From an uncultured Acidobacteriota bacterium (GTDB taxonomy: Bacteria; Acidobacteriota; Thermoanaerobaculia; Gp7-AA8): a DNA stretch of 64,000 nt. Under the pieces are notes generated by a model that was not told the origin of the DNA, did not search any database, and worked only from the letters and a program-made list of their open reading frames with translations. Positions 1 through 64,000 of the stretch are shown here, piece by piece. The position numbers and the translations under genes were made by a program. The stretch lies in the NCBI GenBank assembly GCA_963822445.1, contig CAWGHO010000001.1, positions 1,152,001 through 1,216,000 of the forward strand, read 5' to 3'. How positions within the stretch are numbered: position 1 is the first letter of the stretch; each line of letters begins with the position of its first letter.

Positions 1-173
1 ATCCCGAGCTTCGCCTGCGTGTGGGCGAGGCGCACGTCGAAGAACTGTCGAAAGAACAGACCAGCGTGGAAGCCAGCGAAAAGCTGTTCGATGCCTTCCT
101 GGCCCGCTTGAACTTCATCGCCGCGCGGGGCGTCAAGACACCGGCCGCCGCGACCGCCGCCGCTTCCCGTTAG
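1..173 (+). CDS. 3' end of an unidentified CDS (partial)
   Basis: Open frame from the window edge (PELRLRVGEAHVEELSKEQ...AAASR) ending in TAG at 171-173; no recognisable motif. Confidence 0.5.
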   Translation, partial: PELRLRVGEAHVEELSKEQTSVEASEKLFDAFLARLNFIAARGVKTPAAATAAASR

Positions 174-184
174 GACGTCACCCC

Positions 185-213
185 TTGACGGACATGCTGT
201 AACAGCATAACTT
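185..213 (+). promoter_or_regulatory. Sigma70-like promoter with palindromic operator, upstream of array copy 1
   Basis: TTGACG (185-190), 17 bp spacer, TAACTT (208-213); perfect palindrome ATGCTG-TAA-CAGCAT at 194-208; ATG at 221 suggests a leaderless mRNA. Confidence 0.7.
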
Positions 214-220
214 ACCGTTC

Positions 221-1615
221 ATGCAGAACGGAACGGCGCGAGTTGCATGCCTTTACGGCATATTGATTCTCTTCGCCCTCGAGTCCCACGCGGCCGGCCC
301 TTTCCGCATCGGCGGCCCGGCCACCATCGATAACGACGCCAGCTGCGACATCTCCCTCCTTCCCGCTGCCACGCTGCTCCTCCCCTACTTCGAGGTCGAC
401 ATCAACTCCTGGGCCGGAACCGGCGAGAACACCATCTTCACGATCACCAACACCGGCCAGCTCCCGCAGGTCGCGCGCGTCACGCTCTGGACCGATCTCT
501 CCTATCCGGTCATCTCCTTCAACATCTACCTGACCGGATACGACGTACAGAGCATCAACCTCTACGACGTCATCGCTCGCGGTGAGATCGCTCCCGACGA
601 CGGCACCGGCGCTGATGTGTCGCCGGTCGGCGAGCTGTCCGGCACCAGTGCCACAAAGGAATTCAACAATCCGCTCGTCGATGAGCTGACCTGCACCGAT
701 TTGGTGGTGCAGATGGCCCCGCCGTACGTCACGCGCATGAAAAGCGCCTTCACCACCGGCAAGGTGCTGACCGCCGGCGAGCTCGGGGCCTGCGCTCAAG
801 GCGGTTCGGCCCATTCGAACGCGGTCGGATACGCAACCGTCGACGTCGTCGGCCGGTGCGGCATCACGATGCCGAACGATCCCGTGTACTTCGCGAACGA
901 CATCCGTTTCGACAACGTGCTCATGGGCGACTTCCACCAGATCAACGGCAACGAAGACTTCGCCCAGGGCGGGACGATGGTGCACATCCGAGCCATCCCC
1001 GAGGGGGGGACGCCGCAGACGCGGGATGACGATCGAGACTTCGAAGTGCACGTCCCCCGGACGTTCTACAGCGCCTATCAGGATCCCGCCCGGCCCACGC
1101 TCGATGCGCGACAACCCCTGCCGTCGCTGTTCGCGGCCCGGTGGATCAGCGGCGGTCCGAGCGGTTTCGAGACCGATTACAAGATCTGGCGCGAGGTCGG
1201 CCGCGAGCCCGACTCCTGCCGCGCGCATGCGTCCAACACCCAGGAGTTCCGGGAAATCGTCCGCTTCGATGAAGAGGAGAATGCCGAGGTCTTTCGATAC
1301 GAGTGCGTCGTGACGTGTCCGGCGTACGTGAGCAGCCTTCCGGCGACGTCGCGGGTCAGTGTCGCGCATGACTCCGACCTGCCCCAGAGCTCCCAGGGCG
1401 TCGTCAGCGGCTGGATGTACCTGAACCTCGACGATCGCGTGCGCGACGACATCGCCAGACAGGCCTGGGTGGTCGTCTCCATGCGCGCCGATGACCGCTT
1501 CTCCACCGACTTCGACGCCCTGGCCCTCGGCAACGGCTGCACGGCCCCTCTCGGGACGAGCGAAGCGAATCACGGCGACTTTCACATCGGTCCGGCGCGC
1601 AACAAGAGGAACTGA
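221..1615 (+). CDS. Secreted paralog family protein, copy 1 (function unknown)
   Basis: 464 aa; signal-peptide-like N-terminus; family motifs NDASCDISLLPAATLLLPYFEVD, RFDEEEN, GWMYLNLD, ALGNGC. Confidence 0.9.
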   Translation: MQNGTARVACLYGILILFALESHAAGPFRIGGPATIDNDASCDISLLPAATLLLPYFEVDINSWAGTGENTIFTITNTGQLPQVARVTLWTDLSYPVISFNIYLTGYDVQSINLYDVIARGEIAPDDGTGADVSPVGELSGTSATKEFNNPLVDELTCTDLVVQMAPPYVTRMKSAFTTGKVLTAGELGACAQGGSAHSNAVGYATVDVVGRCGITMPNDPVYFANDIRFDNVLMGDFHQINGNEDFAQGGTMVHIRAIPEGGTPQTRDDDRDFEVHVPRTFYSAYQDPARPTLDARQPLPSLFAARWISGGPSGFETDYKIWREVGREPDSCRAHASNTQEFREIVRFDEEENAEVFRYECVVTCPAYVSSLPATSRVSVAHDSDLPQSSQGVVSGWMYLNLDDRVRDDIARQAWVVVSMRADDRFSTDFDALALGNGCTAPLGTSEANHGDFHIGPARNKRN

Positions 1616-2967
1616 TGCGCCGCGCGCTGGCAGCGATCGTCCTCTTCACCTCGATCGGTGCCGCGGCATCGACGATCGACAACGACGACAGTTGCGACAT
1701 CTCCCTGCTTCCCGCGGCGACGCTCCTTCTCCCCTATTTCGAGGTGGACATCGAGCCTGCCTACGGCACTACAGACACCACCATCTTCACGGTCACCAAC
1801 GTCAGCCAGTTTCCGCAGATCGCGCGGGTGACGCTCTGGACCGATCTCGCTTATCCCGTCTTCACGTTCAACCTTTATCTGACGGGTTACGACGTGCAGA
1901 GCATCAACCTCTTCGACGTCATCGCCCACGGCAAGGTCGCGCCCGACGACGGCACCGGCGTTGATGTCTCGCCGATCGGCCGGCTCTCCCGCGCAAACGC
2001 GAACCATCCCGCCTACGACAATCCGATCATCGACGAGCAATCGTGTGCCGGCCTGCCCGTCGAGTTGAACGCGGCCATGGTCGCGCGGATGCGGAGCGCG
2101 TTCACGACCGGCAGGGCCTCGGGCGCGAACGCGATGGCCGCGTGCAACACCGCGGGTGAAGTCCACATCAACGCCGCCGGCTACGTGACCATCGACGTGG
2201 TCGGACGCTGCGGCAGCACGATGCCCAACGACCCGGCCTACTACGCCGGCGACATCCGCTTCGACAACGTGTTGATCGGCGATTACCACCAGATCAGGAG
2301 TAGAGAGGATTTCGCCCAGGGCGGGACGATGGTGCACATCCGGGCCATCCCGGAGGGGGGAACGCCTGAGACGCGGGCCGGCGATTCGGACTATCGGGTG
2401 AATCTGCCGCGGACCTTCTACAGCGCGTACCAGGATCCGGCGCGGCCGCTCTTCGACGCTCGCCAGCCGCTTCCCTCGCTTTTCGCTGCGCGCTGGATTG
2501 AAGGGTTCGTCGGCGGTTTCGAGACTTTCTACAAGGTCTGGCGTGAGTCGCGGAACCCGGCCGCATGCCGCGATTACAACATCAACCGCCAGGAGGTGCG
2601 AGACCCGGTCCGCTTCGACGAGGAAGAAAACCCGGAGGCCTACGAGCACTTCTGCTTAGTCCCATGTTTACCGCCCATCTCGCGGATGTCCTCGAGCTCG
2701 CTCATCGGAACTGACCGCGACGACCATCTGCCGGCCAACGCGCAGGGCGCCGTCGCCGGCTGGATGTACCTGAACCTCGACGATCGTCAGAACGACGACG
2801 TCGCCAGGCAGGCCTGGGTGGTCGTCTCCATGCGCGCCGAGGATCGCTTTTCCACCGATTTCGATGCGCTCGCTCTCGGCAACGGCTGCTCTGCCCCGGT
2901 AGGAAGGAGCGAAGCGAATCCCTACGGCACCGTTTCCATCGGCCCCGCGCCGAACAAGAGGAAGTGA
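1615..2967 (+). CDS. Secreted paralog family protein, copy 2
   Basis: 450 aa; TGATG overlap with copy 1; signal peptide MRRALAAIVLF...; same motifs. Confidence 0.9.
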   Translation: MRRALAAIVLFTSIGAAASTIDNDDSCDISLLPAATLLLPYFEVDIEPAYGTTDTTIFTVTNVSQFPQIARVTLWTDLAYPVFTFNLYLTGYDVQSINLFDVIAHGKVAPDDGTGVDVSPIGRLSRANANHPAYDNPIIDEQSCAGLPVELNAAMVARMRSAFTTGRASGANAMAACNTAGEVHINAAGYVTIDVVGRCGSTMPNDPAYYAGDIRFDNVLIGDYHQIRSREDFAQGGTMVHIRAIPEGGTPETRAGDSDYRVNLPRTFYSAYQDPARPLFDARQPLPSLFAARWIEGFVGGFETFYKVWRESRNPAACRDYNINRQEVRDPVRFDEEENPEAYEHFCLVPCLPPISRMSSSSLIGTDRDDHLPANAQGAVAGWMYLNLDDRQNDDVARQAWVVVSMRAEDRFSTDFDALALGNGCSAPVGRSEANPYGTVSIGPAPNKRK

Positions 2968-4346
2968 TGCACCACAAATCGACGATCGTCGCCCTGCTCC
3001 TGTTCGCGTTCGCGCGCATCGCCTTCGCCGACGGTCCGTTCCGCGTCGGTGGTCCGGCCACCATCGACAACGACGCCAGCTGCGACATCTCCCTGCTCCC
3101 GGCGGCCACACTGCTCCTGCCGTATTTCGAAGTCGACCTCAACTCGCGTGCCGAGAGAGCTGAGACCACGATCTTCACCATCACCAATACCAGCCAGGTC
3201 CCGCAGATCGCGCGGGTCACGCTGTGGACGGATCTCGCCTATCCCGTCATCACCTTCAACATCTATCTGACCGGCTATGACGTGCAGAGCATCAATCTCT
3301 ACGACGTCATCCGCCGTGGCGAAGTCGCGCCGGATGACGGCACGGGTTTCGACCGCTCGCCGGTGGGAGAGTTGTCAGGAACGACTCCGACCACTGACTT
3401 TGACAACCCGCTCATCGACGAGCAAACCTGTGTGAATCTGCCGGTCAAGCTGCCGGCCGCTCTCACGACGCGGATGCAGAGCGCCTTCACTACCGGCCGG
3501 GTGACCGGCGCCGACGGTTTGTCCGCGTGCGCGACCGCCGGCGGAACGCATCCGACCGCCGTCGGCTACGCGACGATCGACGTCGTCGGCCGGTGCGACA
3601 GCACCATGCCCAGCAGTCTCGCCTACTTCGCCAGCGACATCCGCTACGAAAACGTGCTGATGGGCGATTACCACCAGATCAACGGCGACGAGGACTTCGC
3701 CCAGGGCGGCACGATGGTCCACATCCGGGCGATTCCGGAGGGCGGCACGCCGCAGACGCGCGACGAGGCACCCGAGTTTCGAGTGAACCTGCCGCGTACG
3801 TTCTACGGCCGGTATCAGCATCCCGACCGGCCCAAACTCGACGCGCGACAGCCGCTGCCGTCGCTCTTCGCGGCACGGTGGATCGAAGGCGGCGCGGGTG
3901 GCTTCGAGACCTTCTACAAGGTCTGGCGGGAGTCGCGGAACCCGGCCGCATGCGGCAACTACAAAGCAAACGACCAGGTCGTGCGGGATGGCGTCCGCTT
4001 CGACGAGGAAGAAAACCCAATGACTTATGACCGCTATTGCTACATCACGTGTCCTTGGTGGGTCCCGCGGATGCCATCCGCGTCGCTGGTCGACGTATCC
4101 CGGGACGACGATCTGCCTACGAACACACAGGGCGCCGTCGCCGGCTGGATGTACCTCAACCTCGATGGTGAGGACGACGAGATCGCCGGACAGGCCTGGG
4201 TGGTCGTCTCCATGCGCTCCGAGGATCGCTTCTCCACGGACTTCGATGCGCTCGCTCTCGGGAACGGTTGCTCCGCGCCGGCGGGCCTGAGCGAAGCGGA
4301 CTACGGCGACTTTCCCATCGGCCCGGCGCCGAACAGGAGGAAGTGA
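2967..4346 (+). CDS. Secreted paralog family protein, copy 3
   Basis: ATG at 2967 overlaps the TGA of copy 2; signal peptide MHHKSTIVALLLFAF; same motifs. Confidence 0.9.
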   Translation: MHHKSTIVALLLFAFARIAFADGPFRVGGPATIDNDASCDISLLPAATLLLPYFEVDLNSRAERAETTIFTITNTSQVPQIARVTLWTDLAYPVITFNIYLTGYDVQSINLYDVIRRGEVAPDDGTGFDRSPVGELSGTTPTTDFDNPLIDEQTCVNLPVKLPAALTTRMQSAFTTGRVTGADGLSACATAGGTHPTAVGYATIDVVGRCDSTMPSSLAYFASDIRYENVLMGDYHQINGDEDFAQGGTMVHIRAIPEGGTPQTRDEAPEFRVNLPRTFYGRYQHPDRPKLDARQPLPSLFAARWIEGGAGGFETFYKVWRESRNPAACGNYKANDQVVRDGVRFDEEENPMTYDRYCYITCPWWVPRMPSASLVDVSRDDDLPTNTQGAVAGWMYLNLDGEDDEIAGQAWVVVSMRSEDRFSTDFDALALGNGCSAPAGLSEADYGDFPIGPAPNRRK

Positions 4347-5731
4347 TGCACCACAAATCGACGATCGTCGCCCTGCTCCTGTTCGCGTTCGCGCGCATCG
4401 CCTTCGCGGACGGTCCGTTCCGCGTTGGCGGTCCGGCCACCATCGATAACGACGCCAGCTGCGACATCTCCCTCCTGCCTGCGGCCACGCTCCTGCTGCC
4501 GTACTTCGAAGTCGACATCACCTCTGCCGCCGGCACGGGCGAGACCACGATCTTCACGATCACCAATGTCAGCCAGGTCCCCCAGATCGCGCGGGTCACG
4601 CTGTGGACCGATCTCGCCTATCCGGTCTTCACCTTCAACATCTACCTGACCGGCTATGACGTGCAGAGCATCAATCTCTACGACGTCATCCGCCGTGGCG
4701 AAGTCGCGCCGGATGACGGCACCGGTTTCGACCGCTCGCCGGTGGGAGAGTTGTCCGGAACGACAGCGACCACGGACTTCGACAACCCGCTCATCGACGA
4801 GGGAACCTGTGTGAATCTGCCGGTCAAACTGCCGGCCGCTCTCACAACCCGGATGCAGAGCGCCTTCACCACCGGCCGCGTGACGGGCGTCGACGGTTTG
4901 TCCGCGTGCTCGACCGCCGGCGGAACGCATCACAACGCCGTTGGTTACGCGACGATCGACGTCGTCGGCCGGTGCGACAGCACCATGCCCAGCAGCCTCG
5001 CCTACTTCGCCAGCGACATCCGCTACGAGAACGTGCTCATGGGCGATTACCACCAGATCAACGGCGACGAGGACTTCGCCCAGGGCGGCACGATGGTCCA
5101 CATCCGCGCCATTCCGGAGGGGGGCACGCCGCAGACACGCGATGACGAACCGGCGTACCGGGTCAACCTGCCGCGCACGTTTTACGGGGCGTATCAGCAT
5201 CCCGACCGCCCCACGCTCGACGCGCGTCAGCCGCTGCCGTCTCTTTTCGCAGCCCGCTGGGTCAGCGGCGGCGCCTCGGGATTCGAGACCTACTTCAAGA
5301 TCTGGCGCGAGGGACGCGGCAGACTCGAGTCCTGTGCGGCTTACAAGACGAACGCGTTCGCCGCCCAGGATTCAGTGCGGTTTGACGAGGAGGAGAATCC
5401 AGAGGCGTCGAATAACTACTGCTTTCCGCCGTACTACTGCTTTGTCCCGCTATTCAATCCGACTTCGCTCATCGATAGCGAGAGCGACGACTTCCCGCCG
5501 AATACCCAGGGCGCCATCGGCGGCTGGATGTATCTGAACCTCGACGATCATCAAGTCGACGGCGACGCCCGCCAGGCCTGGGTGGTCATCTCCATGCGCG
5601 CCGAGGATCGCTTCTCCACCGACTTCGATGCTCTTGCTCTCGGGAACGGCTGCTCAGCGCCGGTGGGCATCAGCGAAGCGAAAGGCGGCGACCTTCCCAT
5701 CGGCCCGGCGCCGAACAAGAGGCAGCCATGA
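4346..5731 (+). CDS. Secreted paralog family protein, copy 4
   Basis: ATG at 4346 (TGATG) after AGGAGG; N-terminal two-thirds nearly identical to copy 3. Confidence 0.9.
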   Translation: MHHKSTIVALLLFAFARIAFADGPFRVGGPATIDNDASCDISLLPAATLLLPYFEVDITSAAGTGETTIFTITNVSQVPQIARVTLWTDLAYPVFTFNIYLTGYDVQSINLYDVIRRGEVAPDDGTGFDRSPVGELSGTTATTDFDNPLIDEGTCVNLPVKLPAALTTRMQSAFTTGRVTGVDGLSACSTAGGTHHNAVGYATIDVVGRCDSTMPSSLAYFASDIRYENVLMGDYHQINGDEDFAQGGTMVHIRAIPEGGTPQTRDDEPAYRVNLPRTFYGAYQHPDRPTLDARQPLPSLFAARWVSGGASGFETYFKIWREGRGRLESCAAYKTNAFAAQDSVRFDEEENPEASNNYCFPPYYCFVPLFNPTSLIDSESDDFPPNTQGAIGGWMYLNLDDHQVDGDARQAWVVISMRAEDRFSTDFDALALGNGCSAPVGISEAKGGDLPIGPAPNKRQP

Positions 5732-6954
5732 GAATGGCGCTCGCTGCCATGTTCCTGCTCGCGATCGGAGCCACCGCGCAGCCGGTGACGAACAACGACG
5801 CCAGTTGCGACATCTCCGTCGCCCCGGCGGCCACGTTGCTGCTGCTCCTCTTCGAGGTGAATCTCACCGCTCCCGCGGGGACCGGCGAGACGACGATCTT
5901 CACGGTCACGAACACAGGGAAATCGCCGCAGATCGCGCGGGTCACGTTGTGGACTGACCTCGCCTACCCGGTCTTCACCTTCAACATCCCGCTCGCCGGT
6001 TACGAGGCGCAGAGCATCAACCTCTTCGACGTCCTCGGTCGTGGCGAGATTCGCGGCCGCGCAGGTTCCTGCGCGAATTTCACCCCGCGGCTGGATCCAC
6101 CGGTTCGCACCCGGATGCAGCGGGCGTTCACCAGGGGCACAGTCAACGGCCTTCCGCCTTTGCCCGACTGCCCCGCCGTTGGCGCGCGGCACGCCAATGC
6201 CATCGGGTACGCGACGATCGACGTCGTCGGTGATTGCGACTCGTCGATGCCCACCGATCGTGAGTACTTCTCCAACGACATCCGCTTCGACAACGTTCTC
6301 CTCGGCGACTACCAGCAGATCAACGGCGACGAGGATTTCGCGCAGGGAACACCGATGGTGCACATCCGGGCCATTCCGGAAGTGATGGCGCCGCGCACGT
6401 TTTACGGGCTGTATCAGCACCCCGCCCGTCCGTCGTTCGACGCGCGGCAGCCACTGCCCTCTTTGTTCGCGGCGAGGTGGATCGACGGGCCGGGCGTGGA
6501 GACGCACTACAAGATCTGGCGCGAGTCTCTCGACGACTTCCTCGCATGTGCCGGCTATGCGCAAAACTTCCGGCCGGTCAGGGAAGTGGTTCGCTTCGAT
6601 GAAGACGAGAACGTCGAGACCACCGCATCGGACTATCTTTTCCTCGGCCCCTCCACCGATGTCTCCCTCCGGGCGACGTCCGTGGTCGACGCCGCGGCCC
6701 ATCACAACTTCCCCGATAACAGCGACGGAGCCGTCGGAGGGTGGATGTACTTCAACCTCGACGGCCTCAATCGGGTTACGCCCCATCCTTCCCAGGGCTG
6801 GGTGACGATCTCCATGCGCGCGCAAAACCGGTTCTCCATCGACTTTGACGCGGCGTATCTCGGCAACGGATGCAGCGCGCCGGTGGACATCAGCGAGGCC
6901 ACCGCCTGGGGAGGGCCTCCCATCGGCCCGGCGCCGAACAAGAGGCAGCATTGA
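5728..6954 (+). CDS. Secreted paralog family protein, copy 5 (shorter, lacks two loops)
   Basis: 408 aa; ATGA overlap; same motifs; lacks the APDDGTG...DNP and GGT...N insertions. Confidence 0.9.
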   Translation: MRMALAAMFLLAIGATAQPVTNNDASCDISVAPAATLLLLLFEVNLTAPAGTGETTIFTVTNTGKSPQIARVTLWTDLAYPVFTFNIPLAGYEAQSINLFDVLGRGEIRGRAGSCANFTPRLDPPVRTRMQRAFTRGTVNGLPPLPDCPAVGARHANAIGYATIDVVGDCDSSMPTDREYFSNDIRFDNVLLGDYQQINGDEDFAQGTPMVHIRAIPEVMAPRTFYGLYQHPARPSFDARQPLPSLFAARWIDGPGVETHYKIWRESLDDFLACAGYAQNFRPVREVVRFDEDENVETTASDYLFLGPSTDVSLRATSVVDAAAHHNFPDNSDGAVGGWMYFNLDGLNRVTPHPSQGWVTISMRAQNRFSIDFDAAYLGNGCSAPVDISEATAWGGPPIGPAPNKRQH

Positions 6955-8216
6955 AGCCGGCGCTCGCCGCCGTGATGCTGCTTGCCTTCGCGGCCACCGC
7001 CCAACCCGTGACGAACAACGACGCCAGTTGCGACATCTCCGTCGCCCCGGCGGCCACGTTGCTGCTGCCCTTTTTCGAAGTAAATCTCACCGTTCCCGCC
7101 GGGACCGGCGAGACGACGATCTTCACCGTCACGAACACAGGGAAATCGCCGCAGATCGCGCGGGTAACGCTATGGACCGACCTGGCCTACCCGGTCTTTA
7201 CCTTCAACATTCCTCTCGCCGGTTACGAGGCGCAGAGCATCAACCTCTTCGATGTCCTCGGTCGTGGCGCGATTCGCGGCGGCTCGGAATCATGCGGAGG
7301 TTCCCTGCGACGGTTGGATCCACCGGTCCTCGCCCGGATGCAGCGGGCGTTCACCACGGGCAAAGTCAACGGCCTTCCGTCTTTACCCGACTGTCCCTTC
7401 GTCGGTATGCGGCACGCAAATGCCATCGGGTACGCGACCATCGACGTCGTCGGTGATTGCGACTCGTCGTTGCCCACCGACGGCGACTACTTCTCGAACG
7501 ACATCCGCTTCGACAACGTGCTCCTCGGCGACTACCAGCAGGTCAAGGGCGACGAAGATTTCGCGCAGGGCGGAACGATGGTGCATATCCGCGCGATCCC
7601 CGAGGGAGGTACCGTGCAAAGCCGCGCCGGCGATCCCAGATTCGCGGTGAATGCACCGCGCACCTTTTACAACGTCTACCAGCATCCCGCCCGTCCGCGG
7701 TTCGACGCCCGTCAAGCCTTGCCCTCGCTGTTCGCGGCGAGGTGGATCGAAGGAGACCGGAGCGGTTTCGAAACGCACTACAAGATCTGGCGCGAGTCTC
7801 GTGACAACCACATCTCCTGCGTGGCTTATGCGCGGAACTACAGGCCGGTCCTGGAAACGGTGCGCTTCGATGAAGAGGAAAACTTCGAAACGATGGCACC
7901 TGAGATCCTCGTCCCCGGCGCCCCCTATGAGCTCTACCTTCCCGCGGCGTCCATCACGGACATCGCGGCGAACAAAGACTTCCCACTCAACACCATGGGG
8001 GCGATCGCCGGGTGGATGTATCTCAACCTCGACGACCTGGATCGCGACAGCCATGCCTCCCAGGGCTGGGTTTCCGTCTCCATGCGCGCGGAGGATCGAT
8101 ACTCCACGGACATGGACGCGGCGTATCTCGGCAATGGCTGCAGCGCACCGGTGGATACCAGCGAGGCGACTCTCTGGGGGCCAGCCATCGGGCCGGCGCC
8201 GAACACCCGTAAGTAA
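6951..8216 (+). CDS. Secreted paralog family protein, copy 6
   Basis: Probable TTG start at 6951 overlapping the copy 5 stop (MKPALAAVMLLAFAATAQP); N-terminal half close to copy 5. Confidence 0.88.
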   Translation: MKPALAAVMLLAFAATAQPVTNNDASCDISVAPAATLLLPFFEVNLTVPAGTGETTIFTVTNTGKSPQIARVTLWTDLAYPVFTFNIPLAGYEAQSINLFDVLGRGAIRGGSESCGGSLRRLDPPVLARMQRAFTTGKVNGLPSLPDCPFVGMRHANAIGYATIDVVGDCDSSLPTDGDYFSNDIRFDNVLLGDYQQVKGDEDFAQGGTMVHIRAIPEGGTVQSRAGDPRFAVNAPRTFYNVYQHPARPRFDARQALPSLFAARWIEGDRSGFETHYKIWRESRDNHISCVAYARNYRPVLETVRFDEEENFETMAPEILVPGAPYELYLPAASITDIAANKDFPLNTMGAIAGWMYLNLDDLDRDSHASQGWVSVSMRAEDRYSTDMDAAYLGNGCSAPVDTSEATLWGPAIGPAPNTRK

Positions 8217-8235
8217 CAATTTCGAAAAACCGCCC

Positions 8236-8265
8236 TTGACTGTGATGCTGTAGCAGCATTAAGTT
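8236..8265 (+). promoter_or_regulatory. Sigma70-like promoter with the same operator, upstream of copy 7
   Basis: TTGACT (8236-8241), ATGCTG-TAG-CAGCAT (8245-8259), TAAGTT (8260-8265). Confidence 0.7.
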
Positions 8266-8369
8266 ATTGCCGACATGGGCTTCCTCGGCGTACCGACCAG
8301 CCTCAACCATCTCTCAGCGCCTTCCATCAGCACGCGTAAATCCTTCAAAAGGAATGGGATCACAGCATA

Positions 8370-9701
8370 ATGCGAATACGCTCCCTGCTTCTTTCCATCA
8401 CGCTGTTGCTTCTCGCCATCTCCGTTCACGCCGCCACCTTTCCAGCCGGTGCGCCCAGCACCACCAGCAACGACGACAGTTGCGACATCGGCGTCTTTCC
8501 CGCGGCCACGTTGCTCCTGCCCTACTTCGAGGTGGACCTCGGGTCAGCGGCCGGACAATCGACCACCGTCTTCAGCATCACCAACACGGGCAGGCTTCCC
8601 CAGGCCGTACGGGTCACGCTCTGGACCGACTACGGCTATCCGGCCTTCACCTTCCCGGTCTATCTCACCGGTTACGACCAGCAGGTGATCAATCTCTTCG
8701 ATGTCATCGCCCGAGGGGCGATCGCGCCCGAAGACGGAACGGGGTCGGATGTTTCCCCCCTCGGCGAGCTTTCGCGAAACGCGGAAGGAGAGGTGCTGGA
8801 CAACCCCGGCCTGAACGAAGCCAGTTGCCGCAGTCTCGCCGTCAACCTGCCGTCGATCTTCGTCCAGCGGATTCGCCAGGCTTTCACCCTCGGCCGCATC
8901 CCTTCGACAGTCATCGACGGGGGCTGCGAAAACATCGGCGGCGCGCACGCGAAAGCAGTGGGCTACGCGACGATCGACGTCGTCGGTTCATGCGACTTCA
9001 CCCTGCCGACGCAACCCTCGTATTTCACGAGCCACATCCGCTACGACAACGTCCTGACCGGCGATTACCAGCAGATCGACGGCGCCAACGATTTCGCGCA
9101 GGGCGGCCCGCTCGTGCACATCCGGGCGATCAGCGGCGGCTCCAGCAGCCGTCCGCAAGCGCCTCCGTTTCCGCGCACGTTCTACGGCCACCTCCAGCCC
9201 GCTGCGAGCCGCACCGCCGATCGGCGGCAGCCGCTTCCCTCGAGGTTCGCGGCTCGCTGGATCGAAGGCAGCGGCGCGTCCTTCGAGACCTTCTACAAGA
9301 TCTGGCGCGGAGTCGACACCGCCGCGACCGCGACCTGTGCGCAGTACGCCGCCAACGGGCAGATGCCGGTGATGGACATCATTCGATTCGACGAGGAAGA
9401 GAATCTGGAGACGCTGGAAGATCCCCCACTCAGCAATCCACCAAGCCAGAAGGATCCCCGTTTTCCGGCGACGTCACTGCTCAACGTCCGGCAGAGTGAG
9501 TCGCTGCCGGACAACACACAGGGCGCGGTCGGCGGATGGATGTACTTCAATCTCCACAATCGGGGCGAGGGACCAGCCGCTCAGGCCTGGGTGACCGCCT
9601 CGATGCGATCGGAAGGACGCTTCTCGGTGGACACCGACGCCATCAGCCTCGGCAACGGCTGTACGCCCGCGAACACGCAGACGACAGGAGGCCGGCCGTG
9701 A
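8370..9701 (+). CDS. Secreted paralog family protein, copy 7
   Basis: 443 aa; signal peptide; NDDSCDIGVFPAATLLLPYFEVD...LGNGC. Confidence 0.9.
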   Translation: MRIRSLLLSITLLLLAISVHAATFPAGAPSTTSNDDSCDIGVFPAATLLLPYFEVDLGSAAGQSTTVFSITNTGRLPQAVRVTLWTDYGYPAFTFPVYLTGYDQQVINLFDVIARGAIAPEDGTGSDVSPLGELSRNAEGEVLDNPGLNEASCRSLAVNLPSIFVQRIRQAFTLGRIPSTVIDGGCENIGGAHAKAVGYATIDVVGSCDFTLPTQPSYFTSHIRYDNVLTGDYQQIDGANDFAQGGPLVHIRAISGGSSSRPQAPPFPRTFYGHLQPAASRTADRRQPLPSRFAARWIEGSGASFETFYKIWRGVDTAATATCAQYAANGQMPVMDIIRFDEEENLETLEDPPLSNPPSQKDPRFPATSLLNVRQSESLPDNTQGAVGGWMYFNLHNRGEGPAAQAWVTASMRSEGRFSVDTDAISLGNGCTPANTQTTGGRP

Positions 9702-10978
9702 AACGCATCGCTCTGATTCTGCTGCTCCTCGCCACTCCTCTCTTCGCCGCAACGTCGCGCAACGACGACTCCTGCGACATCGGACTCTTCCCCGCGGCGA
9801 CGCTCCTGCTCCCCTATTTCGAAGTCGACATCGCCTCGCCTGAAGGCAGCGGCGAGACCACGATCTTCACGGTCACGAACACGAGCCCACTGCCGCAGGC
9901 GGCGCGGGTCACGCTCTGGACCGACTTTGCCTACCCGGTGACCTCCTTCAACATCTTTCTCACCGGCTACGACGTCCAGAGCGTCAACCTGTACAACGTC
10001 ATCGTGAAGGGATTGATCGAAGAAACCGGCAGTGACGTATCGCCGCGCGGGCCCACTTCCTCGGCCGATAACAACAGGTTGAACGAGGCCAGCTGCACGG
10101 ACATCCCCGCGCAACTGCCGGCCGCGTTCCGCGAACGGATGAAGAGCGCCCTCACCCTGGGCAAGGCACCCGCCATCGGCGAAGGGGAGGCGTGCAACAC
10201 GGCCGGTGGCGTGCACACGAACGCGATCGGGTACGCGACCATCGATGTCGTCGGCGTCTGCTCGGCCACGCGGCCGATCGACGCGGTCTACTTCACGCAC
10301 GAGATCCGATTCGACAACGTGCTCATGGGCGACTACATCCAGGTCAACGGCGCGGAAGATTTCGCCCAGGCCAATCCCATGGTGCACATCCGGGCCATTC
10401 CCGAGGGCGGTGAGGTTTCCACGCGCCGCAAGACGAACATGCCCCGCACGTTCTACAGCCGCCTGCAGAGCGGCGGGACCCTCGGCGCCGACGGACGGCA
10501 GCCGCTCCCGGCGAAGTTCGGCGCGCGCTGGATCTCAGGGGGCGCGAATGGCTTCGACACGTTCTACAAAATCTGGCGCGAGTCGAAGGCTACGTCGCAG
10601 GCGGTCTGTTCGGCGTATCCAGCGGGGACCCATCAGTCTTTCGCGCCCGTCCGCTTCGACGAAGAGGAGAATCCCGAGACGATATCTCCACACACCGGCA
10701 CTCCCCCCGGTGACGTGACCCCGAGAACGCTTGCGACGAGCCTTTCCCGCGTGGACGACGAGAGCCGTTTCCCGCCGAACACACACGAAGCCGTCGGCGG
10801 CTGGATGTACCTCAATCTCGACGACGGACGCGACGACACGATCGCCAGCCAGAACTGGGTCGTGGCGTCGATGCGTGTGGAAGACCGGTTCTCCGTCGAT
10901 ATTGAGGCTACGCAACTTGGCAACGGCTGCACGCCGGCCGAGACTGGTATCGAGGAACTGGCCGCCCGCGGGAACTGA
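9698..10978 (+). CDS. Secreted paralog family protein, copy 8
   Basis: GTG start at 9698 (GTGA overlap) after AGGAGG; MKRIALILLLLATPLFAA signal peptide; same motifs. Confidence 0.9.
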   Translation: MKRIALILLLLATPLFAATSRNDDSCDIGLFPAATLLLPYFEVDIASPEGSGETTIFTVTNTSPLPQAARVTLWTDFAYPVTSFNIFLTGYDVQSVNLYNVIVKGLIEETGSDVSPRGPTSSADNNRLNEASCTDIPAQLPAAFRERMKSALTLGKAPAIGEGEACNTAGGVHTNAIGYATIDVVGVCSATRPIDAVYFTHEIRFDNVLMGDYIQVNGAEDFAQANPMVHIRAIPEGGEVSTRRKTNMPRTFYSRLQSGGTLGADGRQPLPAKFGARWISGGANGFDTFYKIWRESKATSQAVCSAYPAGTHQSFAPVRFDEEENPETISPHTGTPPGDVTPRTLATSLSRVDDESRFPPNTHEAVGGWMYLNLDDGRDDTIASQNWVVASMRVEDRFSVDIEATQLGNGCTPAETGIEELAARGN

Positions 10979-11009
10979 TTTCTTGACATTCCTGCGCTCG
11001 GGGCGGACC

Positions 11010-11027
11010 ATGTTAAAAATTTGACAT
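11010..11027. promoter_or_regulatory. Putative BlaI-family operator overlapping the repressor start codon
   Basis: ATGTTA-AAAATT-TGACAT; TTGACA at 10983-10988 upstream; a perfect second copy at 12863-12880. Confidence 0.6.
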
Positions 11028-11415
11028 GAGCCCGACCGAACCCAAAGGCCTCAGCCGCCGCGAGCGCCAGATCCTCGACGTCATCTACCACCTCGGACGC
11101 GCCAGCGCGTCCGAGGTGCTCGAGCGGATGGCCGATGCTCCGACGTACACGACCGTGCGCGGTCTGCTGCGCGTGCTCGAGTCCAAAGGCCACGTCCGGC
11201 ACGAAGAGGAAGAGGGCCGCTACGTTTACTTCCCGACCATGACCAAGCAGCGCGCTGCGAAGAGCGCACTCACGCATGTGGTCAGCACGTTCTTCGATGG
11301 CTCGCCGTCGCAGGCCATGGCGGCGCTCCTCGGCAGCGAACGCCGTTTGAGCGAAGACGAGATCGAGCGGCTGGCTGAATTGATCGAGCGCGCTCGCGAG
11401 AAGGAGAAGTCGTGA
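11026..11415 (+). CDS. BlaI/MecI/CopY family transcriptional repressor
   Basis: LSRRERQILDVIY...YTTVRGLLRVLESKGHV...YVY...FFDGS signature; followed by an M56 gene. Confidence 0.92.
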   Translation: MSPTEPKGLSRRERQILDVIYHLGRASASEVLERMADAPTYTTVRGLLRVLESKGHVRHEEEEGRYVYFPTMTKQRAAKSALTHVVSTFFDGSPSQAMAALLGSERRLSEDEIERLAELIERAREKEKS

Positions 11416-12835
11416 TTCTGAAGATCACGCTGGTCCTGCTCGCGGCGCTCGTTGCGTCCGCGTTGTTGCGCCGCGCCGCGGCGGCGACGCGTCACGCGGT
11501 GCTGGCGGCGGGGCAAATCGCGGCGCTTTGCTTGCCGCTGCTCACCTTCATCGTTCCGCCGGTTACGGTTTCTGCCCCCGGTGTAGTGTGGGCCTCCGGC
11601 CTACCTCTCGTTCCCCCGCCCCAGGGTAGGCCGGAGGCCCACACTACACGCGCGATCCGGGTGACAGACCTTTGGGGCTCCTCGGCATCCTCGCCATCGC
11701 GCTGCTTCGCATCACGAGCTACCTGCGCGCGGCGGCCGTCGTTCGCCGCGCCGAATCGTTCGGCAACGTGTTGCTCAGCGATGAAGTCGATCAGCCGATG
11801 ACCTTCTTCACGCGCATCATCCTTCCGCGCAGCGCGAGCTCCTGGACGGACGAGCGGCTCCGCGCCGTGCTCCTTCACGAAGGCGCGCACGTTGCGCGGC
11901 ATGACACGTTCTTCGGCATGGTCAGCGATGCGCTCTGCGCGATTTACTGGTTCCATCCGCTGGCCTGGCTGACCGCGCGGCGCGCGCGGCTCGAGCGCGA
12001 GCGCGCTTGCGATGACGTCGTGCTCTCGCAGGGCGTGGGGCGCTTCGATTACGCCGCGGCACTGCTCGATGTCGCGCGGACCGTTCGACGCCGTCACGCC
12101 ACCGCGGCCATCGCCATGGCTGAGCGTCCGCATCTCGAACAGCGCGTGCGGGCGATCCTCGACTCGGCGACGAATCGCCGCGCGACCCGCGCCGCGCGCA
12201 CCGCCGTCTTCGTCACCGTTTTCGCGACCGCGCCGTTGCTCGCCGCGCTGACCACGATCTCCATTCCGCTTCCGCGCTCCGGCGAGCCCGATCTGCTCAA
12301 CGATGCCGTCACCTCTCCGTTCAGCGAGCGCATCGGCGCGCCGTTGGTGAGTGTGTCCGCGAGCGGGCCCGATGCGGCGTTCATCGAGACGATGCAGAAG
12401 GTGGCGACCATCGCGCCGCGGACCTCGATCGACTTCGTCGCCGATCGCGCGCGATGGGCGCTGGCGCAGGTGAATGACGGTGAGCTCGTGACGCCGCTGA
12501 TCGACGCGCTCGACCACAGCGACTGGCGCGTCCGCGCCTACGCCTCCTGGTGCCTCGGCCTCAGCGCGGACCGCCGGGCCACGGACCCGCTGGTGGCGAT
12601 GCTCGAGGATCCCGTCTGGCGCGTGCGCGCATCGGCCGCGGACGGTCTTGCCCGCCTCGCCGATCCCGCAGCCTCCGCCGCCATGCGCCGCGCGCTCAGC
12701 GACGATGCCTGGCAGGTGCGCATGCCGGCGGTGCAGTACTTCGCCGCCATCGGTGGCAGCCGTGAATTGTTCGAGACCATGCGGCGCGACCGGCACATCG
12801 CCGTGTGCATGACCGCCGAGGAGGCTTTGCGATGA
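11412..12835 (+). CDS. BlaR1-like M56 metallopeptidase with C-terminal HEAT repeats (frameshift near 11675)
   Basis: Two overlapping ORFs (11412-11801, 11672-12835) join into TM helices + VLLHEGAHVARHD...YWFHPLAW...RERACDD, then D..WRVRA.AA..L HEAT-like repeats. Confidence 0.85.
11581..11649. repeat. Perfect 25-bp inverted repeat (REP-like) inside the M56 coding region
   Basis: GTGTAGTGTGGGCCTCCGGCCTACC (11581-11605) and its exact reverse complement (11625-11649). Confidence 0.85.
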
Positions 12836-14334
12836 AACGGCGTTCCCTTTTTTTGGCTCTGCATGTCACTTTTTTGACATCAACCCTTTCCGCGCAACTC
12901 CCCGAGCTCGACACGTACATCGAGAACGCCCGCAAGCAGTGGGAGTGTCCCGGCATCGCCGTGGCCGTGGTCAGGGACGGCAAGGTTCTGATGACGAAAG
13001 GCTACGGCGTCCGCACGCTCGGCAGGCCGGAGCTCGTCGACGAGAACACGATGTTCGACACGGCGTCGCTGTCGAAGTCCTTCACCGCTGCCGCGATCGC
13101 CACGCTCGTCGACCAGGGAAAAATGCGCTGGGACGATCCCGTGCGAAAGCATCTGCCCACGCTCGAGTTTCCCGATGCCTATCGCAGCGCGAACGTCACC
13201 GTCCGCGACCTCCTCGCCCATCGCATCGGTCTCGAGCCGGCGAATTTCATGATGCGCATGACGAACTATCCGACCGAGGAGGTGCTGCGGCGGGTGCGGT
13301 TCCTCGAGGAGCGCGATCCGTTCCGCAGCACGTTCACCTACTTCAACATCGGTTACGCGATCGCCGGTGAAGCCGCCGCAGCGGCCGCAAAGATGTCCTT
13401 CGCGGATCTGGTCCGCACGAGTCTCGTCGAGCCGCTGGGCATGCGCGACACGACCGTCGCCGTCGATCACGCGCGCGCGTCGAATCACGCTTCATCGCAT
13501 GCGCGGATCGACGGAGTGCATCAGCCCATTCGCACGCGCAAGCGGATGAACATTCAGGGCGCGAACGCAGTGAACTCCACGGCCAAAGACATGGCCAGAT
13601 GGCTGCTCTTCAACCTCGGCGACGGGACGTGGGAAGGAAAAAAGATCCTGACGCCGGAGGCGCTCGCCGAGATGCATTCGCCGCACTCGATCATCCCCAC
13701 CACCCCGGCCATGCGCGCCGCGCGCGGCGTTCACTTTTTCGGCGGGTACGGTCTGGGATGGCAAGTCATGGACTATCGCGGCCACAAGATGCTCTGGCAC
13801 AGCGGCAACGCCGACTGCATGCCCGTGTACATGGCCATCCTGCCGAACGAGAAGATCGGCGTGCTGGTGATGACGAACAGCTGGGAAGCGGGAACGCTGC
13901 ACGGCATGATCGCCGGCCGCATCCTCGACACGCTCCTCGGCGACGTGCCGCTGAAGGATTCTGCGGCCGAAGGCCTGGAGGGATTCCGCAACGCGGCGAA
14001 GCGGGCTGTCGAGGAACGCGAGGCAGTCGAGAAAGCGCGCATCACCGGCACGAAACCCTCGCGGCCGCTCGATGCCTACGCCGGGACTTACGTCGACACC
14101 ATGCATGGCGACATGGTCGTCAAGCATGAAAACGGACGGCTGACGCTGACGTTCGGCGGCGGCGAGCAGGCCGATCTCGAGCACTGGCACCACGACGTCT
14201 TCAGCGTCCGCTGGCACGACCGCGCCTACGAGTGGGCGGACACGTTCATCGCCTTCGCACTGGACGCGTCAGGGACGCCGAAGAGGTTCGAGATGAAGTT
14301 GTATCGGGACCTGATCGAGGCGGTACGGCGTTGA
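12832..14334 (+). CDS. Secreted serine hydrolase, beta-lactamase/class C-like, with a DUF3471-like C-terminus
   Basis: ATGA overlap at 12832; signal peptide; SLSK (SxxK), YFN and WHSG motifs; LDAYAGTY C-terminal domain. Confidence 0.9.
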   Translation: MKRRSLFLALHVTFLTSTLSAQLPELDTYIENARKQWECPGIAVAVVRDGKVLMTKGYGVRTLGRPELVDENTMFDTASLSKSFTAAAIATLVDQGKMRWDDPVRKHLPTLEFPDAYRSANVTVRDLLAHRIGLEPANFMMRMTNYPTEEVLRRVRFLEERDPFRSTFTYFNIGYAIAGEAAAAAAKMSFADLVRTSLVEPLGMRDTTVAVDHARASNHASSHARIDGVHQPIRTRKRMNIQGANAVNSTAKDMARWLLFNLGDGTWEGKKILTPEALAEMHSPHSIIPTTPAMRAARGVHFFGGYGLGWQVMDYRGHKMLWHSGNADCMPVYMAILPNEKIGVLVMTNSWEAGTLHGMIAGRILDTLLGDVPLKDSAAEGLEGFRNAAKRAVEEREAVEKARITGTKPSRPLDAYAGTYVDTMHGDMVVKHENGRLTLTFGGGEQADLEHWHHDVFSVRWHDRAYEWADTFIAFALDASGTPKRFEMKLYRDLIEAVRR

Positions 14335-14359
14335 CAAAAATGCTGATACGGCATAGTTT
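14331..14359 (+). promoter_or_regulatory. Sigma70-like promoter with the same operator, upstream of copy 9
   Basis: TTGACA (14331-14336), ATGCTG-ATA-CGGCAT (14340-14354), TAGTTT (14354-14359). Confidence 0.7.
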
Positions 14360-14370
14360 AAGGCCTCGAT

Positions 14371-15744
14371 ATGCCCATAAAGCATCGCGGGACTGTCCTC
14401 CTCCTCCTTTGTCTCGCTGCCCCGATGGTCTCCGGCGCCACGCCGACGATCGATAACGACTCCGGCTGCGACATCGCCCTCCTTCCCGCGGCCACGCTGC
14501 TGCTGCCCTATTTCGAAGTGGACATCCACGCGGAGGCGGGCAAAGGCGAGACGACGATCTTCACCATCACCAACGTCACGAACCTTCCCCAGATCGCGCA
14601 TGTCACGTTGTGGACGGACCTCGGCTATCCGGTGATCGACTTCAACCTCTATCTGACCGGCTACGACGTGCAGAGCATCAATCTGTACGACGTGATCGGC
14701 TGGGGCCAGATCGCGCCCGACGACGGCACGGGCATGGATGTATCACCGGTCGGGGATTTGTCGGGGCCTACGCCGACGCTCGACAACGACAATCCGCTCG
14801 CGATCGAGGCGAGCTGTGTCGATCTGCCGGTCGAGCTTCCTCGCCGCTACGCCACCCTCATGCAGCAGGCCTTCACGACGGGGAAAACGACACCCCTGAC
14901 TCTCGGCCAGCCGGTCTGCGAGCGGATCGGAAACGTGCACCTGAATGCGGTCGGCTACGCCACGATCGACGTGGTCAGCAATTGCACAACCGCGCTGCCG
15001 ACGCAGAGCCGATACTTCGAGAACGAGATCCTGTTCGACAACACCCTGGTCGGCGACTACCTGCAGTTCAACGGAACGGACGGCGCGGCCCAGGGCGGAC
15101 CGATGGTTCACATCCGCGCCATTCCGGAAGGTGGAACACCGCGGACGCGAGCGGACAACCCGGCGTATCAGGTCAACTTCCCGCGCACGTTCTACAGCCG
15201 CTATCAACTTCCGTCGAAGCCGCGGTTCGATGCGCGGCAGCCGCTGCCCGCGCTTTTTTCGGCGCGGTTCATCTCCGGTGATTACGGCGAGCGAACCCTT
15301 CTGAAGGTCTGGCGCGAAGGACGCGAGAGCGGCACGGCGTGCGGCGCTTACAAGGTCAACCTGATGAACATGAGCGATGTGGTTGTCTTCGACGAAGAAG
15401 AGAACCCAGCCACCATCGTTCCCGGCCCGTACTTGCCCGGGCCGTCCACGGATCCCCTCCTGCCCGCGACCTCGACGGTCGACGTGGAAGGGCCGGTTCT
15501 CATTTTCTCCTCGCCCGCGTTCCAGAACGACAGCGGCTGGCTTTACCTGAACCTCGACTACGACAGATACGACGCCTTCGCAAGCCAGAACTGGGTCATC
15601 TCATCGATGCGCGCAGGTTCCACCTACACCGTGGACATCCCCGCATCCGCCCTCGGCAACGGATGCTCCGCGCCGATCAGTTACAGCCAAGCCTCCAGCC
15701 GCGACGGCACCGTGATCGGCCCGCCACCGAACACGAGGCCATGA
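14371..15744 (+). CDS. Secreted paralog family protein, copy 9
   Basis: 457 aa; signal peptide; NDSGCDIALLPAATLLLPYFEVD...GWLYLNLD...LGNGC. Confidence 0.9.
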   Translation: MPIKHRGTVLLLLCLAAPMVSGATPTIDNDSGCDIALLPAATLLLPYFEVDIHAEAGKGETTIFTITNVTNLPQIAHVTLWTDLGYPVIDFNLYLTGYDVQSINLYDVIGWGQIAPDDGTGMDVSPVGDLSGPTPTLDNDNPLAIEASCVDLPVELPRRYATLMQQAFTTGKTTPLTLGQPVCERIGNVHLNAVGYATIDVVSNCTTALPTQSRYFENEILFDNTLVGDYLQFNGTDGAAQGGPMVHIRAIPEGGTPRTRADNPAYQVNFPRTFYSRYQLPSKPRFDARQPLPALFSARFISGDYGERTLLKVWREGRESGTACGAYKVNLMNMSDVVVFDEEENPATIVPGPYLPGPSTDPLLPATSTVDVEGPVLIFSSPAFQNDSGWLYLNLDYDRYDAFASQNWVISSMRAGSTYTVDIPASALGNGCSAPISYSQASSRDGTVIGPPPNTRP

Positions 15745-17102
15745 CCATGCGCGCGGCGATCCTCACAATCCTCATCGCCGTTGGCCTTTCCGCCGGCGCC
15801 GCCGATGCCACGATCGACAACGATGCCGGTTGCGACCTCTCGCTCCTTCCCGCAGCGACGCTCCTTCTCCCGTATTTCGAGGTCGATCTCGCCTCCGGGC
15901 CGGGGCTGGGCGAGACCACGATCTTCACCATCACCAACGTCGCGAACATCCCCCAGGCCGCGCGCGTGACCCTGTGGACCGATCTGGGTTACCCCGTCAT
16001 CACCTTCAACATCTATCTCACCGGCTACGACGTGCAGAGCATCAATCTTTACGACTTTTTCGCGCGAGGCCGGATCGCGCCGAACGACGGGACCGGTTCC
16101 GATGTCTCTCCGGTCGGCAAGCTATCCGGCACGTCGCCAACCCGCGACTTCGACAACCCGCTGCTCGCCGAATCCACTTGCGTCGACTTCCCGGTGCAGC
16201 TGCCCCCGAATTACATCTCCCCCATCCAGCGGACATTCACCACAGGCGATGTCGACCCTCTGCCGCATGACCGGACACGGCCGGCATGCCAGAAGATCGG
16301 AGAGCCGCATGTGAACGCGATCGGTTACGCGACCATCGACGTCGTTGGCACGTGCACGTACACGTTGCCTAACGAGCCCCGCTATTTCTCCGACGAGATC
16401 CTGTTCGACAACGTCCTGACCGGCGATTACGTGCAGCTCCGGGGCAAGGACCACGTCGTCCAGGCCGGTCCGCTCGTGCACATCCGGGCCATTCCCGAGG
16501 GGGGCTCGGCGCGGTCGCGGGTGGGCGACGCCAGGTATCTCAGCCGGTTTCCGCGGACGTTCTACAGCCGTTATCAGCATCCCGAGCGCCCGCGCAGCGA
16601 TGCGCGTCAGCCGCTTCCGAGCGTCTTCGTCGCCCGTTTCCTCGGCGGCCGCCGCTCCGAACCTCAGTCCTTCCTGAAAATCTGGCGCGAAGGCCGCGAA
16701 TTCGGCACGGCTTGCAACGTCTACTCCTTGCGAAACCGGACGGCACTCACCGAGGTGATCCGCTTCGACGAGGAAGAGAATCCGTCCACCCACGCACCGT
16801 CGAACAGCCCTTATGACCAGCCCCCCAACGTCCCGTTGGCCTTCATGACCGATGTCAATCGCGGCGGCATCGTCCCGTCGTACTCGGACGAACCCAACGG
16901 CTGGATCTACGTGAACCTCGACGGTTACTACGACAACGACAACATCCCCACGCAGGGCTGGGTCATCTCGTCGATGCACTCGGGCGGATATTCGGTCGAC
17001 CTGCCCGCCACTGCCCTGGGAAATGGATGTTCAGCGCTGGTCGCACCCACCGACCACGACGGCACACCACCCATCGGACCGGCGCCGAACGTGAGGCGCT
17101 GA
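15741..17102 (+). CDS. Secreted paralog family protein, copy 10
   Basis: ATGA overlap at 15741 (alternative ATG at 15747); signal peptide MRAAILTILIAVG; same motifs. Confidence 0.9.
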   Translation: MTMRAAILTILIAVGLSAGAADATIDNDAGCDLSLLPAATLLLPYFEVDLASGPGLGETTIFTITNVANIPQAARVTLWTDLGYPVITFNIYLTGYDVQSINLYDFFARGRIAPNDGTGSDVSPVGKLSGTSPTRDFDNPLLAESTCVDFPVQLPPNYISPIQRTFTTGDVDPLPHDRTRPACQKIGEPHVNAIGYATIDVVGTCTYTLPNEPRYFSDEILFDNVLTGDYVQLRGKDHVVQAGPLVHIRAIPEGGSARSRVGDARYLSRFPRTFYSRYQHPERPRSDARQPLPSVFVARFLGGRRSEPQSFLKIWREGREFGTACNVYSLRNRTALTEVIRFDEEENPSTHAPSNSPYDQPPNVPLAFMTDVNRGGIVPSYSDEPNGWIYVNLDGYYDNDNIPTQGWVISSMHSGGYSVDLPATALGNGCSALVAPTDHDGTPPIGPAPNVRR

Positions 17103-17105
17103 GGC

Positions 17106-18446
17106 ATGCGTATCTTTGTTCTTCTTCTGCTGACCGCCGTCACGTTGTCCGCAGGTGCATCGAAGGTCAACAACGACGCCACCTGCGACATCGCCCAACT
17201 CCCTGCCGCAACGCTGTTGCTGCCGTACTTCGAAGTCGACCTCAGCTCGGGGCCGGGAGCCGGCGAGACGACGATCTTCACCATCACCAACGTCACGAAC
17301 CTCCCGCAGATCGCCCATGTCACGTTGTGGACGGATCTCGGGTATCCAGTGATCGACGTCAACATCTACCTGACCGGTTACGACGTGCAGAGCATCAATC
17401 TCTACGACCTGTTGAAGTTCGGCTGGGTCGCGGCGCCGGACGGAACGGGTTCGGACGTGTCGCCGGTTGGGAGATTGTCGGGAATCCCGGACAGGAGCGA
17501 CTTCGATAACCTGAACGCCGATGAGTCGACGTGCATCGACCTGCCCGTGCAACTGCCTCGCGTCTATGTCGACCGGATGCAGCAGGCCTTTACCACCGGC
17601 AACGCCGGTCCGGCGGGCAAGTTCCGCTCCTGCCAGAAAATCGGCAAGCCCCATCGCAACGCGGTCGGATATGTGACGATCGACGTCGTCAGCATCTGCA
17701 GCACCACGATGCCGATCGACCAGCCCTACTTCACCAGGGAGATCCTGTTCGACAACGTGCTCACCGGCGATTACGTGCAGTTCAACGGCACGACAAAGAC
17801 CGCGCAGGGCGGGCCACTCGTTCACATCCGGGCGATTCCCGAGGGAGGAACGCCTGGCTCGCGGCGCGTGCCGGAATACAAGGTCCATCTGCCCCGGACG
17901 TTCTACAGCCGCTACCAGCCTGCGTCGCAGCCCCGTTTCGACGCGCGTCAGCCTCTCCCCTCCGTGTTTGCAGCGCGATACATCTCCGATGCCGGTCAAC
18001 GGACGTTCCTGAAGATGTGGCGGGAAGGGAGCGAGGTCGGTACCGCATGCGAGGCTTACTCGCGGAACGAGCGGTACGTCGCCGATGTGGTGCGCTTCGA
18101 TGAAGAGGAAAACGCGGAAGGCGTGTTCGTCTTCATCAACGCCCAACCACATGTCGCGCTCTTTCCGTTTCTTCCGCTGACCTCGATTCACGACATCGAT
18201 GATGGCGGCGTGTTCCCCGACAGTCCCGGCGGGGACGGCGGCTGGCTCTACCTGAACATGGACTACGACAACCGCGACGACTTCGCCGGCCAGGCCTGGG
18301 TGATCTCCTCGATGCGCGCCGGCAATGGCTTCTCCGTGGACATGCCCGCAACACCTCTCGGCAACGGCTGCTCGGCGCCGGTCGACCTCTCCGAAGGCTC
18401 ATCGGGCCTCGCGACGATCGGCCCCGCGCCGAACATCCAGCCCTGA
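17106..18446 (+). CDS. Secreted paralog family protein, copy 11
   Basis: 446 aa; signal peptide; same motifs. Confidence 0.9.
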   Translation: MRIFVLLLLTAVTLSAGASKVNNDATCDIAQLPAATLLLPYFEVDLSSGPGAGETTIFTITNVTNLPQIAHVTLWTDLGYPVIDVNIYLTGYDVQSINLYDLLKFGWVAAPDGTGSDVSPVGRLSGIPDRSDFDNLNADESTCIDLPVQLPRVYVDRMQQAFTTGNAGPAGKFRSCQKIGKPHRNAVGYVTIDVVSICSTTMPIDQPYFTREILFDNVLTGDYVQFNGTTKTAQGGPLVHIRAIPEGGTPGSRRVPEYKVHLPRTFYSRYQPASQPRFDARQPLPSVFAARYISDAGQRTFLKMWREGSEVGTACEAYSRNERYVADVVRFDEEENAEGVFVFINAQPHVALFPFLPLTSIHDIDDGGVFPDSPGGDGGWLYLNMDYDNRDDFAGQAWVISSMRAGNGFSVDMPATPLGNGCSAPVDLSEGSSGLATIGPAPNIQP

Positions 18447-18462
18447 GAGTACGATTCGGACC

Positions 18463-18984
18463 ATGCAGTCCGACATCGAGCGTCAGGTCTTCGCCATCAC
18501 CCGTCCGGCCCCGGCGCTGATGAAGTACTACGTCATCGCCTCGCTGCTCTTCGGGCCGATGATGCCGTTCGGCCTCCTCTACTACTACTTCCGCTACCAC
18601 ACCATGCACTTCCAATTCGACGAGGAAGGCATTTCCATGCGCTGGGGGATCCTCTTCCGCCGCGAGATCAGCCTCACCTACGCGCGTATTCAGGACATTC
18701 ACCTGACCAGCAATCTCGTCGAGCGCTGGCTGCGTCTGGCGAAGATCCAGATTCAAACCGCCAGCGCCAGCGCGGCCGCGGAGATGACGCTGGAAGGGCT
18801 GCACGAGTTCGAGCTCGTCCGCGATTTTCTCTACTCGAAGATGCGCGGCGTGCGCGGCGCCGTGACCGCGCAGCCGGAAACGCAAGCGGCACAAGGATCG
18901 GATCTCGCCGCGGCCCTCCGCGAAGTGGCCAGCGAGCTTCGCGCAGTCCGCGAAGCACTTGCAGAAAAGACGGACAAGCGATGA
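18463..18984 (+). CDS. Bacterial PH domain membrane protein (YdbS-like)
   Basis: TM segment then RYHTMHFQFDEEGISMRWGILFRREISLTYARIQDI...QTAS. Confidence 0.8.
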   Translation: MQSDIERQVFAITRPAPALMKYYVIASLLFGPMMPFGLLYYYFRYHTMHFQFDEEGISMRWGILFRREISLTYARIQDIHLTSNLVERWLRLAKIQIQTASASAAAEMTLEGLHEFELVRDFLYSKMRGVRGAVTAQPETQAAQGSDLAAALREVASELRAVREALAEKTDKR

Positions 18985-19697
18985 GCTGGCGCGATCGGCT
19001 GCTCCGCTTCATGCGCGTGCCGCACTCCCCCACACCGCCACCCGGCTCTCCGCCGCGAGTCTTTCGCGCCGCGCCGAACTATTTCAAGCTGCGCATGCTC
19101 CGCTGGGCCGGCACGCAGTTCGTCGCGATCCTCGGCCTCGTCGCGGCGATCTACTTCTTCCGCGCCCAGGTCTCGCCCCGCGTGCCGAGGTACATCGCCT
19201 GGGGCATGACCATCGGCGAGATCTTCGGCGCCGCCGTGATCCTCTTCGAGGCCACGCTGGGATGGCTGATCGTCCGCCTCGACTTCGACCTCCGCTGGTA
19301 CATGGTCTCCGACCGCGCCATCCGCATCCGTGAAGGGATCACCACCGTTCGCGAGAAAACCGTGGTCCTCGCGAACATCCAGAACATCGCCGTCCGCCAG
19401 GGCCCCCTCCAGCGCTTCCTCGGCATCGCCGACGTGGTGGTCAACACCGCTGGCGGCGGTAGCAAAGGCGGGAACGACATGGAGACGAAGAAGGGCGCCT
19501 CGGAGCCGATGCACGTTGCCTACTTCCGCGGCGTCGACAATGCCGAGGAGATTCGTGACCTGCTCCGCGAAGGGGTCCGCCGCCAACGCGACGCCGGCCT
19601 CGGCGATCCCGACGAAGTCGCCGATCGCGACTCCGATGTCGAGTCCGCCGTCGCCGACCTGCTGCGCGAGGCGCGCGCGCTGCGCTCCGTGGTGTAA
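18981..19697 (+). CDS. Bacterial PH domain membrane protein (YdbS/YdbT-like)
   Basis: Two TM helices; RWYMVSDRAIRIREGI...IQNIAVRQGPLQRFLGIADVVVNTAGGG. Confidence 0.8.
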   Translation: MSWRDRLLRFMRVPHSPTPPPGSPPRVFRAAPNYFKLRMLRWAGTQFVAILGLVAAIYFFRAQVSPRVPRYIAWGMTIGEIFGAAVILFEATLGWLIVRLDFDLRWYMVSDRAIRIREGITTVREKTVVLANIQNIAVRQGPLQRFLGIADVVVNTAGGGSKGGNDMETKKGASEPMHVAYFRGVDNAEEIRDLLREGVRRQRDAGLGDPDEVADRDSDVESAVADLLREARALRSVV

Positions 19698-19740
19698 GAC
19701 CGACCGGGAGGCCTCCGGACATCTGAGCCTTCCTGTCAAG

Positions 19741-20985
19741 TCAGGGAGCAGCTGTGGCGAGGGTTGAGCCTCGCGTGGCTAGCTGCCGCAGATAGAGAGC
19801 TTCGTCGTAGACGGTGCGATTGTTCCAGCAGGCGTAAAGGACGCGGATCCAGCGGTAAGCGAGCGTGCGGATAGCCTCGTGGTGGCTGTGTCCGCGCAGG
19901 CGTTGCTGCTTGTAGAAGGCTCGAGCCCATACGGACTGACCGATCGACACGCGGGCGTACTCATGGAACGTCTGACGCAGGAACTTCGGACAGGCCCAGC
20001 GCATGTGCACGACCGCCGTTTTGCCGCTCCGGCGGAGAACCGGGGCGATGCCGCTTCGGGTGGCGACGTTGACGGCGCTGCCGAAGCGCTTGCGATCGGT
20101 CCCGAAGGCGGCGGCGAGCCGCGGCGCGAGCTGTTGGCCGGCGCCAGGGAAGCTCGCGAAGATCGACGCGTCCTGGTGGGCGGCGAACGCCGCGGAGATC
20201 TTCTGGTCGTACGTGGCGATGCTCGTGTTGAGGGCCCGGATCTGCGCAACCTCGCTTCCGATCAGTAGCACGGCAGCGTCAGTGGTGACCTGATCGTCGT
20301 GGAACGCGACCTCTGAACGGATCTCGGCGAGCTTCTGGTCGATCCACGCGGCCGCGTGATGATGACCCGCATAGAACCTCCGTATCGCGGACGGCCGAGC
20401 CCTTTGGATGGCCTCGAGCGTCGGCCAGCGTTCGAGGAAGTCACAGGCCTGCGCCGTAATCAACGCGCCGGCCCACCGGAGCGCCTGCGGGTAGTACGTC
20501 TTGAGCCGATCGGTCATGCGTTGGACGTGTTGCGTCCTCTGATCGACGAGCTCGCGCCGATCCTCGGTCAGAAGCCGCAGCAGACGCGTAGAAGCGTCGT
20601 CGGCGATGAACGGGCGCAGTTCGTTGCGGTGCTTACGAAGCAGGTCGAGCAAGGACGCCGCGTCGGTCGGATCGTCTTTCGATAGGCTCGGATGAAACGC
20701 CTCACGATACCGGGCTGCACTGCGTGGGTTGATCGGATACAACGTGACGAACGGATAGCCGCTGAGCGCGTCGAAGACCGCGCCGCGGGACTGCTCGATG
20801 GCCACGGCGATCGGTGCCCCGCCGAAGCGCGCCTGCAGCGCTTCGATCCATGCGCGCAGAGCCGCAGGCGTGTGCTCGATGCGCTCGTTCGTGCACGTCT
20901 GCTGCTGCTCGTCCCAAAGAGCCACCTCGTGCGATGTGTCACCCCAATCCAGCCCCACCAACGCCCCAAACTCGAACTCGCTCAT
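19741..20985 (-). CDS. IS110 family transposase/recombinase
   Basis: DEDD domain (VGLDWG, AIEQ, KDDPTDA) and Tnp20 domain (FPGAG, GIAPVLRRSGK); ATG at 20985 after GGGAGGG. Confidence 0.93.
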   Translation of the reverse strand: MSEFEFGALVGLDWGDTSHEVALWDEQQQTCTNERIEHTPAALRAWIEALQARFGGAPIAVAIEQSRGAVFDALSGYPFVTLYPINPRSAARYREAFHPSLSKDDPTDAASLLDLLRKHRNELRPFIADDASTRLLRLLTEDRRELVDQRTQHVQRMTDRLKTYYPQALRWAGALITAQACDFLERWPTLEAIQRARPSAIRRFYAGHHHAAAWIDQKLAEIRSEVAFHDDQVTTDAAVLLIGSEVAQIRALNTSIATYDQKISAAFAAHQDASIFASFPGAGQQLAPRLAAAFGTDRKRFGSAVNVATRSGIAPVLRRSGKTAVVHMRWACPKFLRQTFHEYARVSIGQSVWARAFYKQQRLRGHSHHEAIRTLAYRWIRVLYACWNNRTVYDEALYLRQLATRGSTLATAAP

Positions 20986-21021
20986 CACACCCTCCCTTCG
21001 GTTGGCTTTGGCCGCGCGCAA

Positions 21022-21211
21022 GGCCTATAGTCGAGTCGTGCTCCGACAGCATCTGAGAATGCGTTTCGGGCCAAAGCACTTCGTCCCGCTCGAAAGTCCG
21101 GAGGGATTCGTCGATCCGAACACGGGCGGAATTCGTAGCGGGACGAACCCTTCTTCTCAGTATCGCGCCGCCTGAATCCGATTCTCCCGATTGCCACCCA
21201 ACGGGTACTTC
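21022..21211 (-). ncRNA. Candidate IS110 bridge RNA (structured non-coding left end)
   Basis: Nested stems on the minus strand: CTGAGAA/TTCTCAG, TTCGTCCCGCT/AGCGGGACGAA, TCCG/CGGA and TTCG-gatcga-CGAA, with internal loops; position matches IS110 bridge RNAs. Confidence 0.5.
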
Positions 21212-21256
21212 TCTGAGGGCTGAGGGAGAAGCGGAGAGACGGCCGGACAAGCTATA

Positions 21257-21372
21257 GGCGGGCCGGCCACGGGCCGGCAGGCGCTGGTTGTGCCTTCTGC
21301 CGAGCTCGCGGTAGCTGGCGCGGATCGCGTTCACGCCAACATCAGCGCCTGCCGGCCCGTGGCCGGCCCGCC
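21257..21372. repeat. Perfect 30-bp inverted repeat (REPIN-like)
   Basis: GGCGGGCCGGCCACGGGCCGGCAGGCGCTG (21257-21286) and its reverse complement (21343-21372). Confidence 0.85.
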
Positions 21373-21436
21373 GGAGGCCCCTCGTCGTTCCCTTTCCCCG
21401 GAACACGAACAGCCGCCCCCTTGTTGACCGCGCCGC

Positions 21437-23053
21437 ATGATCTCGTTCGCAAACGTCAGCAAGCAGTATGGCAAGCAGGTCCTCTTCGTCGAGGCCTCGT
21501 TCCAGCTCAACCCCGGAGAAAAAGCCGGGCTCGTCGGACCCAACGGCGCCGGCAAGTCCACCCTTTTCCGCATGATCGCCGGCGAAGAGCAGGCGGACGA
21601 CGGTCAGGTCAGCATCCCGAAGAAACTCGCCATCGGCTACTTCAAGCAGGAAGTCGACGAAATGAGCGGCCGGCCCGTCCTGGATGAGGCCATTGCCGGC
21701 AGCGGCCGGTTGGGCGATCTCCATCACGAACTGATCGAGCTCGAGCACGACATGGGCGATCCCTCGCGGCCCGATTACGACGACGTCCTCGAGCGCTTCG
21801 GCCACGTCCAGGAGGAGTACCAGCACAATGGCGGTTACGAGCTCGAAGCTCGCGCGCGCGAAGTCCTGCACGGACTCGGCTTCAGCGATGCCCAGATCGA
21901 CGGCGATGTCGGGGCGCTATCCGGCGGCTGGAAGATGCGCGTCTCCATGGCCAAGATCCTCCTCGGCAAGTTCGACGTCCTCCTCCTCGACGAGCCGACC
22001 AACCACCTCGACATCGAATCCATCGTCTGGCTGGAAGGCTTCCTCAAGTCCGTCCCCGCGACGATTCTCATGACCTCGCACGATCGCGACTTCATGAACC
22101 GCATCATCACCAAGATCATCGAGATCGACGACGGCGACATCCTCACCTACTCCGGCGACTACGACTTCTACGTCCGCGAGCGGGAGATCCGCGAGACCAA
22201 TCAGGAGGCCGCTTACTCCCGGCAGCAGGCCAAGCTCGCCAAAGAACAGCGGTTCATCGATCGCTTCAGCGCCCACGCCGCGAAAGCCGCGCAGGTGCAG
22301 AGCCGCGTGAAGATGCTCGAAAAGCAGGAACGGGTCGAGCCGCCGAAGAAGCGCAAGGTCATGAAGTTCGACTTCCGCTCGCCGCAGCGTTCCGGCGAGG
22401 ACGTGGTCACCATCAGCGGCGTGAAGAAGTCCTTCGGCCAGCGGGCGATTTACGACGGCTTCGACTTCCGCGTGCGCCGCGGCGAGCGCTGGTGCGTGAT
22501 GGGAAAGAACGGCGCCGGAAAATCGACGCTGCTGAAGATGATCTCCGGCGCGCTTCAGCCGGACGGCGGCGAAGTGAAGCTCGGGGCCAGCCTGAAGATG
22601 GGCTACTTCGCGCAGCAGTCGCTCGATCTGCTCGACGCCGAGCTCACGGTGTGGGAGCAGATGCAGAAAGATTTCCCCCTCGAATCCATCGCCGTCCTCC
22701 GCAGCCTCCTCGGCGCCTTCCAGTTCTCAGGCGACGACGTCGACAAGAAGATCCGCTCGCTGAGCGGCGGCGAGAAATCGCGCCTGGTCATGGCGCGCAT
22801 GCTCCTCGATCCGCCGAACTTCCTCGTGCTCGATGAGCCGACGAACCATCTCGATCTCGCAACGAAAGAAATGCTCGTCGAGGCGCTGAAGGAGTTCCAG
22901 GGCACGATGCTCTTCGTTTCGCACGACCGCACGTTCCTTCGCGGACTCGCGAACCGCGTGCTCGAAGTTGGAGAAACGCCGATGACTTACGGCGGGTCGT
23001 ACATCGAGTACGTCGAGAGCACCGGCCGCGAAGCGCCCGGCGTGCACGCTTGA
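21437..23053 (+). CDS. ABC-F family ATPase
   Basis: Two NBDs (GPNGAGKST, LSGGW, LLDEPTNHLD; GKNGAGKST, LSGGEK); no TM segments. Confidence 0.95.
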   Translation: MISFANVSKQYGKQVLFVEASFQLNPGEKAGLVGPNGAGKSTLFRMIAGEEQADDGQVSIPKKLAIGYFKQEVDEMSGRPVLDEAIAGSGRLGDLHHELIELEHDMGDPSRPDYDDVLERFGHVQEEYQHNGGYELEARAREVLHGLGFSDAQIDGDVGALSGGWKMRVSMAKILLGKFDVLLLDEPTNHLDIESIVWLEGFLKSVPATILMTSHDRDFMNRIITKIIEIDDGDILTYSGDYDFYVREREIRETNQEAAYSRQQAKLAKEQRFIDRFSAHAAKAAQVQSRVKMLEKQERVEPPKKRKVMKFDFRSPQRSGEDVVTISGVKKSFGQRAIYDGFDFRVRRGERWCVMGKNGAGKSTLLKMISGALQPDGGEVKLGASLKMGYFAQQSLDLLDAELTVWEQMQKDFPLESIAVLRSLLGAFQFSGDDVDKKIRSLSGGEKSRLVMARMLLDPPNFLVLDEPTNHLDLATKEMLVEALKEFQGTMLFVSHDRTFLRGLANRVLEVGETPMTYGGSYIEYVESTGREAPGVHA

Positions 23054-23448
23054 AATTCTCCAGCGCCGTCGGCTGCGTCGCCGGACCGGCGGTAGTCGGC
23101 GCGCTCGCCGGGTCGTTCATCGCCTGGTTCTTCGACGGCGGCCCGCCGATGGCCAAAGTCGCCGCGACGTTCGCCGCGGTCTACGGCAGCGCGGCCCTGT
23201 TTATCCTGCTCACGCTGCGCATCGAGGGGGAGCTCAGCCGCTCGTTCCTCCAGAGCGCAATCATCGGTTCCGCATTCGCGCCGAGCATTCTTGGCGGGCA
23301 CGGCTTCGCGGTGGCGCCCGCGTGGTACGTCCTGCTCCTGCCGCATCACGCCTCGTTCGCCCTCGGATGTATGGCCGTCACGTCGCTCTTCGCCTTCCCG
23401 CTCTGCTACTTCGCCGCGCGAGTGATGAACCCCACCAGCCGGCTCTGA
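23050..23448 (+). CDS. Small hypothetical membrane protein
   Basis: 132 aa, about four hydrophobic segments; TTGA overlap with the upstream stop. Confidence 0.6.
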   Translation: MKFSSAVGCVAGPAVVGALAGSFIAWFFDGGPPMAKVAATFAAVYGSAALFILLTLRIEGELSRSFLQSAIIGSAFAPSILGGHGFAVAPAWYVLLLPHHASFALGCMAVTSLFAFPLCYFAARVMNPTSRL

Positions 23449-23449
23449 T

Positions 23450-24502
23450 TTATCGCGCGAACATCGTCGCGAAAAACGGCAGGATGTGGCTGCGAAGGCG
23501 CTCCGGGATCCTCTCGCGGTGATCGCCGTCGTACACATCGAGTCGATGCGGGATGCGCAGGCGCGCCAGCTCGCGTGAGAACGCCGGCGTCGACGTGATG
23601 ATGTGGGCGAACTGGTCCGACGTACCGTAGTCGATCGCGATTCCGCGCAGGCGCAGCAGATTCGCGCGATGCGCGGCGACCTGCGCCATCGGCAGGCTCG
23701 CGCGCCACAGCTCATACGTCGCGTCATCGGGCAGCAGCTCGCCACGCACGAAACGAATGGGCAGGTCGACGAAGAACGGCGGCTTCCCGGGATTCGGGGA
23801 GATGGACGAGGCGAGGGCGTAAATCGCGACGGGATAGAAGTCGTACTCCTCGAGCGCTTTGACCAGGTCCGCTTCGGTCTTGAACTGAGTCGCTCTCTTC
23901 CAGGACGTGTTGCCGTGACCGATGTCGTCGGTCAGGTCCAGACAGCAGGGGCTCATCGCGTACACGGAGCCGAAGACGTCGGGATGGCGCATGGCCAGGC
24001 GAAGCGCGCCGAAGCCACCCATCGAATGACCGGCCACTCCTCGCGACGCCGGATTCGCGATCGTGCGGAAGTCGCGGTCGATCATCGGGACCAGCTCGCG
24101 CAGCAGATACGTCTCCCACTTTCCGCTCACCGGCGAATCGAGATAGAAGCCGCCGCCGAGGCGGTTCGAGCCGTTGGGCATGACCACGATGTATCGCGTC
24201 GCGCCGGCGCGGATCATCTCGTCCATCGCCGCTTTGATGTTCCAGTGCTTCGTCCAGTCGGTGAAGCCGCCGAAGATGCCGTGCAGGAGGTAGAGCACGG
24301 GATAGCGCGTCGTCGCCGCTTCGCTGTACCCCGGCGGCAGGTACACCGCCACTTCCTGCGCGCTCGGCTCTTTCAACAGATTGCCTTCCAGCGCGGCGGA
24401 GTTGATCTTCAGGTAACGGATCGTGCCTTCCGATTGCGCGGCGGCGGAAAGGCCGGCAAGACAGAGAACCAACGTCGCGACGAGCAGACGTAACCGTTGC
24501 AT
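23450..24502 (-). CDS. Secreted alpha/beta-hydrolase esterase
   Basis: ATG at 24502 after AAAGGAGA; signal peptide; VYLPPGY, YPVLYLLHG, GHSMGG, YDGDH. Confidence 0.9.
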   Translation of the reverse strand: MQRLRLLVATLVLCLAGLSAAAQSEGTIRYLKINSAALEGNLLKEPSAQEVAVYLPPGYSEAATTRYPVLYLLHGIFGGFTDWTKHWNIKAAMDEMIRAGATRYIVVMPNGSNRLGGGFYLDSPVSGKWETYLLRELVPMIDRDFRTIANPASRGVAGHSMGGFGALRLAMRHPDVFGSVYAMSPCCLDLTDDIGHGNTSWKRATQFKTEADLVKALEEYDFYPVAIYALASSISPNPGKPPFFVDLPIRFVRGELLPDDATYELWRASLPMAQVAAHRANLLRLRGIAIDYGTSDQFAHIITSTPAFSRELARLRIPHRLDVYDGDHRERIPERLRSHILPFFATMFAR

Positions 24503-24567
24503 GGAATCTCCTTTTGCAGGTTTGTACGTGCCCGACGCGTCGCGAGTTGCGGATAATCGCCCTTGCG

Positions 24568-25308
24568 ATGCACACCCGCCGCGAGATCCTCTGGTTGTTG
24601 CTCCTCGCACGCTGCGCGGCGCGGGAGCGCGTGGCGTTCGCGGAATCGGACGGACGCTTTTCGGCGCGACCAATTGCGCGAACATCAACCGGCGGCGCCA
24701 CTCCGCAACCGAAGCCGCTGAAACTGGGCGGCGAGCGCGACGGCGTTTTCTACGTTCCGGCGAAAGCCGTTTCTTCGCATCCGCTGCTCGTCTACCTGCA
24801 CGGCGCGGGCGGTTCGGGCAGCCGGGTCATTCAATACCTGACCGGTCACGCCGACGCTACCGGCACGATCGTGATCGCTCCTGACTCGCGCGAGCAGACC
24901 TGGGGCGCGCTGATCGGCGATGAATCCGCGGATGTCGCCTTCATCAACGCGGCGCTGAAGAGAGTGTTCGACCGCTATTCGATCGACGCCGCGCGCATCG
25001 GGATCGGCGGGTTCTCCGACGGCGCCACCGCGGCGTTGTCGTGGGGCCTGGTGAACGGCGACCTCTTCTCAGCGATCGTCGCCTTCTCCCCCGGAGGCCT
25101 CGGCGTCTCCTCCGATCCCGTCGGCAAGCCGCGCGTCTTCATCTCCCACGGCATCGACGACGAGATCCTTCCCATCGATCGCTGCAGCCGGCAGATCGTG
25201 CCCGAGTTGCGCGGCGCTGGATACACCGTCGACTATCGCGAATTCGACGGCGACCACGACGTGCCGGGGGACATCGGCGAAGCGGGCCTGGCCTTCCTGC
25301 TCAAATGA
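24568..25308 (+). CDS. Phospholipase/carboxylesterase
   Basis: LHGAGG, GFSDGA, SHG..D.ILP, FDGDH motifs; TRRE-containing N-terminus. Confidence 0.85.
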   Translation: MHTRREILWLLLLARCAARERVAFAESDGRFSARPIARTSTGGATPQPKPLKLGGERDGVFYVPAKAVSSHPLLVYLHGAGGSGSRVIQYLTGHADATGTIVIAPDSREQTWGALIGDESADVAFINAALKRVFDRYSIDAARIGIGGFSDGATAALSWGLVNGDLFSAIVAFSPGGLGVSSDPVGKPRVFISHGIDDEILPIDRCSRQIVPELRGAGYTVDYREFDGDHDVPGDIGEAGLAFLLK

Positions 25309-27088
25309 GCTTCGCTTCGAGCTCCGCCCACCGCGCGTAGAGTCTTTCGACTTCGCGCTGCGCTTCTGCTAGGGCGTTGAAGCGCTCCTGCAGTGCCGCG
25401 GCATCGGAGGCGATCGCCGGATCATGGGCGCGCTCTTTTGCGAGAGCCAGCTTTTCCTCGGCGGCGAGCACGTTCGCTTCCATCGCGTCGAATTCGCGTT
25501 GCTCGAGGTAGCCGAGACGCTTCGCTTTAGTGGGCAGCGGGCGGTGGGCAGCAGGCAGAGGAGGCTGTGCGGGAGTTGGACGAGTGCGATTCGCTTCCCA
25601 TTGCGCGTAATCGGCAAAGTATTCGGCTCCGCCCTTTCCGTCGATGGCCAGGACCTGCGTGGACACGCGATCGAGCAGATAGCGATCGTGCGTCACGAGC
25701 ACGAGCGCCCCGGGAAACTCGAGCAGCGACTCTTCGAGGACGTCGAGCGTGGGGATGTCGAGGTCGTTCGTCGGCTCGTCCATCACCAAGAGGTCGGCCG
25801 GCTGCAGCATGAGCCGGGCGAGGACGATGCGCGCCTTCTCCCCGCCCGACAATCGCGACACCATCGTCTCGAGCTGCTCGGTCCGGAAGAGAAATCGTTT
25901 GGCCCAGCTGGCGACATGAATGGAACGGTCCTGATACACGACCGAATCGCCCTCCGGCGCGAGCGCGCGGGCCAGGGTCACGTTCGGATCGAGGCTCTGC
26001 CGGTTCTGTTCGAAGTACACGACGCGCAAGCCATCGGCCTTCTCGATCGTGCCCGCATCCGGCTCGAGCTCGCCGACGATGATCCGGAACAGCGTGGTCT
26101 TGCCCGATCCGTTCGGGCCGAGGATTCCCAGGCGGGTGCCGGGGGTGAGGAGAATGTCGAGGTTGCGGAAAAGCTCCCGCTTGGCGAGACCGCGCCCGGC
26201 CCACAAACGTTTGGTCTTGCGCTGCGAGGCGTTGAAGTCGATGTCCGCGCTCGAGGTTCGCGCGCGATCGCGCGAGTCATCCAGCTCGTCGATCAGGCGC
26301 TCCGCGTTCTGAATGCGCGCTTTCGATTTCGTCGTCCGCGCCTTCGGTCCGCGCCGCAGCCACTCCACCTCCCGCCGCACGAGATTGGCGAGCGTCTCCT
26401 GATACGCGGCCTCGTTGCGGAACACCTCGTCGCGCCGCACGAGGAGATCGCTGTACGTGCCGTTGACCTCGAGCAGGCCGCCGGAGTACGCGCGATTCAG
26501 CTCGAGCATGCGCCTGGTGATGTTCTCCAGGAAGTAGCGATCGTGGCTGACGACGATGAAGGCCTGCGGATCGCTCTTGAGCAACGCTTCGAGCCAGAGG
26601 ATGGCTTCGACGTCGAGATGATTCGTCGGCTCGTCGAGGAGGAGCACGTCCGGCTCGCGAGCCAGCTCGTGCGCGATGGCCAGCCGTTTCCGCCAGCCGC
26701 CGGACAGCGTGTCGGTGATCGCGTCGCGATCGGTGAAGCCTGCTTTGCCGAGGGTCAGCGAGACGCGGGCGAACTTCTCGTGCTCGTCGAGTGAGTGATC
26801 CTCGCGCAGCGATTCGAGCAGAACCTCTTCGACGGTCTTCCCCGGCGCGAACACCGGATCCTGCGGCACGTACCCCACGCGCACACCTTTGCGCAGCGCA
26901 CGACGCCCCGAGTCGGCGTCTTCGATTCCGGCCAGGATCTTCATCAATGTCGATTTGCCCGAACCGTTCGGACCGACCAGCCCGACGTGATCGCCGTCGA
27001 AGAGCGTGAAGGACAGGTCTTCGAACAACGGCCGCGAGCCGAAGGACTTGGAGACGGATTCGATGGAGAGGAGGACGGAGCGGCTCAT
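25301..27088 (-). CDS. uup: ABC-F family ATPase, Uup-like
   Basis: Two NBDs, WLRRGPKARTTKSKARI linker and a C-terminal coiled coil ending LYARWAELE; start MSRSVLLSIE at 27088. Confidence 0.88.
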   Translation of the reverse strand: MSRSVLLSIESVSKSFGSRPLFEDLSFTLFDGDHVGLVGPNGSGKSTLMKILAGIEDADSGRRALRKGVRVGYVPQDPVFAPGKTVEEVLLESLREDHSLDEHEKFARVSLTLGKAGFTDRDAITDTLSGGWRKRLAIAHELAREPDVLLLDEPTNHLDVEAILWLEALLKSDPQAFIVVSHDRYFLENITRRMLELNRAYSGGLLEVNGTYSDLLVRRDEVFRNEAAYQETLANLVRREVEWLRRGPKARTTKSKARIQNAERLIDELDDSRDRARTSSADIDFNASQRKTKRLWAGRGLAKRELFRNLDILLTPGTRLGILGPNGSGKTTLFRIIVGELEPDAGTIEKADGLRVVYFEQNRQSLDPNVTLARALAPEGDSVVYQDRSIHVASWAKRFLFRTEQLETMVSRLSGGEKARIVLARLMLQPADLLVMDEPTNDLDIPTLDVLEESLLEFPGALVLVTHDRYLLDRVSTQVLAIDGKGGAEYFADYAQWEANRTRPTPAQPPLPAAHRPLPTKAKRLGYLEQREFDAMEANVLAAEEKLALAKERAHDPAIASDAAALQERFNALAEAQREVERLYARWAELEAKLI

Positions 27089-27100
27089 TAGAATTGCGCG

Positions 27101-27688
27101 ATGGTGCCCATTTCTCCCACCACTCTCGCCATCGCCCTGATCGCGATCGCCGTGGTGTTCTTCCTGATCAACCGCGGAACGCGGCGCTGGGAAGCGGAGC
27201 GCGCGGAAGAGTACCGCAAGGCCGCGGCGCTGCGAGGGTGGCAACTCGAGCTCGATCACATCGAGTACCGCTACCGCGGCACGACCGAGGGCGTGCCCTG
27301 GACGATGCGCGTCGGGCATTACCGATCGCACAGCCGTCAACGGCGGCCGGCGCTCTGGCAGACGACGGCCGTGCGCCTGAACGAAGGGGTCCTCATCGTC
27401 TGGCCGGATTTCGGTCAGGGCATGGACGCGATCACGACGCCGGGCGTCCCCCAGTTCGTCCTCGACCTGGCCATGCGTCCGGTAGCCATGGCCCTCGGCG
27501 TCCCCTCGGATGACGGCTCACTGCTCGCCGAGGCTCGGGGCGTCGCGGAAGGACCGAAGGGCTTCCTCCTTCGCGGAACGGATCCGAACAAGCTTCAGCA
27601 GTGGCTCGACAATCCAACGATCTCGATCACTTCGCCCGCCTCGCGCGCCTCGGCGCGCGCCTGGCCAAAGCCTATGGAGGATGAATGA
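27101..27688 (+). CDS. Hypothetical protein with N-terminal membrane anchor
   Basis: 195 aa; one TM segment; ATGA overlap with the next gene. Confidence 0.6.
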   Translation: MVPISPTTLAIALIAIAVVFFLINRGTRRWEAERAEEYRKAAALRGWQLELDHIEYRYRGTTEGVPWTMRVGHYRSHSRQRRPALWQTTAVRLNEGVLIVWPDFGQGMDAITTPGVPQFVLDLAMRPVAMALGVPSDDGSLLAEARGVAEGPKGFLLRGTDPNKLQQWLDNPTISITSPASRASARAWPKPMEDE

Positions 27689-29700
27689 AAACCCGTTCCG
27701 CAGTCGCGCTCCTGTTGATGTTGATCGCCGTCCCGATCCTCGCCGCGCATCCCCTCGAGCCTCTGTCCGAGGACGAACATCGCGCCGCGTTCGACATCAC
27801 CCGGGCGCACTTTGAATCGGCGGGCAATCTTCCTGACGACGGTCTGCTTTTCCCGTTCATCGCTCTCCGCGAGCCGGCCAAGACCGTCGTGCGGAACTGG
27901 ACCGCGGGCGCCGATTTCCCGCGGCAGGCCACGCTGCACGTGCTTCATCCGCTGACCAATCGCCTCTGGATCGTCACCGTCGATCTTCGCGCCGGACGCG
28001 TCTCCGACATCGAACTCGCTCCGGCCGGGACGCAACCGGCCGTGACTGCCGAGGAGTATGTGATCGCCGATGAGATCGTGCGTGCGTACGGACCGTGGGC
28101 CGCGGCGATGCAGGCCCGCGGTGTCGATCCCGAGGACGTTTACATCGATGTCTGGGCGCCGGGCGATCTCGAGTTGCCGGGCTCCATCGTTGCGTCACTG
28201 CCTCACGGCTCGAACACACGGCTCCTTCGCGCCCTCTTCTTCTTCCGCGGCGCCTCGGTCGACGACTACGACTCCTCCAATCCGCAGAATCCGTACGTGC
28301 GTCCGATCGAGGGCGTCGTCGTCACGATCGACATGAACCAGCGACGCGTCGTGCATATGACCAACACCGCCGTCCGGCCGGTGTCGCGCGAGAGCGGCAA
28401 TGCTGCGGCGCGGCGCACCGGTCTCAAGCCGATGAAGATCACCCAACCGAACGGCGGCGGCTTTGAGGTCACCGGAAGGCTGGTGCAGTGGCAGAACTGG
28501 CAGTTCTACGTCGTGCTGCATCCGCGGGAAGGGCTCGTGCTCTACGACGTCCGCTACAACGACAACGGCCGCCTGCGGCCCATTGCCTATCGCCTGTCGC
28601 TCTCGGAGATTTACGTTCCGTACGGAGTCGCCGATGAGAACTGGTCATGGCGAACTGCCTTCGACGTCGGCGAATACAACCTCGGCATGTACGCGCAGAC
28701 GCTCGAGCCGGATCGCGACGTGCCCGAGCACGCGTACCTGTTCGACACGACCTTCGGGACCGACACCGGAGACACGTTCGAAGCGACGGACACGATCGGG
28801 ATGTACGAGCGGGACAACGGACTGCTCTGGACGCGCACCGATCCGTCGAATGCCGCGCGCGATACCCGCGCGCGCCGCGAGCTGGTTCTGACGTGGAACG
28901 CGTGGATCGGCAATTACATCTACGGCTTCGACTGGACGTTCGGCATGGACGGCAGCATCGACGTCAAGGTCGTGCTCACCGGCACACTGCTGAGCCGCGG
29001 TGCTCCGAACGAGGATGAACCGAGCGCGCCGGTGGTCGGCATCGACGAGAGCTTCGTTCGCGTCTCCGCACCGAATCATCAGCACTTCTTCAGCTTCCGT
29101 CTCGATCTCGACGTCGACGGACCGGAGAACGCGGTCGTCGAGTCGAACATGCGTCATGTCGCAACGCCCGGCTTCGCGAATGCGTTCGCAGCCGTGGAGA
29201 GGGTGCTTACCGCCGAGGGATCCCGCGACGCGGATCCGTTCCAGGCCCGTCATTGGGAGGTGAGCAGCGCGACGGCGATGAACGCGTTCCTGCGCCACAC
29301 CGCATACGCGATCGAGAGCAACGCCATCGCCGCGCCGCTCTCGTCGCCGCTTTACGAGCCACTCCGGCGCGCCGCGTTCGCGACGCATGCCTTCTGGGTG
29401 ACCCGCTTCCGCGACGACGAACGCTACGCCGCCGGCGACTTCCCGAACCAGGGCGCCGTCGGCCAGGGGCTGGAGGCGTTCGTCTCCCCGGCCGAGCAGC
29501 TCGATGAAGAGGATGGGACGGACGTCGTGGTCTGGCACACCATCGGGATGACCCACGTCCCCCGCCCCGAGGACTACCCGGTCATGCCGACGGAAACGAT
29601 CGGATTCAAGCTCGTGCCCCACGGGTTCTTCGACAGGAACCCCGCGCTGGACGCGCCGGATCTGCCGAAGCCGAGGATTCGACGGCGAACGGTGCGGTAG
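27685..29700 (+). CDS. Secreted copper amine oxidase family protein
   Basis: HPLEPLS, HPREGLVL, SLSEIYVPY, AFDVGEY, GNY, HQH and THVPRPEDYPVMP motifs; signal peptide. Confidence 0.92.
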   Translation: MKTRSAVALLLMLIAVPILAAHPLEPLSEDEHRAAFDITRAHFESAGNLPDDGLLFPFIALREPAKTVVRNWTAGADFPRQATLHVLHPLTNRLWIVTVDLRAGRVSDIELAPAGTQPAVTAEEYVIADEIVRAYGPWAAAMQARGVDPEDVYIDVWAPGDLELPGSIVASLPHGSNTRLLRALFFFRGASVDDYDSSNPQNPYVRPIEGVVVTIDMNQRRVVHMTNTAVRPVSRESGNAAARRTGLKPMKITQPNGGGFEVTGRLVQWQNWQFYVVLHPREGLVLYDVRYNDNGRLRPIAYRLSLSEIYVPYGVADENWSWRTAFDVGEYNLGMYAQTLEPDRDVPEHAYLFDTTFGTDTGDTFEATDTIGMYERDNGLLWTRTDPSNAARDTRARRELVLTWNAWIGNYIYGFDWTFGMDGSIDVKVVLTGTLLSRGAPNEDEPSAPVVGIDESFVRVSAPNHQHFFSFRLDLDVDGPENAVVESNMRHVATPGFANAFAAVERVLTAEGSRDADPFQARHWEVSSATAMNAFLRHTAYAIESNAIAAPLSSPLYEPLRRAAFATHAFWVTRFRDDERYAAGDFPNQGAVGQGLEAFVSPAEQLDEEDGTDVVVWHTIGMTHVPRPEDYPVMPTETIGFKLVPHGFFDRNPALDAPDLPKPRIRRRTVR

Positions 29701-29706
29701 TCCAAG

Positions 29707-29813
29707 AGTTTATCCCGCGCGAAGACGCGGGATCTCCCGGTGCACCGACACCAATGGTGGCTCGTGCGCTGCCGGTGCACGGGGAGATCCCGCGTCTTCG
29801 CGCGGGATAAACT
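29707..29813. repeat. REP doublet: 41-bp inverted repeat, each arm with an internal hairpin
   Basis: AGTTTATCCCGCGCGAAGACGCGGGATCTCCCGGTGCACCG (29707-29747) vs 29773-29813, one mismatch; single arm also at 45303-45342. Confidence 0.85.
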
Positions 29814-29865
29814 GAAAAGCCGGGCAACCCCGAACGGAACCCCAACACCCCGTGTTTAACACCAT

Positions 29866-30489
29866 ATGAAGAACTCCTGGACCGGGAGCGAAGCCGTGAG
29901 CCTCGCTGGTGCGCCCCCCGCTGAGGAGAACCTGGCCGTGGCGGTTCATCGCTGCGAGCCGGGGGCGCTCGAGCGGCTCATCGACCGCTTCGAGCCGGCT
30001 CTCTACGGCTACGCCTTCGGCATCCTCCAGAACGCTTTCGACGCGCAGGAGGTCGTGCAGGACGCGATGCTGCGCGCACACCGCGCCCTGACGCGGCAAT
30101 ACGACGAGGCGCGTTGCGCCGCGCTCGCGCTGAGGCCGTGGCTCTTCAAGATGACCCGCAATCTCTGTCTCAACAAGCGACGATCGAAAACGCGCGCGCT
30201 CGAACAGCCGCTCGAGTCCTTCGACGACAACCGCATCGGGCCGTTCGTGCGCGAGCACGGCTCGGAGCTCGAGAAAAAGCAGGACGCCGAACTGCTCCGG
30301 CGGGCCATGACCGCGCTGCCGGTCGAGGCCCGCGAGCTGATCGTCCTCCGCTTCATGGAAGACATGTCATACGCCGACATCGCCAGAACCGTCGGATCGA
30401 CGGAGGCGTCATTGCGCGGCAAGGTGTTTCGCTCGCTGAAGCTGTTGCGAGACGCACTGGAGTCAAAAGGAGTTGCCCATGCGGTGTAG
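29866..30489 (+). CDS. ECF RNA polymerase sigma factor
   Basis: DAQEVVQDAMLRA, RPWLFKMTRNLCLN (region 2); LPVEARELIVLRFMEDMSYADIA (region 4). Confidence 0.92.
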   Translation: MKNSWTGSEAVSLAGAPPAEENLAVAVHRCEPGALERLIDRFEPALYGYAFGILQNAFDAQEVVQDAMLRAHRALTRQYDEARCAALALRPWLFKMTRNLCLNKRRSKTRALEQPLESFDDNRIGPFVREHGSELEKKQDAELLRRAMTALPVEARELIVLRFMEDMSYADIARTVGSTEASLRGKVFRSLKLLRDALESKGVAHAV

Positions 30490-31363
30490 ATCCGTTCTCA
30501 CCCGAATCGACGCGATGCGCACCGGCGAGCTTGCCGCCGATGAGCGTCACGAGCTGCACGATCATCTCGAGACCTGCCCGAGCTGCGACGAGTCGGTGGG
30601 CGACATGGAATCGCTGGCCTCGACGCTCAAGGCTCTCGTTCCCGCTCCGCCGCGCTCCTGCAAAGACACTCTGAAAGGCAAATGCGCGACGGCGTTCGAT
30701 GAAGTCGACGGCATCTGGGTCGCGTTCTCGAAAGAAGGCCTGCGCATGATTCATCGCGGCGGAACGGAGGAAGAGTTCCGCGCGAAGTTCGCCCGTCGCT
30801 ACAGCCGTCCGCTCGAGCGCGCGAGTCTCCCCGATCGTTTGCGCAAGCAGGTCACCGCCGCGCTGCGCGGTGAAGGATCGGCCGAGCCGCTCGTCGACTG
30901 GGGAGAGGAAGCGACGGAGCTCGCGCGCGAAGTACTGAACACGCTCTCGCGCATCCCGCGCGGCGAAGTGCGGACGTACGCCTGGGTTGCGCGGCAGGTC
31001 GGCCGTCCGAAAGCGGTCCGCGCCGTGGGCAACATCCTCGCGAACAACGTCGTCCCGATCGTCGTCCCCTGCCATCGCGTCGTTCCGACCGGCGGCGGCA
31101 TCGGCAACTACGCGTTCGGCAGCGCCGCGAAGCGCGAGTTGTTGCGTCGCGAAGGAGTCGACGTCGACGCGCTCGAAGCGCTGGAGCGCGAAGGCGTCCG
31201 CTACATCGGCTCGAAGACCTCGAAGATCGTCTGCTTTCCAACCTGCAAGGACGCGCGGAGGATCCGGGAAGAAAACCGGGTCCCTTTTCACAGCGAGTCC
31301 GAGGCGCTGAAGAAAGGATTCCGGCCATGTCGACGATGCCAGCCGTTCGCGAAAACGGCCTGA
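30479..31363 (+). CDS. Fusion: zinc-finger anti-sigma-like domain + O6-alkylguanine-DNA alkyltransferase + C-terminal Ada metal-binding domain
   Basis: HLETCPSC (HxxxCxxC); IPRGEVRTY...RAVG...VPCHRVV; CFPTC...GFRPCRRCQP; ATG after AAGGAG. Confidence 0.85.
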   Translation: MRCRSVLTRIDAMRTGELAADERHELHDHLETCPSCDESVGDMESLASTLKALVPAPPRSCKDTLKGKCATAFDEVDGIWVAFSKEGLRMIHRGGTEEEFRAKFARRYSRPLERASLPDRLRKQVTAALRGEGSAEPLVDWGEEATELAREVLNTLSRIPRGEVRTYAWVARQVGRPKAVRAVGNILANNVVPIVVPCHRVVPTGGGIGNYAFGSAAKRELLRREGVDVDALEALEREGVRYIGSKTSKIVCFPTCKDARRIREENRVPFHSESEALKKGFRPCRRCQPFAKTA

Positions 31364-31974
31364 TTCCCCACATCCACGCGGTCTCGCGTCCCGCGCGAAC
31401 TTTTACCGGCGACTTCTACTTCACTCATCGCCACGAGCAGCGCTCGTGGATCGTCGTGGGCGACGTGGCCGGCAAAGGATTGCCCGCCGCGATCGTGATG
31501 GCCATGATTCAGGAAGAGCTGGAGCACCGCATTGCGTCGTGCGCGTCCGCGGAATGCGATCCCGCGCGCACCGCCGCGCGGCTGCACGAGTTTCTCGCGC
31601 CGCTGCTGCCCCGCAATCGATTCGCGACCGCGGCCATCGGCTGGCTCGATGACGACGGCACGCTGACCATCGTCAACGCCGGCCATCCGCCGCCGATCAT
31701 CATCCGCCGCACCGGCGACATCGAGGAAATCGGCTCCACCGGCCCGGTCCTCGGCGTCCTCCCGAACCCGCAATGGCAATCGGTGCAGCACAAGCTCGAG
31801 GAAGGGGACGCGCTGGTGCTTTACAGCGATGGCGTGTCCGAGGCGGTGGTCGATGGGCAGGAGCTGGGGGTGTGCGGGTTGCGTCGACTGCTCGCGCAAT
31901 CGACGTCCCCGCAAGCGCTGCTCGCCGATCTGGAGACGGCGGATGATGTGACGATGGTGGTGTTGCGGCGCTAG
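31327..31974 (+). CDS. PP2C/SpoIIE-type serine phosphatase (stand-alone)
   Basis: GDFY, GDVAGKGLPAA, NAGHPPP, LYSDGVSEA, DDVT. Confidence 0.9.
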   Translation: MSTMPAVRENGLIPHIHAVSRPARTFTGDFYFTHRHEQRSWIVVGDVAGKGLPAAIVMAMIQEELEHRIASCASAECDPARTAARLHEFLAPLLPRNRFATAAIGWLDDDGTLTIVNAGHPPPIIIRRTGDIEEIGSTGPVLGVLPNPQWQSVQHKLEEGDALVLYSDGVSEAVVDGQELGVCGLRRLLAQSTSPQALLADLETADDVTMVVLRR

Positions 31975-34900
31975 TCGCGGACCTCGATCCTCACCTCATC
32001 CCCATTCGCCCGAATGTCCGGCACGTACATCGCCCAACCCAGCACCGGCAGCGCGTGGAACGTTCCCGGCACTTCGGCGCGAAGCGTGTAGCGGATCTCC
32101 CAGATGCCCTGCGGCAGGTGATCGGCGAACAGCGCTACCTTGCGATCGCGCAGCTCCTGGTAGACGAACGCCGTGCGTCCGCCCTTCTTCTCCGTCGCCC
32201 AGAGCGATTCGCCGGACTGCAGGGCAACCGCCTCGAGGCCGGCGGGCTTGAGGTCTTCGAAGATCAGGTAGCTGTAGTCGTTCTTGGTCTCGACGCTGAT
32301 CACCACTTCGACGCGCTCGCCGCTCTTGATCGATTCGCCGTCGCGCAGCGGGACCTTGTCGTACACGACGCCTTTGAGCAGGGTCGGCTTCGGCGCGAGG
32401 CGGTAGTAGTCGCGGCGCACGAACAGCTCGTTCCCCGCGGCCTTCACCGGTTCCTCCAACGAAACGAACCGCGCCTCGGCTGAGAAATAAACCGCGCCGG
32501 TGCCCGACGTGCGGCGGATGCGGATCTCCTGCATCGTGTCGCGCAGCAGCGCTGCGTCGACGGTGAACTTCTTCGTGTCCGAGCCGGTGCCGAGGACCTG
32601 GCCGTTCACGGCGACCTCCCAGGTCACGTCGCCTTTCAACTCGCCGCTGACCTTCAGATAGTCGTTGAGCGCGAGGACGGCGATGGCCGTGTCGCGCGTG
32701 TTCGTCCACTGCGCACCGCGGCGATTCTTCACCAGCCAGTTCATGGCCGGCTCGATCAGCTTGTGATCGGGCTGGATGGTGACCAGGGCCTGCAGCGCGA
32801 AGGCGGTCGTCTCGATCGGCCCTTCGTGCCAGCGCCACCAGAAGCCGCTCGCGCCCCAGTGCGCCGTGGCCATGGTTTCCGCGGTCGAACCTTCGCCGCG
32901 AATGAGCACGGACTGATCGGGAGCCTTGTCGATCTTCACGCCGTCTTCGAGATTGCGGATGAGAGTGTTCGCGCGCTCGGCATTGCCGTAGCGATGGGCG
33001 GTCAGCGCGAGCAGAGCGCGTGAGTAGGCGGTCAGGCGCTCGCGATTCGTCCAGACTTTGTCGAAAGCGCGGCGCTCGGCCTCACTCGCGGTCTTCTTCC
33101 ACGCCGAGAGCGCGTGGAGCATCCAGGTCACATCGTTCCACTGCCCGTCGCGCTCGACGAGCCGCCGCTGCAGATACGCCGCGGCGCGATCGACGGCCTG
33201 CGCGCGCACCGGCAATCCCGCGTCGCGCGCGACCGAGAAGCCCCAGACCACGTACGCGGTCATGAAGTCGTCGGTCGGCCCTTCCTTCCACCATCCCCAG
33301 CCGCCGTCGTCGTGCTGCATGTCGTACAGGCGGGCCATACCCTGCGCGGTCACGGCGTCGAGATTCCTGACCCCGGTCGCCAATCCCGTTTTCGCGACGA
33401 CCGCCGCGGGCAGGAACCGGCTCATCGTCTGTTCGGTGCAGCCGTACGGGAACTCGATGAGGTACGGCAGCGCCTCGATCATCGTGTTCGCCAGGGTCGG
33501 CGTGACGTTGACCACGAGTTGCGTCGCGCGTCTCGCGCGCGGCAGGTCGAGCTTCACCAACGCTTCCGCCGCGCGCAGTTTTCCGGAGCGGGCCACGAGC
33601 TTGTCGATGCCATGCTCGTAAACGAGGAAGGTCTTCTCCATCGCGTCGGCGTGCGTCGTGCCGCGGCCGGTAACGCGCAACGTGGCTGGACCGGCGACGT
33701 CCGCGGTCACCGTCCAATCCGCACGCGCTTCAGCGTGCGGCGGAACGGTGATCGCCGTCCGCGCGGCATCGGCCAGCGTCAGACCCTTCACTTCGATCGA
33801 CGGCGTGACGGTCAGCGGCGCGTCGGTGTTGTTGTTGATCACCGCGGACACGGTGGCCTTGTCGCCGACCACGAAGAATCGCGGCGCCTGCAGACGCACG
33901 ATCAGCGGCAGGTTCGTGCGGGCGGTGTCGGAGCCCATGCCCACCTGCGTACCGGTCGTAACCGCACGAGCGGTAGCCCGCCACGTCGTCAAAGCCTCGG
34001 GGAACTTGACCTTGATCGTGGCCGTGCCGTCGCTGCCGGTGACGACATCCGGTTTCCAGAACGCGGTCGAGCGGAAGTCGCTGCGCACATCCACCTGCAC
34101 CTGCTCCTGACCACGACCGCCTTCCTCCTTCGCCTGCTGGACCGACGTCGCTCTCGTAGTGATGCTCTCTGCGACTGCCATCGGCGGAGCGGCAGGAGCG
34201 GGCGGCGGAGCCGGCATCGACGCCGCGGCGTCCATGGCCAGATTGCCCGTCATCGCGCCGACCTTGGAGAACAGCCCGTCGCGGCGCCGTAGATCGCTCT
34301 CGTTTTCCTGCCGCGCGATCGCATCCGCATCGACGACCTGTCCATCGCGCACGATCAGCTTCACGTAACGCTGCGAGTGCAGCGCCGCGGAAACCTGCAG
34401 CGTCGCGCCGTGGACTTCGCCGAAGAAGAACTGCCGCGGATCGCCAGCCGGATCCTGCTGAATCGCGGTCACCGACTCGTCGGAAACCGAGACCGCGACT
34501 TCCGCCGCGACCGGCTTTCCGTCGATGTCGCGCGTGGTGATGGTGAGCTCGCCCTCATCGCGCGGCCGGTAATCCTCCCGGTCGCTCTTCACCTCCACAT
34601 TGATGAAGTGTTTCACCGGCGGCACGACCACCCGTTCCGTATCGGTGGCCACGTTGCGGTCGAAGATCGAGCTCGCGGTGAGGAAGAAGTTCGGCGAGTG
34701 TCGCTCGTCGGTCGCGAACTCGATCAGCTTCACCGTTCCGTCGAGATGCACGACCTGCGTCTCGATGAGGTCCGTCGCCGATGCGCTGATCGCCACCCAG
34801 CGCCCGCTGGCCGGCGTTACGACGATCGCGGTGACCTTCTCTCCTTCGCGGAACGATTCCTTGTCGACCACGAGATCGAGACCGGCCGTCCGCCAGGCGA

Positions 34901-37466
34901 TGTCGGAGGTGCGGCGGTCCGTGACCCACACCGCCGTCTCCGCGGTGACGATGTCGCGTGCACGCGTGGGCCGTTCGGGATCGCGGTCTTCACTGCGCCA
35001 GCGGACGATGTAGTAACCGGCCGTTTTCGCGGTGAAGGTGAACTCCGCCTCCCCTTGCGCGTTCGTCGAGACTTTCGTCTCCAGGATCTCCTCGTCCCTC
35101 GACTCGAAAACGTCGCGAGCCATCGAGCGGCGCACGACGGTCACCGTTCCCGTCGTCTGCACCGGCTTGTCGTTCGCGTCGATCGCTTTGATGTCGATCG
35201 ACACCTGCTCGCCGGGGCGATGAATCAAGTGCTCGGCGTGCATCATCACGCTGTAGCGCTGCCGGAGAACGCGCACCGTTCCCTCGCCGCGCACTTCGCG
35301 CCGCGAAGCGTCGACGACGCGGGCCTCGATGCGATAGGTGCTGTCCCGCCCGTCGCGCGAAGTCTCGATGCGCAGCGTGGCCCGGCCGGCAGCATCGGTG
35401 GTGAGCGTCTCGCGACGGAGCACGGCCTGTTCACCGCCGGGGTAGTACTGCGAGTCCTGGAAGTACCAGGGATATTCGCGCCACGGATACCAGGGCCGCA
35501 CGAACGGCTGCTGGTAGATGACCGCCTCGACGGTCGCGTTGGCAACAGGACCGCCGAAGTAATACTCGGCCTGAATCTCGGCCTCGATCGTGTCGCCGAG
35601 GCGGTATTGCTTGCCCTCGGGGGTGGAGACGCTGACCTGGAACTCGGGGAGCTTGTACTCCTCGAGCCGGAAGAGCTGGGCCTGGCCGGCGTACTCGTTC
35701 TTCTGCGCCGCGGGACGGAAGGTGATCGTGTACGGACCCAGCGCCATCTCCGACGTCAGCGGAAGCTCAGCCCAGAAACTCCCGAACGCATTCAGCGTCG
35801 CATTCCCCACGGCGACCTTGTCCCCGCGCGGGCCGTTGATCTCGTAATGCAGCACCTGGTTCGCGGGAGTGATCCAGCGGTCGCGCTCGCGGATGCGGGC
35901 GATGATCTTCCACTGCACGGTCTCGTTCGGACGATACGCGGGGCGATCGGTGAATGCGTAGATGCGCCACTGCGCCGCCTGCACGTGCTGGTTCCAGTAG
36001 CGATACGTCGAATGCCAGGCCTGCCGCGATGCGCCGGCCGCTGCGGTGATGTGCACGTTGCCCGAGGCCTTACCTTCGAAGAGGGCCAGGCCGTTGGCGT
36101 TCGTCTGCAGGGTGTGCTTCGTCACCGTGCGATCGAACTGCTGCCACACCGACACCTTCGCGTTCGCGATCGGCTCGCCGGTCATGACGCTGGAGACGAA
36201 GACCTGCATCCGCTGACCGGCCATGTGCACGAGGATGTGTGCGTCGGTGACGAGCAGCAGCTGGCGTGCGGAGTCGCCGGCCCCATTGGCTGTGACGATA
36301 TACGCGCCCGGCGCGAGCCGCGGCTCGAGGCGGATCGCTTCATTGCCCGGTGTGTACTGCCCGCGATCGGGAGGGGTGAACGTCCAGCGGCGAACGGCGG
36401 TCTTGCCGGCGAGGCTGATGTCCTGCGTCCACTCGCGATTCGGCTTCACGTCGAGATCGGCAGTCAGGTCGACGGCGTAGATCGCGAGCTCGATGCTCTT
36501 GACGTTGCGCCACGACACGACGATCTGCTGTTCGGAATCCGGCAGGAACGTGCCGGTAACAGCCACGCCCACTTCCGGTTGGGTGATGGTTTTGATCGCG
36601 GCCTGGGCCTCGTCATGCCATTGCGTTTCGCTCGGCTTGAACTCGTTGACGATGCGGCGGTAGTACTCGAGCGCGCGCTCGTAGTCCGCGCGGTACTCGA
36701 TCTCACCGGTGCTCATGACCGCGATCGCACCCGTGTTTGCCAGCTGCTGCGCCGCGGCGAACAAAGCGTCGTCGTACCACTCTGTTTTCTTGCCGAGGGC
36801 GATGATCGCTTCGAGATGTTCAATGGCGCGCTCGATGCTCTCCGGCCGCCCCTCGGACATCAGCGCCGTGGCGAGATTGAAGCGAAAGCGCGCGCGGTCT
36901 TCGTCGGTTCTGGCGATGCTGATCGCGTTGACCAGCACTTCCCGCGGAATCGACGACGCCATGTACGGCTGCTCGGTGAGCTTGCGCACGATCGCGAGAT
37001 AGCGCGCGCGTGCGGCTTCGATCTGATCGCTGCCCGCCCAGTAATCGAGCGCGGCCACGTAGTAGCGGAGGCCGGTGTAGAAATCGCGGCCGCGCCGCTC
37101 GTGATAGTGGAAATCCCCCAGCGACTCATTGGCCTCGGCCCAAACGAGATCGTGGGTCGTTTCGGCGGCGATCGCCTCGAGTTCCTTTCGCGGTTCCTCG
37201 CGGCCTTCGCGGTTGTCCCGCTCCGCGCGCCAGGCCGTATCGGCCAGCCGCATCCGGACCCAGCGGCGTTCGTCCGGCAGCAGATCGAGCTTCGCCGCCT
37301 CCTCGTAAATCGCGTGGGCGCGGCTGAACGACTTCTCCGCGTAATACCGCTCCGCCTCACGCTTCAGGGCGTCGTACGGAGTCTCATTCGCCGGCGGTGG
37401 AACGGCGGCGGCGACGGAGAGGATGAGTGCGGCAGCGATTGCGAAAACGAAGATCTTCCGAAACAT
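31971..37466 (-). CDS. Bacterial alpha-2-macroglobulin family protein
   Basis: 1831 aa; signal peptide; FTDRPAYRPNE (MG2), EEYKLPEF, RSDFRSTAFW, PYGCTEQT thioester motif, Y.LRAEVPGTF.ALP. Confidence 0.93.
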   Translation of the reverse strand: MFRKIFVFAIAAALILSVAAAVPPPANETPYDALKREAERYYAEKSFSRAHAIYEEAAKLDLLPDERRWVRMRLADTAWRAERDNREGREEPRKELEAIAAETTHDLVWAEANESLGDFHYHERRGRDFYTGLRYYVAALDYWAGSDQIEAARARYLAIVRKLTEQPYMASSIPREVLVNAISIARTDEDRARFRFNLATALMSEGRPESIERAIEHLEAIIALGKKTEWYDDALFAAAQQLANTGAIAVMSTGEIEYRADYERALEYYRRIVNEFKPSETQWHDEAQAAIKTITQPEVGVAVTGTFLPDSEQQIVVSWRNVKSIELAIYAVDLTADLDVKPNREWTQDISLAGKTAVRRWTFTPPDRGQYTPGNEAIRLEPRLAPGAYIVTANGAGDSARQLLLVTDAHILVHMAGQRMQVFVSSVMTGEPIANAKVSVWQQFDRTVTKHTLQTNANGLALFEGKASGNVHITAAAGASRQAWHSTYRYWNQHVQAAQWRIYAFTDRPAYRPNETVQWKIIARIRERDRWITPANQVLHYEINGPRGDKVAVGNATLNAFGSFWAELPLTSEMALGPYTITFRPAAQKNEYAGQAQLFRLEEYKLPEFQVSVSTPEGKQYRLGDTIEAEIQAEYYFGGPVANATVEAVIYQQPFVRPWYPWREYPWYFQDSQYYPGGEQAVLRRETLTTDAAGRATLRIETSRDGRDSTYRIEARVVDASRREVRGEGTVRVLRQRYSVMMHAEHLIHRPGEQVSIDIKAIDANDKPVQTTGTVTVVRRSMARDVFESRDEEILETKVSTNAQGEAEFTFTAKTAGYYIVRWRSEDRDPERPTRARDIVTAETAVWVTDRRTSDIAWRTAGLDLVVDKESFREGEKVTAIVVTPASGRWVAISASATDLIETQVVHLDGTVKLIEFATDERHSPNFFLTASSIFDRNVATDTERVVVPPVKHFINVEVKSDREDYRPRDEGELTITTRDIDGKPVAAEVAVSVSDESVTAIQQDPAGDPRQFFFGEVHGATLQVSAALHSQRYVKLIVRDGQVVDADAIARQENESDLRRRDGLFSKVGAMTGNLAMDAAASMPAPPPAPAAPPMAVAESITTRATSVQQAKEEGGRGQEQVQVDVRSDFRSTAFWKPDVVTGSDGTATIKVKFPEALTTWRATARAVTTGTQVGMGSDTARTNLPLIVRLQAPRFFVVGDKATVSAVINNNTDAPLTVTPSIEVKGLTLADAARTAITVPPHAEARADWTVTADVAGPATLRVTGRGTTHADAMEKTFLVYEHGIDKLVARSGKLRAAEALVKLDLPRARRATQLVVNVTPTLANTMIEALPYLIEFPYGCTEQTMSRFLPAAVVAKTGLATGVRNLDAVTAQGMARLYDMQHDDGGWGWWKEGPTDDFMTAYVVWGFSVARDAGLPVRAQAVDRAAAYLQRRLVERDGQWNDVTWMLHALSAWKKTASEAERRAFDKVWTNRERLTAYSRALLALTAHRYGNAERANTLIRNLEDGVKIDKAPDQSVLIRGEGSTAETMATAHWGASGFWWRWHEGPIETTAFALQALVTIQPDHKLIEPAMNWLVKNRRGAQWTNTRDTAIAVLALNDYLKVSGELKGDVTWEVAVNGQVLGTGSDTKKFTVDAALLRDTMQEIRIRRTSGTGAVYFSAEARFVSLEEPVKAAGNELFVRRDYYRLAPKPTLLKGVVYDKVPLRDGESIKSGERVEVVISVETKNDYSYLIFEDLKPAGLEAVALQSGESLWATEKKGGRTAFVYQELRDRKVALFADHLPQGIWEIRYTLRAEVPGTFHALPVLGWAMYVPDIRANGDEVRIEVRD

Positions 37467-37582
37467 GACGGTCGATTAGACCGCGAAAGGTTGGGAAAGG
37501 TAACCGGGGCCTGGGGAGCGCCGCCGTCCACGGCGGCTGTTCCGCCGGCGTCCCGCGCCGGCCCTCCGCTATCATTTAGGCC

Positions 37583-38446
37583 ATGCACAATTCGCCGATG
37601 CACTTCACGCCGCCGCCGCGTCGCGTTCCGGCCTCCATGGCCCTGCTCAACGTCTTCAACGGGTTCGCGCAGATCGGCTGGTTCGTGTTCGGCTTCGGGA
37701 TGATTTTCTTCTGGGCATTCGCCGGAAATGCCGACTTTTCGGTGGTCACGTTCCGCGGTGACATCGCCACCACGTCCGGCAAGGTCGTGAGCGTCGAAGA
37801 GACCGGCGCATCGGAGAACGAGCAGCCCGTCAAAGCGCATCACTATCAATATTCGGTGGCCGGCGAGTGGCTGAAGGGAACGTCGTACACCACCGGCGGC
37901 GGTCCGAACGTTGGAGAGGAAGTCGTCGTCGAGTACGCGTCGTCGAATCCGCTCCGGTCGCGCATCGAAGGCATGCGCCGCGCGCAGTTCGGGCCGTGGG
38001 CGATCATCGTCTCGATCTTTCCGCTGATCGGATTCCTGATCCTCTACTTCGGCGGCATCAAAGGCGGCTTCAAACGCACGCGCCTTCTGCGCAACGGCGT
38101 CTTCACCCACGGCAAACTGGTGGGGAAGGAGCCGACGAACATGACCGTGAACGATCGCCGCGTGTATGAGCTGACGTTCGAGTTCACCTCGCGCGACGGC
38201 CGCCGTTGCGAAGCCACCTCGCGCACGAGCGACCCGACCCGGCTCGAAGACGAGCAGCAGGAGCCGCTGCTGTACGACCCCGAAGATCCGTCACGCGCGT
38301 ACCTCCTCGACGAAGCCCCGGGCCGGCCGGAGATCGACAGCCTGGGCGAGTTCAGAGGACGCCCCGTCGCCGCCGCGCTGTCGCTGATTCTGCCGGCGAT
38401 CGTCATCGGCGCGCACGTCGCGTACTTTTACTTCAAGCTCCGCTAG
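37583..38446 (+). CDS. DUF3592-like membrane protein (tandem domains)
   Basis: TM-beta-domain-TM repeated; TSGKVVSV...YQYSVAG and LLYDPEDPSRA motifs. Confidence 0.65.
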   Translation: MHNSPMHFTPPPRRVPASMALLNVFNGFAQIGWFVFGFGMIFFWAFAGNADFSVVTFRGDIATTSGKVVSVEETGASENEQPVKAHHYQYSVAGEWLKGTSYTTGGGPNVGEEVVVEYASSNPLRSRIEGMRRAQFGPWAIIVSIFPLIGFLILYFGGIKGGFKRTRLLRNGVFTHGKLVGKEPTNMTVNDRRVYELTFEFTSRDGRRCEATSRTSDPTRLEDEQQEPLLYDPEDPSRAYLLDEAPGRPEIDSLGEFRGRPVAAALSLILPAIVIGAHVAYFYFKLR

Positions 38447-39748
38447 ATGAGCCCATCCCTCGCCCGTCGCCTCGGCCCGTTCGACGCGACGATGATCGTG
38501 ATGGGCGGGATCATCGGCTCGGGCATCTTCATCAATCCGTACGTCGTCGCGCGGCAGGTGCACTCCATCGCCCTGATCCTCGGCGTGTGGGCCGCCGGCG
38601 GCGTGATCGCGCTTCTCGGCGCGTTCGTGTACGCGGAGCTCGCGGCGTTGCGCCCTGAAGTCGGCGGCCAGTACGCCTACCTGCGCGATGCCTGGCATCC
38701 GTCCGTGGCCTTTCTGTATGGCTGGGCGCTTCTCCTCGTCGTGCAGAGCGGCGGCATGGCCGCGGTGGCCGTCGCATTCGCGCATTACGCGAAGCAGTTG
38801 ACGGCGATCGCCGCACCGGACTGGGTGATCGCCGTGGTCACGCTCGCGGTGCTCACGATCATCAACTGCTTCGGCGTGCGAAGCGGCTCGAATACGCAAA
38901 CGGTGCTGATGCTGCTCAAGCTCGCGGCGATCGTGATGCTGATCGGCGTGGGGCTTACGGCAGACTTTCAACCGCAGACTGGAGATGTGACCCCTTCTGC
39001 CGCACCAACGCTTCTGGCGTTCGCCGCGGCGATGACGCCGGTGATGTTCGCGTACGGCGGATGGCAGACCGCCAGTTTCATGTCCGGCGAATTGCGGCAG
39101 CCGCGGCGCGATCTGGCCATCGGCCTGATCGTCGGCGTGATCGGCGTGATCGCGGTCTACCTGCTCGTGAACATGGCATACCTGCGCGCACTCGGCGTCG
39201 ACGGACTCGCGAGCATCACCACTCCCGCCTCGGCGACGATGCGTTTCGCCTGGGGCGAGCGTGGGGCGATGCTCATCGCCGCGGGCATCGCCATCTCCAC
39301 GCTCGGCTTCCTGAGCCAGGGGATGCTCACCGCGCCGCGCGTCTATTACGCGATGGCCGAGGATGGGCTGTTCTTCAAGGCGGTGGCAAAGGTGCATCCG
39401 AAGACGCAGGTGCCGGTTCTCGCCATCGCGTTGCAAGGCGTCGTCGCGGTGGTGATTGCACTGTCCGGGACGTACGAGCAGATCCTGAGCTACGTCGTGT
39501 CCGTCGACTTCATCTTCTTCGGCCTGACCGGCGCCGCGCTGTTCGTGTTCCGCAAGCGCCTCGGCCCCGGCGCGTTCAAGACGCCCGGACATCCGGTGAC
39601 CACGGCCATCTTCACCATCGCCTGCTGGGTGATCGTGATCGGGACTTTTGCCCGATCGCCGATCAACAGCGCGATCGGGTTGGGGATCCTCGCCGCGGGA
39701 TTACCGGCGTATTGGTTCTGGAGGAGCGGGAGGTCCCGGGGTAACTAG
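38447..39748 (+). CDS. APC family amino acid permease
   Basis: GGIIGSGIF, YAELAA.RP..GG.Y, FAYGGW, PRVYYAMAEDGLF; ~12 TM. Confidence 0.93.
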   Translation: MSPSLARRLGPFDATMIVMGGIIGSGIFINPYVVARQVHSIALILGVWAAGGVIALLGAFVYAELAALRPEVGGQYAYLRDAWHPSVAFLYGWALLLVVQSGGMAAVAVAFAHYAKQLTAIAAPDWVIAVVTLAVLTIINCFGVRSGSNTQTVLMLLKLAAIVMLIGVGLTADFQPQTGDVTPSAAPTLLAFAAAMTPVMFAYGGWQTASFMSGELRQPRRDLAIGLIVGVIGVIAVYLLVNMAYLRALGVDGLASITTPASATMRFAWGERGAMLIAAGIAISTLGFLSQGMLTAPRVYYAMAEDGLFFKAVAKVHPKTQVPVLAIALQGVVAVVIALSGTYEQILSYVVSVDFIFFGLTGAALFVFRKRLGPGAFKTPGHPVTTAIFTIACWVIVIGTFARSPINSAIGLGILAAGLPAYWFWRSGRSRGN

Positions 39749-40017
39749 GTCTTTTTGCGGGCACGTCTGACAGTCTTAGGCGAAATCCGGTCAAACACGT
39801 CAGGCTCAACATCAGGGACTTTTGCCAGCACGCCCTCGAATTTTCGACGACTCGCGCGCTTCGCTCTGTTGGCGAGGTACTCCTCTGTCATCAACGCCGA
39901 CATCTTTTCCGCTACGGCCGAGGTGATGAGTTGGTTGATGGACACGCCCTCCCGCTCAGCGAGCTCACCGAGCTTCTGATGGAGGGATTCCGGCAAACGT
40001 AAACTCAACGCTCCCAT
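39745..40017 (-). CDS. Ribbon-helix-helix antitoxin (HicB-like)
   Basis: MGALSLRLPESLHQKLGELAEREGVSINQLI...KVPDVEP; overlaps the PIN gene end. Confidence 0.85.
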   Translation of the reverse strand: MGALSLRLPESLHQKLGELAEREGVSINQLITSAVAEKMSALMTEEYLANRAKRASRRKFEGVLAKVPDVEPDVFDRISPKTVRRARKKT

Positions 40018-40433
40018 TTCGCTTCTCTCAAGTTCTGAAGAAAGACTGCAGGTGTCCACACTTGTACCCCAAACTGCTCTGAGCCTCTGAAATCTCTTAC
40101 GTTGTGAGTCACGACAGCGTTGCAACCAGCGGCAACAGCTAACTCCAATACCAGATCGTCGTTCGGATCGCGCAGATACGGCCTCCAGAGAAAGAAAATC
40201 TCCTGCCACATGGAGGCGTCGCACACGTAGTCGATGAGGTCATGAATGTCCTGTTCGCTGATCGGCGATTCCGCGACGTGCCGAAGCAACACACTTTCAT
40301 ACTCAAGAACAAGCGATACCGAAATGGCGATATCAAAAGTGCCCCTGCCGATTCGCGACAGAAGCTCGAACGATGCACCCCGCCGCGACCGCATGGCCGC
40401 GACGAGCACATTTGTGTCCAGCACTACCTTCAC
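40005..40433 (-). CDS. PIN domain toxin
   Basis: VVLDTNVLVAA, LEYESVL, RDPNDDLVLELA, VTHNVRDF; locally AT-richer. Confidence 0.9.
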   Translation of the reverse strand: MKVVLDTNVLVAAMRSRRGASFELLSRIGRGTFDIAISVSLVLEYESVLLRHVAESPISEQDIHDLIDYVCDASMWQEIFFLWRPYLRDPNDDLVLELAVAAGCNAVVTHNVRDFRGSEQFGVQVWTPAVFLQNLREAKWER

Positions 40434-40443
40434 ACTTGATCGA

Positions 40444-40463
40444 TGGTACTACTGGCGGTACCA
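40444..40463. promoter_or_regulatory. Probable TA autoregulatory operator
   Basis: TGGTAC-N8-GTACCA just upstream of the PIN start codon, with a third GGTAC nearby. Confidence 0.4.
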
Positions 40464-40480
40464 CGGTACAACCACGCGCT

Positions 40481-40852
40481 CTATCCGAGCTCCTGTCCGA
40501 ACGTGATCCGGTGCCCGTCCGGCGTGCGGATCCCGAACTCGCGCATCCCCCAATTCTTGTCGGCCGGTTTCGATAGAAAATCGACGCCGTGCGGGGTCAG
40601 CTCTTCGTACAGCTCATCCAATCCTTCCACGGTCAGGTAGACGAACCAGGAGTGGTTGCCAGTGTCGCCCGCGGGCACCTCGTCGGCGCATTCACCGAGC
40701 ATCACCCGGTAGCCGTCTCGCGACAGAAAGCTCCAGCCATCCGATTCATCGCCGAAGTCGCGTTTAAAACCCAGCACGTCCATGTAGAACTGCGTCGATT
40801 TCCGGAGATTCTGCACTGCGAGAACGCTTCGCGAAGCGACGATTCGAGCCAT
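40481..40852 (-). CDS. VOC/glyoxalase (bleomycin-resistance-like) protein
   Basis: FYMDVLGF...PADKNWGMREFGIRTPDGHRITF. Confidence 0.88.
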   Translation of the reverse strand: MARIVASRSVLAVQNLRKSTQFYMDVLGFKRDFGDESDGWSFLSRDGYRVMLGECADEVPAGDTGNHSWFVYLTVEGLDELYEELTPHGVDFLSKPADKNWGMREFGIRTPDGHRITFGQELG

Positions 40853-40853
40853 A

Positions 40854-42134
40854 TCAACGACCTCCCGGTTGCCAGACCTCATTCGGACGCCCTTCCTCCC
40901 ACGGTTTGTACGCCAGCGCGAAGGGGATTCGCTCTGCGATCGGCGGATGGGAGTAGCGCCAGAACTCGATGAATGGATGCGGACTCGGATCGCGCTTCGA
41001 GTTCTCGGCGAGCTTCACGAATGCGCGGGCCATCGGCTCGTTGAGATGGGTCAGCTCCAGCGAGAAAACGTCCGCCTCGCGCTCGAGATATCGGGAGAAC
41101 GCCGCCGCGATCGGTGAGCTGAGAAACGTACCGACGAACAGGATCAGCAGCAGCCACGGCAACGAAGCCGGATCTCCCGGACTGGCAACGCCCCAACGCG
41201 AGCCCCACCGGCGCAGGCCGCGGTCATAAATCTGCTGGGCCAGGAAAAACCCGAAGAAGGAGAGGACCACGGAAAACGCCAGGCCTTTCCACATGTGATT
41301 GAGGACGTAATGGCCCATCTCGTGGCCCATCACCGAAAGGACCTCATCCTCGGTCATCTCCGCGAGCAGCGTGTCCCACATGACGATCCGCTTCGTCGGC
41401 CCGATGCCGTTCACGTAAGCGTTCAGGGTCTTGGTCTGCTTCGACTTGTCGACCTCGTACACGCGGCCGCCCTCGATGCCGGCGCGCGACGCGAGGTCGA
41501 GCAGTTTCTGGCGCAGTTGCTCGTTCTTCAGCGTCTCGAAATCGTTGAAGATCGGATCGAGGATCACCGGCTGGATGACCACGATCAGCAGGATCAGCGG
41601 AATCGATCCCAGCCACATCGGCAGCCACCACTGCTTGAAGCGGCGGATGGCCAGTAGCGCCAGCGCGCCGACGAGCGCGCCGATGATCATGCCGACGCCG
41701 AGCTCCTTGAGCTGATCGAGCATCCACGCGCCGAAGGTCTGGTCGGTCAGGTCGAATTGATGGGGAACGACGAAGCCGGAGTAGTACGACAGCGGAAAAT
41801 CGATCACGGCGATGACGACGCTCAGAAGGGCGATGTACACCATGGCCATGACGAACGGCTTCTTCGTCACGCGCGCCGCCGTGTCGCGAATCTTCCGCGA
41901 CGCCGTCGTGATCAGCAGCAGGGCCATGATTCCGATGCCCCAGGCCGTGCCGACGAAGTACAGAACGTCCCGAATGCGGCTGTGGCGGACCATCTCGTCG
42001 GTGATCTGCACCTCGAAGCGCTTGTCGTCCTGTGGCGGCGGGGGTTGCCGCTGTTGAGCGGCCACGGAAACGACGACCGCGGCGGTTACGGCGACGGCGG
42101 CGAAGGCGAGCGCGGCTCGGAGAAGGGTCCGCAT
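40854..42134 (-). CDS. M48 (Ste24/HtpX-like) membrane metallopeptidase
   Basis: LNAYVNGIGPTKRIVMWDTLL, GHEMGHY, EREAD, YSHPPIAERI. Confidence 0.92.
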   Translation of the reverse strand: MRTLLRAALAFAAVAVTAAVVVSVAAQQRQPPPPQDDKRFEVQITDEMVRHSRIRDVLYFVGTAWGIGIMALLLITTASRKIRDTAARVTKKPFVMAMVYIALLSVVIAVIDFPLSYYSGFVVPHQFDLTDQTFGAWMLDQLKELGVGMIIGALVGALALLAIRRFKQWWLPMWLGSIPLILLIVVIQPVILDPIFNDFETLKNEQLRQKLLDLASRAGIEGGRVYEVDKSKQTKTLNAYVNGIGPTKRIVMWDTLLAEMTEDEVLSVMGHEMGHYVLNHMWKGLAFSVVLSFFGFFLAQQIYDRGLRRWGSRWGVASPGDPASLPWLLLILFVGTFLSSPIAAAFSRYLEREADVFSLELTHLNEPMARAFVKLAENSKRDPSPHPFIEFWRYSHPPIAERIPFALAYKPWEEGRPNEVWQPGGR

Positions 42135-42171
42135 GCCGGGCAGGATAGCAATTTGCACTGCCAGCTCATCC

Positions 42172-42621
42172 ATGGACGTCGATAAAGAAAAGGTCTCCCA
42201 ACTGCTCAACAAGATCCTGGAAACGGAACTGGCCGGCGCCGTGCGGTACACCCATTACTCGCTGATGGTTTACGGCTACAACCGCATCCCCATCGTCTCC
42301 TGGCTGCGCGAGCAGGCCAACGAGTCGCTGATGCACGCCCAGGCCGCCGGCGAGATGATCACCTCTCTCGGCGATCACCCCTCCCTCGGCATCGGCCCGC
42401 TGCTCGAAACGCACAAGCACGACATCGGCGACATCCTCCGGGAGTCGCTCGAGCACGAGCGCGCGGGCATTGCGTCGTACCGGAACCTCCTCGCGGAAGT
42501 GGAAGGCAAGTCGGTGTGGCTCGAGGAGTACGCGCGGACGATGATCGCCCAGGAAGAGACGCACGCGTACGAAGTCGAGAAGATGCTGCGCAAGCCGGGC
42601 GAGTTGAAGACCAACGTATGA
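42172..42621 (+). CDS. Bacterioferritin/ferritin-like diiron protein
   Basis: LETELAGAVRY, ESLMHA, LEHE, EETH ferroxidase-type pattern. Confidence 0.85.
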   Translation: MDVDKEKVSQLLNKILETELAGAVRYTHYSLMVYGYNRIPIVSWLREQANESLMHAQAAGEMITSLGDHPSLGIGPLLETHKHDIGDILRESLEHERAGIASYRNLLAEVEGKSVWLEEYARTMIAQEETHAYEVEKMLRKPGELKTNV

Positions 42622-42628
42622 TCCGGTG

Positions 42629-43681
42629 ATGCGTTTCCGGTCTCTCGCCGCTCTCCTGCTGATGGCGGCCGCGTCGTACGGCGCGCCGCCATCGCCTGCT
42701 CCGAAAAACATCATCCTGCTCATCGCCGACGGCGCGGGGCCGGTGCATTTCACGCTCGCCAAACAGAGGCGCGGCGCGGACTTCAACGTCGGCCGCATGC
42801 CGGTGGTCGGACTGGCCACCACGCACTCCCCCGAGCGCTACGTGACTGATTCCGCGTCGGCGGGCACGTCGATCGCGACCGGTGTGAAAGTGAACATCGG
42901 CGCGGTCAGCCTCAGCCCTGACGGGAAGCCGCTGACGACCGTGCTCGAGGCAGCCGAGCGGCGCGGAATGGTCACGGGCATCGTCACCACAGCGCAGTTC
43001 TGGGACGCGACGGCAGCTGCGTTTGCCGCGCACGCAAAGGAGCGTTACGAAGACGCGCCGTCGATCATCAGCCAGATGCTGCGCAGCGGCGCCGAAGTCA
43101 TCGCCGGTGCTGGGCTGAAAGCGATCAGCGAAGCGGCGCTGTCGCATGTCGGCGCGGACGCGAGGCAACAGGGCTACACCATCGTCAGCACGCGGCGGGA
43201 GCTCGAAGCGGCGCCCGCGATTGGCCGCGTCCTCGGCGTCTTTCCCGAGCAACCGCGCGACGTCGAGTTTCCCGACGCTCCGCTGCCGGTGCTCACGAAA
43301 TGGGCAATCGATCGCTTGAAAGGACACGCTGGCGGGTTCTTTCTGATGATCGAGAACGAAGGTACCGACAGCGCCAGCCATCAGAACTTTCTCCCCGACG
43401 TGCAGGCCAGTCTCAACTCCTTCGACCTCTCCGTCGGAGTCGCGCTCGACTTCGCGGCCGCATCCGGCAACACGCTGGTAGTCGTCACCGCCGACCACGA
43501 AACCGGCGGCCTGCGACTCAACGAGACCAAAGCCGGACGCCCGCGTCCGGAGTGGTCGACCACCGATCACACCGCGTCGGCCGTCCCCGTGTTCGCATTC
43601 GGTCCCGGCTCGGCGACGTTCGCCGGGTTTTACGACAACACGGATGTCGGGAAGAAGCTGTTGAGCTTCGTGAAGCCGTAG
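42629..43681 (+). CDS. Alkaline phosphatase
   Basis: KNIILLIADGAG, TDSASAGT, DATAAAF, VVTADHETGG, YDNTDV; signal peptide. Confidence 0.9.
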   Translation: MRFRSLAALLLMAAASYGAPPSPAPKNIILLIADGAGPVHFTLAKQRRGADFNVGRMPVVGLATTHSPERYVTDSASAGTSIATGVKVNIGAVSLSPDGKPLTTVLEAAERRGMVTGIVTTAQFWDATAAAFAAHAKERYEDAPSIISQMLRSGAEVIAGAGLKAISEAALSHVGADARQQGYTIVSTRRELEAAPAIGRVLGVFPEQPRDVEFPDAPLPVLTKWAIDRLKGHAGGFFLMIENEGTDSASHQNFLPDVQASLNSFDLSVGVALDFAAASGNTLVVVTADHETGGLRLNETKAGRPRPEWSTTDHTASAVPVFAFGPGSATFAGFYDNTDVGKKLLSFVKP

Positions 43682-43684
43682 CGG

Positions 43685-45283
43685 CTACGCGTGAATCGGC
43701 GTCGCGCCGCGCTGCGCGTCATGCGACGTACGCGCGTCCACGATCACCGGCAGCGTGACGATGAACGTCGCGCCGCGGCCGAGGCCGTCACTTTCGGCTT
43801 TGATGTCGCCGTGGTGGAGCTCGACGATGTGCCGCGCGATCGCCAGCCCGAGGCCCAGACCGCTGCGCTCGTTGGAATGCTCGGCCTGGCGGAGGCGGTC
43901 GAAGACGTACGGGAGAAACGACGGATCGATCCCCTCCCCTTCGTCCTTCACGCGGATCTTCAGCGTCCCGTTCTGCCGTTCAAGACGCAGATCGACGTGC
44001 TTGCCGGCGCCGGTGAACTTGATCGCGTTCGAGAGCAGATTGCCGATGACCTGCTGCATGCGGTTCGGATCGGCGGCGACCATCGTCGCGCGATCGTCGA
44101 GGTCCCAGGTCAGTTTCACGTCGCGTGCGGACGCGGCCGGCCGCGCCGTCGTGAGCGCGGCCTCGATGACATCGCCGATGCGGGTCGGCTTGAGATCGAC
44201 CTGGAACTTACCGAGGACCATGCGCGAGACGTCGAGCATGTCGTCGATGAGGCGGGCCTGGAGACGCGCGCTCGATTCGATGGTCTGCAGCGCTTCGTGT
44301 AACTCTTCGGGCTCGAAGTGTCCGGTGCGCAGGAACTGCACCCAGCCGAGGATGGAGGTCATGGGCGTGCGCAGCTCGTGGGAGAGCGTGGCCAGGAAGT
44401 TGTCCTTCGCCCGATTCTGAGCCTCGGCCTCCTGATACCGCCGCTCCGCCTCGGCTGCCTGCGCCGCGGCGCGCTTTTCAGTGACGTCGCGGAAGGTGAT
44501 TACTGATCCGAGGAGATCGCCGCTCTCCTCGCGCATCGGCGATGCGCAGAACTCGACCGGGAAACTCGTGCCGTCCGCGCGGAAGAACGTGTCCTGGATC
44601 TCGTCGTACGCCGAGTCGCCGTGCACGACCGCGTGCAGCCGGCAGCGTTTGACGTCGCAGGTCAGCACTCCCGGAAAGACGGGGTGAACCAGCGAGTGCA
44701 TGTCGTTGCCTTTGATCTCTTCGACGGTGCGGCCGATCATCCGCGCCGCCGCCGGATTGACGAACGTGGTCGAACCTTCCAGGCCTACGCCAAACACCCC
44801 TTCGGCCGCCGCGCGCAGGATCAGCTCGTTCTGCCTGATCAGCCGCGAGAGCTCGTGCGCCTGCCGCTTGAATGCCTCGCGTTTGCGGAACAGCTCCACG
44901 AACACGTTGACCTTCGAGCGAAGGATCTCCGGGTGGAAAGGCTTGAAGATGTAGTCGACCGCGCCGAGCTCGTAGCCGCGGAAGACGTTCGTCTCGCTGC
45001 GGCTGAGTGCGGTGAGAAAGATGATCGGCGTGTCGCGGGAGCGGTCGCGCTGGCGGATGAGATTCGCAGTCTCGAATCCGTCCAGATCGGGCATCTGCAC
45101 ATCAAGGAGCACGACCGCGAAGTCCATCTGCAGCAGGTGCTTGAGCGCCTTCGCTCCGGAATCGGCCTGAACGGTGTTCAACCCCAGGTCGCTCAGGATC
45201 GACTCCAGAGCGAGGAGGTTGTTCGGCTGGTCGTCGACCAGCAGGATGTTCACGCGTTCGTCGTTCCCTGGCAGCGGCGTCAT
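43685..45283 (-). CDS. REC-PAS-histidine kinase
   Basis: ILLVDD...LLDVQMP (REC), FVNPAAARM (PAS), LSHELRTP, NLLSNAIKFT, GLGLGL. Confidence 0.93.
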   Translation of the reverse strand: MTPLPGNDERVNILLVDDQPNNLLALESILSDLGLNTVQADSGAKALKHLLQMDFAVVLLDVQMPDLDGFETANLIRQRDRSRDTPIIFLTALSRSETNVFRGYELGAVDYIFKPFHPEILRSKVNVFVELFRKREAFKRQAHELSRLIRQNELILRAAAEGVFGVGLEGSTTFVNPAAARMIGRTVEEIKGNDMHSLVHPVFPGVLTCDVKRCRLHAVVHGDSAYDEIQDTFFRADGTSFPVEFCASPMREESGDLLGSVITFRDVTEKRAAAQAAEAERRYQEAEAQNRAKDNFLATLSHELRTPMTSILGWVQFLRTGHFEPEELHEALQTIESSARLQARLIDDMLDVSRMVLGKFQVDLKPTRIGDVIEAALTTARPAASARDVKLTWDLDDRATMVAADPNRMQQVIGNLLSNAIKFTGAGKHVDLRLERQNGTLKIRVKDEGEGIDPSFLPYVFDRLRQAEHSNERSGLGLGLAIARHIVELHHGDIKAESDGLGRGATFIVTLPVIVDARTSHDAQRGATPIHA

Positions 45284-45370
45284 CGGCTGCTCCGGCAATC
45301 GACGGTGCACTGGAGATCCCGCGTCTTCGCGCGGGATAAATTGAACTGTTCGTCTGTCATTGAAGTTCCG

Positions 45371-45940
45371 TCATCGGCTGCTCCGGCAAAGCTCGACGAG
45401 GAAGGGCCCGATGCGTTCGAGAGGCAAAATCCGATCCACGCGACCGGCAGCAATGGCAGCCTCGGGCATGGCCGGCGATTCGGCCGTCTTGGGGTCCTGG
45501 GCAATCACGAATCCGCCGCGCTGCTTGATGCGTCCTGCGCCGCGCGTCCCGTCGCTGTTCGCGCCCGTCAGAATGACTCCGATCACCGACTGCCCATAGG
45601 CATCGGCGGCTGACTCGAACAGCACGTCGATCGACGGCCGGGAGTACGCCACGGCGGCATCGACGGAGAGACTGAGCTCGCCATGTTCCGCGGTGCGCTC
45701 GACGAGCAGGTGATAGTTCGCCGGCGCAAGATACACATGCCCCGGCTGCAACCACTGCTTGTCATCCGCATCGACGACGCTCAGCGACGAGTGACGCCGG
45801 AAGTACGCCGGCAACGCTTCGCTCGACGTTTTGTAGCGATGCTGCGCGACGACGATCGGCACGCAGAATTCCTTGGGAAGTGACTCGAGGATGATGTGCA
45901 ACGCGCGCATCCCGCCCATTGAGCAGCCGATGGCGATCAA
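45371..45940 (-). CDS. cheB: Stand-alone CheB-type methylesterase (start uncertain)
   Basis: GCSMGG, AQHR, RPSIDVLFESAA, LTGANSDG. Confidence 0.9.
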   Translation of the reverse strand: MIAIGCSMGGMRALHIILESLPKEFCVPIVVAQHRYKTSSEALPAYFRRHSSLSVVDADDKQWLQPGHVYLAPANYHLLVERTAEHGELSLSVDAAVAYSRPSIDVLFESAADAYGQSVIGVILTGANSDGTRGAGRIKQRGGFVIAQDPKTAESPAMPEAAIAAGRVDRILPLERIGPFLVELCRSSR

Positions 45941-46024
45941 TTCGTACGTGCGCAGTGCCTCGCGCGTGACCCGGCCGTCTCGCCAGGAGCGAATACCGGG
46001 AGGAGAGTTGCGGTGCGGCCGCCA

Positions 46025-46879
46025 TCACCTCACCCTCCGGTACAGCTTCTCTTCCGCGTCGACGACCTCGTAGCTGTCGGCCACGCCGGTGTATTTGATC
46101 GACTCCTTCTTGCCGAGGCCGAGGATGCCGAACATCTCCATCGACTGGAGGAAGAGCTCCTGCACGCGCTCCTGCAGGGCGTTGTTGAAGTAGATCAACA
46201 CGTTCCTGCAGAAGATGACGTTGAAGTGATTGAACGACGCGTCGGTCACGAGGTTGTGCTGCGCGAAGACCACGTTCTCGCGCAGTGACGGGCGGAAGAT
46301 CGCGTAGTCGTAGCGGGCGGTGTAGTAGTCGGAGAACGTTCCCGTACCGCCGCCGGTGATGTAGTTCGAGGTGTTCTCCTGCATCGTCGACAGCGGAAAG
46401 ATGCCGGACTTGGCTTTCTGCAGGACGGCCTCGTTGATGTCGGTCGCATAAATCCGGCACCGGTCGTAGAGGCCCTCTTCCTGGAGAAGAATGGCCATCG
46501 AGTAGACCTCTTCGCCGGTCGAACAGCCGGCGTGCCAGATCCGGACGAACGGATAGGTGCGGAGGATGGGGACGACCTTCGTGCGGAAGGCGAAGTAGAA
46601 GGTCGGGTCGCGGAACATCGCCGTCGTGTTGACGGAGAGGTCGAGAAGCAGGCGCTCCATGACTCCGGAGTCATGCAGCACTTTCTCGATGAGCCCCGAG
46701 ACGGTGCTCAGCCCCTCGGCATAAACGCGCTTCCAGATCCGGCGGCGCAGGGAGGGCAGGGAGTAATCGCGGAAGTCGAAGCCGTAGTGGCGGTAAATGC
46801 CCTCCGTCAGAAGGCGAACTTCGATCTCCTCCAGTTCCGCCCGGGTCTGTTCATCGTTGATGGCGGCGGGATTCGACAT
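46025..46879 (-). CDS. cheR: CheR-type methyltransferase
   Basis: YGFDFRDY, MFRDP, RIWHAGCSTGEEVYS, CRNVLIYF. Confidence 0.95.
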   Translation of the reverse strand: MSNPAAINDEQTRAELEEIEVRLLTEGIYRHYGFDFRDYSLPSLRRRIWKRVYAEGLSTVSGLIEKVLHDSGVMERLLLDLSVNTTAMFRDPTFYFAFRTKVVPILRTYPFVRIWHAGCSTGEEVYSMAILLQEEGLYDRCRIYATDINEAVLQKAKSGIFPLSTMQENTSNYITGGGTGTFSDYYTARYDYAIFRPSLRENVVFAQHNLVTDASFNHFNVIFCRNVLIYFNNALQERVQELFLQSMEMFGILGLGKKESIKYTGVADSYEVVDAEEKLYRRVR

Positions 46880-46917
46880 GTTGCTTCACACTGCTACAGA
46901 GCAAACGGCAGGCCGTC

Positions 46918-46954
46918 CACGCGCGCGGCGGCGGGGGCCGCCGCCGCGCGCGTG
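46918..46954. terminator. GC-rich 17-bp hairpin between the kinase and cheR (terminator or stabiliser)
   Basis: CACGCGCGCGGCGGCGG-GGG-CCGCCGCCGCGCGCGTG immediately after the kinase stop; no clear U tract. Confidence 0.45.
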
Positions 46955-46958
46955 AACC

Positions 46959-49900
46959 TTACCGGTACAACCAGACCCGGAGCAGGCTTACCAGCTGCTG
47001 CGCGTCAATCGGCTTGGTGATGTAGTCGCTCGCCCCTGCCTCCATGCACTTCTCGCGATCGCCCTTCATCGCTTTCGCGGTCAGCGCGATCATCGGCAGG
47101 TTCTTGTATTCGTCCATGCCCCGGATCCGGCGCATCGCTTCGTAGCCATCCATCTCCGGCATCATCACGTCCATCAGCACGACGTCGATGTCTGCGTTCT
47201 GATTCAGCGCGTCGATGCCTTCCTGGCCGCTCTCCGCGTACAGCACCTTCATCTTGTGGCGCTCGAGCAGCGATGTCAGCGCGTAGATGTTGCGCATGTC
47301 GTCGTCGACGATGAGCGCCTTCTTACCGGCCAGCACGGGATCGGACTCGTGCAGTTGCTCGAGCATCTTCCGCTTCTGCTCCGGCAGGTTTTCCTCGACG
47401 CGGTGCAGGAACAGCGCGGTCTCGTCGAGCAGGCGATCCGGCGAGCGGACGTCCTTGACGATGATCGCGTCGGCCATCCGCTTGAGCTCCGTCTCTTCCT
47501 TCCGCGACAGATCGCGGCCGGTGTAGACGACGATCGGCGTGTCGGTGAATTTCCAGCTCGGTCTTCATCCGGTTGATGAAGTCGAAGCCGTTCATGTCCG
47601 GCAGGCCGAGGTCAAGGACCATGCAGTCGAAGCGGCGCTCGCGCAGCAGCTGCAGCGCCTCCTCGCCCGTTCCGACGGCGGTGATCTCGACGTCGCCTTC
47701 GCCGATCAGCTCCACGATCGCGTTCCGCTGGGCTTCGTTGTCTTCAATGACCAGCAGCGACTTGTTCGGCCGCTCGAGGAAGCCCTGGATCTTCGCGAAC
47801 GCGTCGTCCAGCGCGTCTTTCGTGACCGGCTTCTGCATCTGCGCGAATGCGCCGAGGCGCAGGCCGCGCGCCGCCTTCTTCGTCGCGCGGAGATGATGTG
47901 CACCGGGATGTGCCGCGTGACCCGATCGTGCTTGAGACGATCGAGCACCGTCCACCCTTCCATGTCCGGCAGCTCGAATGTCGAGCGTGATGGCGTCGGG
48001 GCGGATAGCGCTCGGCAAGCTGCAATGCTGTTTCGCCGCGCGTCGCGACGATGCCTTTGAAGCCCTTCTCGTGCGCCATGTCGAGGAGGATTCGGGCAAA
48101 CGCGACGTCGTCTTCGACGATGAGCACCGTGCGATCGCCCTTCCACGATGTTGTCGCGATCGTCCGGCACCTGCTCTTCGATCGATGACCAGTTGCTCCT
48201 CACGTTCAGCGCCGCGCGCCTCGCGAGACTCGCGGTCCGGCGAGGTCTCGGCATTGAAGGTCGGGAACGTCAGCGGCAACGGGCGCTCGTCGGTGTTCCG
48301 GTCGCGGTCCCTATCACGGCGCGCGATCGGGGCCACATACGTCTGCGGCAGGTAGAGCGTGAACGTCGATCCGACGCCCTGCTCGGCTTTCCACGCGGAT
48401 CTCGCCGCCGAGCAGTCTCGCGATCTCGCGGCTGATCGACAGTCCCAGTCCGGTGCCGCCGAACTTGCGCGTCGTCGACGCGTCGGCCTGCTGGAAGGCC
48501 TCGAAGATGATCCGCTGCTTCTCTTCGGCGATGCCGATGCCCGTGTCGGTGACGCTGAACGCGACCACGCCCGGTGCACGGTCGAGCACGTCATGTCCGT
48601 GAGTCCAGCCCGACAGCGCCGTCTCCATCTTCAACGTCACGCCACCCTTTTCGGTGAACTTGAAGGCGTTGCCGAGGAGGTTCTTGAGCACCTGCTGCAG
48701 GCGCGTCGGATCGGTGTGGATGGTGTGAGGAAGGTTCTCGGACTGCTGGATGGTGAAGTCGAGATTCTTGTCGTTGGCGACCTGGCGGAAGGTCCGCTCG
48801 GTCAGCTCGCCGACCTCCCGGAACGCTACGTCCTGTAGCGCGACGGTCATCATTCCGCGACTCGATCTTCGACAGGTCGAGGATGTCGTTGATCAGCGTG
48901 AGCAGGTCCTGACCCGAGCCGTGAATCGTCTTCGCGAACTCGACCTGCTTCTCGGTGAGGTTCTGATCCGGGTTGTCCGACAGCAGCTTGGCCAGGATGA
49001 GCAGCGAGTTGAGCGGCGTGCGCAGCTCGTGGGACATGTTCGCCAGGAACTCGCTCTTGTACTTCGAGGTGAGCGCGAGCTGGCGGGCTTTCTCTTCGAG
49101 CTGCCGCTTGGCCTGTTCGACCTCGCGGTTCTTCTGCTCGACCTCTTCGTTCTGCGCGGTGAGGAGGCGGGCCTTCTCTTCGAGCTCTTCGTTCGTCTGC
49201 TGCAGTTCTTCCTGCTGTTGCTTGAGCAACTCTTCCGAGGCCTGCAGCGATTTGGCCTGGGACTCGAGACGCTTGTTGGTCTCGGTGAGCTCTTCCTGCT
49301 GCGTCTGCAGCTCTTCGGCGAGCGACTGCGACTGGACGAGCAGCTCTTCCGTCCGCATGTTCGCCTGGATGGTGTTGAGCACGACGCCGATCGACTCGGT
49401 GAGCTGATCGAGCAGCGACTGGTACGTCTCGGTGAACCGCTGGAAGGAGGCCAGCTCCATCACCGCCAGCACCTGGCCTTCGAAGACGATCGGCAGGACG
49501 ATGATGTTCAACGGCTTGGATTCGCCGAGGCCGGAGTTGATCTGCACGTAGTCTTCAGGCGCGTCCGTGATGAGAATGCGCTGCTTCTCGAACGCGGCCT
49601 GTCCGACCAGCGACTCGCCGATGCGGAACTCCTTGTTGAGATGCTTGCGCTCCTTGAACGCGTACGACGCCGCAAGCTTGAGGCGCGGCTCCGATCCGCT
49701 CGAATCCATGACGTAGAACACGCCGTGCGCGGCACTGACCACCGGCGCGAGCTCGCTGAGGATCATCTGCGAGACGTTGGTCAGGCTCTTCTGCCCCTGC
49801 ATCATCCGCGTGAACTTGGCGAGGTTCGTCTTGAGCCAGTCCTGCTCGGCGTTGCGCGACGTGGTCTCGCGCAGGTTGACGATCATCGAGTTGATGTTGT

Positions 49901-52900
49901 CTTTCAGGGCCGCGACTTCACCCTGCGCCTGCACGGTGATGTTCCGCGTCAGGTCGCCCTTGGTCACGGCCGTGGCGACGTCGGCGATGGCGCGCACCTG
50001 CGTGGTGAGATTCGCGGCGAGCTGGTTGACGTTGTCGGTGAGGTCTTTCCACGTTCCCGCGGCGCCCGGCACGTTTGCCTGACCGCCGAGGCGTCCTTCG
50101 ACACCGACCTCGCGCGCAACCGTGGTGACCTGATCGGCGAATGTAGCGAGCGTCTCGATCATGTCGTTGATCGTGTCGCCCAGCTCCGCGATCTCGCCTC
50201 GTGCTTCGACGGCGAGCTTCTGCTTCAGATTTCCTTTGGCGATCGCCGTCACGACCCGGGCGATACCGCGCACCTGACTGGTCAGGTTCGCGGCCATCAT
50301 GTTGACGTTGTCGGTGAGGTCCTTCCACGTGCCGGCCACGCCCTTGACCTGGGCCTGACCGCCGAGCTTCCCTTCCGTGCCGACTTCGCGAGCGACGCGC
50401 GTGACTTCCGAAGCGAAGGAGTTGAGCTGATCGACCATCGTGTTGATGGTGTCCTTCAGCTCGAGGATCTCGCCCTTGACGTCGACGGTGATCTTCTTCG
50501 ACAGATCGCCGTTCGCGACGGCCGTCGTCACCTGGGCGATGTTGCGCACCTGGTTGGTGAGGTTGGACGCCATCATGTTGACGTTGTCCGTCAAGTCTTT
50601 CCACGTACCGGAGACTCCCCTCACCTGGGCCTGACCGCCAAGCCGGCCTTCGGTACCGACCTCGCGGGCCACGCGCGTGACTTCCGAGGCGAAGGAGTTC
50701 AGCTGATCGACCATCGTGTTGATGGTGTTCTTCAGCTCGAGGATCTCGCCGCGCACATCGACGGTGATCTTCTTCGACAGATCACCGAGTGCGACGGCGG
50801 TAGTCACTTCGGCGATGTTGCGCACCTGCGCGGTGAGGTTCGAGGCCATGGAGTTGACCGAGTCGGTCAAGTCTTTCCACGTACCGGAGACGCCTTTGAC
50901 TTCGGCCTGACCGCCCAGCCGCCCTTCCGTGCCGACCTCGCGAGCAACGCGCGTGACCTCCGCCGCGAACGAGTTGAGCTGGTCGACCATCGTGTTGATG
51001 GTGATCTTCAGCTCGAGAATCTCGCCGCTGACTTCGACGGTGATCTTCTTCGACAGATCGCCGTTCGCGACGGCGGTGGTGACCTGGGCGATGTTGCGCA
51101 CCTGATTGGTCAGGTTCGACGCCATCATGTTGACGTTGTCGGTGAGGTCCTTCCAGGTACCGGCCACGCCTTTGACCTGCGCCTGGCCGCCCAGCTTTCC
51201 TTCGACGCCGACTTCGCGCGCGACGCGCGTGACTTCCGAGGCGAAGGAGTTGAGCTGATCCACCATCGAGTTGATGGTGTTCTTCAGCTCGAGGACCTCG
51301 CCTTTGACGTCGACGGTGATCTTCTTCGAGAGATCGCCGTTCGCGACGGCGGTTGTGACGTCGGCGATGCTGCGCACCTGCGCGGTGAGGTTCGCGGCCA
51401 TGTAGTTGACCGAGTCGGTCAAGTCTTTCCACGTGCCGGAGACTCCCTGCACGTCGGCCTGGCCGCCGAGCTTTCCTTCCGTACCGACTTCGCGCGCCAC
51501 GCGCGTGACTTCGGCAGCGAACGAGCGGAGCTGATCGACCATCGTGTTGATGGTGTTCTTCAGCTCGAGGATCTCGCCTTTGACCTCGACGGTGATCTTC
51601 TTCGACAGGTCGCCGTTTGCGACGGCCGTCGTGACCTCGGCGATGTTGCGCACCTGGCCGGTGAGGTTCGAGGCCATGTAGTTGACCGAGTCGGTCAGAT
51701 CCTTCCACGTGCCGGCGACGCCCTTCACTTCGGCCTGGCCGCCGAGCATGCCTTCCGTGCCGACCTCGCGCGACACGCGCGTGACTTCCGATGCGAAGGC
51801 CGAAAGCTGATCGACCATCGTGTTGATCGTTTCTTTGATCTGCAGGATCTCGCCGCGGACGTCGACCGTGATCTTGCGTGTCAGATCGCCGCTGGCGATT
51901 GCCGTCGCGACGCCGGAGACGTCACGCAACTGGACGGTGAGGTTTGAGGCCATGGAGTTGACCGAGTCGGTGAGGTCTTTCCACGTACCGGCGACGCCTT
52001 TGACCTCGGCCTGCACGCCGAGCTTCCCTTCCGTTCCGACTTCCCGCGCGACGCGCGTCACTTCGGCGGCGAAGGAGTTGAGCTGATCGACCATCGTGTT
52101 GATGGTGTTCTTCAGCTCGAGGATCTCGCCGCGCACTTCGACGGTGATCTTGCGCGACAGATCGCCGAGTGCGACGGCCGTCGTCACCTCGGCGATGTTT
52201 CGCACCTGCGCGGTCAGGTTGCCGGCCATGGCGTTGACCGAGTCGGTCAGGTCCTTCCACGTTCCTGCAACGCCAGGCACTTCTGCCTGACCGCCGAGCT
52301 GTCCTTCCGAGCCGACCTCGCGAGCGACGCGCGTGACTTCCGACGCGAACGCGCTGAGCTGATCGACCATCGTGTTGATGGTGTTCTTCAGCTCGAGGAT
52401 CTCGCCGCGGACATCGACGGTGATCTTCTTCGACAGATCGCCCATGGCGACGGCGGTGGTGACGTCGGCGATGTTTCGCACCTGCGCGGTGAGGTTGCCG
52501 GCCATCGAGTTGACCGAGTCGGTGAGGTCTTTCCACGTGCCGGCCACGCCTTTGACTTCGGCCTGGCCGCCCAGTTTTCCTTCCGTTCCGACTTCGCGGG
52601 CGACGCGCGTGACTTCCGAGGCGAAGGAGTTGAGCTGATCGACCATCGTATTGATGGTGTTCTTCAGCTCGAGGATCTCACCGCGGACTTCGACGGTGAT
52701 CTTCTTCGAGAGGTCGCCCATGGCGACCGCGGTCGTGACCTCAGCGATGTTGCGCACCTGGTTGGTGAGGTTCGAGGCCATCGCGTTGACCGAGTCGGTG
52801 AGGTCTTTCCACGTGCCTGCGACACCGGGCACTTCGGCCTGGCCGCCGAGGCGTCCTTCCGTGCCGACTTCGCGGGCGACGCGCGTGACTTCCGACGCGA

Positions 52901-54206
52901 ACGCGCGGAGCTGATCGACCATCGTGTTGATGGTGTTCTTCAACTCGAGGACTTCGCCGAGCGCTTCCGCGGTGATCTTCTTCGACAGATCGCCGTTCGC
53001 GACGGCGGTCGTGACCTCGGCGATGTTGCGGACCTGACTGGTGAGGTTCGCGGCCATGTAGTTGACCGAGTCCGTCAAGTCTTTCCACGTACCGGAGACG
53101 CCCTGCACTTCCGCCTGGCCGCCGAGTTTTCCTTCCGTACCGACTTCGCGAGCGACGCGGGTGACTTCCGAGGCGAAGGAGCGGAGCTGGTCGACCATCG
53201 TGTTGATGGTTTCCTTCAGCTCGAGGATCTCGCCGCGCGCTTCGACGGTGATCTGTTTGGAGAGATCGCCGTTCGCGACGGCGGTGGTGACCGCGGCGAT
53301 GTTGCGAACCTGATTGGTGAGGTTCGCGGCCATGTAATTCACGGAATCCGTCAAGTCTCTCCACGTACCGGAGACACCCTGCACATCTGCCTGACCGCCC
53401 AGCTTTCCTTCCGAACCGACTTCGCGGGCAACACGGGTGACTTCCGAGGCGAAGGAGCGGAGCTGATCGACCATGACGTTGATGGTGTTCTTCAGCTCGA
53501 GGATCTCGCCGCGCACTTCGACGGTGATCTTCTTGGAGAGGTCGCCGGTAGCGACGGCCGTCGTGACTTCGGCGATGTTGCGGACCTGGGAGGTGAGGTT
53601 CGCAGCCATGAAGTTGACCGAGTCCGTCAAGTCTTTCCACGTACCGGAGACGCCCTTGACGTCGGCCTGGCCGCCCAGCTTTCCTTCGGTGCCGACTTCG
53701 CGAGCGACGCGCGTGACTTCCGACGCGAACGAGGCCAGCTGCGTGACCATCGTGTTGACTGTTTTCGCCGTCCGCAGAAACTCACCCTTGAGCGGCCGGC
53801 CGTCGAACTCGATGGCCATGGTCCGGGTGAGATCGCCCTTCGCGACCGCGCCGATGACGCGCGCGATCTCGTTGGTGGGCTGGACGAGGTCGGTGACCAG
53901 GTTGTTGACCGCGTCGGCCATGACCGCCCACTGGCCGTTGGCCGCGGGAGCCTTCAGCCGCTCGTTCAGCTTTCCCTCTTTGCCGACGACCGTCGAGATG
54001 CGCTCGATCTCGGATGAGGTCCGCTCGTTGAGCTCGAGGATGTCGTTGAGAGTGTCGGAAATTTTTCCCTGAACGCCGGTGAAGTCGACGGGCATCCGCA
54101 CGCGGAAATCGCCCTTCTTCATCGACGTGAGAGTGCGCAGCAACAGCCGGTCGAAGTCCTTCGGGCCAAGCTCAGTGGCCTTGTCGACGCCAATGCCCGT
54201 GGTCAT
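46959..54206 (-). CDS. Giant cytoplasmic hybrid histidine kinase: poly-HAMP, GAF, HisKA, HATPase, three REC domains (multiple frameshifts at ~47545-48860)
   Basis: 14 tandem 92-aa units; [12 protein letters not shown]; FEAFQQAD...GGTGLGL; REC fragments (LIVEDD, LVIEDN, LIVDDD) spread over alternating frames. Confidence 0.9.
49875..53738 (-). repeat. 14 x ~276-bp intragenic tandem repeat encoding poly-HAMP units
   Basis: Repeating [19 protein letters not shown]...[22 protein letters not shown]...[27 protein letters not shown]; ends approximate. Confidence 0.92.
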
Positions 54207-54368
54207 ACGCGGGTTCTCCTCCGAGGTGAGGTAATCAATTGTGCTGAAACGGATTAGCAGGCTGGACGGTCCCTCGCGGACGAGGGCTGATTCAGTCTTG
54301 GGAGGGGGGTGAATGCAAGTGAAGTGCCGTTATGGTTGAGTGTGGTTTCGGGCGAATCGGATGCCGAA

Positions 54369-54466
54369 GGAGGGCGGCCGCCCCGGCCGCCCTCGCTGGG
54401 CACCTTGCCCGGCGATTAGCACCGGGCGAGGCGCCCGGTGCGAGGCGAGCGAGGCGCTCGCCCTCC
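54369..54466. repeat. REP-like nested palindrome
   Basis: GGAGGGCGGCCGCCCCGGCCGC...GCGAGCGAGGCGCTCGCCCTCC; homologous to 62585-62655. Confidence 0.65.
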
Positions 54467-54478
54467 GAGACGGTTCGG

Positions 54479-57400
54479 TCAGCGAACCGGTACGGCCCGC
54501 ACCGGTATCACCACCCGGAACGTGCTCCCCTCCCCCTCCTCACTCTCCACCTCCACCACCCCGCCGTGCAGCTCGGTGAAGCGCTTCACCACGGAGAGGC
54601 CGAGGCCTGTGCCTTGGGGGCGGCGGGTGCCGGGTGGGTGGATCTGGCGGAACTCGTCGAAGATCGCGTGCTGGTCCTCGGGGGCGATGCCGATGCCGTG
54701 ATCGATGACCGACACGGCGATGGAGTCGGTGCGGATTGGCGACTCCATCGCCGGCAGGAGGCGGGCGACGATCTGCACCTTCGAGCGATCGGGCGAAAAC
54801 TTCACGGCATTCGAGACGAGGTTGTAGAGCACCTGTTTGAACTTGATGCCGTCGACCACGATCATCCCGATGTCCGGTGAGAGATCGAACTCGAGATCGA
54901 TGCCGCGCGGGATGGTGATGCCCTTGAGCACGCGCGCCACGCTGTCGAGCGTCTCGCGCAGAACCACCGGCTCGAGGTCGAGACTCATCTTCCCCGCCTC
55001 GATCTTCGCCAGGTCGAGGATGTCGTTGATGAGCGTCAGCAGATGCTCGCCGGAAACGGAGATGTTGTTGAGGAAGCGCATCTGCCGCTCGGTGAACGTC
55101 GCTTTCTCGCCGTCGCGCAGCAGCACGCCGGCGAAACCGATGATCGCGTTAAGGGGCGTGCGCAGTTCGTGGGAAACGTTCGCCAGGAAGATGCTCTTGG
55201 CCTGATTCGCCGACTCGGCCTCGATCAACGCCGCCTCGATGTCGCGCGTGCGGGCGGCGACGACGTCCTCCAGCTCCTTCTCGCGGCGTTTGCTCACGTA
55301 CACGCGGCGCTGCTGGAGCAACCACACCAGCGAGACGAGCAGCAGAAGGATCAGCAGCGGGAACCAGAGCGTCTGCACGAACTTCCGCTCGACCTTCATG
55401 GCCAGCGATGCGCCCTGGCGGTTCCAGGCGCCGTCCGCGTTCGCGGCGATCACCTGAAAGCGGTACTCGCCGGGCGGCACGCCTGTGTAGAACGCGACGC
55501 GGCGCTGGCCGGGATCGACCCAGTCCCGGTCGAATCCCTCCAGCCTGTAGCGAAATTTGACTTTCATCGGCGACGCGTAGGTCAGCGCGGCGTAACGGAA
55601 TTCGATGTGTTGCGTGTCCGGCGGGATGACCAGCTTCGTCGAAACCGGCACTTCACGCCCATCGACGATGGCCGCTTCGAGACGAACGGGCGGCGGCCGC
55701 GGATTTCTGAGCGCCGCGTCGCGCGGCGCGATCGTCGCCACGCCATCGACCGTTGAAAACCAGAGCCGCCCGTCGCGCGAGCGCATGGCCGCTGGATACG
55801 TGCTGCCGTTGCACTCCACGCTGCGGACACCGTCGCCTGCTCCGTAGACTTCCGAGGTTACGCGGGTGCGTTTGCCGGCGGCGACTTCCTCGAGCTCGCG
55901 CGCGGTGACGCTCCAGATGCCCCGTCCGCCGCCGAACCAGAACCGGCCGCTCGCGTCCTCGAGCAACTGCATGACCTTGTCGCTGAAGAGTCCCGAGTCG
56001 ACGGTGTAGCGCGTGAAGCGGCCGTCCTTCATGCGGATCAACCCCGCGCTGTCGGTGCCGATCCAGACCGTGCCCGCCGCATCTACATGCAGCGCAAGAA
56101 CATGTGAGTCGGGCAACCCTTCCGCCTCCGTCCAGGTCGTGAACCTGCCGTTCTGATGACGAGCGATGCCGCGGCCGTCGGTACCGATCCAGATGCTGCC
56201 GTCGGGCGCGGCAGCGAATGCCTGCACGAAGGTCGCGTTCCATCGCGGGCCGGGCAGGAGCCTTTCGAACTTCCCGTTGGTGTATCGCGTGAGGCCGCGA
56301 TCGGTGCCGATCCACAGCTGCCCTTCCCTGTCGAAGAAAAGCGCGCGAACGGTGCGGCTGGAAAGTCCGTCCGCTTCTCCGAACGTCGTCACGCGCCCGT
56401 TGGCGAAGCGATTCAATCCCGTCGGCGTGCCTACCCACATCGCCCCGTCCGGCGCCTCCGCGAGACTGAGCACGTAGTCGTTCGTGAGTCCATCCTTCGT
56501 GGTGAAGGTCGTCTTCTCCCGGCCGGTGAACCGCGTGAGACCGTTCGCGGTGCCGATCCAGATGTTGCCCGCGCGGTCTTCGAGCACCGTGCGCGCGTAC
56601 GAATCGACCAATCCTTCCGGTCTACCCACCGTGACGAACTTGCCGCGGGTCAGGCACTCCAGGCCACCGTTCGTGCCGACCCAGATGTTCTTTTCGACGT
56701 CCTCGAACAGCGAGCGGACGGAGTTGTTGAGGAGCCCTTCACCGGTGGTGAAGCGATCGACCTCGCCGCCGGCGATCCGAAAGAGACCGTTGCTGTACGT
56801 CCCGATCCACAGCGTGCCGTCGGAATCGTGCAACAGCGCCGTGACCTGCTCTTCGGGGATTCCCTCGATGCGCTGGACGTCGGCGGCGATCCGATGCAGA
56901 CCCTGATTCGTTCCGGTCCAGACCGTGCCGTCGCGATCGGCGAGGATCGCGTAAACCGACGCGGTCGAAAGCTGCGGCGCAACCGGCGCGACCACGCCGT
57001 TGCGCAGCACGAGCAGTCCGCTGCCGCGCGTTCCGACCCACAACGCGCCGTCGGGCGCGATGGTGAGCGACAGAACGGAGATGTCCGGGATGACCGGCTT
57101 CTCCACGCGGCCGTTGCGATACGCGCACAGCCCCGCCGAAGTCCCGATCCACACCGTCCCATCCCCCGCCTCGGCCAGCGCCGCCACGATGTCGCTCGGC
57201 AGGCCTTCCTCCATCCCGAGAACGCGAACCTTTCCATCGCGCAGCGAGCCCGCACCGCCGCCGTTCGTGCCCGCCCACAACGTTCCGTCGCGGCTCTTCA
57301 TCAGCGCGAGCACGGTGTCGCGGCGCAATGCGGGCAGGTTCTTCTTGTCGAAACGGGTGAAGGTCTCGCCGTTGAATCGCGCCAGACCTTCGTACGTGGC

Positions 57401-57577
57401 GACCCAGATGTAGCCGTCGCTGGTCTGCAGGATTCCGCGCACGACGCTGTTCGGAAGTCCGTCCTCGAGCTTCCACGAGCTTCGCGCGTACTGGCTGATG
57501 GCGCGGTCGGCTTCCAGCGCGTGCGCGGACGACGACGCGAGCGCAACCACGACTACGGCGGCAGCCAGCTTACGCAA
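54479..57577 (-). CDS. Sensor histidine kinase with beta-propeller (Reg_prop) and Y_Y_Y domains
   Basis: Signal peptide; repeated GL....V.AL.ED..G.LWIGT..GL; FRYRLEGFDRDW; TM; [11 protein letters not shown]; GTGLGL. Confidence 0.93.
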   Translation of the reverse strand: MRKLAAAVVVVALASSSAHALEADRAISQYARSSWKLEDGLPNSVVRGILQTSDGYIWVATYEGLARFNGETFTRFDKKNLPALRRDTVLALMKSRDGTLWAGTNGGGAGSLRDGKVRVLGMEEGLPSDIVAALAEAGDGTVWIGTSAGLCAYRNGRVEKPVIPDISVLSLTIAPDGALWVGTRGSGLLVLRNGVVAPVAPQLSTASVYAILADRDGTVWTGTNQGLHRIAADVQRIEGIPEEQVTALLHDSDGTLWIGTYSNGLFRIAGGEVDRFTTGEGLLNNSVRSLFEDVEKNIWVGTNGGLECLTRGKFVTVGRPEGLVDSYARTVLEDRAGNIWIGTANGLTRFTGREKTTFTTKDGLTNDYVLSLAEAPDGAMWVGTPTGLNRFANGRVTTFGEADGLSSRTVRALFFDREGQLWIGTDRGLTRYTNGKFERLLPGPRWNATFVQAFAAAPDGSIWIGTDGRGIARHQNGRFTTWTEAEGLPDSHVLALHVDAAGTVWIGTDSAGLIRMKDGRFTRYTVDSGLFSDKVMQLLEDASGRFWFGGGRGIWSVTARELEEVAAGKRTRVTSEVYGAGDGVRSVECNGSTYPAAMRSRDGRLWFSTVDGVATIAPRDAALRNPRPPPVRLEAAIVDGREVPVSTKLVIPPDTQHIEFRYAALTYASPMKVKFRYRLEGFDRDWVDPGQRRVAFYTGVPPGEYRFQVIAANADGAWNRQGASLAMKVERKFVQTLWFPLLILLLLVSLVWLLQQRRVYVSKRREKELEDVVAARTRDIEAALIEAESANQAKSIFLANVSHELRTPLNAIIGFAGVLLRDGEKATFTERQMRFLNNISVSGEHLLTLINDILDLAKIEAGKMSLDLEPVVLRETLDSVARVLKGITIPRGIDLEFDLSPDIGMIVVDGIKFKQVLYNLVSNAVKFSPDRSKVQIVARLLPAMESPIRTDSIAVSVIDHGIGIAPEDQHAIFDEFRQIHPPGTRRPQGTGLGLSVVKRFTELHGGVVEVESEEGEGSTFRVVIPVRAVPVR

Positions 57578-57625
57578 CGTTTGAATTCCTCGGACCTGCG
57601 GATGGGGCGCGGAGATTCTACTCGT

Positions 57626-58852
<1,227 letters not shown>

Positions 58853-58870
58853 GAGTCACGCGCTCCGCGC

Positions 58871-58905
58871 GGATTGAGGATTGAGGATTGAGGATTGAGG
58901 ATTCA
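58871..58905. repeat. Heptamer tandem repeat (GGATTGA)x4 + GGATTCA
   Basis: Directly visible between the two permease genes. Confidence 0.85.
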
Positions 58906-60155
58906 TTCGTATCTCAAAGCCTCGATCGGATCCAACCGCGATGCCGTCAGCGCCGGCGCGAATCCCGAGAAGATTCCGGTCAGGGTCGACACGAACAGAC
59001 CGGTGATCACCAGCCCGACCGAGAACTTCAGCGGGAACGACGGGAACGCTGCCGCGACCGCGGCGCAGAGCAGCCAGGAGAGAGTCAGTCCGATGACGCC
59101 GCCGACGAGGCAGATCGAGACCGCTTCGATCAGGAACTGCAGAAGGATCGTGCGGCGCCGCGCGCCGACGGCCTTGCGCGTGCCGATCTCGCGCGTCCGC
59201 TCTTTCACGCTGACGTAGGTGATGTTCATGATCCCGATCGCGCCGACGAACAAGCGCCAGGCCGGTCACGAAAAGGCCGGCCACGGCGATGCCGCTCTTG
59301 ATCGGATCGATCGTGCTGCGCAGCGCCTGCTGCTCGTTGATGGAGAAGTCGTTCTTCTGCTCCGGGCGAAGACCGCGCACGCGGCGCATCGCCCCGGTCA
59401 ACTCGTCCGTCGCCGCTCCCATCCGGTTCTTGTCGCGAACCTTCACGCGGATCGACGTATCGAGTCGCGAGCTGAATGCTTTCTGAAATGCCGGCAACGG
59501 CACGACGGCATACGTGTCGAAGCTGAACAGCCCGAGAAACGTCCCCTGCTTCGCGTAAACGCCGATGACCTTGAACGGCGTGCCGCTGATCATCACCGTC
59601 TTGTCGAGGGGGCGCTCGTTCGGGAAGAGTGCTTCGGCGACGTCGAATCCGAGGATCACTACGTTGCGGCCGGAGCGCGCTTCGGGCTCGTTGAAGAAAC
59701 GCCCCTCGCGGAACGACGACGTCGACGTGACCAGAAACTCGTCGGTCGTCCCCTGCGTGAACACGCCGCGCACTTCGTTGTCCGCGTACTTCACGCTGCG
59801 CATGGTGTTGATCGTCGGCACGGCGATCATCAGCTCGGAGTTCGGCGTCGCGTCGATGATCCGCTGCAGGTCCTGCGCGTACCGCGACTGCATCGTCCGG
59901 CGGTTGCGGTAGTTCCACCAGTCGTCGACGTGTCGACCACGGCCATTTCTCGACGTAGAGGATGTCATCGCCGATCACGGCCAGACTGCGCTCGAACCCC
60001 GTTTCGATCCCGCCGATCGCCGAGCCCATGAGCGTGACGGCGATGATGCCGATGATCACGCCGAGGGCCGTGAGCGCCGAGCGCATCTTGTGCGCACGGA
60101 TGACCAGCGCCGCGATGCGGAAGGATTCGGTGATCTCGGTGAGGAGGTCGATCAT
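58903..60155 (-). CDS. MacB/FtsX-like ABC transporter permease (frameshifts near 59935 and 59255)
   Basis: HKMRSALTALGVIIG, the periplasmic domain and GIMNITYVSVKERTREIG...LDPIEALRYE lie in successive frames. Confidence 0.85.
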
Positions 60156-60264
60156 GGGTTGCTGAGTTGCTAGGTTGCTGGGTTGCTGAGTGCTCCGCTT
60201 GTGCGTGAGTCGTGGCTCTCGGCGCAGCACCGAGCAACCCAGCAACCTAGCAACCCAGCAACCT
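60156..60264. repeat. Inverted pair of octamer tandem arrays (RRGTTGCT)n ... (AGCAACCY)n
   Basis: Four units at 60156-60187 and four complementary units at 60233-60264. Confidence 0.8.
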
Positions 60265-61594
60265 AAGTTTTCGCTTTCTCCACCTTCTCCAACGCCACCT
60301 TCATCCCGTCCTTCAGCTTCCTGGAAATGGCCGTGTACGAGCCGGAGACGATCTCGTCGCCGCTCTTGATGCCGGACTTGATCTCGATGAAGGTGTCGTC
60401 GGCGATGCCGGTCTCGACTTTCTGCATCTTCACGATGTCGCCGTTTTTCACGAAGACGACTCGCTGCAGTTTGAGGCGCTGGGCGCGTTCTTTCTGTTTC
60501 TCCAGCGTTTCGTTGGCGACGTCGGCGCGGTTGTCGTCCTTGTCCCGCGCGGCCTGGGCCACGCGCTGCCGCTCCAGCTCCTCGGGCGAGAGATCGGTAT
60601 CGGTGCTGCGCACGGTCACGCTCTGAATCGGCACGGCGATCACGTTCTTCACCGTGGCGGTCTCGATGTCCGCGGTCGTGCTCATGCCCGGGCGGAGTCG
60701 CACGGAGCGATCGGGGATGCTGATCTTGACCTCGAAATTCGTGACCTCTTCCTGCGTGCCGGCGTTGCGGGTGAGCGCGGTGCTGGCGATCTCGCGCACG
60801 ACGCCGCGGATCTCGCGGTCGGGATAGGCATCGACGCTGATGCGCGCCGAATCGCCGACCTTCACGTCGACGACGTCGTTCTCGTTGACGTTGACCCGCG
60901 CTTCCATGTGATCGAGATCGGCGATGCGCATGACTTCCGTGCCGGCGAACTGGCTCGTGCCGACGACGCGCTCGCCGACGCGGCTGGTCAGCGAACTGAT
61001 GGTGCCGTTCGCCGGCGCGTAAATGACGGTCTTCGACAGCGATTCATTGATCTGCCGCAACGCTCCCTCGGCCTGCTGGATCTGGAACCGCGCCGAGTCC
61101 AGCGCCGCTTTCGCGCCGTCGTACGCGGTCTTCGCGGCGTTGAGCTCGGATGCGGAGGTGAGTCCGCCTTCGTGGAGCTTCTGGATGCGCCGGTATTCGT
61201 TCTCGAACTTTTCGAGCTCCGCGCGATTGCGAACGCTTGCCGACCGCGCGCCGTTGAGCGCGGCCATCGACGACTCGACCTGCGCGCGATAGGTATCGGG
61301 CTTGATGCGCAGCAACATCTGTCCGCGCTGCACGACCTGCCCTTCCTTGACCGTGATCTCGACGATCTCGCCGGACACTTCCGGCGCGATCTTCACCTCG
61401 ACCTCCGGCTGGATCTTCCCCGTCGCCGTCACGACCTCGGTGAGGTTGGTGACGAAGGCCTTGTCCGTCGTCACGAGGACAGGCTTTTCCTTCTTGCGCG
61501 ATGCCGCCACCGCGGCGACGACGCCGGCGAGCAGGACGATCACACCAATGATCCAGTACAGCTTTTTCCGCGAACGTCTCGGACCTTCAGCCAT
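60263..61594 (-). CDS. MacA/HlyD-family periplasmic adaptor subunit
   Basis: N-terminal TM; ATGKIQP...VSGEI..I.VKEGQ.V.RGQ; YAPANGTI; LRPGMS. Confidence 0.92.
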   Translation of the reverse strand: MAEGPRRSRKKLYWIIGVIVLLAGVVAAVAASRKKEKPVLVTTDKAFVTNLTEVVTATGKIQPEVEVKIAPEVSGEIVEITVKEGQVVQRGQMLLRIKPDTYRAQVESSMAALNGARSASVRNRAELEKFENEYRRIQKLHEGGLTSASELNAAKTAYDGAKAALDSARFQIQQAEGALRQINESLSKTVIYAPANGTISSLTSRVGERVVGTSQFAGTEVMRIADLDHMEARVNVNENDVVDVKVGDSARISVDAYPDREIRGVVREIASTALTRNAGTQEEVTNFEVKISIPDRSVRLRPGMSTTADIETATVKNVIAVPIQSVTVRSTDTDLSPEELERQRVAQAARDKDDNRADVANETLEKQKERAQRLKLQRVVFVKNGDIVKMQKVETGIADDTFIEIKSGIKSGDEIVSGSYTAISRKLKDGMKVALEKVEKAKT

Positions 61595-61673
61595 GTCGAT
61601 GACTCCGTAACGGCATTATCTGTTTTGAGCATACGAGGACCGCGGGAAAACGTTCCAGACTAGACTTATTCGC

Positions 61674-62582
61674 ATGATCCTGGCGGCGATTGCGACCTGG
61701 CTGACTCTGGCGCCAGTGCTCGTCCCGCGGCAGGAAGTGGCGGTCGCGGCGGTCAACGGGAAGGTCTACCTGATCGGCGGGATCGCCGCGGATCAATCCA
61801 TCCTCGATTCCGTCGAGGAGTACGACCCGGCCACGAATTCCTGGCGCTTCATCGCGCCGCTGCCACGGCCGCGGCATCACACGGCGGCGACGGTCGTCGG
61901 AACGGACATCTACGTGATCGGCGGTTTCGGTCCGTTCGGCTTCCAGCCCGAGCGCAACGTGTATCGATACGAGTCGCGGTCGGGCCAATGGTCGGAAGTT
62001 GCGCCGTTGCCGGTATCGCGCGGCGCTCTCGCGGCGGTGACGATCGAGGGGAAGATCTACGCGGTCGGTGGCGTCCCGGGTTCCGGTCGCGATCTGACGA
62101 TGTACGACCCGACTACGAACACGTGGACATCGCGGGCGTCGATGCCCACCGGGCGCGAGCACCTTTCCGCGGCGACGATCGACGGGAAGTTGTACGTGGC
62201 GGGCGGACGGCTTGGCGCGAATACGGATGCGTTCGAGCGATACGACCCCGTCACGAACACGTGGACGGTGTTGCCACCGCTTCCGACCGCGCGCGGCGGA
62301 CTCGCGGCGGCGGCTGTCGGGTCCCGGATTTACGTGTTTGGCGGGGAAGGCAATCCATCAACGGCGACGGGCGTGTTCGAAGAGAACGAATCGTTCGATG
62401 TGGTCAGCGGGACGTGGCGAGCCGAGGTGCCGATGGCCTTTCCGCGACATGGCATCGGCGCGGTGTCGATCGGGAATCGCATCTACATTCCGGGAGGTGC
62501 GCCGGTGCAGGGATTCGGCACGACGAACGTGCACGATGTGCTGGTGATCGACGCGCCGCGGCGAAGGTCAGTGCGGAAGTAG
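61674..62582 (+). CDS. Kelch-repeat protein
   Basis: Six GKxYxxGG...YDP.TN.W...P repeats; C-terminal RRRSVRK. Confidence 0.9.
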   Translation: MILAAIATWLTLAPVLVPRQEVAVAAVNGKVYLIGGIAADQSILDSVEEYDPATNSWRFIAPLPRPRHHTAATVVGTDIYVIGGFGPFGFQPERNVYRYESRSGQWSEVAPLPVSRGALAAVTIEGKIYAVGGVPGSGRDLTMYDPTTNTWTSRASMPTGREHLSAATIDGKLYVAGGRLGANTDAFERYDPVTNTWTVLPPLPTARGGLAAAAVGSRIYVFGGEGNPSTATGVFEENESFDVVSGTWRAEVPMAFPRHGIGAVSIGNRIYIPGGAPVQGFGTTNVHDVLVIDAPRRRSVRK

Positions 62583-62584
62583 GA

Positions 62585-62655
62585 GGGGAGCGGCCGTCCC
62601 GGCCGCATGCGCGGGGCATGATGCCCCGCGCGTGCGAGCGGGACGCTCGCTCCCC
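62585..62655. repeat. REP-like nested palindrome between convergent genes
   Basis: GGGGAGCGGCCGTCCCGGCCGC...GCGAGCGGGACGCTCGCTCCCC with an inner CGCGGGGCAT-G-ATGCCCCGCG hairpin. Confidence 0.7.
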
Positions 62656-63405
62656 TTACACAACCGCTCCCATGTTCTCCTCGAGGTGCTTCACCTTCGA
62701 GGTCCCCGGAATCGGCAACATCACCGGCGATCGCTCGAGGAGCCATTGCAGCGCCTCGCGCGCCGATACCTTCAGTTTCCCCACCTGCAGCGGATACCAG
62801 GGGATGAAGGCGATGTTCTCGCGCTCGCAGTAATCGAGGACGTTCTCCCACTCACGGTCTTCGAGGTTGTAGCGGTTCTGCACGGACACGACATTGAAGT
62901 GTTTCCGCGCGCGCTCGATCTGCTCGATGGTCACTTCGGAAAGACCGAGGTGGCGGACCTTGCCTTCGCGCTGAAACTCGACCAGCGCGCCGAACTGCTC
63001 CTCCTCGGGGACCTCGTCGTCGATGCGATGCAGTTGAAAGAGATCGATCCGGTCGAGCTTCAGCCGCCGCAGGCTTCCTTCGAGACCTTCGCGCAGCCGC
63101 TCGGGCCGGCAATTCACGACCCACTCGCCCGGACCGGGACGATCGAAGCCGGACTTAGTCGCGATCACCAGCCCATCCGGATACGGATGCAGCGCTTCGG
63201 CGATCAACTCCTCCGAAACGTACGGGCCGTACGACTCCGCGGTGTCGATGAGGTTGACGCCGAGCTCCACCGCGCGGCGCAGGACCGCCAGCGCTTCCTC
63301 GCGATCGCGCGGCGGTCCCCACACCCCTTCACCGGTGATGCGCATGGCGCCGAAACCGAGGCGGCGGACGGGAAGATCGTTGCCGAGGAGAAAGGTGTCG
63401 TTCAC
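62656..63405 (-). CDS. Aldo/keto reductase
   Basis: [45 protein letters not shown]. Confidence 0.93.
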
Positions 63406-64000
63406 TTCCGCGGAACTATAACCGTCGCCGTCTTCGTCGCGGCATTGCCCGAGGCATCCTTCACTTCGACAGTGATCGTGTACGTGCGGCCGGGGCCTTT
63501 GCCCCCGCGTTCCGCGCGCAGCTCGATGGTCAGAGATCCGGTGATGTTGATGTCGTTCGCCGTGTCGCCGTCGCCGAGTCCGTTGTCAGGCTCGCTGCTG
63601 GTGACGCTGATGATCCTCGCGACCGGCGCGGGATCGACGTCGTCCATCGCGAAGACGCTCACCGTGACCGGCACCATCTTGTGATTCGGAACACTGAGCA
63701 CTGAAGGCGATGGCGTGACGCTGACGATCACCGGCGCCGTCGTATCAGTCGGGGTCGGATTGATCTGAAGAGCGTAGTGATCCGTGCTGCAGCCACCGAT
63801 CGTGTGCAACTCGTCGTCGTCGAAAACAGCCGCGTAGTTGCCGGCCTGCGGCGGCGCGGGCGCGACCTGCGTCCACGTTCCACCGTTCAGGCGATACACG
63901 CCGGCATCGAGCAGGACGTGAAGGTCGCCGCCGACCACACCGCCCGCGTAAGCGTTGCTCGCGAGCGGCAGGGCCGGGCCGCTGCTCCAGGTGCCGATCA
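63402..64000 (-). CDS. Kelch-like repeat protein with C-terminal Ig-like domain (partial, 5' end beyond window)
   Basis: W..GPALP/GG repeats, then DTTAPVI...[10 protein letters not shown]...[18 protein letters not shown]...DASGN. Confidence 0.75.

What the first reader, a model, noticed from the sequence alone, without database searches (positions are those of the whole stretch)
221..18446. Co-regulated tandem arrays of 11 paralogous secreted proteins of unknown function: candidate diversified surface or extracellular-polymer system
Seen: 11 same-strand ORFs of ~410-465 aa, each with its own signal peptide and a shared scaffold (ND.SCD+.LLPAATLLLPYFEVD ... TLWTD..YP..F ... GY.TIDVV..C ... RQPLP..F.AR ... 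FDEEEN ... GW.Y.NL ... LGNGC). Most are coupled by TGATG/ATGA/GTGA overlaps, and they fall into three promoter-led units. I recognise no catalytic motif or named family. Inference: Cys residues at both ends of the mature chain, a beta-rich-looking sequence and operonic co-expression suit subunits of a heteropolymer (S-layer, fibre or pilus-like, possibly joined by N-terminal strand donation) or a repertoire of binding proteins. This is the best candidate for an undescribed system in the window.
Basis: partly seen in the sequence, partly recalled or inferred. Interest (0 to 1): 0.9.

Follow-up and report, generated by a model that had tools for sequence, protein, structure and literature searches.

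The report
Amplified secreted dimer-forming protein family
Eleven neighbouring genes in an uncultured soil-type Acidobacteriota genome encode diverged copies of an unnamed exported protein that most likely works as a two-part (dimeric) unit, perhaps binding sugars of the cell envelope, and that nobody has studied at the bench.

Summary
Confirmed: 11 intact same-strand paralogs (408-464 aa, 51-68% identical to the first) lie in three units. Each unit is headed by the same promoter/operator (TTGAC-N4-ATGCTG-N3-CNGCAT). Genome-wide, its three exact copies are these; the one 1-mismatch site heads no family gene. Within units, genes overlap or abut, and the ribosome-binding GAGG sits in the preceding gene's last codons.

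The family is large (1,803 clusters at 50% identity) and unnamed in Pfam, NCBIfam and the PDB. In the genomes sampled it is almost confined to uncultured Thermoanaerobaculia.

A confident model (pLDDT 91) shows two beta-sandwiches. The first resembles TM1070/ASRT (Z 9.3), a predicted sugar-binding fold, but no sequence profile supports the link.

A homodimer prediction passes strongly (0.88 against 0.00 for controls). Its interface is more conserved than the rest. Of 263 relatives, 58 are fused two-module chains and none has three. The unit therefore looks like a closed symmetric dimer, not an open polymer.

The basal, slowly evolving copy lies elsewhere, in a conserved operon with an FG-GAP protein, a giant PKD protein and a Wzm/Wzt-like ABC exporter.

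Best reading (0.4): an amplified, loop-diversified repertoire of dimeric envelope glycan-binding proteins. Function is untested, and no RNA run was listed. This scan's index held no look-alike.

The parts
185..208 (+). Promoter/operator 1: TTGAC, 4 bases, then palindrome ATGCTGTAACAGCAT; 13 bases before the ATG of gene 1
221..1615 (+). Paralog 1 (464 aa)
1615..2967 (+). Paralog 2 (450 aa). This copy was modelled (pLDDT 91.3) and used for the dimer prediction
2964..4346 (+). Paralog 3 (460 aa; start GTG 2964 or ATG 2967)
4343..5731 (+). Paralog 4 (462 aa; start GTG 4343 or ATG 4346); sister of paralog 3
5728..6954 (+). Paralog 5 (408 aa); lacks the loop at about residues 110-140
6951..8216 (+). 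Paralog 6 (421 aa from an inferred TTG start); same loop deletion; sister of paralog 5
8236..8259 (+). Promoter/operator 2 (TTGACTGTGATGCTGTAGCAGCAT), 110 bases before gene 7
8370..9701 (+). Paralog 7 (443 aa); short C-terminal tail
9698..10978 (+). Paralog 8 (426 aa from GTG 9698, overlapping the stop of gene 7 as GTGA)
14331..14354 (+). Promoter/operator 3 (TTGACAAAAATGCTGATACGGCAT), 16 bases before gene 9
14371..15744 (+). Paralog 9 (457 aa)
15741..17102 (+). Paralog 10 (453 aa from ATG 15741; ATGA overlap)
17106..18446 (+). Paralog 11 (446 aa)

Best explanation
The 11 genes are intact, jointly regulated copies of one uncurated family of Sec-exported proteins of about 430 residues. In the genomes sampled the family is almost confined to uncultured Thermoanaerobaculia (Acidobacteriota).

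Each protein is built of two beta-sandwich domains held by (inferred) three disulfides. The working unit is a closed, two-fold symmetric dimer. The N-terminal arm carrying N-D-x-x-C-D crosses to the partner's last strand before L-G-N-G-C. Many relatives have fused two modules into one chain.

The first sandwich has the TM1070/ASRT ('ASRAH') shape, which has been predicted to bind sugars.

The basal copy works in a conserved envelope operon: ABC-2 permease, FG-GAP protein, this protein, a giant PKD protein, and a Wzt/TagH-like ATPase. In this genus the gene was amplified at a second locus. The copies keep the dimer interface and diverge in other segments, which I infer to be exposed loops.

Most likely mechanism: the copies form homo- and heterodimers that act as bivalent binders of an exported envelope or extracellular glycopolymer, switched on together from three identical operators.

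Shown by computation: the paralogy, the family's size and range, the confident fold model, the conserved synteny and the shared operator. Predicted: the dimer. Inferred: sugar binding, heterodimers, final location (periplasm or surface) and co-regulation.

My odds: family and amplification about 0.95; dimer about 0.8; glycan-binding role about 0.35-0.4.
For: Paralogy and selection:
- A1 identities are 51-68% to the first copy.
- The genome holds 13 copies, 11 of them in the window.
- All 55 pairwise dN/dS values lie between 0.26 and 0.52, so the copies are maintained.

Family size and range:
- 3,324 proteins at E<=0.001 among the 8,000 candidates scored.
- 1,803 representatives at 50% identity.
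- Matched in 40 of 41 relatives and in 25 of 301 genomes across the phylum, 21 of those in the same class.
- All 77 loci kept come from records titled as Thermoanaerobaculia, Acidobacteriota or Acidobacteria MAGs.

Fold:
- AlphaFold2 with 75 sequences gave pLDDT 91.3 and pTM 0.91.
- Model residues 32-244 match PDB 1NC7 (TM1070) at Z 9.3, rmsd 2.5 A, 112 of 116 residues. This was the only chain of 48,161 with Z>=8.
- A second look gave 1NC7 at Z 9.4 and three ASRT entries at Z 6.3-6.5, with the next chain at 4.1.
- The ASRAH fold was predicted to bind sugars, including in secreted forms (PMC2739507, passages read).

Dimer:
- ipSAE 0.88 (three runs 0.87, 0.89, 0.88) against 0.00 for the best of 3 controls. 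Partner pLDDT was 85-87, and the runs agree in at least 75% of contacts.
- The tool's calibration: 20 of 30 true homodimers and 1 of 23 monomers reach the mark. These counts hold only roughly here because my own alignment was used.
- The same residue set is listed on both chains, including contacts 30:30' and 415:416'.
- Interface positions are more conserved than the rest: 0.65 against 0.48 in 75 diverse members (one-sided Mann-Whitney p 5e-7), and 0.76 against 0.65 in the 11 paralogs. Pairwise identity among the paralogs is 0.68 in the interface and 0.53 elsewhere.
- 58 of 263 fetched relatives have two modules and none has more. Linkers are short, mostly 17-46 residues from Cys to Cys.

Context:
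- An FG-GAP gene lies next to the family gene in 24 of 29 loci from 28 genomes. An ABC-2 permease is present in 21 of 29. These loci were my choice: the best match of each genome, plus a second locus for one.
- The ATPase matches Wzt_C above its Pfam cut-off, and its best NCBIfam matches are TagH and Wzt.
- Some family members are fused to PKD, BACON or Calx-beta domains.

Amplification:
- In the quick ML tree, operon copies are basal with short branches. Array copies form a derived clade (SH-aLRT 99) with mostly species-specific subclades.

Regulation:
- The element occurs exactly 3 times in 6.0 Mb, plus one site with 1 mismatch.
- The palindrome gave 7 strand-matches in the window against 0.64 expected; 0 of 100 shuffles reached 7.
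- A like palindrome lies 28-46 bases before the first array gene in 3 of 7 array loci of other species, and in 0 of 7 operon or solo loci.
Against: - No experiment or expression data exist for any member.
- The ASRAH likeness is structural only. The Pfam ASRT model finds nothing in this genome. A profile-profile comparison with six ASRT sequences gives probability 0.25%. The Trp described as typical of ASRAH is not evident in the first strand.
- Sugar binding of ASRAH domains is itself a published prediction, not a measurement.
- The second domain has no match above noise (best Z 4.2).
- 23 of the 80 positions conserved at 90% or more lie in the predicted interface, several of them charged (D223, H241, R293, E336, E338, N339). 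That pattern would also suit a catalytic or metal site between subunits.
- The dimer is a model's confidence, not a measurement, and it used my own alignment.
- The array has no FG-GAP, PKD or ABC gene of its own, so the operon context may not carry over to the array copies.
- No window of dN above dS was seen in the four closest pairs, so positive diversifying selection is not shown.
- Export beyond the cytoplasmic membrane is not shown; the proteins may stay in the periplasm.
- I had no access to model coordinates, so conserved residues and variable segments could not be mapped onto pockets or surfaces.
Confidence: 0.4

Rival explanations
1. An enzyme family. The dimer builds an active or metal site from conserved acidic, His and Arg residues at the subunit interface and modifies or cleaves an envelope glycopolymer or protein. 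The array provides isoenzymes of differing specificity.
For: - Polar positions conserved at 90% or more across 75 diverse members include D28, D77, D194, D217, N218, D223, H241, R243, Y269, R283, Q284, R293, R310, D335, E336, E338 and N339. Several of them lie in the predicted interface.
- The operon context includes a glycopolymer-type ABC exporter.
- Fusions to PKD, BACON and Calx-beta domains are, from recall, common in secreted glycan-active enzymes.
Against: - No match to any enzyme family by sequence.
- No structural match to an enzyme above Z 4.1.
- The only clear fold match is to a small-molecule-binding type sandwich.
- Acidic clusters in exported beta-sandwiches are often calcium sites (recalled).
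Confidence: 0.25
2. One reading: subunits of an open-ended heteropolymer (S-layer, fibre or pilus-like), joined head to tail by N-terminal strand donation.
For: - The N-terminal arm (residues 18-33) is predicted to pack on the partner's strand 411-423.
- Genes are translationally coupled.
- Dimers can be the building blocks of lattices (recalled).
- The nearest named cluster in a language-model search was an S-layer domain, at a score of only 0.77, which the tool itself calls a lead only.
Against: - The interface is isologous, with identical residue lists on both chains and self-contacts 30:30'. That closes the assembly at two.
- Fused natural forms have two modules in 58 of 263 and three or more in 0 of 263.
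- No usher, chaperone, sortase or anchoring domain was found among the neighbours scanned.
- Eleven diverged copies are unusual for a lattice protein.
Confidence: 0.12
3. Accessory periplasmic parts of an ABC-2-driven envelope machine, comparable in layout to NosD with NosFY (recalled). The protein, the FG-GAP protein and the giant PKD protein would transmit work from the ABC ATPase rather than bind a free glycan. The array copies would be interchangeable adaptors.
For: In the core operon the permease and ATPase genes bracket the three exported-protein genes, an order kept across the class.
Against: - The ATPase carries a Wzt_C-type domain and resembles TagH and Wzt, which export polymers.
- The array copies lie far from any ABC genes.
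Confidence: 0.1
4. A polymorphic antagonism, decoy or recognition repertoire (for example against phage or competitors), evolving by birth and death of copies.
For: - Expansions are largely species-specific, and array copies have longer branches than operon copies.
- Copy numbers range from 0 to 13 matches per genome among relatives.
- The variable segments lie mostly outside the conserved interface.
Against: - No immunity-like small genes, toxin domains or defence families were found.
- dN/dS stays below 1 in all 55 pairs.
Confidence: 0.08

Closest known systems
ASRAH superfamily: Thermotoga TM1070 (PDB 1NC7) and Anabaena sensory rhodopsin transducer (PDB 2II7-2II9); Pfam ASRT, PF07100
   Same: The first domain superposes on nearly the whole of TM1070: Z 9.3-9.4, 112-113 of 116-117 residues, rmsd 2.5-2.7 A. 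An invariant Asn (N62) ends the second predicted strand, where the ASRAH paper describes a near-invariant Asn. Secreted ASRAH forms predicted to bind surface glycans are described in that paper (PMC2739507, passages).
   Different: There is no sequence or profile similarity. An insertion of roughly 80 residues sits inside the sandwich, and a second sandwich domain follows. Six cysteines are invariant. The predicted assembly is an arm-exchanged dimer, whereas TM1070 is described as a tetramer. The ASRAH Trp, His and Cys positions were not recognised.
Prototype (homodimeric) versus tandem-repeat galectins (comparison recalled, not tested)
   Same: A beta-sandwich binding module occurs either as a dimer of single-module chains or as a fused two-module chain, giving bivalent binding. 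Galectins appear among the weak structural matches at Z 3.4-4.3.
   Different: Those Z values are within noise. There is no sequence relation, the organisms are bacteria, and sugar binding is unproven here.
ABC-transporter-dependent glycopolymer export loci (Wzm/Wzt, TagGH, KpsMT)
   Same: The operon of the basal copy has an ABC-2 permease and an ATPase with a Wzt_C domain. The closest NCBIfam models are TagH, Wzt and KpsM.
   Different: Scores are far below the equivalog cut-offs (for example TagH 262 bits against 538). The two transporter genes bracket three large exported proteins. The array in the window has no transporter genes.
   Same: An N-terminal segment is predicted to complete or cover the neighbouring subunit.
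   Different: The exchange is reciprocal and closed rather than serial. No usher or chaperone genes were found among the neighbours scanned. Fusions never exceed two modules.

Membership tests
ASRAH / ASRT superfamily (PF07100) | Eight-stranded beta-sandwich of two four-strand repeats that superposes on TM1070/ASRT | tested here: met
   1NC7 at Z 9.3-9.4 covering 112-113 of 116-117 residues; ASRT entries at Z 5.8-6.5; next unrelated chain at 4.1-4.3. The strand order itself was not inspected because no coordinates were available.
ASRAH / ASRT superfamily (PF07100) | Match to the family's sequence profile | tested here: not met
   No Pfam hit at E<=1 for 6 paralogs. PF07100 gave 0 matches in the whole genome, although it found Thermotoga and 8 of 301 phylum genomes. 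hhalign of A2 against six ASRT sequences (A3) gave probability 0.25%.
ASRAH / ASRT superfamily (PF07100) | Near-invariant Asn at the end of strand 2 and conserved Trp at the start of strand 1 (PMC2739507) | tested here: inconclusive
   N62 is invariant and ends predicted strand 54-62. No Trp occurs in residues 31-44. Residue-by-residue equivalence could not be checked.
Open-ended donor-strand polymers (chaperone-usher or sortase pili) | Heterologous head-to-tail interface, with assembly genes (usher/chaperone or sortase) nearby | tested here: not met
   The predicted interface is symmetric. Neighbours scanned with Pfam show none of these genes. 0 of 263 relatives have more than two modules.
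S-layer proteins | A known anchoring module (for example SLH), usually a single gene | tested here: not met
   No Pfam or NCBIfam domain of any kind was found. The genome has 13 copies. Lattice formation itself is not testable with these tools.
Wzm/Wzt-type glycopolymer ABC exporter (operon of the basal copy, outside the window) | ABC-2 permease plus an ATPase with a C-terminal Wzt_C domain | tested here: met
   ABC2_membrane 40.2 bits (cut-off 26.9), ABC_tran 80.7 bits and Wzt_C 35.7 bits (cut-off 30.4). NCBIfam equivalog cut-offs were not reached, so the match is at family level only.
   None was found by Pfam, NCBIfam, PDB sequences, Foldseek or VIA-align. The absence of a match does not exclude a new enzyme.

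The most novel reading that the evidence does not exclude
The family is the exchangeable subunit of an undescribed envelope apparatus of Thermoanaerobaculia, made of the ABC-2 transporter, an FG-GAP protein, a giant PKD protein and this dimer. The arrays generate a combinatorial set of homo- and heterodimers: 11 copies allow 66 dimers, and 13 copies allow 91. They would serve as a programmable recognition surface, switched on as a block by one dedicated repressor that binds ATGCYG-N3-CRGCAT. That would be a bacterial diversity-by-pairing system on a new fold combination.
Probability: 0.12. Interest if true: 0.8.

Novelty: new variant of a known kind. Interest (0 to 1): 0.5.

Why it matters
- Thermoanaerobaculia are known here only from metagenome-assembled genomes: all 77 related loci kept are MAG records. 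I know of no work on their envelope (recalled; not searched beyond).
- This family is one of their signature exported proteins. It was matched in 40 of 41 relatives and has 1,803 clusters at 50% identity, yet it is in no curated library.
- The work gives it a confident fold, a testable quaternary structure, a conserved partner set (FG-GAP protein, PKD giant, ABC exporter) and a specific operator. Ordinary experiments can now address it.
- It also shows how the same module occurs as separate genes, tandem arrays and fused pairs.
- If the glycan-binding reading holds, it adds an extracellular, dimeric branch to the ASRAH-like sandwiches.

Tried and rejected
- Modelling with only the 11 paralogs as alignment gave a useless model (pLDDT 44).
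- Foldseek found nothing at E<=0.001 against the PDB or BFVD.
- The protein atlas returned only unnamed Acidobacteriota clusters. The best named cluster scored 0.77, which the tool rates as a lead only.
- PADLOC, PHROGs and Rfam (window 1-20000) gave nothing.
- The sigma-70 consensus scan was uninformative: 1 site found against 2.3 expected. The shared promoter was found by eye and confirmed by pattern search.
- No RNA holder was listed for window 221-10000.
- Idea: the 318-aa exported protein just upstream (P0264, with H-G and A-C-N-S-G motifs) is a legumain-like transpeptidase acting on the conserved C-terminal I-G-P-x-x-N-x-x tail. Rejected for now:
  - It has no family or PDB match.
  - Its homologs occur in 23 of 24 genus genomes, including those with a single family match, but in only 1 of 16 genomes outside the genus, although those carry the family.
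  - The tail recurs in the linkers of fused forms and lies in the predicted interface.
  - In this array the tail's last residues are shaped by the embedded ribosome-binding site.
- Idea: an inter-chain C27-C425' disulfide. The listed contacts (31-33 with 419-421') fit a parallel register at least as well as an antiparallel one, so the pairing cannot be read.
- The giant PKD protein is not a detectable relative of the family (hhalign probability 0.6%).
- dN above dS was not seen in sliding windows of the four closest pairs.
- Literature: searches found no paper on this family. Only PMC2739507 was relevant, and it concerns the ASRAH fold. Its supplementary files were not opened.
- Earlier findings of this scan: nothing by sequence.

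Full report
**1. Observation**

Eleven + strand ORFs of one family fill 221-10978 and 14371-18446. 103 of 433 mature positions are invariant in all eleven, including six cysteines. The family profile finds 13 genes in the 6.0-Mb, 3-contig genome: the 11 here, one at C2:2385705-2387027 and one at C1:215022-216389. Two genes with an internal deletion were each reported as two pieces.

All 55 pairwise dN/dS values lie between 0.26 and 0.52 with a median of 0.40, so none looks like a decaying copy. Paralogs 3 and 4 have low dS over roughly the first 260 alignment columns and high dS after that. This suggests gene conversion or recombination between copies.

**2. Gene organisation and regulation**

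At the 8 junctions inside units, the next start overlaps the previous stop in 7 cases (TGATG, GTGATG twice, ATGA twice, TTGA, GTGA). The eighth junction is a 3-base gap. A GAGG lies in the last codons of each upstream gene. This dual use explains why the tails in this array end in N-K/R-R-K-like residues, whereas other family members mostly end in N-x-[NT]-P.

Three copies of one element head the three units: TTGAC, four bases, then ATGCTG-N3-CNGCAT, followed by a -10-like hexamer. They lie at 185-208, 8236-8259 and 14331-14354. In the whole genome the element occurs exactly only at these three places. One further site has a single mismatch, and it does not precede a family gene. In the window the palindrome gave 7 strand-matches against 0.64 expected, and 0 of 100 shuffles reached 7.

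A like palindrome sits 28-46 bases before the first array gene in 3 of 7 array loci of other species. It was found in none of 7 operon or solo loci scanned. Co-regulation by a factor that binds the palindrome is an inference. No regulator was identified.

Units 2 and 3 are separated by blaI, a blaR1-like M56/HEAT gene and a beta-lactamase-fold gene. A blaI/blaR1 pair also follows the array in one other species (L019).

**3. The family**

No paralog matches Pfam or NCBIfam at E<=1 above a cut-off. One stray UPF0149 hit scored 14.7 bits against a cut-off of 25. No PDB sequence matches.

The family is large. 3,324 proteins reached E<=0.001 among the 8,000 candidates scored. All named ones among the 120 listed are called 'hypothetical' or 'predicted small secreted protein'. 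A search of cluster representatives at 50% identity found 1,803 members.

A match at E<=1e-10 was found in 40 of 41 relatives, with 0-13 matches per genome. This genome has the most. Across the phylum, 25 of 301 sampled genomes have a match. Of these, 21 are in the same class; six class genomes, five of them from one family, have none. These tallies include the unpublished genomes G002 and G030. Without them the counts are 38 of 39 and 24 of 300. All 77 loci kept from the species-representative collection are titled as MAGs of Thermoanaerobaculia, Acidobacteriota or Acidobacteria.

**4. Structure**

With 75 diverse sequences, AlphaFold2 gave pLDDT 91.3 and pTM 0.91 for paralog 2. With only the 11 paralogs as alignment it gave 44. 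The model has two beta-sandwich regions.

Foldseek found nothing at E<=0.001 in the PDB or BFVD. VIA-align against 48,161 chains gave a single hit with Z>=8: TM1070 (1NC7) at Z 9.3, rmsd 2.5 A, 112 of 116 residues, 6% identity, over model residues 32-244. ASRT (2II7) followed at Z 5.8. The second look gave 9.4 for 1NC7 and 6.3-6.5 for three ASRT entries, with the next chain at 4.1. The second domain (288-426) has no match above Z 4.2.

The ASRAH paper predicts sugar binding for this fold and describes secreted versions (PMC2739507; passages read). Sequence methods do not support membership. PF07100 finds nothing in this genome, and hhalign against six acidobacterial ASRT sequences gives probability 0.25%. 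I therefore claim 'looks like', not 'is a member'.

**5. Quaternary structure**

Two copies of mature paralog 2, supplied with alignment A2, scored ipSAE 0.88 (three runs 0.87, 0.89 and 0.88). The best of 3 controls scored 0.00. Partner pLDDT was 85-87, there were about 300 contacts, and the runs agreed in at least 75% of contacts. In the tool's calibration 20 of 30 true homodimers and 1 of 23 monomers reach the mark. Those counts hold only roughly here because I supplied my own alignment.

The residue lists are the same on both chains, apart from one residue. They are 18-33, 59-65, 90-96, 120-125, 218-247, 263-265, 291-293, 334-340, 381-385, 404-426, 433-434 and 441-449. Self-contacts such as 30:30' mark a closed two-fold dimer. 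In it the N-terminal arm touches the partner's strand 411-423.

These positions are more conserved than the rest: 0.65 against 0.48 in A2 (p 5e-7) and 0.76 against 0.65 in A1. Pairwise identity among the paralogs is 0.68 in the interface and 0.53 elsewhere.

Independent support comes from natural fusions. Of the 263 family proteins fetched, 58 have two modules and none has more. Spacing from the Cys of G-N-G-C to the Cys of the next module's S-C-D is mostly 17-46 residues, and the shortest linkers join the I-G-P tail almost directly to D-D-S-C-D. This sample is the top of two searches, not a random draw. Which cysteines pair, and whether any disulfide crosses the interface, cannot be read from the output.

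**6. Genomic context and history**

My own gene calls and clustering and a tblastn check show a conserved operon around the best-scoring copy of most genomes. Its order is ABC-2 permease, FG-GAP protein, family protein, a PKD protein of about 1,750 aa, and a Wzt/TagH-like ATPase. A TPR gene and an unknown gene lie divergently upstream.

An FG-GAP gene is adjacent to the family gene in 24 of 29 loci from 28 genomes. These include two loci outside the class where the gene order is reversed. The permease is present in 21 of 29. I chose these loci as the best match of each genome, plus a second locus for one, and the seven array loci were not in this count.

The array sits at a different place that is syntenic within the genus: btpA, cysS, ruvA, DoxX, an exported 318-aa protein, then the array, then two bPH_2 genes. 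In other species this site holds 2-5 genes or fused two-module ORFs.

In the quick maximum-likelihood tree, operon copies are basal with short branches (0.14-0.25). The tree has 52 modules and uses SH-aLRT support; the careful search did not finish. Array copies form a derived clade (support 99) with branches of 0.14-1.8 and mostly species-specific subclades. The window's copies group as 1-6 with 9-11, and 7 with 8. The array is therefore a recent, ongoing amplification of one operon component.

Variation among the paralogs is concentrated at about residues 121-140, 171-180, 251-260, 341-370, 391-400 and 431-440, mostly outside the predicted interface.

**7. Interpretation**

Three layers differ in strength.

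- Paralogy, family, range, synteny and the shared operator are computed results.
- The dimer is a strong prediction backed by conservation and fusions. I put it at about 0.8.
- The role is inference. The fold likeness, the glycopolymer-type exporter, and the fusions to PKD, BACON and Calx-beta domains point to binding of an envelope or extracellular glycan by a bivalent dimer, with the array as a loop-diversified repertoire. I put that at about 0.35-0.4.

The main rival is a new enzyme whose site is formed by the many conserved charged residues, several of them at the interface (0.25). Export is indicated only by N-terminal signal-like sequences read by eye. The final location is unknown.

**8. 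What is missing**

- No RNA run was listed.
- No paper on the family was found.
- The single complex job went to the homodimer, so the FG-GAP pairing and heterodimers remain untested.
- The scan's earlier notes held no look-alike by sequence. Two notes on other Acidobacteriota genomes mention uncurated sugar-binding-like sandwiches, one of them ASRAH-like. I did not test them.

Noticed in passing
window 1-173 (3' end); whole gene L001:17217-18173 (P0264): An exported 318-aa protein lies just upstream of the array, with E-T-H-G-T-N-G-H-G and V-I-S-A-C-N-S-G motifs. They recall the His/Cys dyad of clan CD peptidases (recalled). It has no Pfam, NCBIfam or PDB match. It is conserved in 23 of 24 genus genomes but in only 1 of 16 genomes outside the genus.
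   Followed up: partly
window 11026-14334: A blaI-type repressor, a BlaR1-like M56 peptidase with HEAT repeats, and a beta-lactamase-fold protein with DUF3471 split the array. A blaI/blaR1 pair also follows the array in another species (L019).
   Followed up: partly
window 1600-1617, 2952-2969, 4331-4348, 5716-5731, 6939-6954, 9684-9701, 15729-15744, 17088-17108: The ribosome-binding GAGG of each downstream gene lies inside the last codons of the upstream gene. This forces an Arg (AGG) into the C-terminal tail and makes this array's tails differ from the family's usual N-x-[NT]-P ending.
   Followed up: yes
window 2964-5731 (paralogs 3 and 4): Divergence is mosaic: dS is 0.07-0.5 over the first ~260 alignment columns and 0.7 to saturated after that. 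This suggests gene conversion or recombination between neighbouring copies.
   Followed up: partly
window 18460-19697: Two bPH_2 (bacterial PH domain) membrane-protein genes directly follow the array. They also follow it in 3 of 7 array loci of other species.
   Followed up: no
window 19741-21021 (- strand): An IS110-family transposase gene lies just past the array's flank.
   Followed up: no
G000:C1:1504536-1504559 (L036 1501-1524, - strand): The only other genome site resembling the array's promoter/operator (1 mismatch). It lies at the end of an alpha/beta-hydrolase-like ORF, not before a family gene.
   Followed up: partly
L010 (G024) 7227-14742: In one relative the core operon carries two family genes, one on each side of the giant PKD gene.
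   Followed up: no
It is unrelated to this finding, and I did not examine it.
   Followed up: no

What the first reader, a model, noticed from the sequence alone, without database searches (positions are those of the whole stretch)
1283..18180. Hypervariable loop directly after the invariant FDEE/DEN motif, Cys-paired in copies 1-4
Seen: the ~18 residues after FDE(E/D)EN differ almost completely between copies: AEVFRYECVVTCPAYVSS, PEAYEHFCLVPCLPPISR, PMTYDRYCYITCPWWVPR, PEASNNYCFPPYYCFVPL, VETTASDYLFLGPSTDVS, FETMAPEILVPGAPYELY, LETLEDPPLSNPPSQKDPR, PETISPHTGTPPGDVTPR, PATIVPGPYLPGPSTDPL, PSTHAPSNSPYDQPPNVP, AEGVFVFINAQPHVALFPF. This holds even for copies 3 and 4, whose N-terminal parts are nearly identical. 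Copies 1-4 carry an aromatic-rich Cx3C or Cx5C loop; the others are Pro-rich. Inference: an exposed specificity loop on a constant scaffold (ligand binding, or phage/predator evasion).
Basis: partly seen in the sequence, partly recalled or inferred. Interest (0 to 1): 0.75.

Follow-up and report, generated by a model that had tools for sequence, protein, structure and literature searches.

The report
Paralog-specific loop in secreted protein array
Eleven neighbouring genes encode versions of an unstudied secreted protein that differ most in one loop beside an invariant acidic motif; the differences look old and copy-specific, so they probably give each copy its own specificity and do not reflect ongoing hypervariation.

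Summary
All 11 loop strings are correct, and the 18 residues after FDE(E/D)EN are the most variable stretch of the protein (18% mean pairwise identity against 59% elsewhere). The loop is not isolated: it is the centre of a ~70-residue variable block (copy 1 aa ~326-396).

The contrast between copies 3 and 4 comes from a mosaic history. Their flanks were homogenised, while synonymous sites in the block are saturated, even inside the invariant motif. Copy 4's block is 84% identical to a protein from another contig whose scaffold is only 80% identical, so the block is copy-specific but conserved between likely orthologs. I found no reverse transcriptase, template repeat or donor cassette, and no dN/dS clearly above 1.

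The family is large (1804 clusters at 50% identity, Acidobacteriota/Thermoanaerobaculia). It has no match in Pfam, NCBIfam, PDB or BFVD, although its predicted fold is confident (pTM 0.90). A complex prediction supports dimerisation through a conserved interface that contains FDEEEN. The loop leaves that interface as a low-confidence coil.

Best reading: an old, copy-specific specificity element on a dimeric scaffold of unknown function. Evasion of phages or predators is not supported.

The parts
221..1615 (+). Copy 1 (464 aa, signal peptide). Motif at nt 1265-1282. Variable segment from motif to GW at nt 1283-1408 (loop AEVFRYECVVTCPAYVSS).
1615..2967 (+). Copy 2 (450 aa). Its start overlaps the stop of copy 1. 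Variable segment nt 2632-2757.
2967..4346 (+). Copy 3 (459 aa). Variable segment nt 4017-4142. The block that diverges from copy 4 is nt 3933-4127.
4346..5731 (+). Copy 4 (461 aa). Variable segment nt 5399-5521 (Cx5C loop). The block that diverges from copy 3 is nt 5312-5506. This block is 84% identical to P0042.
5728..6954 (+). Copy 5 (408 aa). Variable segment nt 6613-6738. Lacks two segments and has LLLLLF in place of LLLPYF.
6951..8216 (+). Copy 6 (start TTG 6951 or ATG 6975). Variable segment nt 7884-8009.
8370..9701 (+). Copy 7 (443 aa). Variable segment nt 9405-9533. Lacks the IGPAPN tail.
9698..10978 (+). Copy 8 (GTG start, 426 aa). Variable segment nt 10673-10798. Lacks the IGPAPN tail.
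14371..15744 (+). Copy 9 (457 aa). Variable segment nt 15406-15534. Modelled at pLDDT 90.2. Chain 1 of the complex prediction.
15741..17102 (+). Copy 10 (453 aa). Variable segment nt 16782-16898. Chain 2 of the complex prediction.
17106..18446 (+). Copy 11 (446 aa). Variable segment nt 18114-18239 (hydrophobic loop AEGVFVFINAQPHVALFPF). The region search of the protein database with its block found only the protein itself.
183..208 (+). TTGAC followed by the palindrome ATGCTGTAACAGCAT (nt 194-208), upstream of copy 1. Candidate promoter/operator of the sub-operon of copies 1-6.
8235..8259 (+). TTGAC followed by the palindrome ATGCTGTAGCAGCAT (nt 8245-8259), upstream of copy 7.
14329..14354 (+). 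TTGAC followed by the near-palindrome ATGCTGATACGGCAT (nt 14340-14354), upstream of copy 9.
11026..14334 (+). Insert between copies 8 and 9: BlaI-type repressor, BlaR1/M56-HEAT protein (in two overlapping frames), and a serine hydrolase of the beta-lactamase family with DUF3471. Not part of the family.

Best explanation
The loops are the most diverged part of a ~70-residue, copy-specific block (copy 1 aa ~326-396). The block holds a pre-motif segment, the invariant RFDEEEN, the loop, the LPATS anchor and a second variable stretch.

The block lies in 11 tandem genes that are translationally coupled. The genes encode a secreted, probably disulfide-bonded, mostly beta protein from a large uncharacterised acidobacterial family.

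The differences are old. The 11 copies belong to five lineages that are interleaved with proteins from other genomes. Where a likely ortholog is available, the block is as conserved as the scaffold. Among neighbouring copies the scaffold on either side of the block is homogenised by gene conversion and the block is not. This produces the striking picture of 'identical protein, unrelated loop'. No active diversification machinery is involved.

Mechanistically, the domain is predicted to dimerise. Natural two-domain fusions of it exist. The predicted interface is large and conserved and contains the N-terminal NDxxCD, TGYD, H247, FDEEEN, GW, LGNGC and the C-terminal IGPAPN tail. The loop leaves this interface at its rim as a Pro/Cys/Ile/Val-rich coil that is poor in charged residues.

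I infer that the loop, together with the rest of the block, tunes what each homo- or heterodimer binds or acts on. The array would then be a set of non-redundant specificities.

Shown: the sequences, the variability ranking, the mosaic history, ortholog conservation for copy 4 and partly copy 3, and the absence of DGR or cassette features.
Predicted only: the fold, the coil state of the loop and the dimer.
Inferred: the specificity role. The ligand is unknown.
For: Variability ranking.

Mosaic history of copies 3 and 4:
- The divergent block (alignment columns 331-401) has 48% nt differences against 11% outside it. Chi-square is 169 against a permuted maximum of 17.9.
- Third-position differences are 43/70 in the block, 58/276 N-terminal and 13/52 C-terminal. 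Within RFDEEEN, 6/8 third positions differ and 0/16 first or second positions differ.
- pS is 0.26 and 0.28 in the flanks and 0.77-1.27 in the block.
- Copies 2 and 3 reach 94% nt identity at columns 320-340 against 74% overall.
- Copies 5 and 6 show the same kind of block, 37% v 15%.

Incongruent histories:
- N part: W3-W4 91%, W3-P0041 84%, W4-P0042 80%.
- Block: W3-W4 45%, W4-P0042 84%, W3-P0041 66%.

Family-wide pattern:
- Among pairs with scaffold identity >=0.70, the 14 same-contig pairs have mean loop identity 0.25 (maximum 0.42). The 194 different-contig pairs have mean 0.47 (maximum 0.89). Mann-Whitney p = 1.4e-5.
- Loop classes recur, for example PETLAPDIVVSPPIVNAPT at 63-89% identity between proteins.
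- A Cys pair occurs in 71 of 253 loops.
- Loops are enriched in Pro 2.4x and Cys 2.2x and depleted in D, N, Q, K and R.

Five lineages: the common ancestor of the 11 copies holds 71 of 179 units.

Structure: in the model with pLDDT 90.2 and pTM 0.90, the loop is coil and residues 351-360 have pLDDT 67, the lowest internal block.

Dimer:
- ipSAE is 0.86 in all three runs. The best of 3 controls is 0.00.
- That mark was reached by 116 of 157 solved complexes and 2 of 215 mismatched pairs.
- The runs agree in >=92% of contacts and the partner pLDDT is >=79.
- My own alignments were used, so these counts hold only roughly.
- The interface lists F340 and E342-P346.
- Interface positions are more conserved than the others (1.19 v 1.95 bits, p = 1e-8).

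Fusions: 24 of 260 proteins carry two full domains. In 43 proteins the GNGC of domain 1 lies 16-69 residues before the CD of domain 2, with a mode of 18. The I-x-P-x-N tail then runs straight into N-D-D-S-C-D. This agrees with the predicted contact between the tail and the partner's N-terminus.

Coupled genes: starts overlap stops.
Against: - Only one clear ortholog-like block (copy 4) and one moderate one (copy 3) were found. The blocks of copies 1 and 11 have no close relative in the protein database. Copy 11 against P0051 shows 82% scaffold identity but 16% loop identity, so fast replacement does occur.
- The pre-motif segment is almost as variable as the loop, so the loop alone may not be special.
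- dS is saturated, so neither positive selection nor neutrality can be excluded.
- I could not obtain model coordinates. Exposure and the distance from the loop to the interface are inferred from pLDDT, DSSP and the contact list.
- The two alignments given to the complex prediction hold the same 86 sequences. The result therefore speaks for dimerisation of the family and not for the particular pair of copies 9 and 10.
- Same-contig membership was inferred from equal contig lengths. Eight of the 14 same-contig pairs come from this window.
- No function or ligand is known.
Confidence: 0.55

Rival explanations
1. The loop is a weakly constrained surface loop or spacer. It drifts quickly by substitutions and indels and carries no specificity. 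The contrast with the scaffold comes only from strong constraint and gene conversion elsewhere.
For: - The loop is coil and the lowest-confidence internal stretch of both models.
- Its length ranges from 8 to 83 residues. L001 copies have loops about 10 residues shorter.
- It is Pro-rich.
- dN/dS is 0.36-1.35, with nothing clearly above 1.
- Two neighbouring segments are nearly as variable.
- Copy 11 v P0051 has 16% loop identity at 82% scaffold identity.
Against: - The loop is conserved at 15 of 20 positions between copy 4 and P0042. It is 63-89% identical within several loop classes.
- Cys pairs recur in 71 of 253 loops.
- The loop is depleted in charged and polar residues, unlike a typical disordered linker.
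- The median length is held at 22 residues.
- Same-contig copies never share a loop, while different-contig proteins often do.
Confidence: 0.25
2. The loop is under ongoing diversifying selection. Under this reading it is a surface epitope or receptor site that escapes phages, predators or competitors.
For: - It is the most variable segment in all three alignments.
- The block escapes the gene conversion that homogenises its flanks. Selection against loss of diversity could produce that.
- The blocks of copies 1 and 11 have no close relative in the database.
Against: - No RT was found among 69 ORFs of 129 aa or more. There is no template or donor repeat in the window and no frameshift relation between loops.
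- Synonymous sites in the block are saturated too, so the divergence reflects age and not excess dN.
- The block of copy 4 is as conserved as the scaffold against P0042.
- The paralog lineages are ancient.
- There is no evidence that the protein is surface-anchored.
Confidence: 0.08
3. The block is a pairing code. It decides which paralog dimerises with which, and has no role in binding an external ligand.
For: - The loop starts at the rim of the predicted interface.
- The genes are translationally coupled.
- Two-domain fusions always join two different subtypes, a short-loop domain and an AWGD-type domain.
Against: - Loop residues 347-365 of copy 9 are not among the confident contacts, although the tool states that unnamed residues are merely uncertain.
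- The interface residues that are listed are the invariant ones, which would allow promiscuous pairing.
Confidence: 0.1

Closest known systems
Tandem multigene families under concerted evolution that keep a protected variable region (general pattern, recalled from knowledge and not from a call)
   Same: The scaffold is homogenised between neighbouring copies while an internal block keeps each copy's identity.
   Different: The protein family, its fold and its function are unknown. No silent donor cassettes or switching machinery were found.
Variable proteins of diversity-generating retroelements (DGR)
   Same: A short, highly variable stretch on a constant secreted scaffold.
   Different: There is no reverse transcriptase in the 69 ORFs scanned and no template repeat. 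The variation is between old paralogs and not within one locus. The variable stretch is internal.
TM1070 / ASRAH beta-sandwich small-molecule-binding domains (PMC2739507; passages around 'TM1070' read)
   Same: That paper compares the ASRAH topology with CBM4-2.
   Different: The match covers only about a fifth of the query (TMq 0.2) and lies above the E 1e-3 line. It is not among the matches listed (ranks to 50) for the better model. There is no sequence similarity.
Loop-based recognition on beta-sandwich scaffolds, such as CDR loops of immunoglobulins and lectin loops (recalled)
   Same: A constant beta scaffold, a predicted dimer, and variable loops next to the dimer interface.
   Different: There is no evidence of an Ig or lectin fold. 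Diversity is encoded as about 11 fixed genes, and no ligand is known.

Membership tests
Any curated family in Pfam-A, NCBIfam, PADLOC or PHROGs | Score above the model's cut-off | tested here: not met
   Pfam: 6 of the 11 copies were scanned. The only row is UPF0149 at 14.7 bits, below its cut-off of 25. NCBIfam: 0 hits for 6 copies. PADLOC and PHROGs: 0 hits for 3 copies each.
Any protein with a solved structure | Sequence or fold match | tested here: not met
   A profile of 72 sequences against PDB chains gave 0 hits at E<=10. Foldseek against PDB gave no match at E<=1e-3 for either model. BFVD gave none either.
DGR variable protein | Reverse transcriptase gene nearby | tested here: not met
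   69 ORFs of 129 aa or more between nt 11026 and 64000 were scanned against Pfam. No RT family was found.
DGR variable protein | Template repeat matching the variable region | tested here: not met
   blastn-short of the 11 variable segments against the window found only matches of 12-28 nt at E>=0.006. The few that fall in another copy lie at the shared LPATS or 3' end.
DGR variable protein | Differences confined to adenine positions of the template | not testable with these tools
   No template was found to compare with.
Cassette-based antigenic or phase variation | Silent donor copies of the variable segment | tested here: not met
   There are no extra copies of any loop DNA in the 64-kb window. 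The rest of the genome was not available.
Polymorphic toxin with immunity gene | Variable C-terminal toxin domain followed by a small immunity gene | tested here: not met
   The variable block is internal and is followed by about 70 conserved residues. Within the sub-operons neighbouring genes overlap or lie within 3 nt of each other, so there is no room for an intervening ORF.
ASRAH / TM1070-like beta-sandwich | Significant fold match | tested here: inconclusive
   1nc7 at E 7e-3, TMt 0.70-0.74, TMq 0.2 with model 1. It is absent from the matches listed (ranks to 50) for model 2.
ASRAH / TM1070-like beta-sandwich | Conserved His and Cys ligand residues (H25, C29 of TM1070, per PMC2739507) | not tested
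   No residue-level structural alignment was available.
PNGase F-like two-jelly-roll enzymes | Fold match | tested here: not met
   1pgs, 1pnf and 1png at E 2e-2, TM 0.16-0.24.

The most novel reading that the evidence does not exclude
This would be a protein family with a previously unseen fold that forms homo- and heterodimers through an invariant interface. Each subunit would contribute its own copy-specific loop or block to a composite site beside that interface. An array of 11 co-regulated genes would then encode a combinatorial, germline-fixed recognition repertoire in Acidobacteriota. Gene conversion would keep the repertoire uniform in the scaffold, and selection against converting the block would keep it diverse.
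Probability: 0.15. Interest if true: 0.8.

Novelty: new variant of a known kind. Interest (0 to 1): 0.55.

Why it matters
The family is large: 1804 clusters at 50% identity, and at least 3419 proteins among the 8000 candidates scored. It is widespread in soil and sediment Acidobacteriota, has no annotation, and has a confident predicted fold with no solved or viral-model counterpart. This array gives a concrete handle on it: an invariant predicted dimer interface, a copy-specific block, and a shared upstream palindrome. It is also a clean example of how partial gene conversion can imitate a hypervariable loop. Readers of raw sequence should check synonymous sites before inferring diversifying selection. 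If the loops do set specificity, these arrays would show how such bacteria widen a binding or enzymatic repertoire.

Tried and rejected
Tested and rejected as explanations:
- DGR mechanism. No RT was found in 69 ORFs and no template repeat.
- Silent cassettes. No extra copies of any loop DNA in the window.
- Compensated frameshifts as the source of unrelated loop sequences. The best local nt alignments of loop DNA score 26 or less against a shuffled maximum of 25, and they sit at the shared LPATS anchor. The other frames of the copy 11 loop resemble nothing.

Searches that found nothing usable:
- Family identification through Pfam, NCBIfam, PADLOC and PHROGs, PDB sequences, Foldseek against PDB twice and BFVD once, and the ESM Atlas twice. 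The Atlas returned only unnamed acidobacterial clusters and a 0.77 'S-layer Slr4' lead, which is below any useful level.
- The genome-contig scan gave only 2 loci and did not include the window's own genome. Orthologous DNA for codon models was therefore not available.
- Region searches with the blocks of copies 11 and 1 found only the query protein itself and one 45% hit.
- The promoter/terminator consensus scan was uninformative: 1 promoter-like site against 2.3 expected, and 17 terminator-like sites against 11.7 expected.
- Literature searches found no description of the family: 'Thermoanaerobaculia, paralogs, secreted' (0 papers); 'Thermoanaerobaculia, hypothetical protein, tandem' (1 unrelated paper, listing only); 'Acidobacteria, paralogous, hypervariable, secreted' (1 paper on polymorphic toxins, listing only).

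Limits of the analysis:
- dN/dS (Nei-Gojobori) on the paralogs is saturated and decides nothing.
- Model coordinates are not returned by the tools, so solvent exposure could not be computed.
Strain-level variation in reads stayed unchecked.


Full report
**What is there**

The window (GC about 64%) carries 11 plus-strand paralogous genes between nt 221 and 18446.

They fall into three tightly packed groups:
- Copies 1-6. Each start overlaps the previous stop. For copy 6 this holds with the TTG start at nt 6951; with the ATG at 6975 there is a 20-nt gap.
- Copies 7-8, with a 4-nt overlap.
- Copies 9-11, with a 4-nt overlap and then a 3-nt gap.

Copies 8 and 9 are separated by three unrelated genes: a BlaI-type repressor, a BlaR1/M56-HEAT protein and a beta-lactamase-family hydrolase.

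Each product is 408-464 aa. It has an N-terminal hydrophobic signal-like segment (my reading of the sequence; modelled as a helix) and six invariant cysteines. The family motifs are NDxSCD, LPAATLLLPYFEVD, TLWTD, LTGYD, GYATIDVV, HIRAI, PRTFY, RQPLP, KIWRE, RFDEEEN, GWxYLN and LGNGC. Most copies also have a C-terminal IGPAPN tail.

**Check of the observation**

All 11 loop strings in the finding are exact. The motif F-D-E-(E/D)-E-N is invariant at F, D, the last E and N in 11, 72 and 86 sequences.

Mean pairwise identity among the 11 copies:

| Segment | Identity |
|---|---|
| Loop (18 residues after the motif) | 18.4% (range 0-38%) |
| Loop without the semi-conserved P-E-T start | 14% |
| Rest of the protein | 58.9% |
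| aa 327-344 | 28.9% |
| aa 378-395 | 28.2% |
| aa 182-199 | 30.3% |
| Shuffled loops | 7.8% |

By column entropy the loop is the top 18-residue window in all three sets:
- 11 copies: 2.39 v 2.07 bits
- 72 sequences: 2.57 v 2.48
- 179 domain units from the wider family: 3.13 v 2.92

The observation therefore holds and generalises. The loop is the summit of a variable region spanning about aa 326-396 of copy 1. That region is interrupted by two conserved islands, RFDEEEN and LPATS.

Two small corrections:
- 'The others are Pro-rich' is true for copies 7-10 (5-6 Pro) but not for copy 5 (1) or copy 11 (2).
- A Cys pair in this loop is common in the family, at 71 of 253 loops. In this window it is a shared trait of one lineage, copies 1-4 plus P0041 and P0042. 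These loops also share the first Cys position and aromatic positions.

**Why copies 3 and 4 look as they do**

The nucleotide data say otherwise.
- A maximum chi-square scan places a sharply bounded divergent block at alignment columns 331-401 (copy 3 nt 3933-4127, copy 4 nt 5312-5506). It has 48% nt differences against 11% outside. Chi-square is 169 and the permuted maximum is 17.9.
- Third-codon positions differ at 43/70 sites in the block, against 58/276 and 13/52 in the flanks.
- In the invariant RFDEEEN codons, 6/8 third positions differ and 0/16 first or second positions differ.
- Nei-Gojobori pS is 0.26 and 0.28 in the flanks and 0.77-1.27 in the block.

The block is therefore much older than the flanks. 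The flanks were homogenised by gene conversion, or equivalently the block was retained or imported.

Other tracts point the same way. Copies 2 and 3 reach 94% nt identity at columns 320-340 against 74% overall. Copies 5 and 6 have a similar block, 37% v 15%.

Identity tables show the incongruence directly:

| Pair | N part | Block |
|---|---|---|
| W3-W4 | 91% | 45% |
| W3-P0041 | 84% | 66% |
| W4-P0042 | 80% | 84% |

The block of copy 4, loop included (15 of 20 residues), is thus at least as conserved as the scaffold when compared with a protein from another contig.

**Is this general in the family?**

Loop identity rises with scaffold identity across the 179 units. It is 0.12-0.15 at 40-60% scaffold identity and 0.50 at 80-90%. 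The pre-motif segment behaves alike. Distinct loop classes recur across proteins.

For pairs with scaffold identity >=0.70:
- 14 same-contig pairs: mean loop identity 0.25, none above 0.42.
- 194 different-contig pairs: mean 0.47, up to 0.89.
- Mann-Whitney p = 1.4e-5.

A tree built on scaffold columns puts the 11 copies in five lineages: {1-4 with P0042}, {5, 6}, {7}, {8} and {9-11 with P0051}. Their common ancestor holds 71 of 179 units, so the paralogs are old.

Results against a simple 'conserved in orthologs' rule:
- Copy 11 and P0051 share 82% of the scaffold but only 16% of the loop.
- Region searches with the blocks of copies 11 and 1 found only the query protein itself and one 45% hit.

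**No diversification machinery**

- No reverse transcriptase was found in 69 ORFs of 129 aa or more that were scanned.
- No loop-like template or donor exists elsewhere in the window.
- There is no frame-shifted similarity between loops.
- dN/dS in the loop ranges from 0.36 to 1.35 with saturated dS. It shows neither positive selection nor neutrality.

**What the protein is**

The profile of the 11 copies finds at least 3419 proteins among 8000 scored candidates. Where named, they are 'hypothetical protein' from Thermoanaerobaculia, Vicinamibacterales or Acidobacteriota. It also finds 1804 cluster representatives at E<=1e-3, of which 659 are at E<=1e-30.

Nothing known matches:
- Pfam, NCBIfam, PADLOC and PHROGs give nothing above threshold.
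- PDB sequences give nothing.
- Two AlphaFold2 models (copy 1: pLDDT 82, pTM 0.84; copy 9: pLDDT 90.2, pTM 0.90) are mostly beta with a few helices. They have no Foldseek match at E<=1e-3 in PDB or BFVD.
- The best lead is TM1070, an ASRAH beta-sandwich (PMC2739507, passages read). It is weak and was not reproduced with the better model.

Longer relatives fuse the domain to PKD (2 of the 19 long relatives scanned), BACON (1) or Calx-beta (1) modules. This fits an extracellular role.

A related MAG contig (L001) has the array at the same place, followed by the same bPH_2 gene and ABC-F ATPase. Its content differs: two two-domain genes and three single-domain genes.

**Where the loop sits**

In both models the motif ends a beta strand and the next ~20 residues are coil. 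In the better model residues 351-360 have pLDDT 67, the lowest internal value.

Family-wide, the loop:
- varies in length from 8 to 83 residues, with a median of 22;
- is enriched in Pro (2.4x) and Cys (2.2x) and slightly in Ile and Val;
- is depleted in D, N, Q, K and R.

This is not the composition of a hydrophilic disordered linker.

A complex prediction of mature copies 9 and 10 supports binding:
- ipSAE is 0.86 in all three runs, and the best of three controls is 0.00.
- The mark was reached by 116 of 157 solved complexes and 2 of 215 mismatched pairs.
- The runs agree in at least 92% of contacts, and the partner pLDDT is at least 79.
- My own alignments were used, so these counts hold only roughly.
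- Both alignments contain the same 86 sequences, so I read the result as 'the family dimerises' and not as a specific 9-10 pair.

The confident interface comprises the N-terminal NDxxCD segment, TGYDVQS, residues 224-247 including H247, F340 and E342-P346 (the motif and the first loop residue), GW, the LGNGC region and the C-terminal IGPxPN tail. Loop residues 347-365 are not listed, which the tool says leaves them uncertain. Interface positions are more conserved than the others (1.19 v 1.95 bits, p = 1e-8).

Natural two-domain proteins give independent support. There are 24 of 260 by a strict motif count. In 43 proteins the spacer between GNGC of domain 1 and CD of domain 2 is 16-69 residues, most often 18. 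In the short forms the I-x-P-x-N tail runs straight into N-D-D-S-C-D of the next domain. The predicted contact between the tail and the partner's N-terminus would require exactly that.

**Explanation**

I conclude that the loop is real and is the most variable part of the protein. I rate at 0.55 the reading that it is an old, copy-specific element:
- it is kept distinct among copies in the same genome;
- it is constrained within lineages;
- it sits next to an invariant dimer interface;
- it most plausibly sets ligand, substrate or partner specificity.

The rivals are a merely weakly constrained loop (0.25), a pairing code (0.10) and ongoing diversifying selection or evasion (0.08). Function and ligand remain unknown.

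**Not checked**

- DNA of orthologs was lacking, so codon-site tests and strain-level variation stayed unchecked.

Noticed in passing
window 183-208, 8235-8259, 14329-14354 (+): The palindrome ATGCTG-N3-C(A/G)GCAT, preceded by TTGAC, occurs at exactly three places in the 64 kb. The search lists 5 matches because two of the sites match on both strands; 0.02 are expected by chance. Each site lies just upstream of one of the three gene groups of the family (copies 1, 7 and 9). This is a likely shared promoter/operator, and the regulator is unknown. The pattern is absent from L001 and L002.
   Followed up: partly
window 11412-12835 (+): The BlaR1/M56-like gene lies in two overlapping ORFs in different frames (11412-11801 and 11672-12835). 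Pfam matches only the second half of the M56 profile, in the second ORF. This may be a frameshift, a pseudogene or a sequencing error. The gene sits with a BlaI-type repressor and a beta-lactamase-family/DUF3471 hydrolase in the middle of the array.
   Followed up: partly
window 5728-6954 (+), copy 5: Copy 5 departs from near-invariant features. It has LLLLLF in place of LLLPYF and lacks 14 residues after IRAIPE. With copy 6 it also lacks a 29-residue segment after aa ~121. It may be decaying or a divergent subtype.
   Followed up: no
window 19741-21021 (-): An IS110-family transposase sits between the bPH_2 gene pair (18325-19697) and the ABC-F ATPase (21437-23053). In the syntenic contig L001, ORF listing showed no gene of this size between the bPH_2 gene and the ABC-F gene.
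   Followed up: partly
L001 1998-6784 (+): Two adjacent genes of about 800 aa each encode two fused domains of the family: a short-loop subtype followed by an AWGD-loop subtype. Such fusions are common among the best database hits. In short-linker forms the C-terminal I-x-P-x-N tail of domain 1 is directly continuous with N-D-D-S-C-D of domain 2.
   Followed up: yes
window C-terminal codons of copies 1-6 and 9-11, e.g. 1590-1615 and 2945-2967: The conserved C-terminal ...IGPAPNKRK codons contain the AAGAGGA ribosome-binding site of the next gene. This tail is therefore constrained both as protein (predicted interface contact) and as a translation signal. Copies 7 and 8 lack it.
   Followed up: partly
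window 48591-54206 (-) and 31971-37466 (-): An 1871-aa histidine kinase with about 14-15 tandem HAMP domains, and an 1831-aa bacterial alpha-2-macroglobulin. They appear unrelated to the finding.
   Followed up: no
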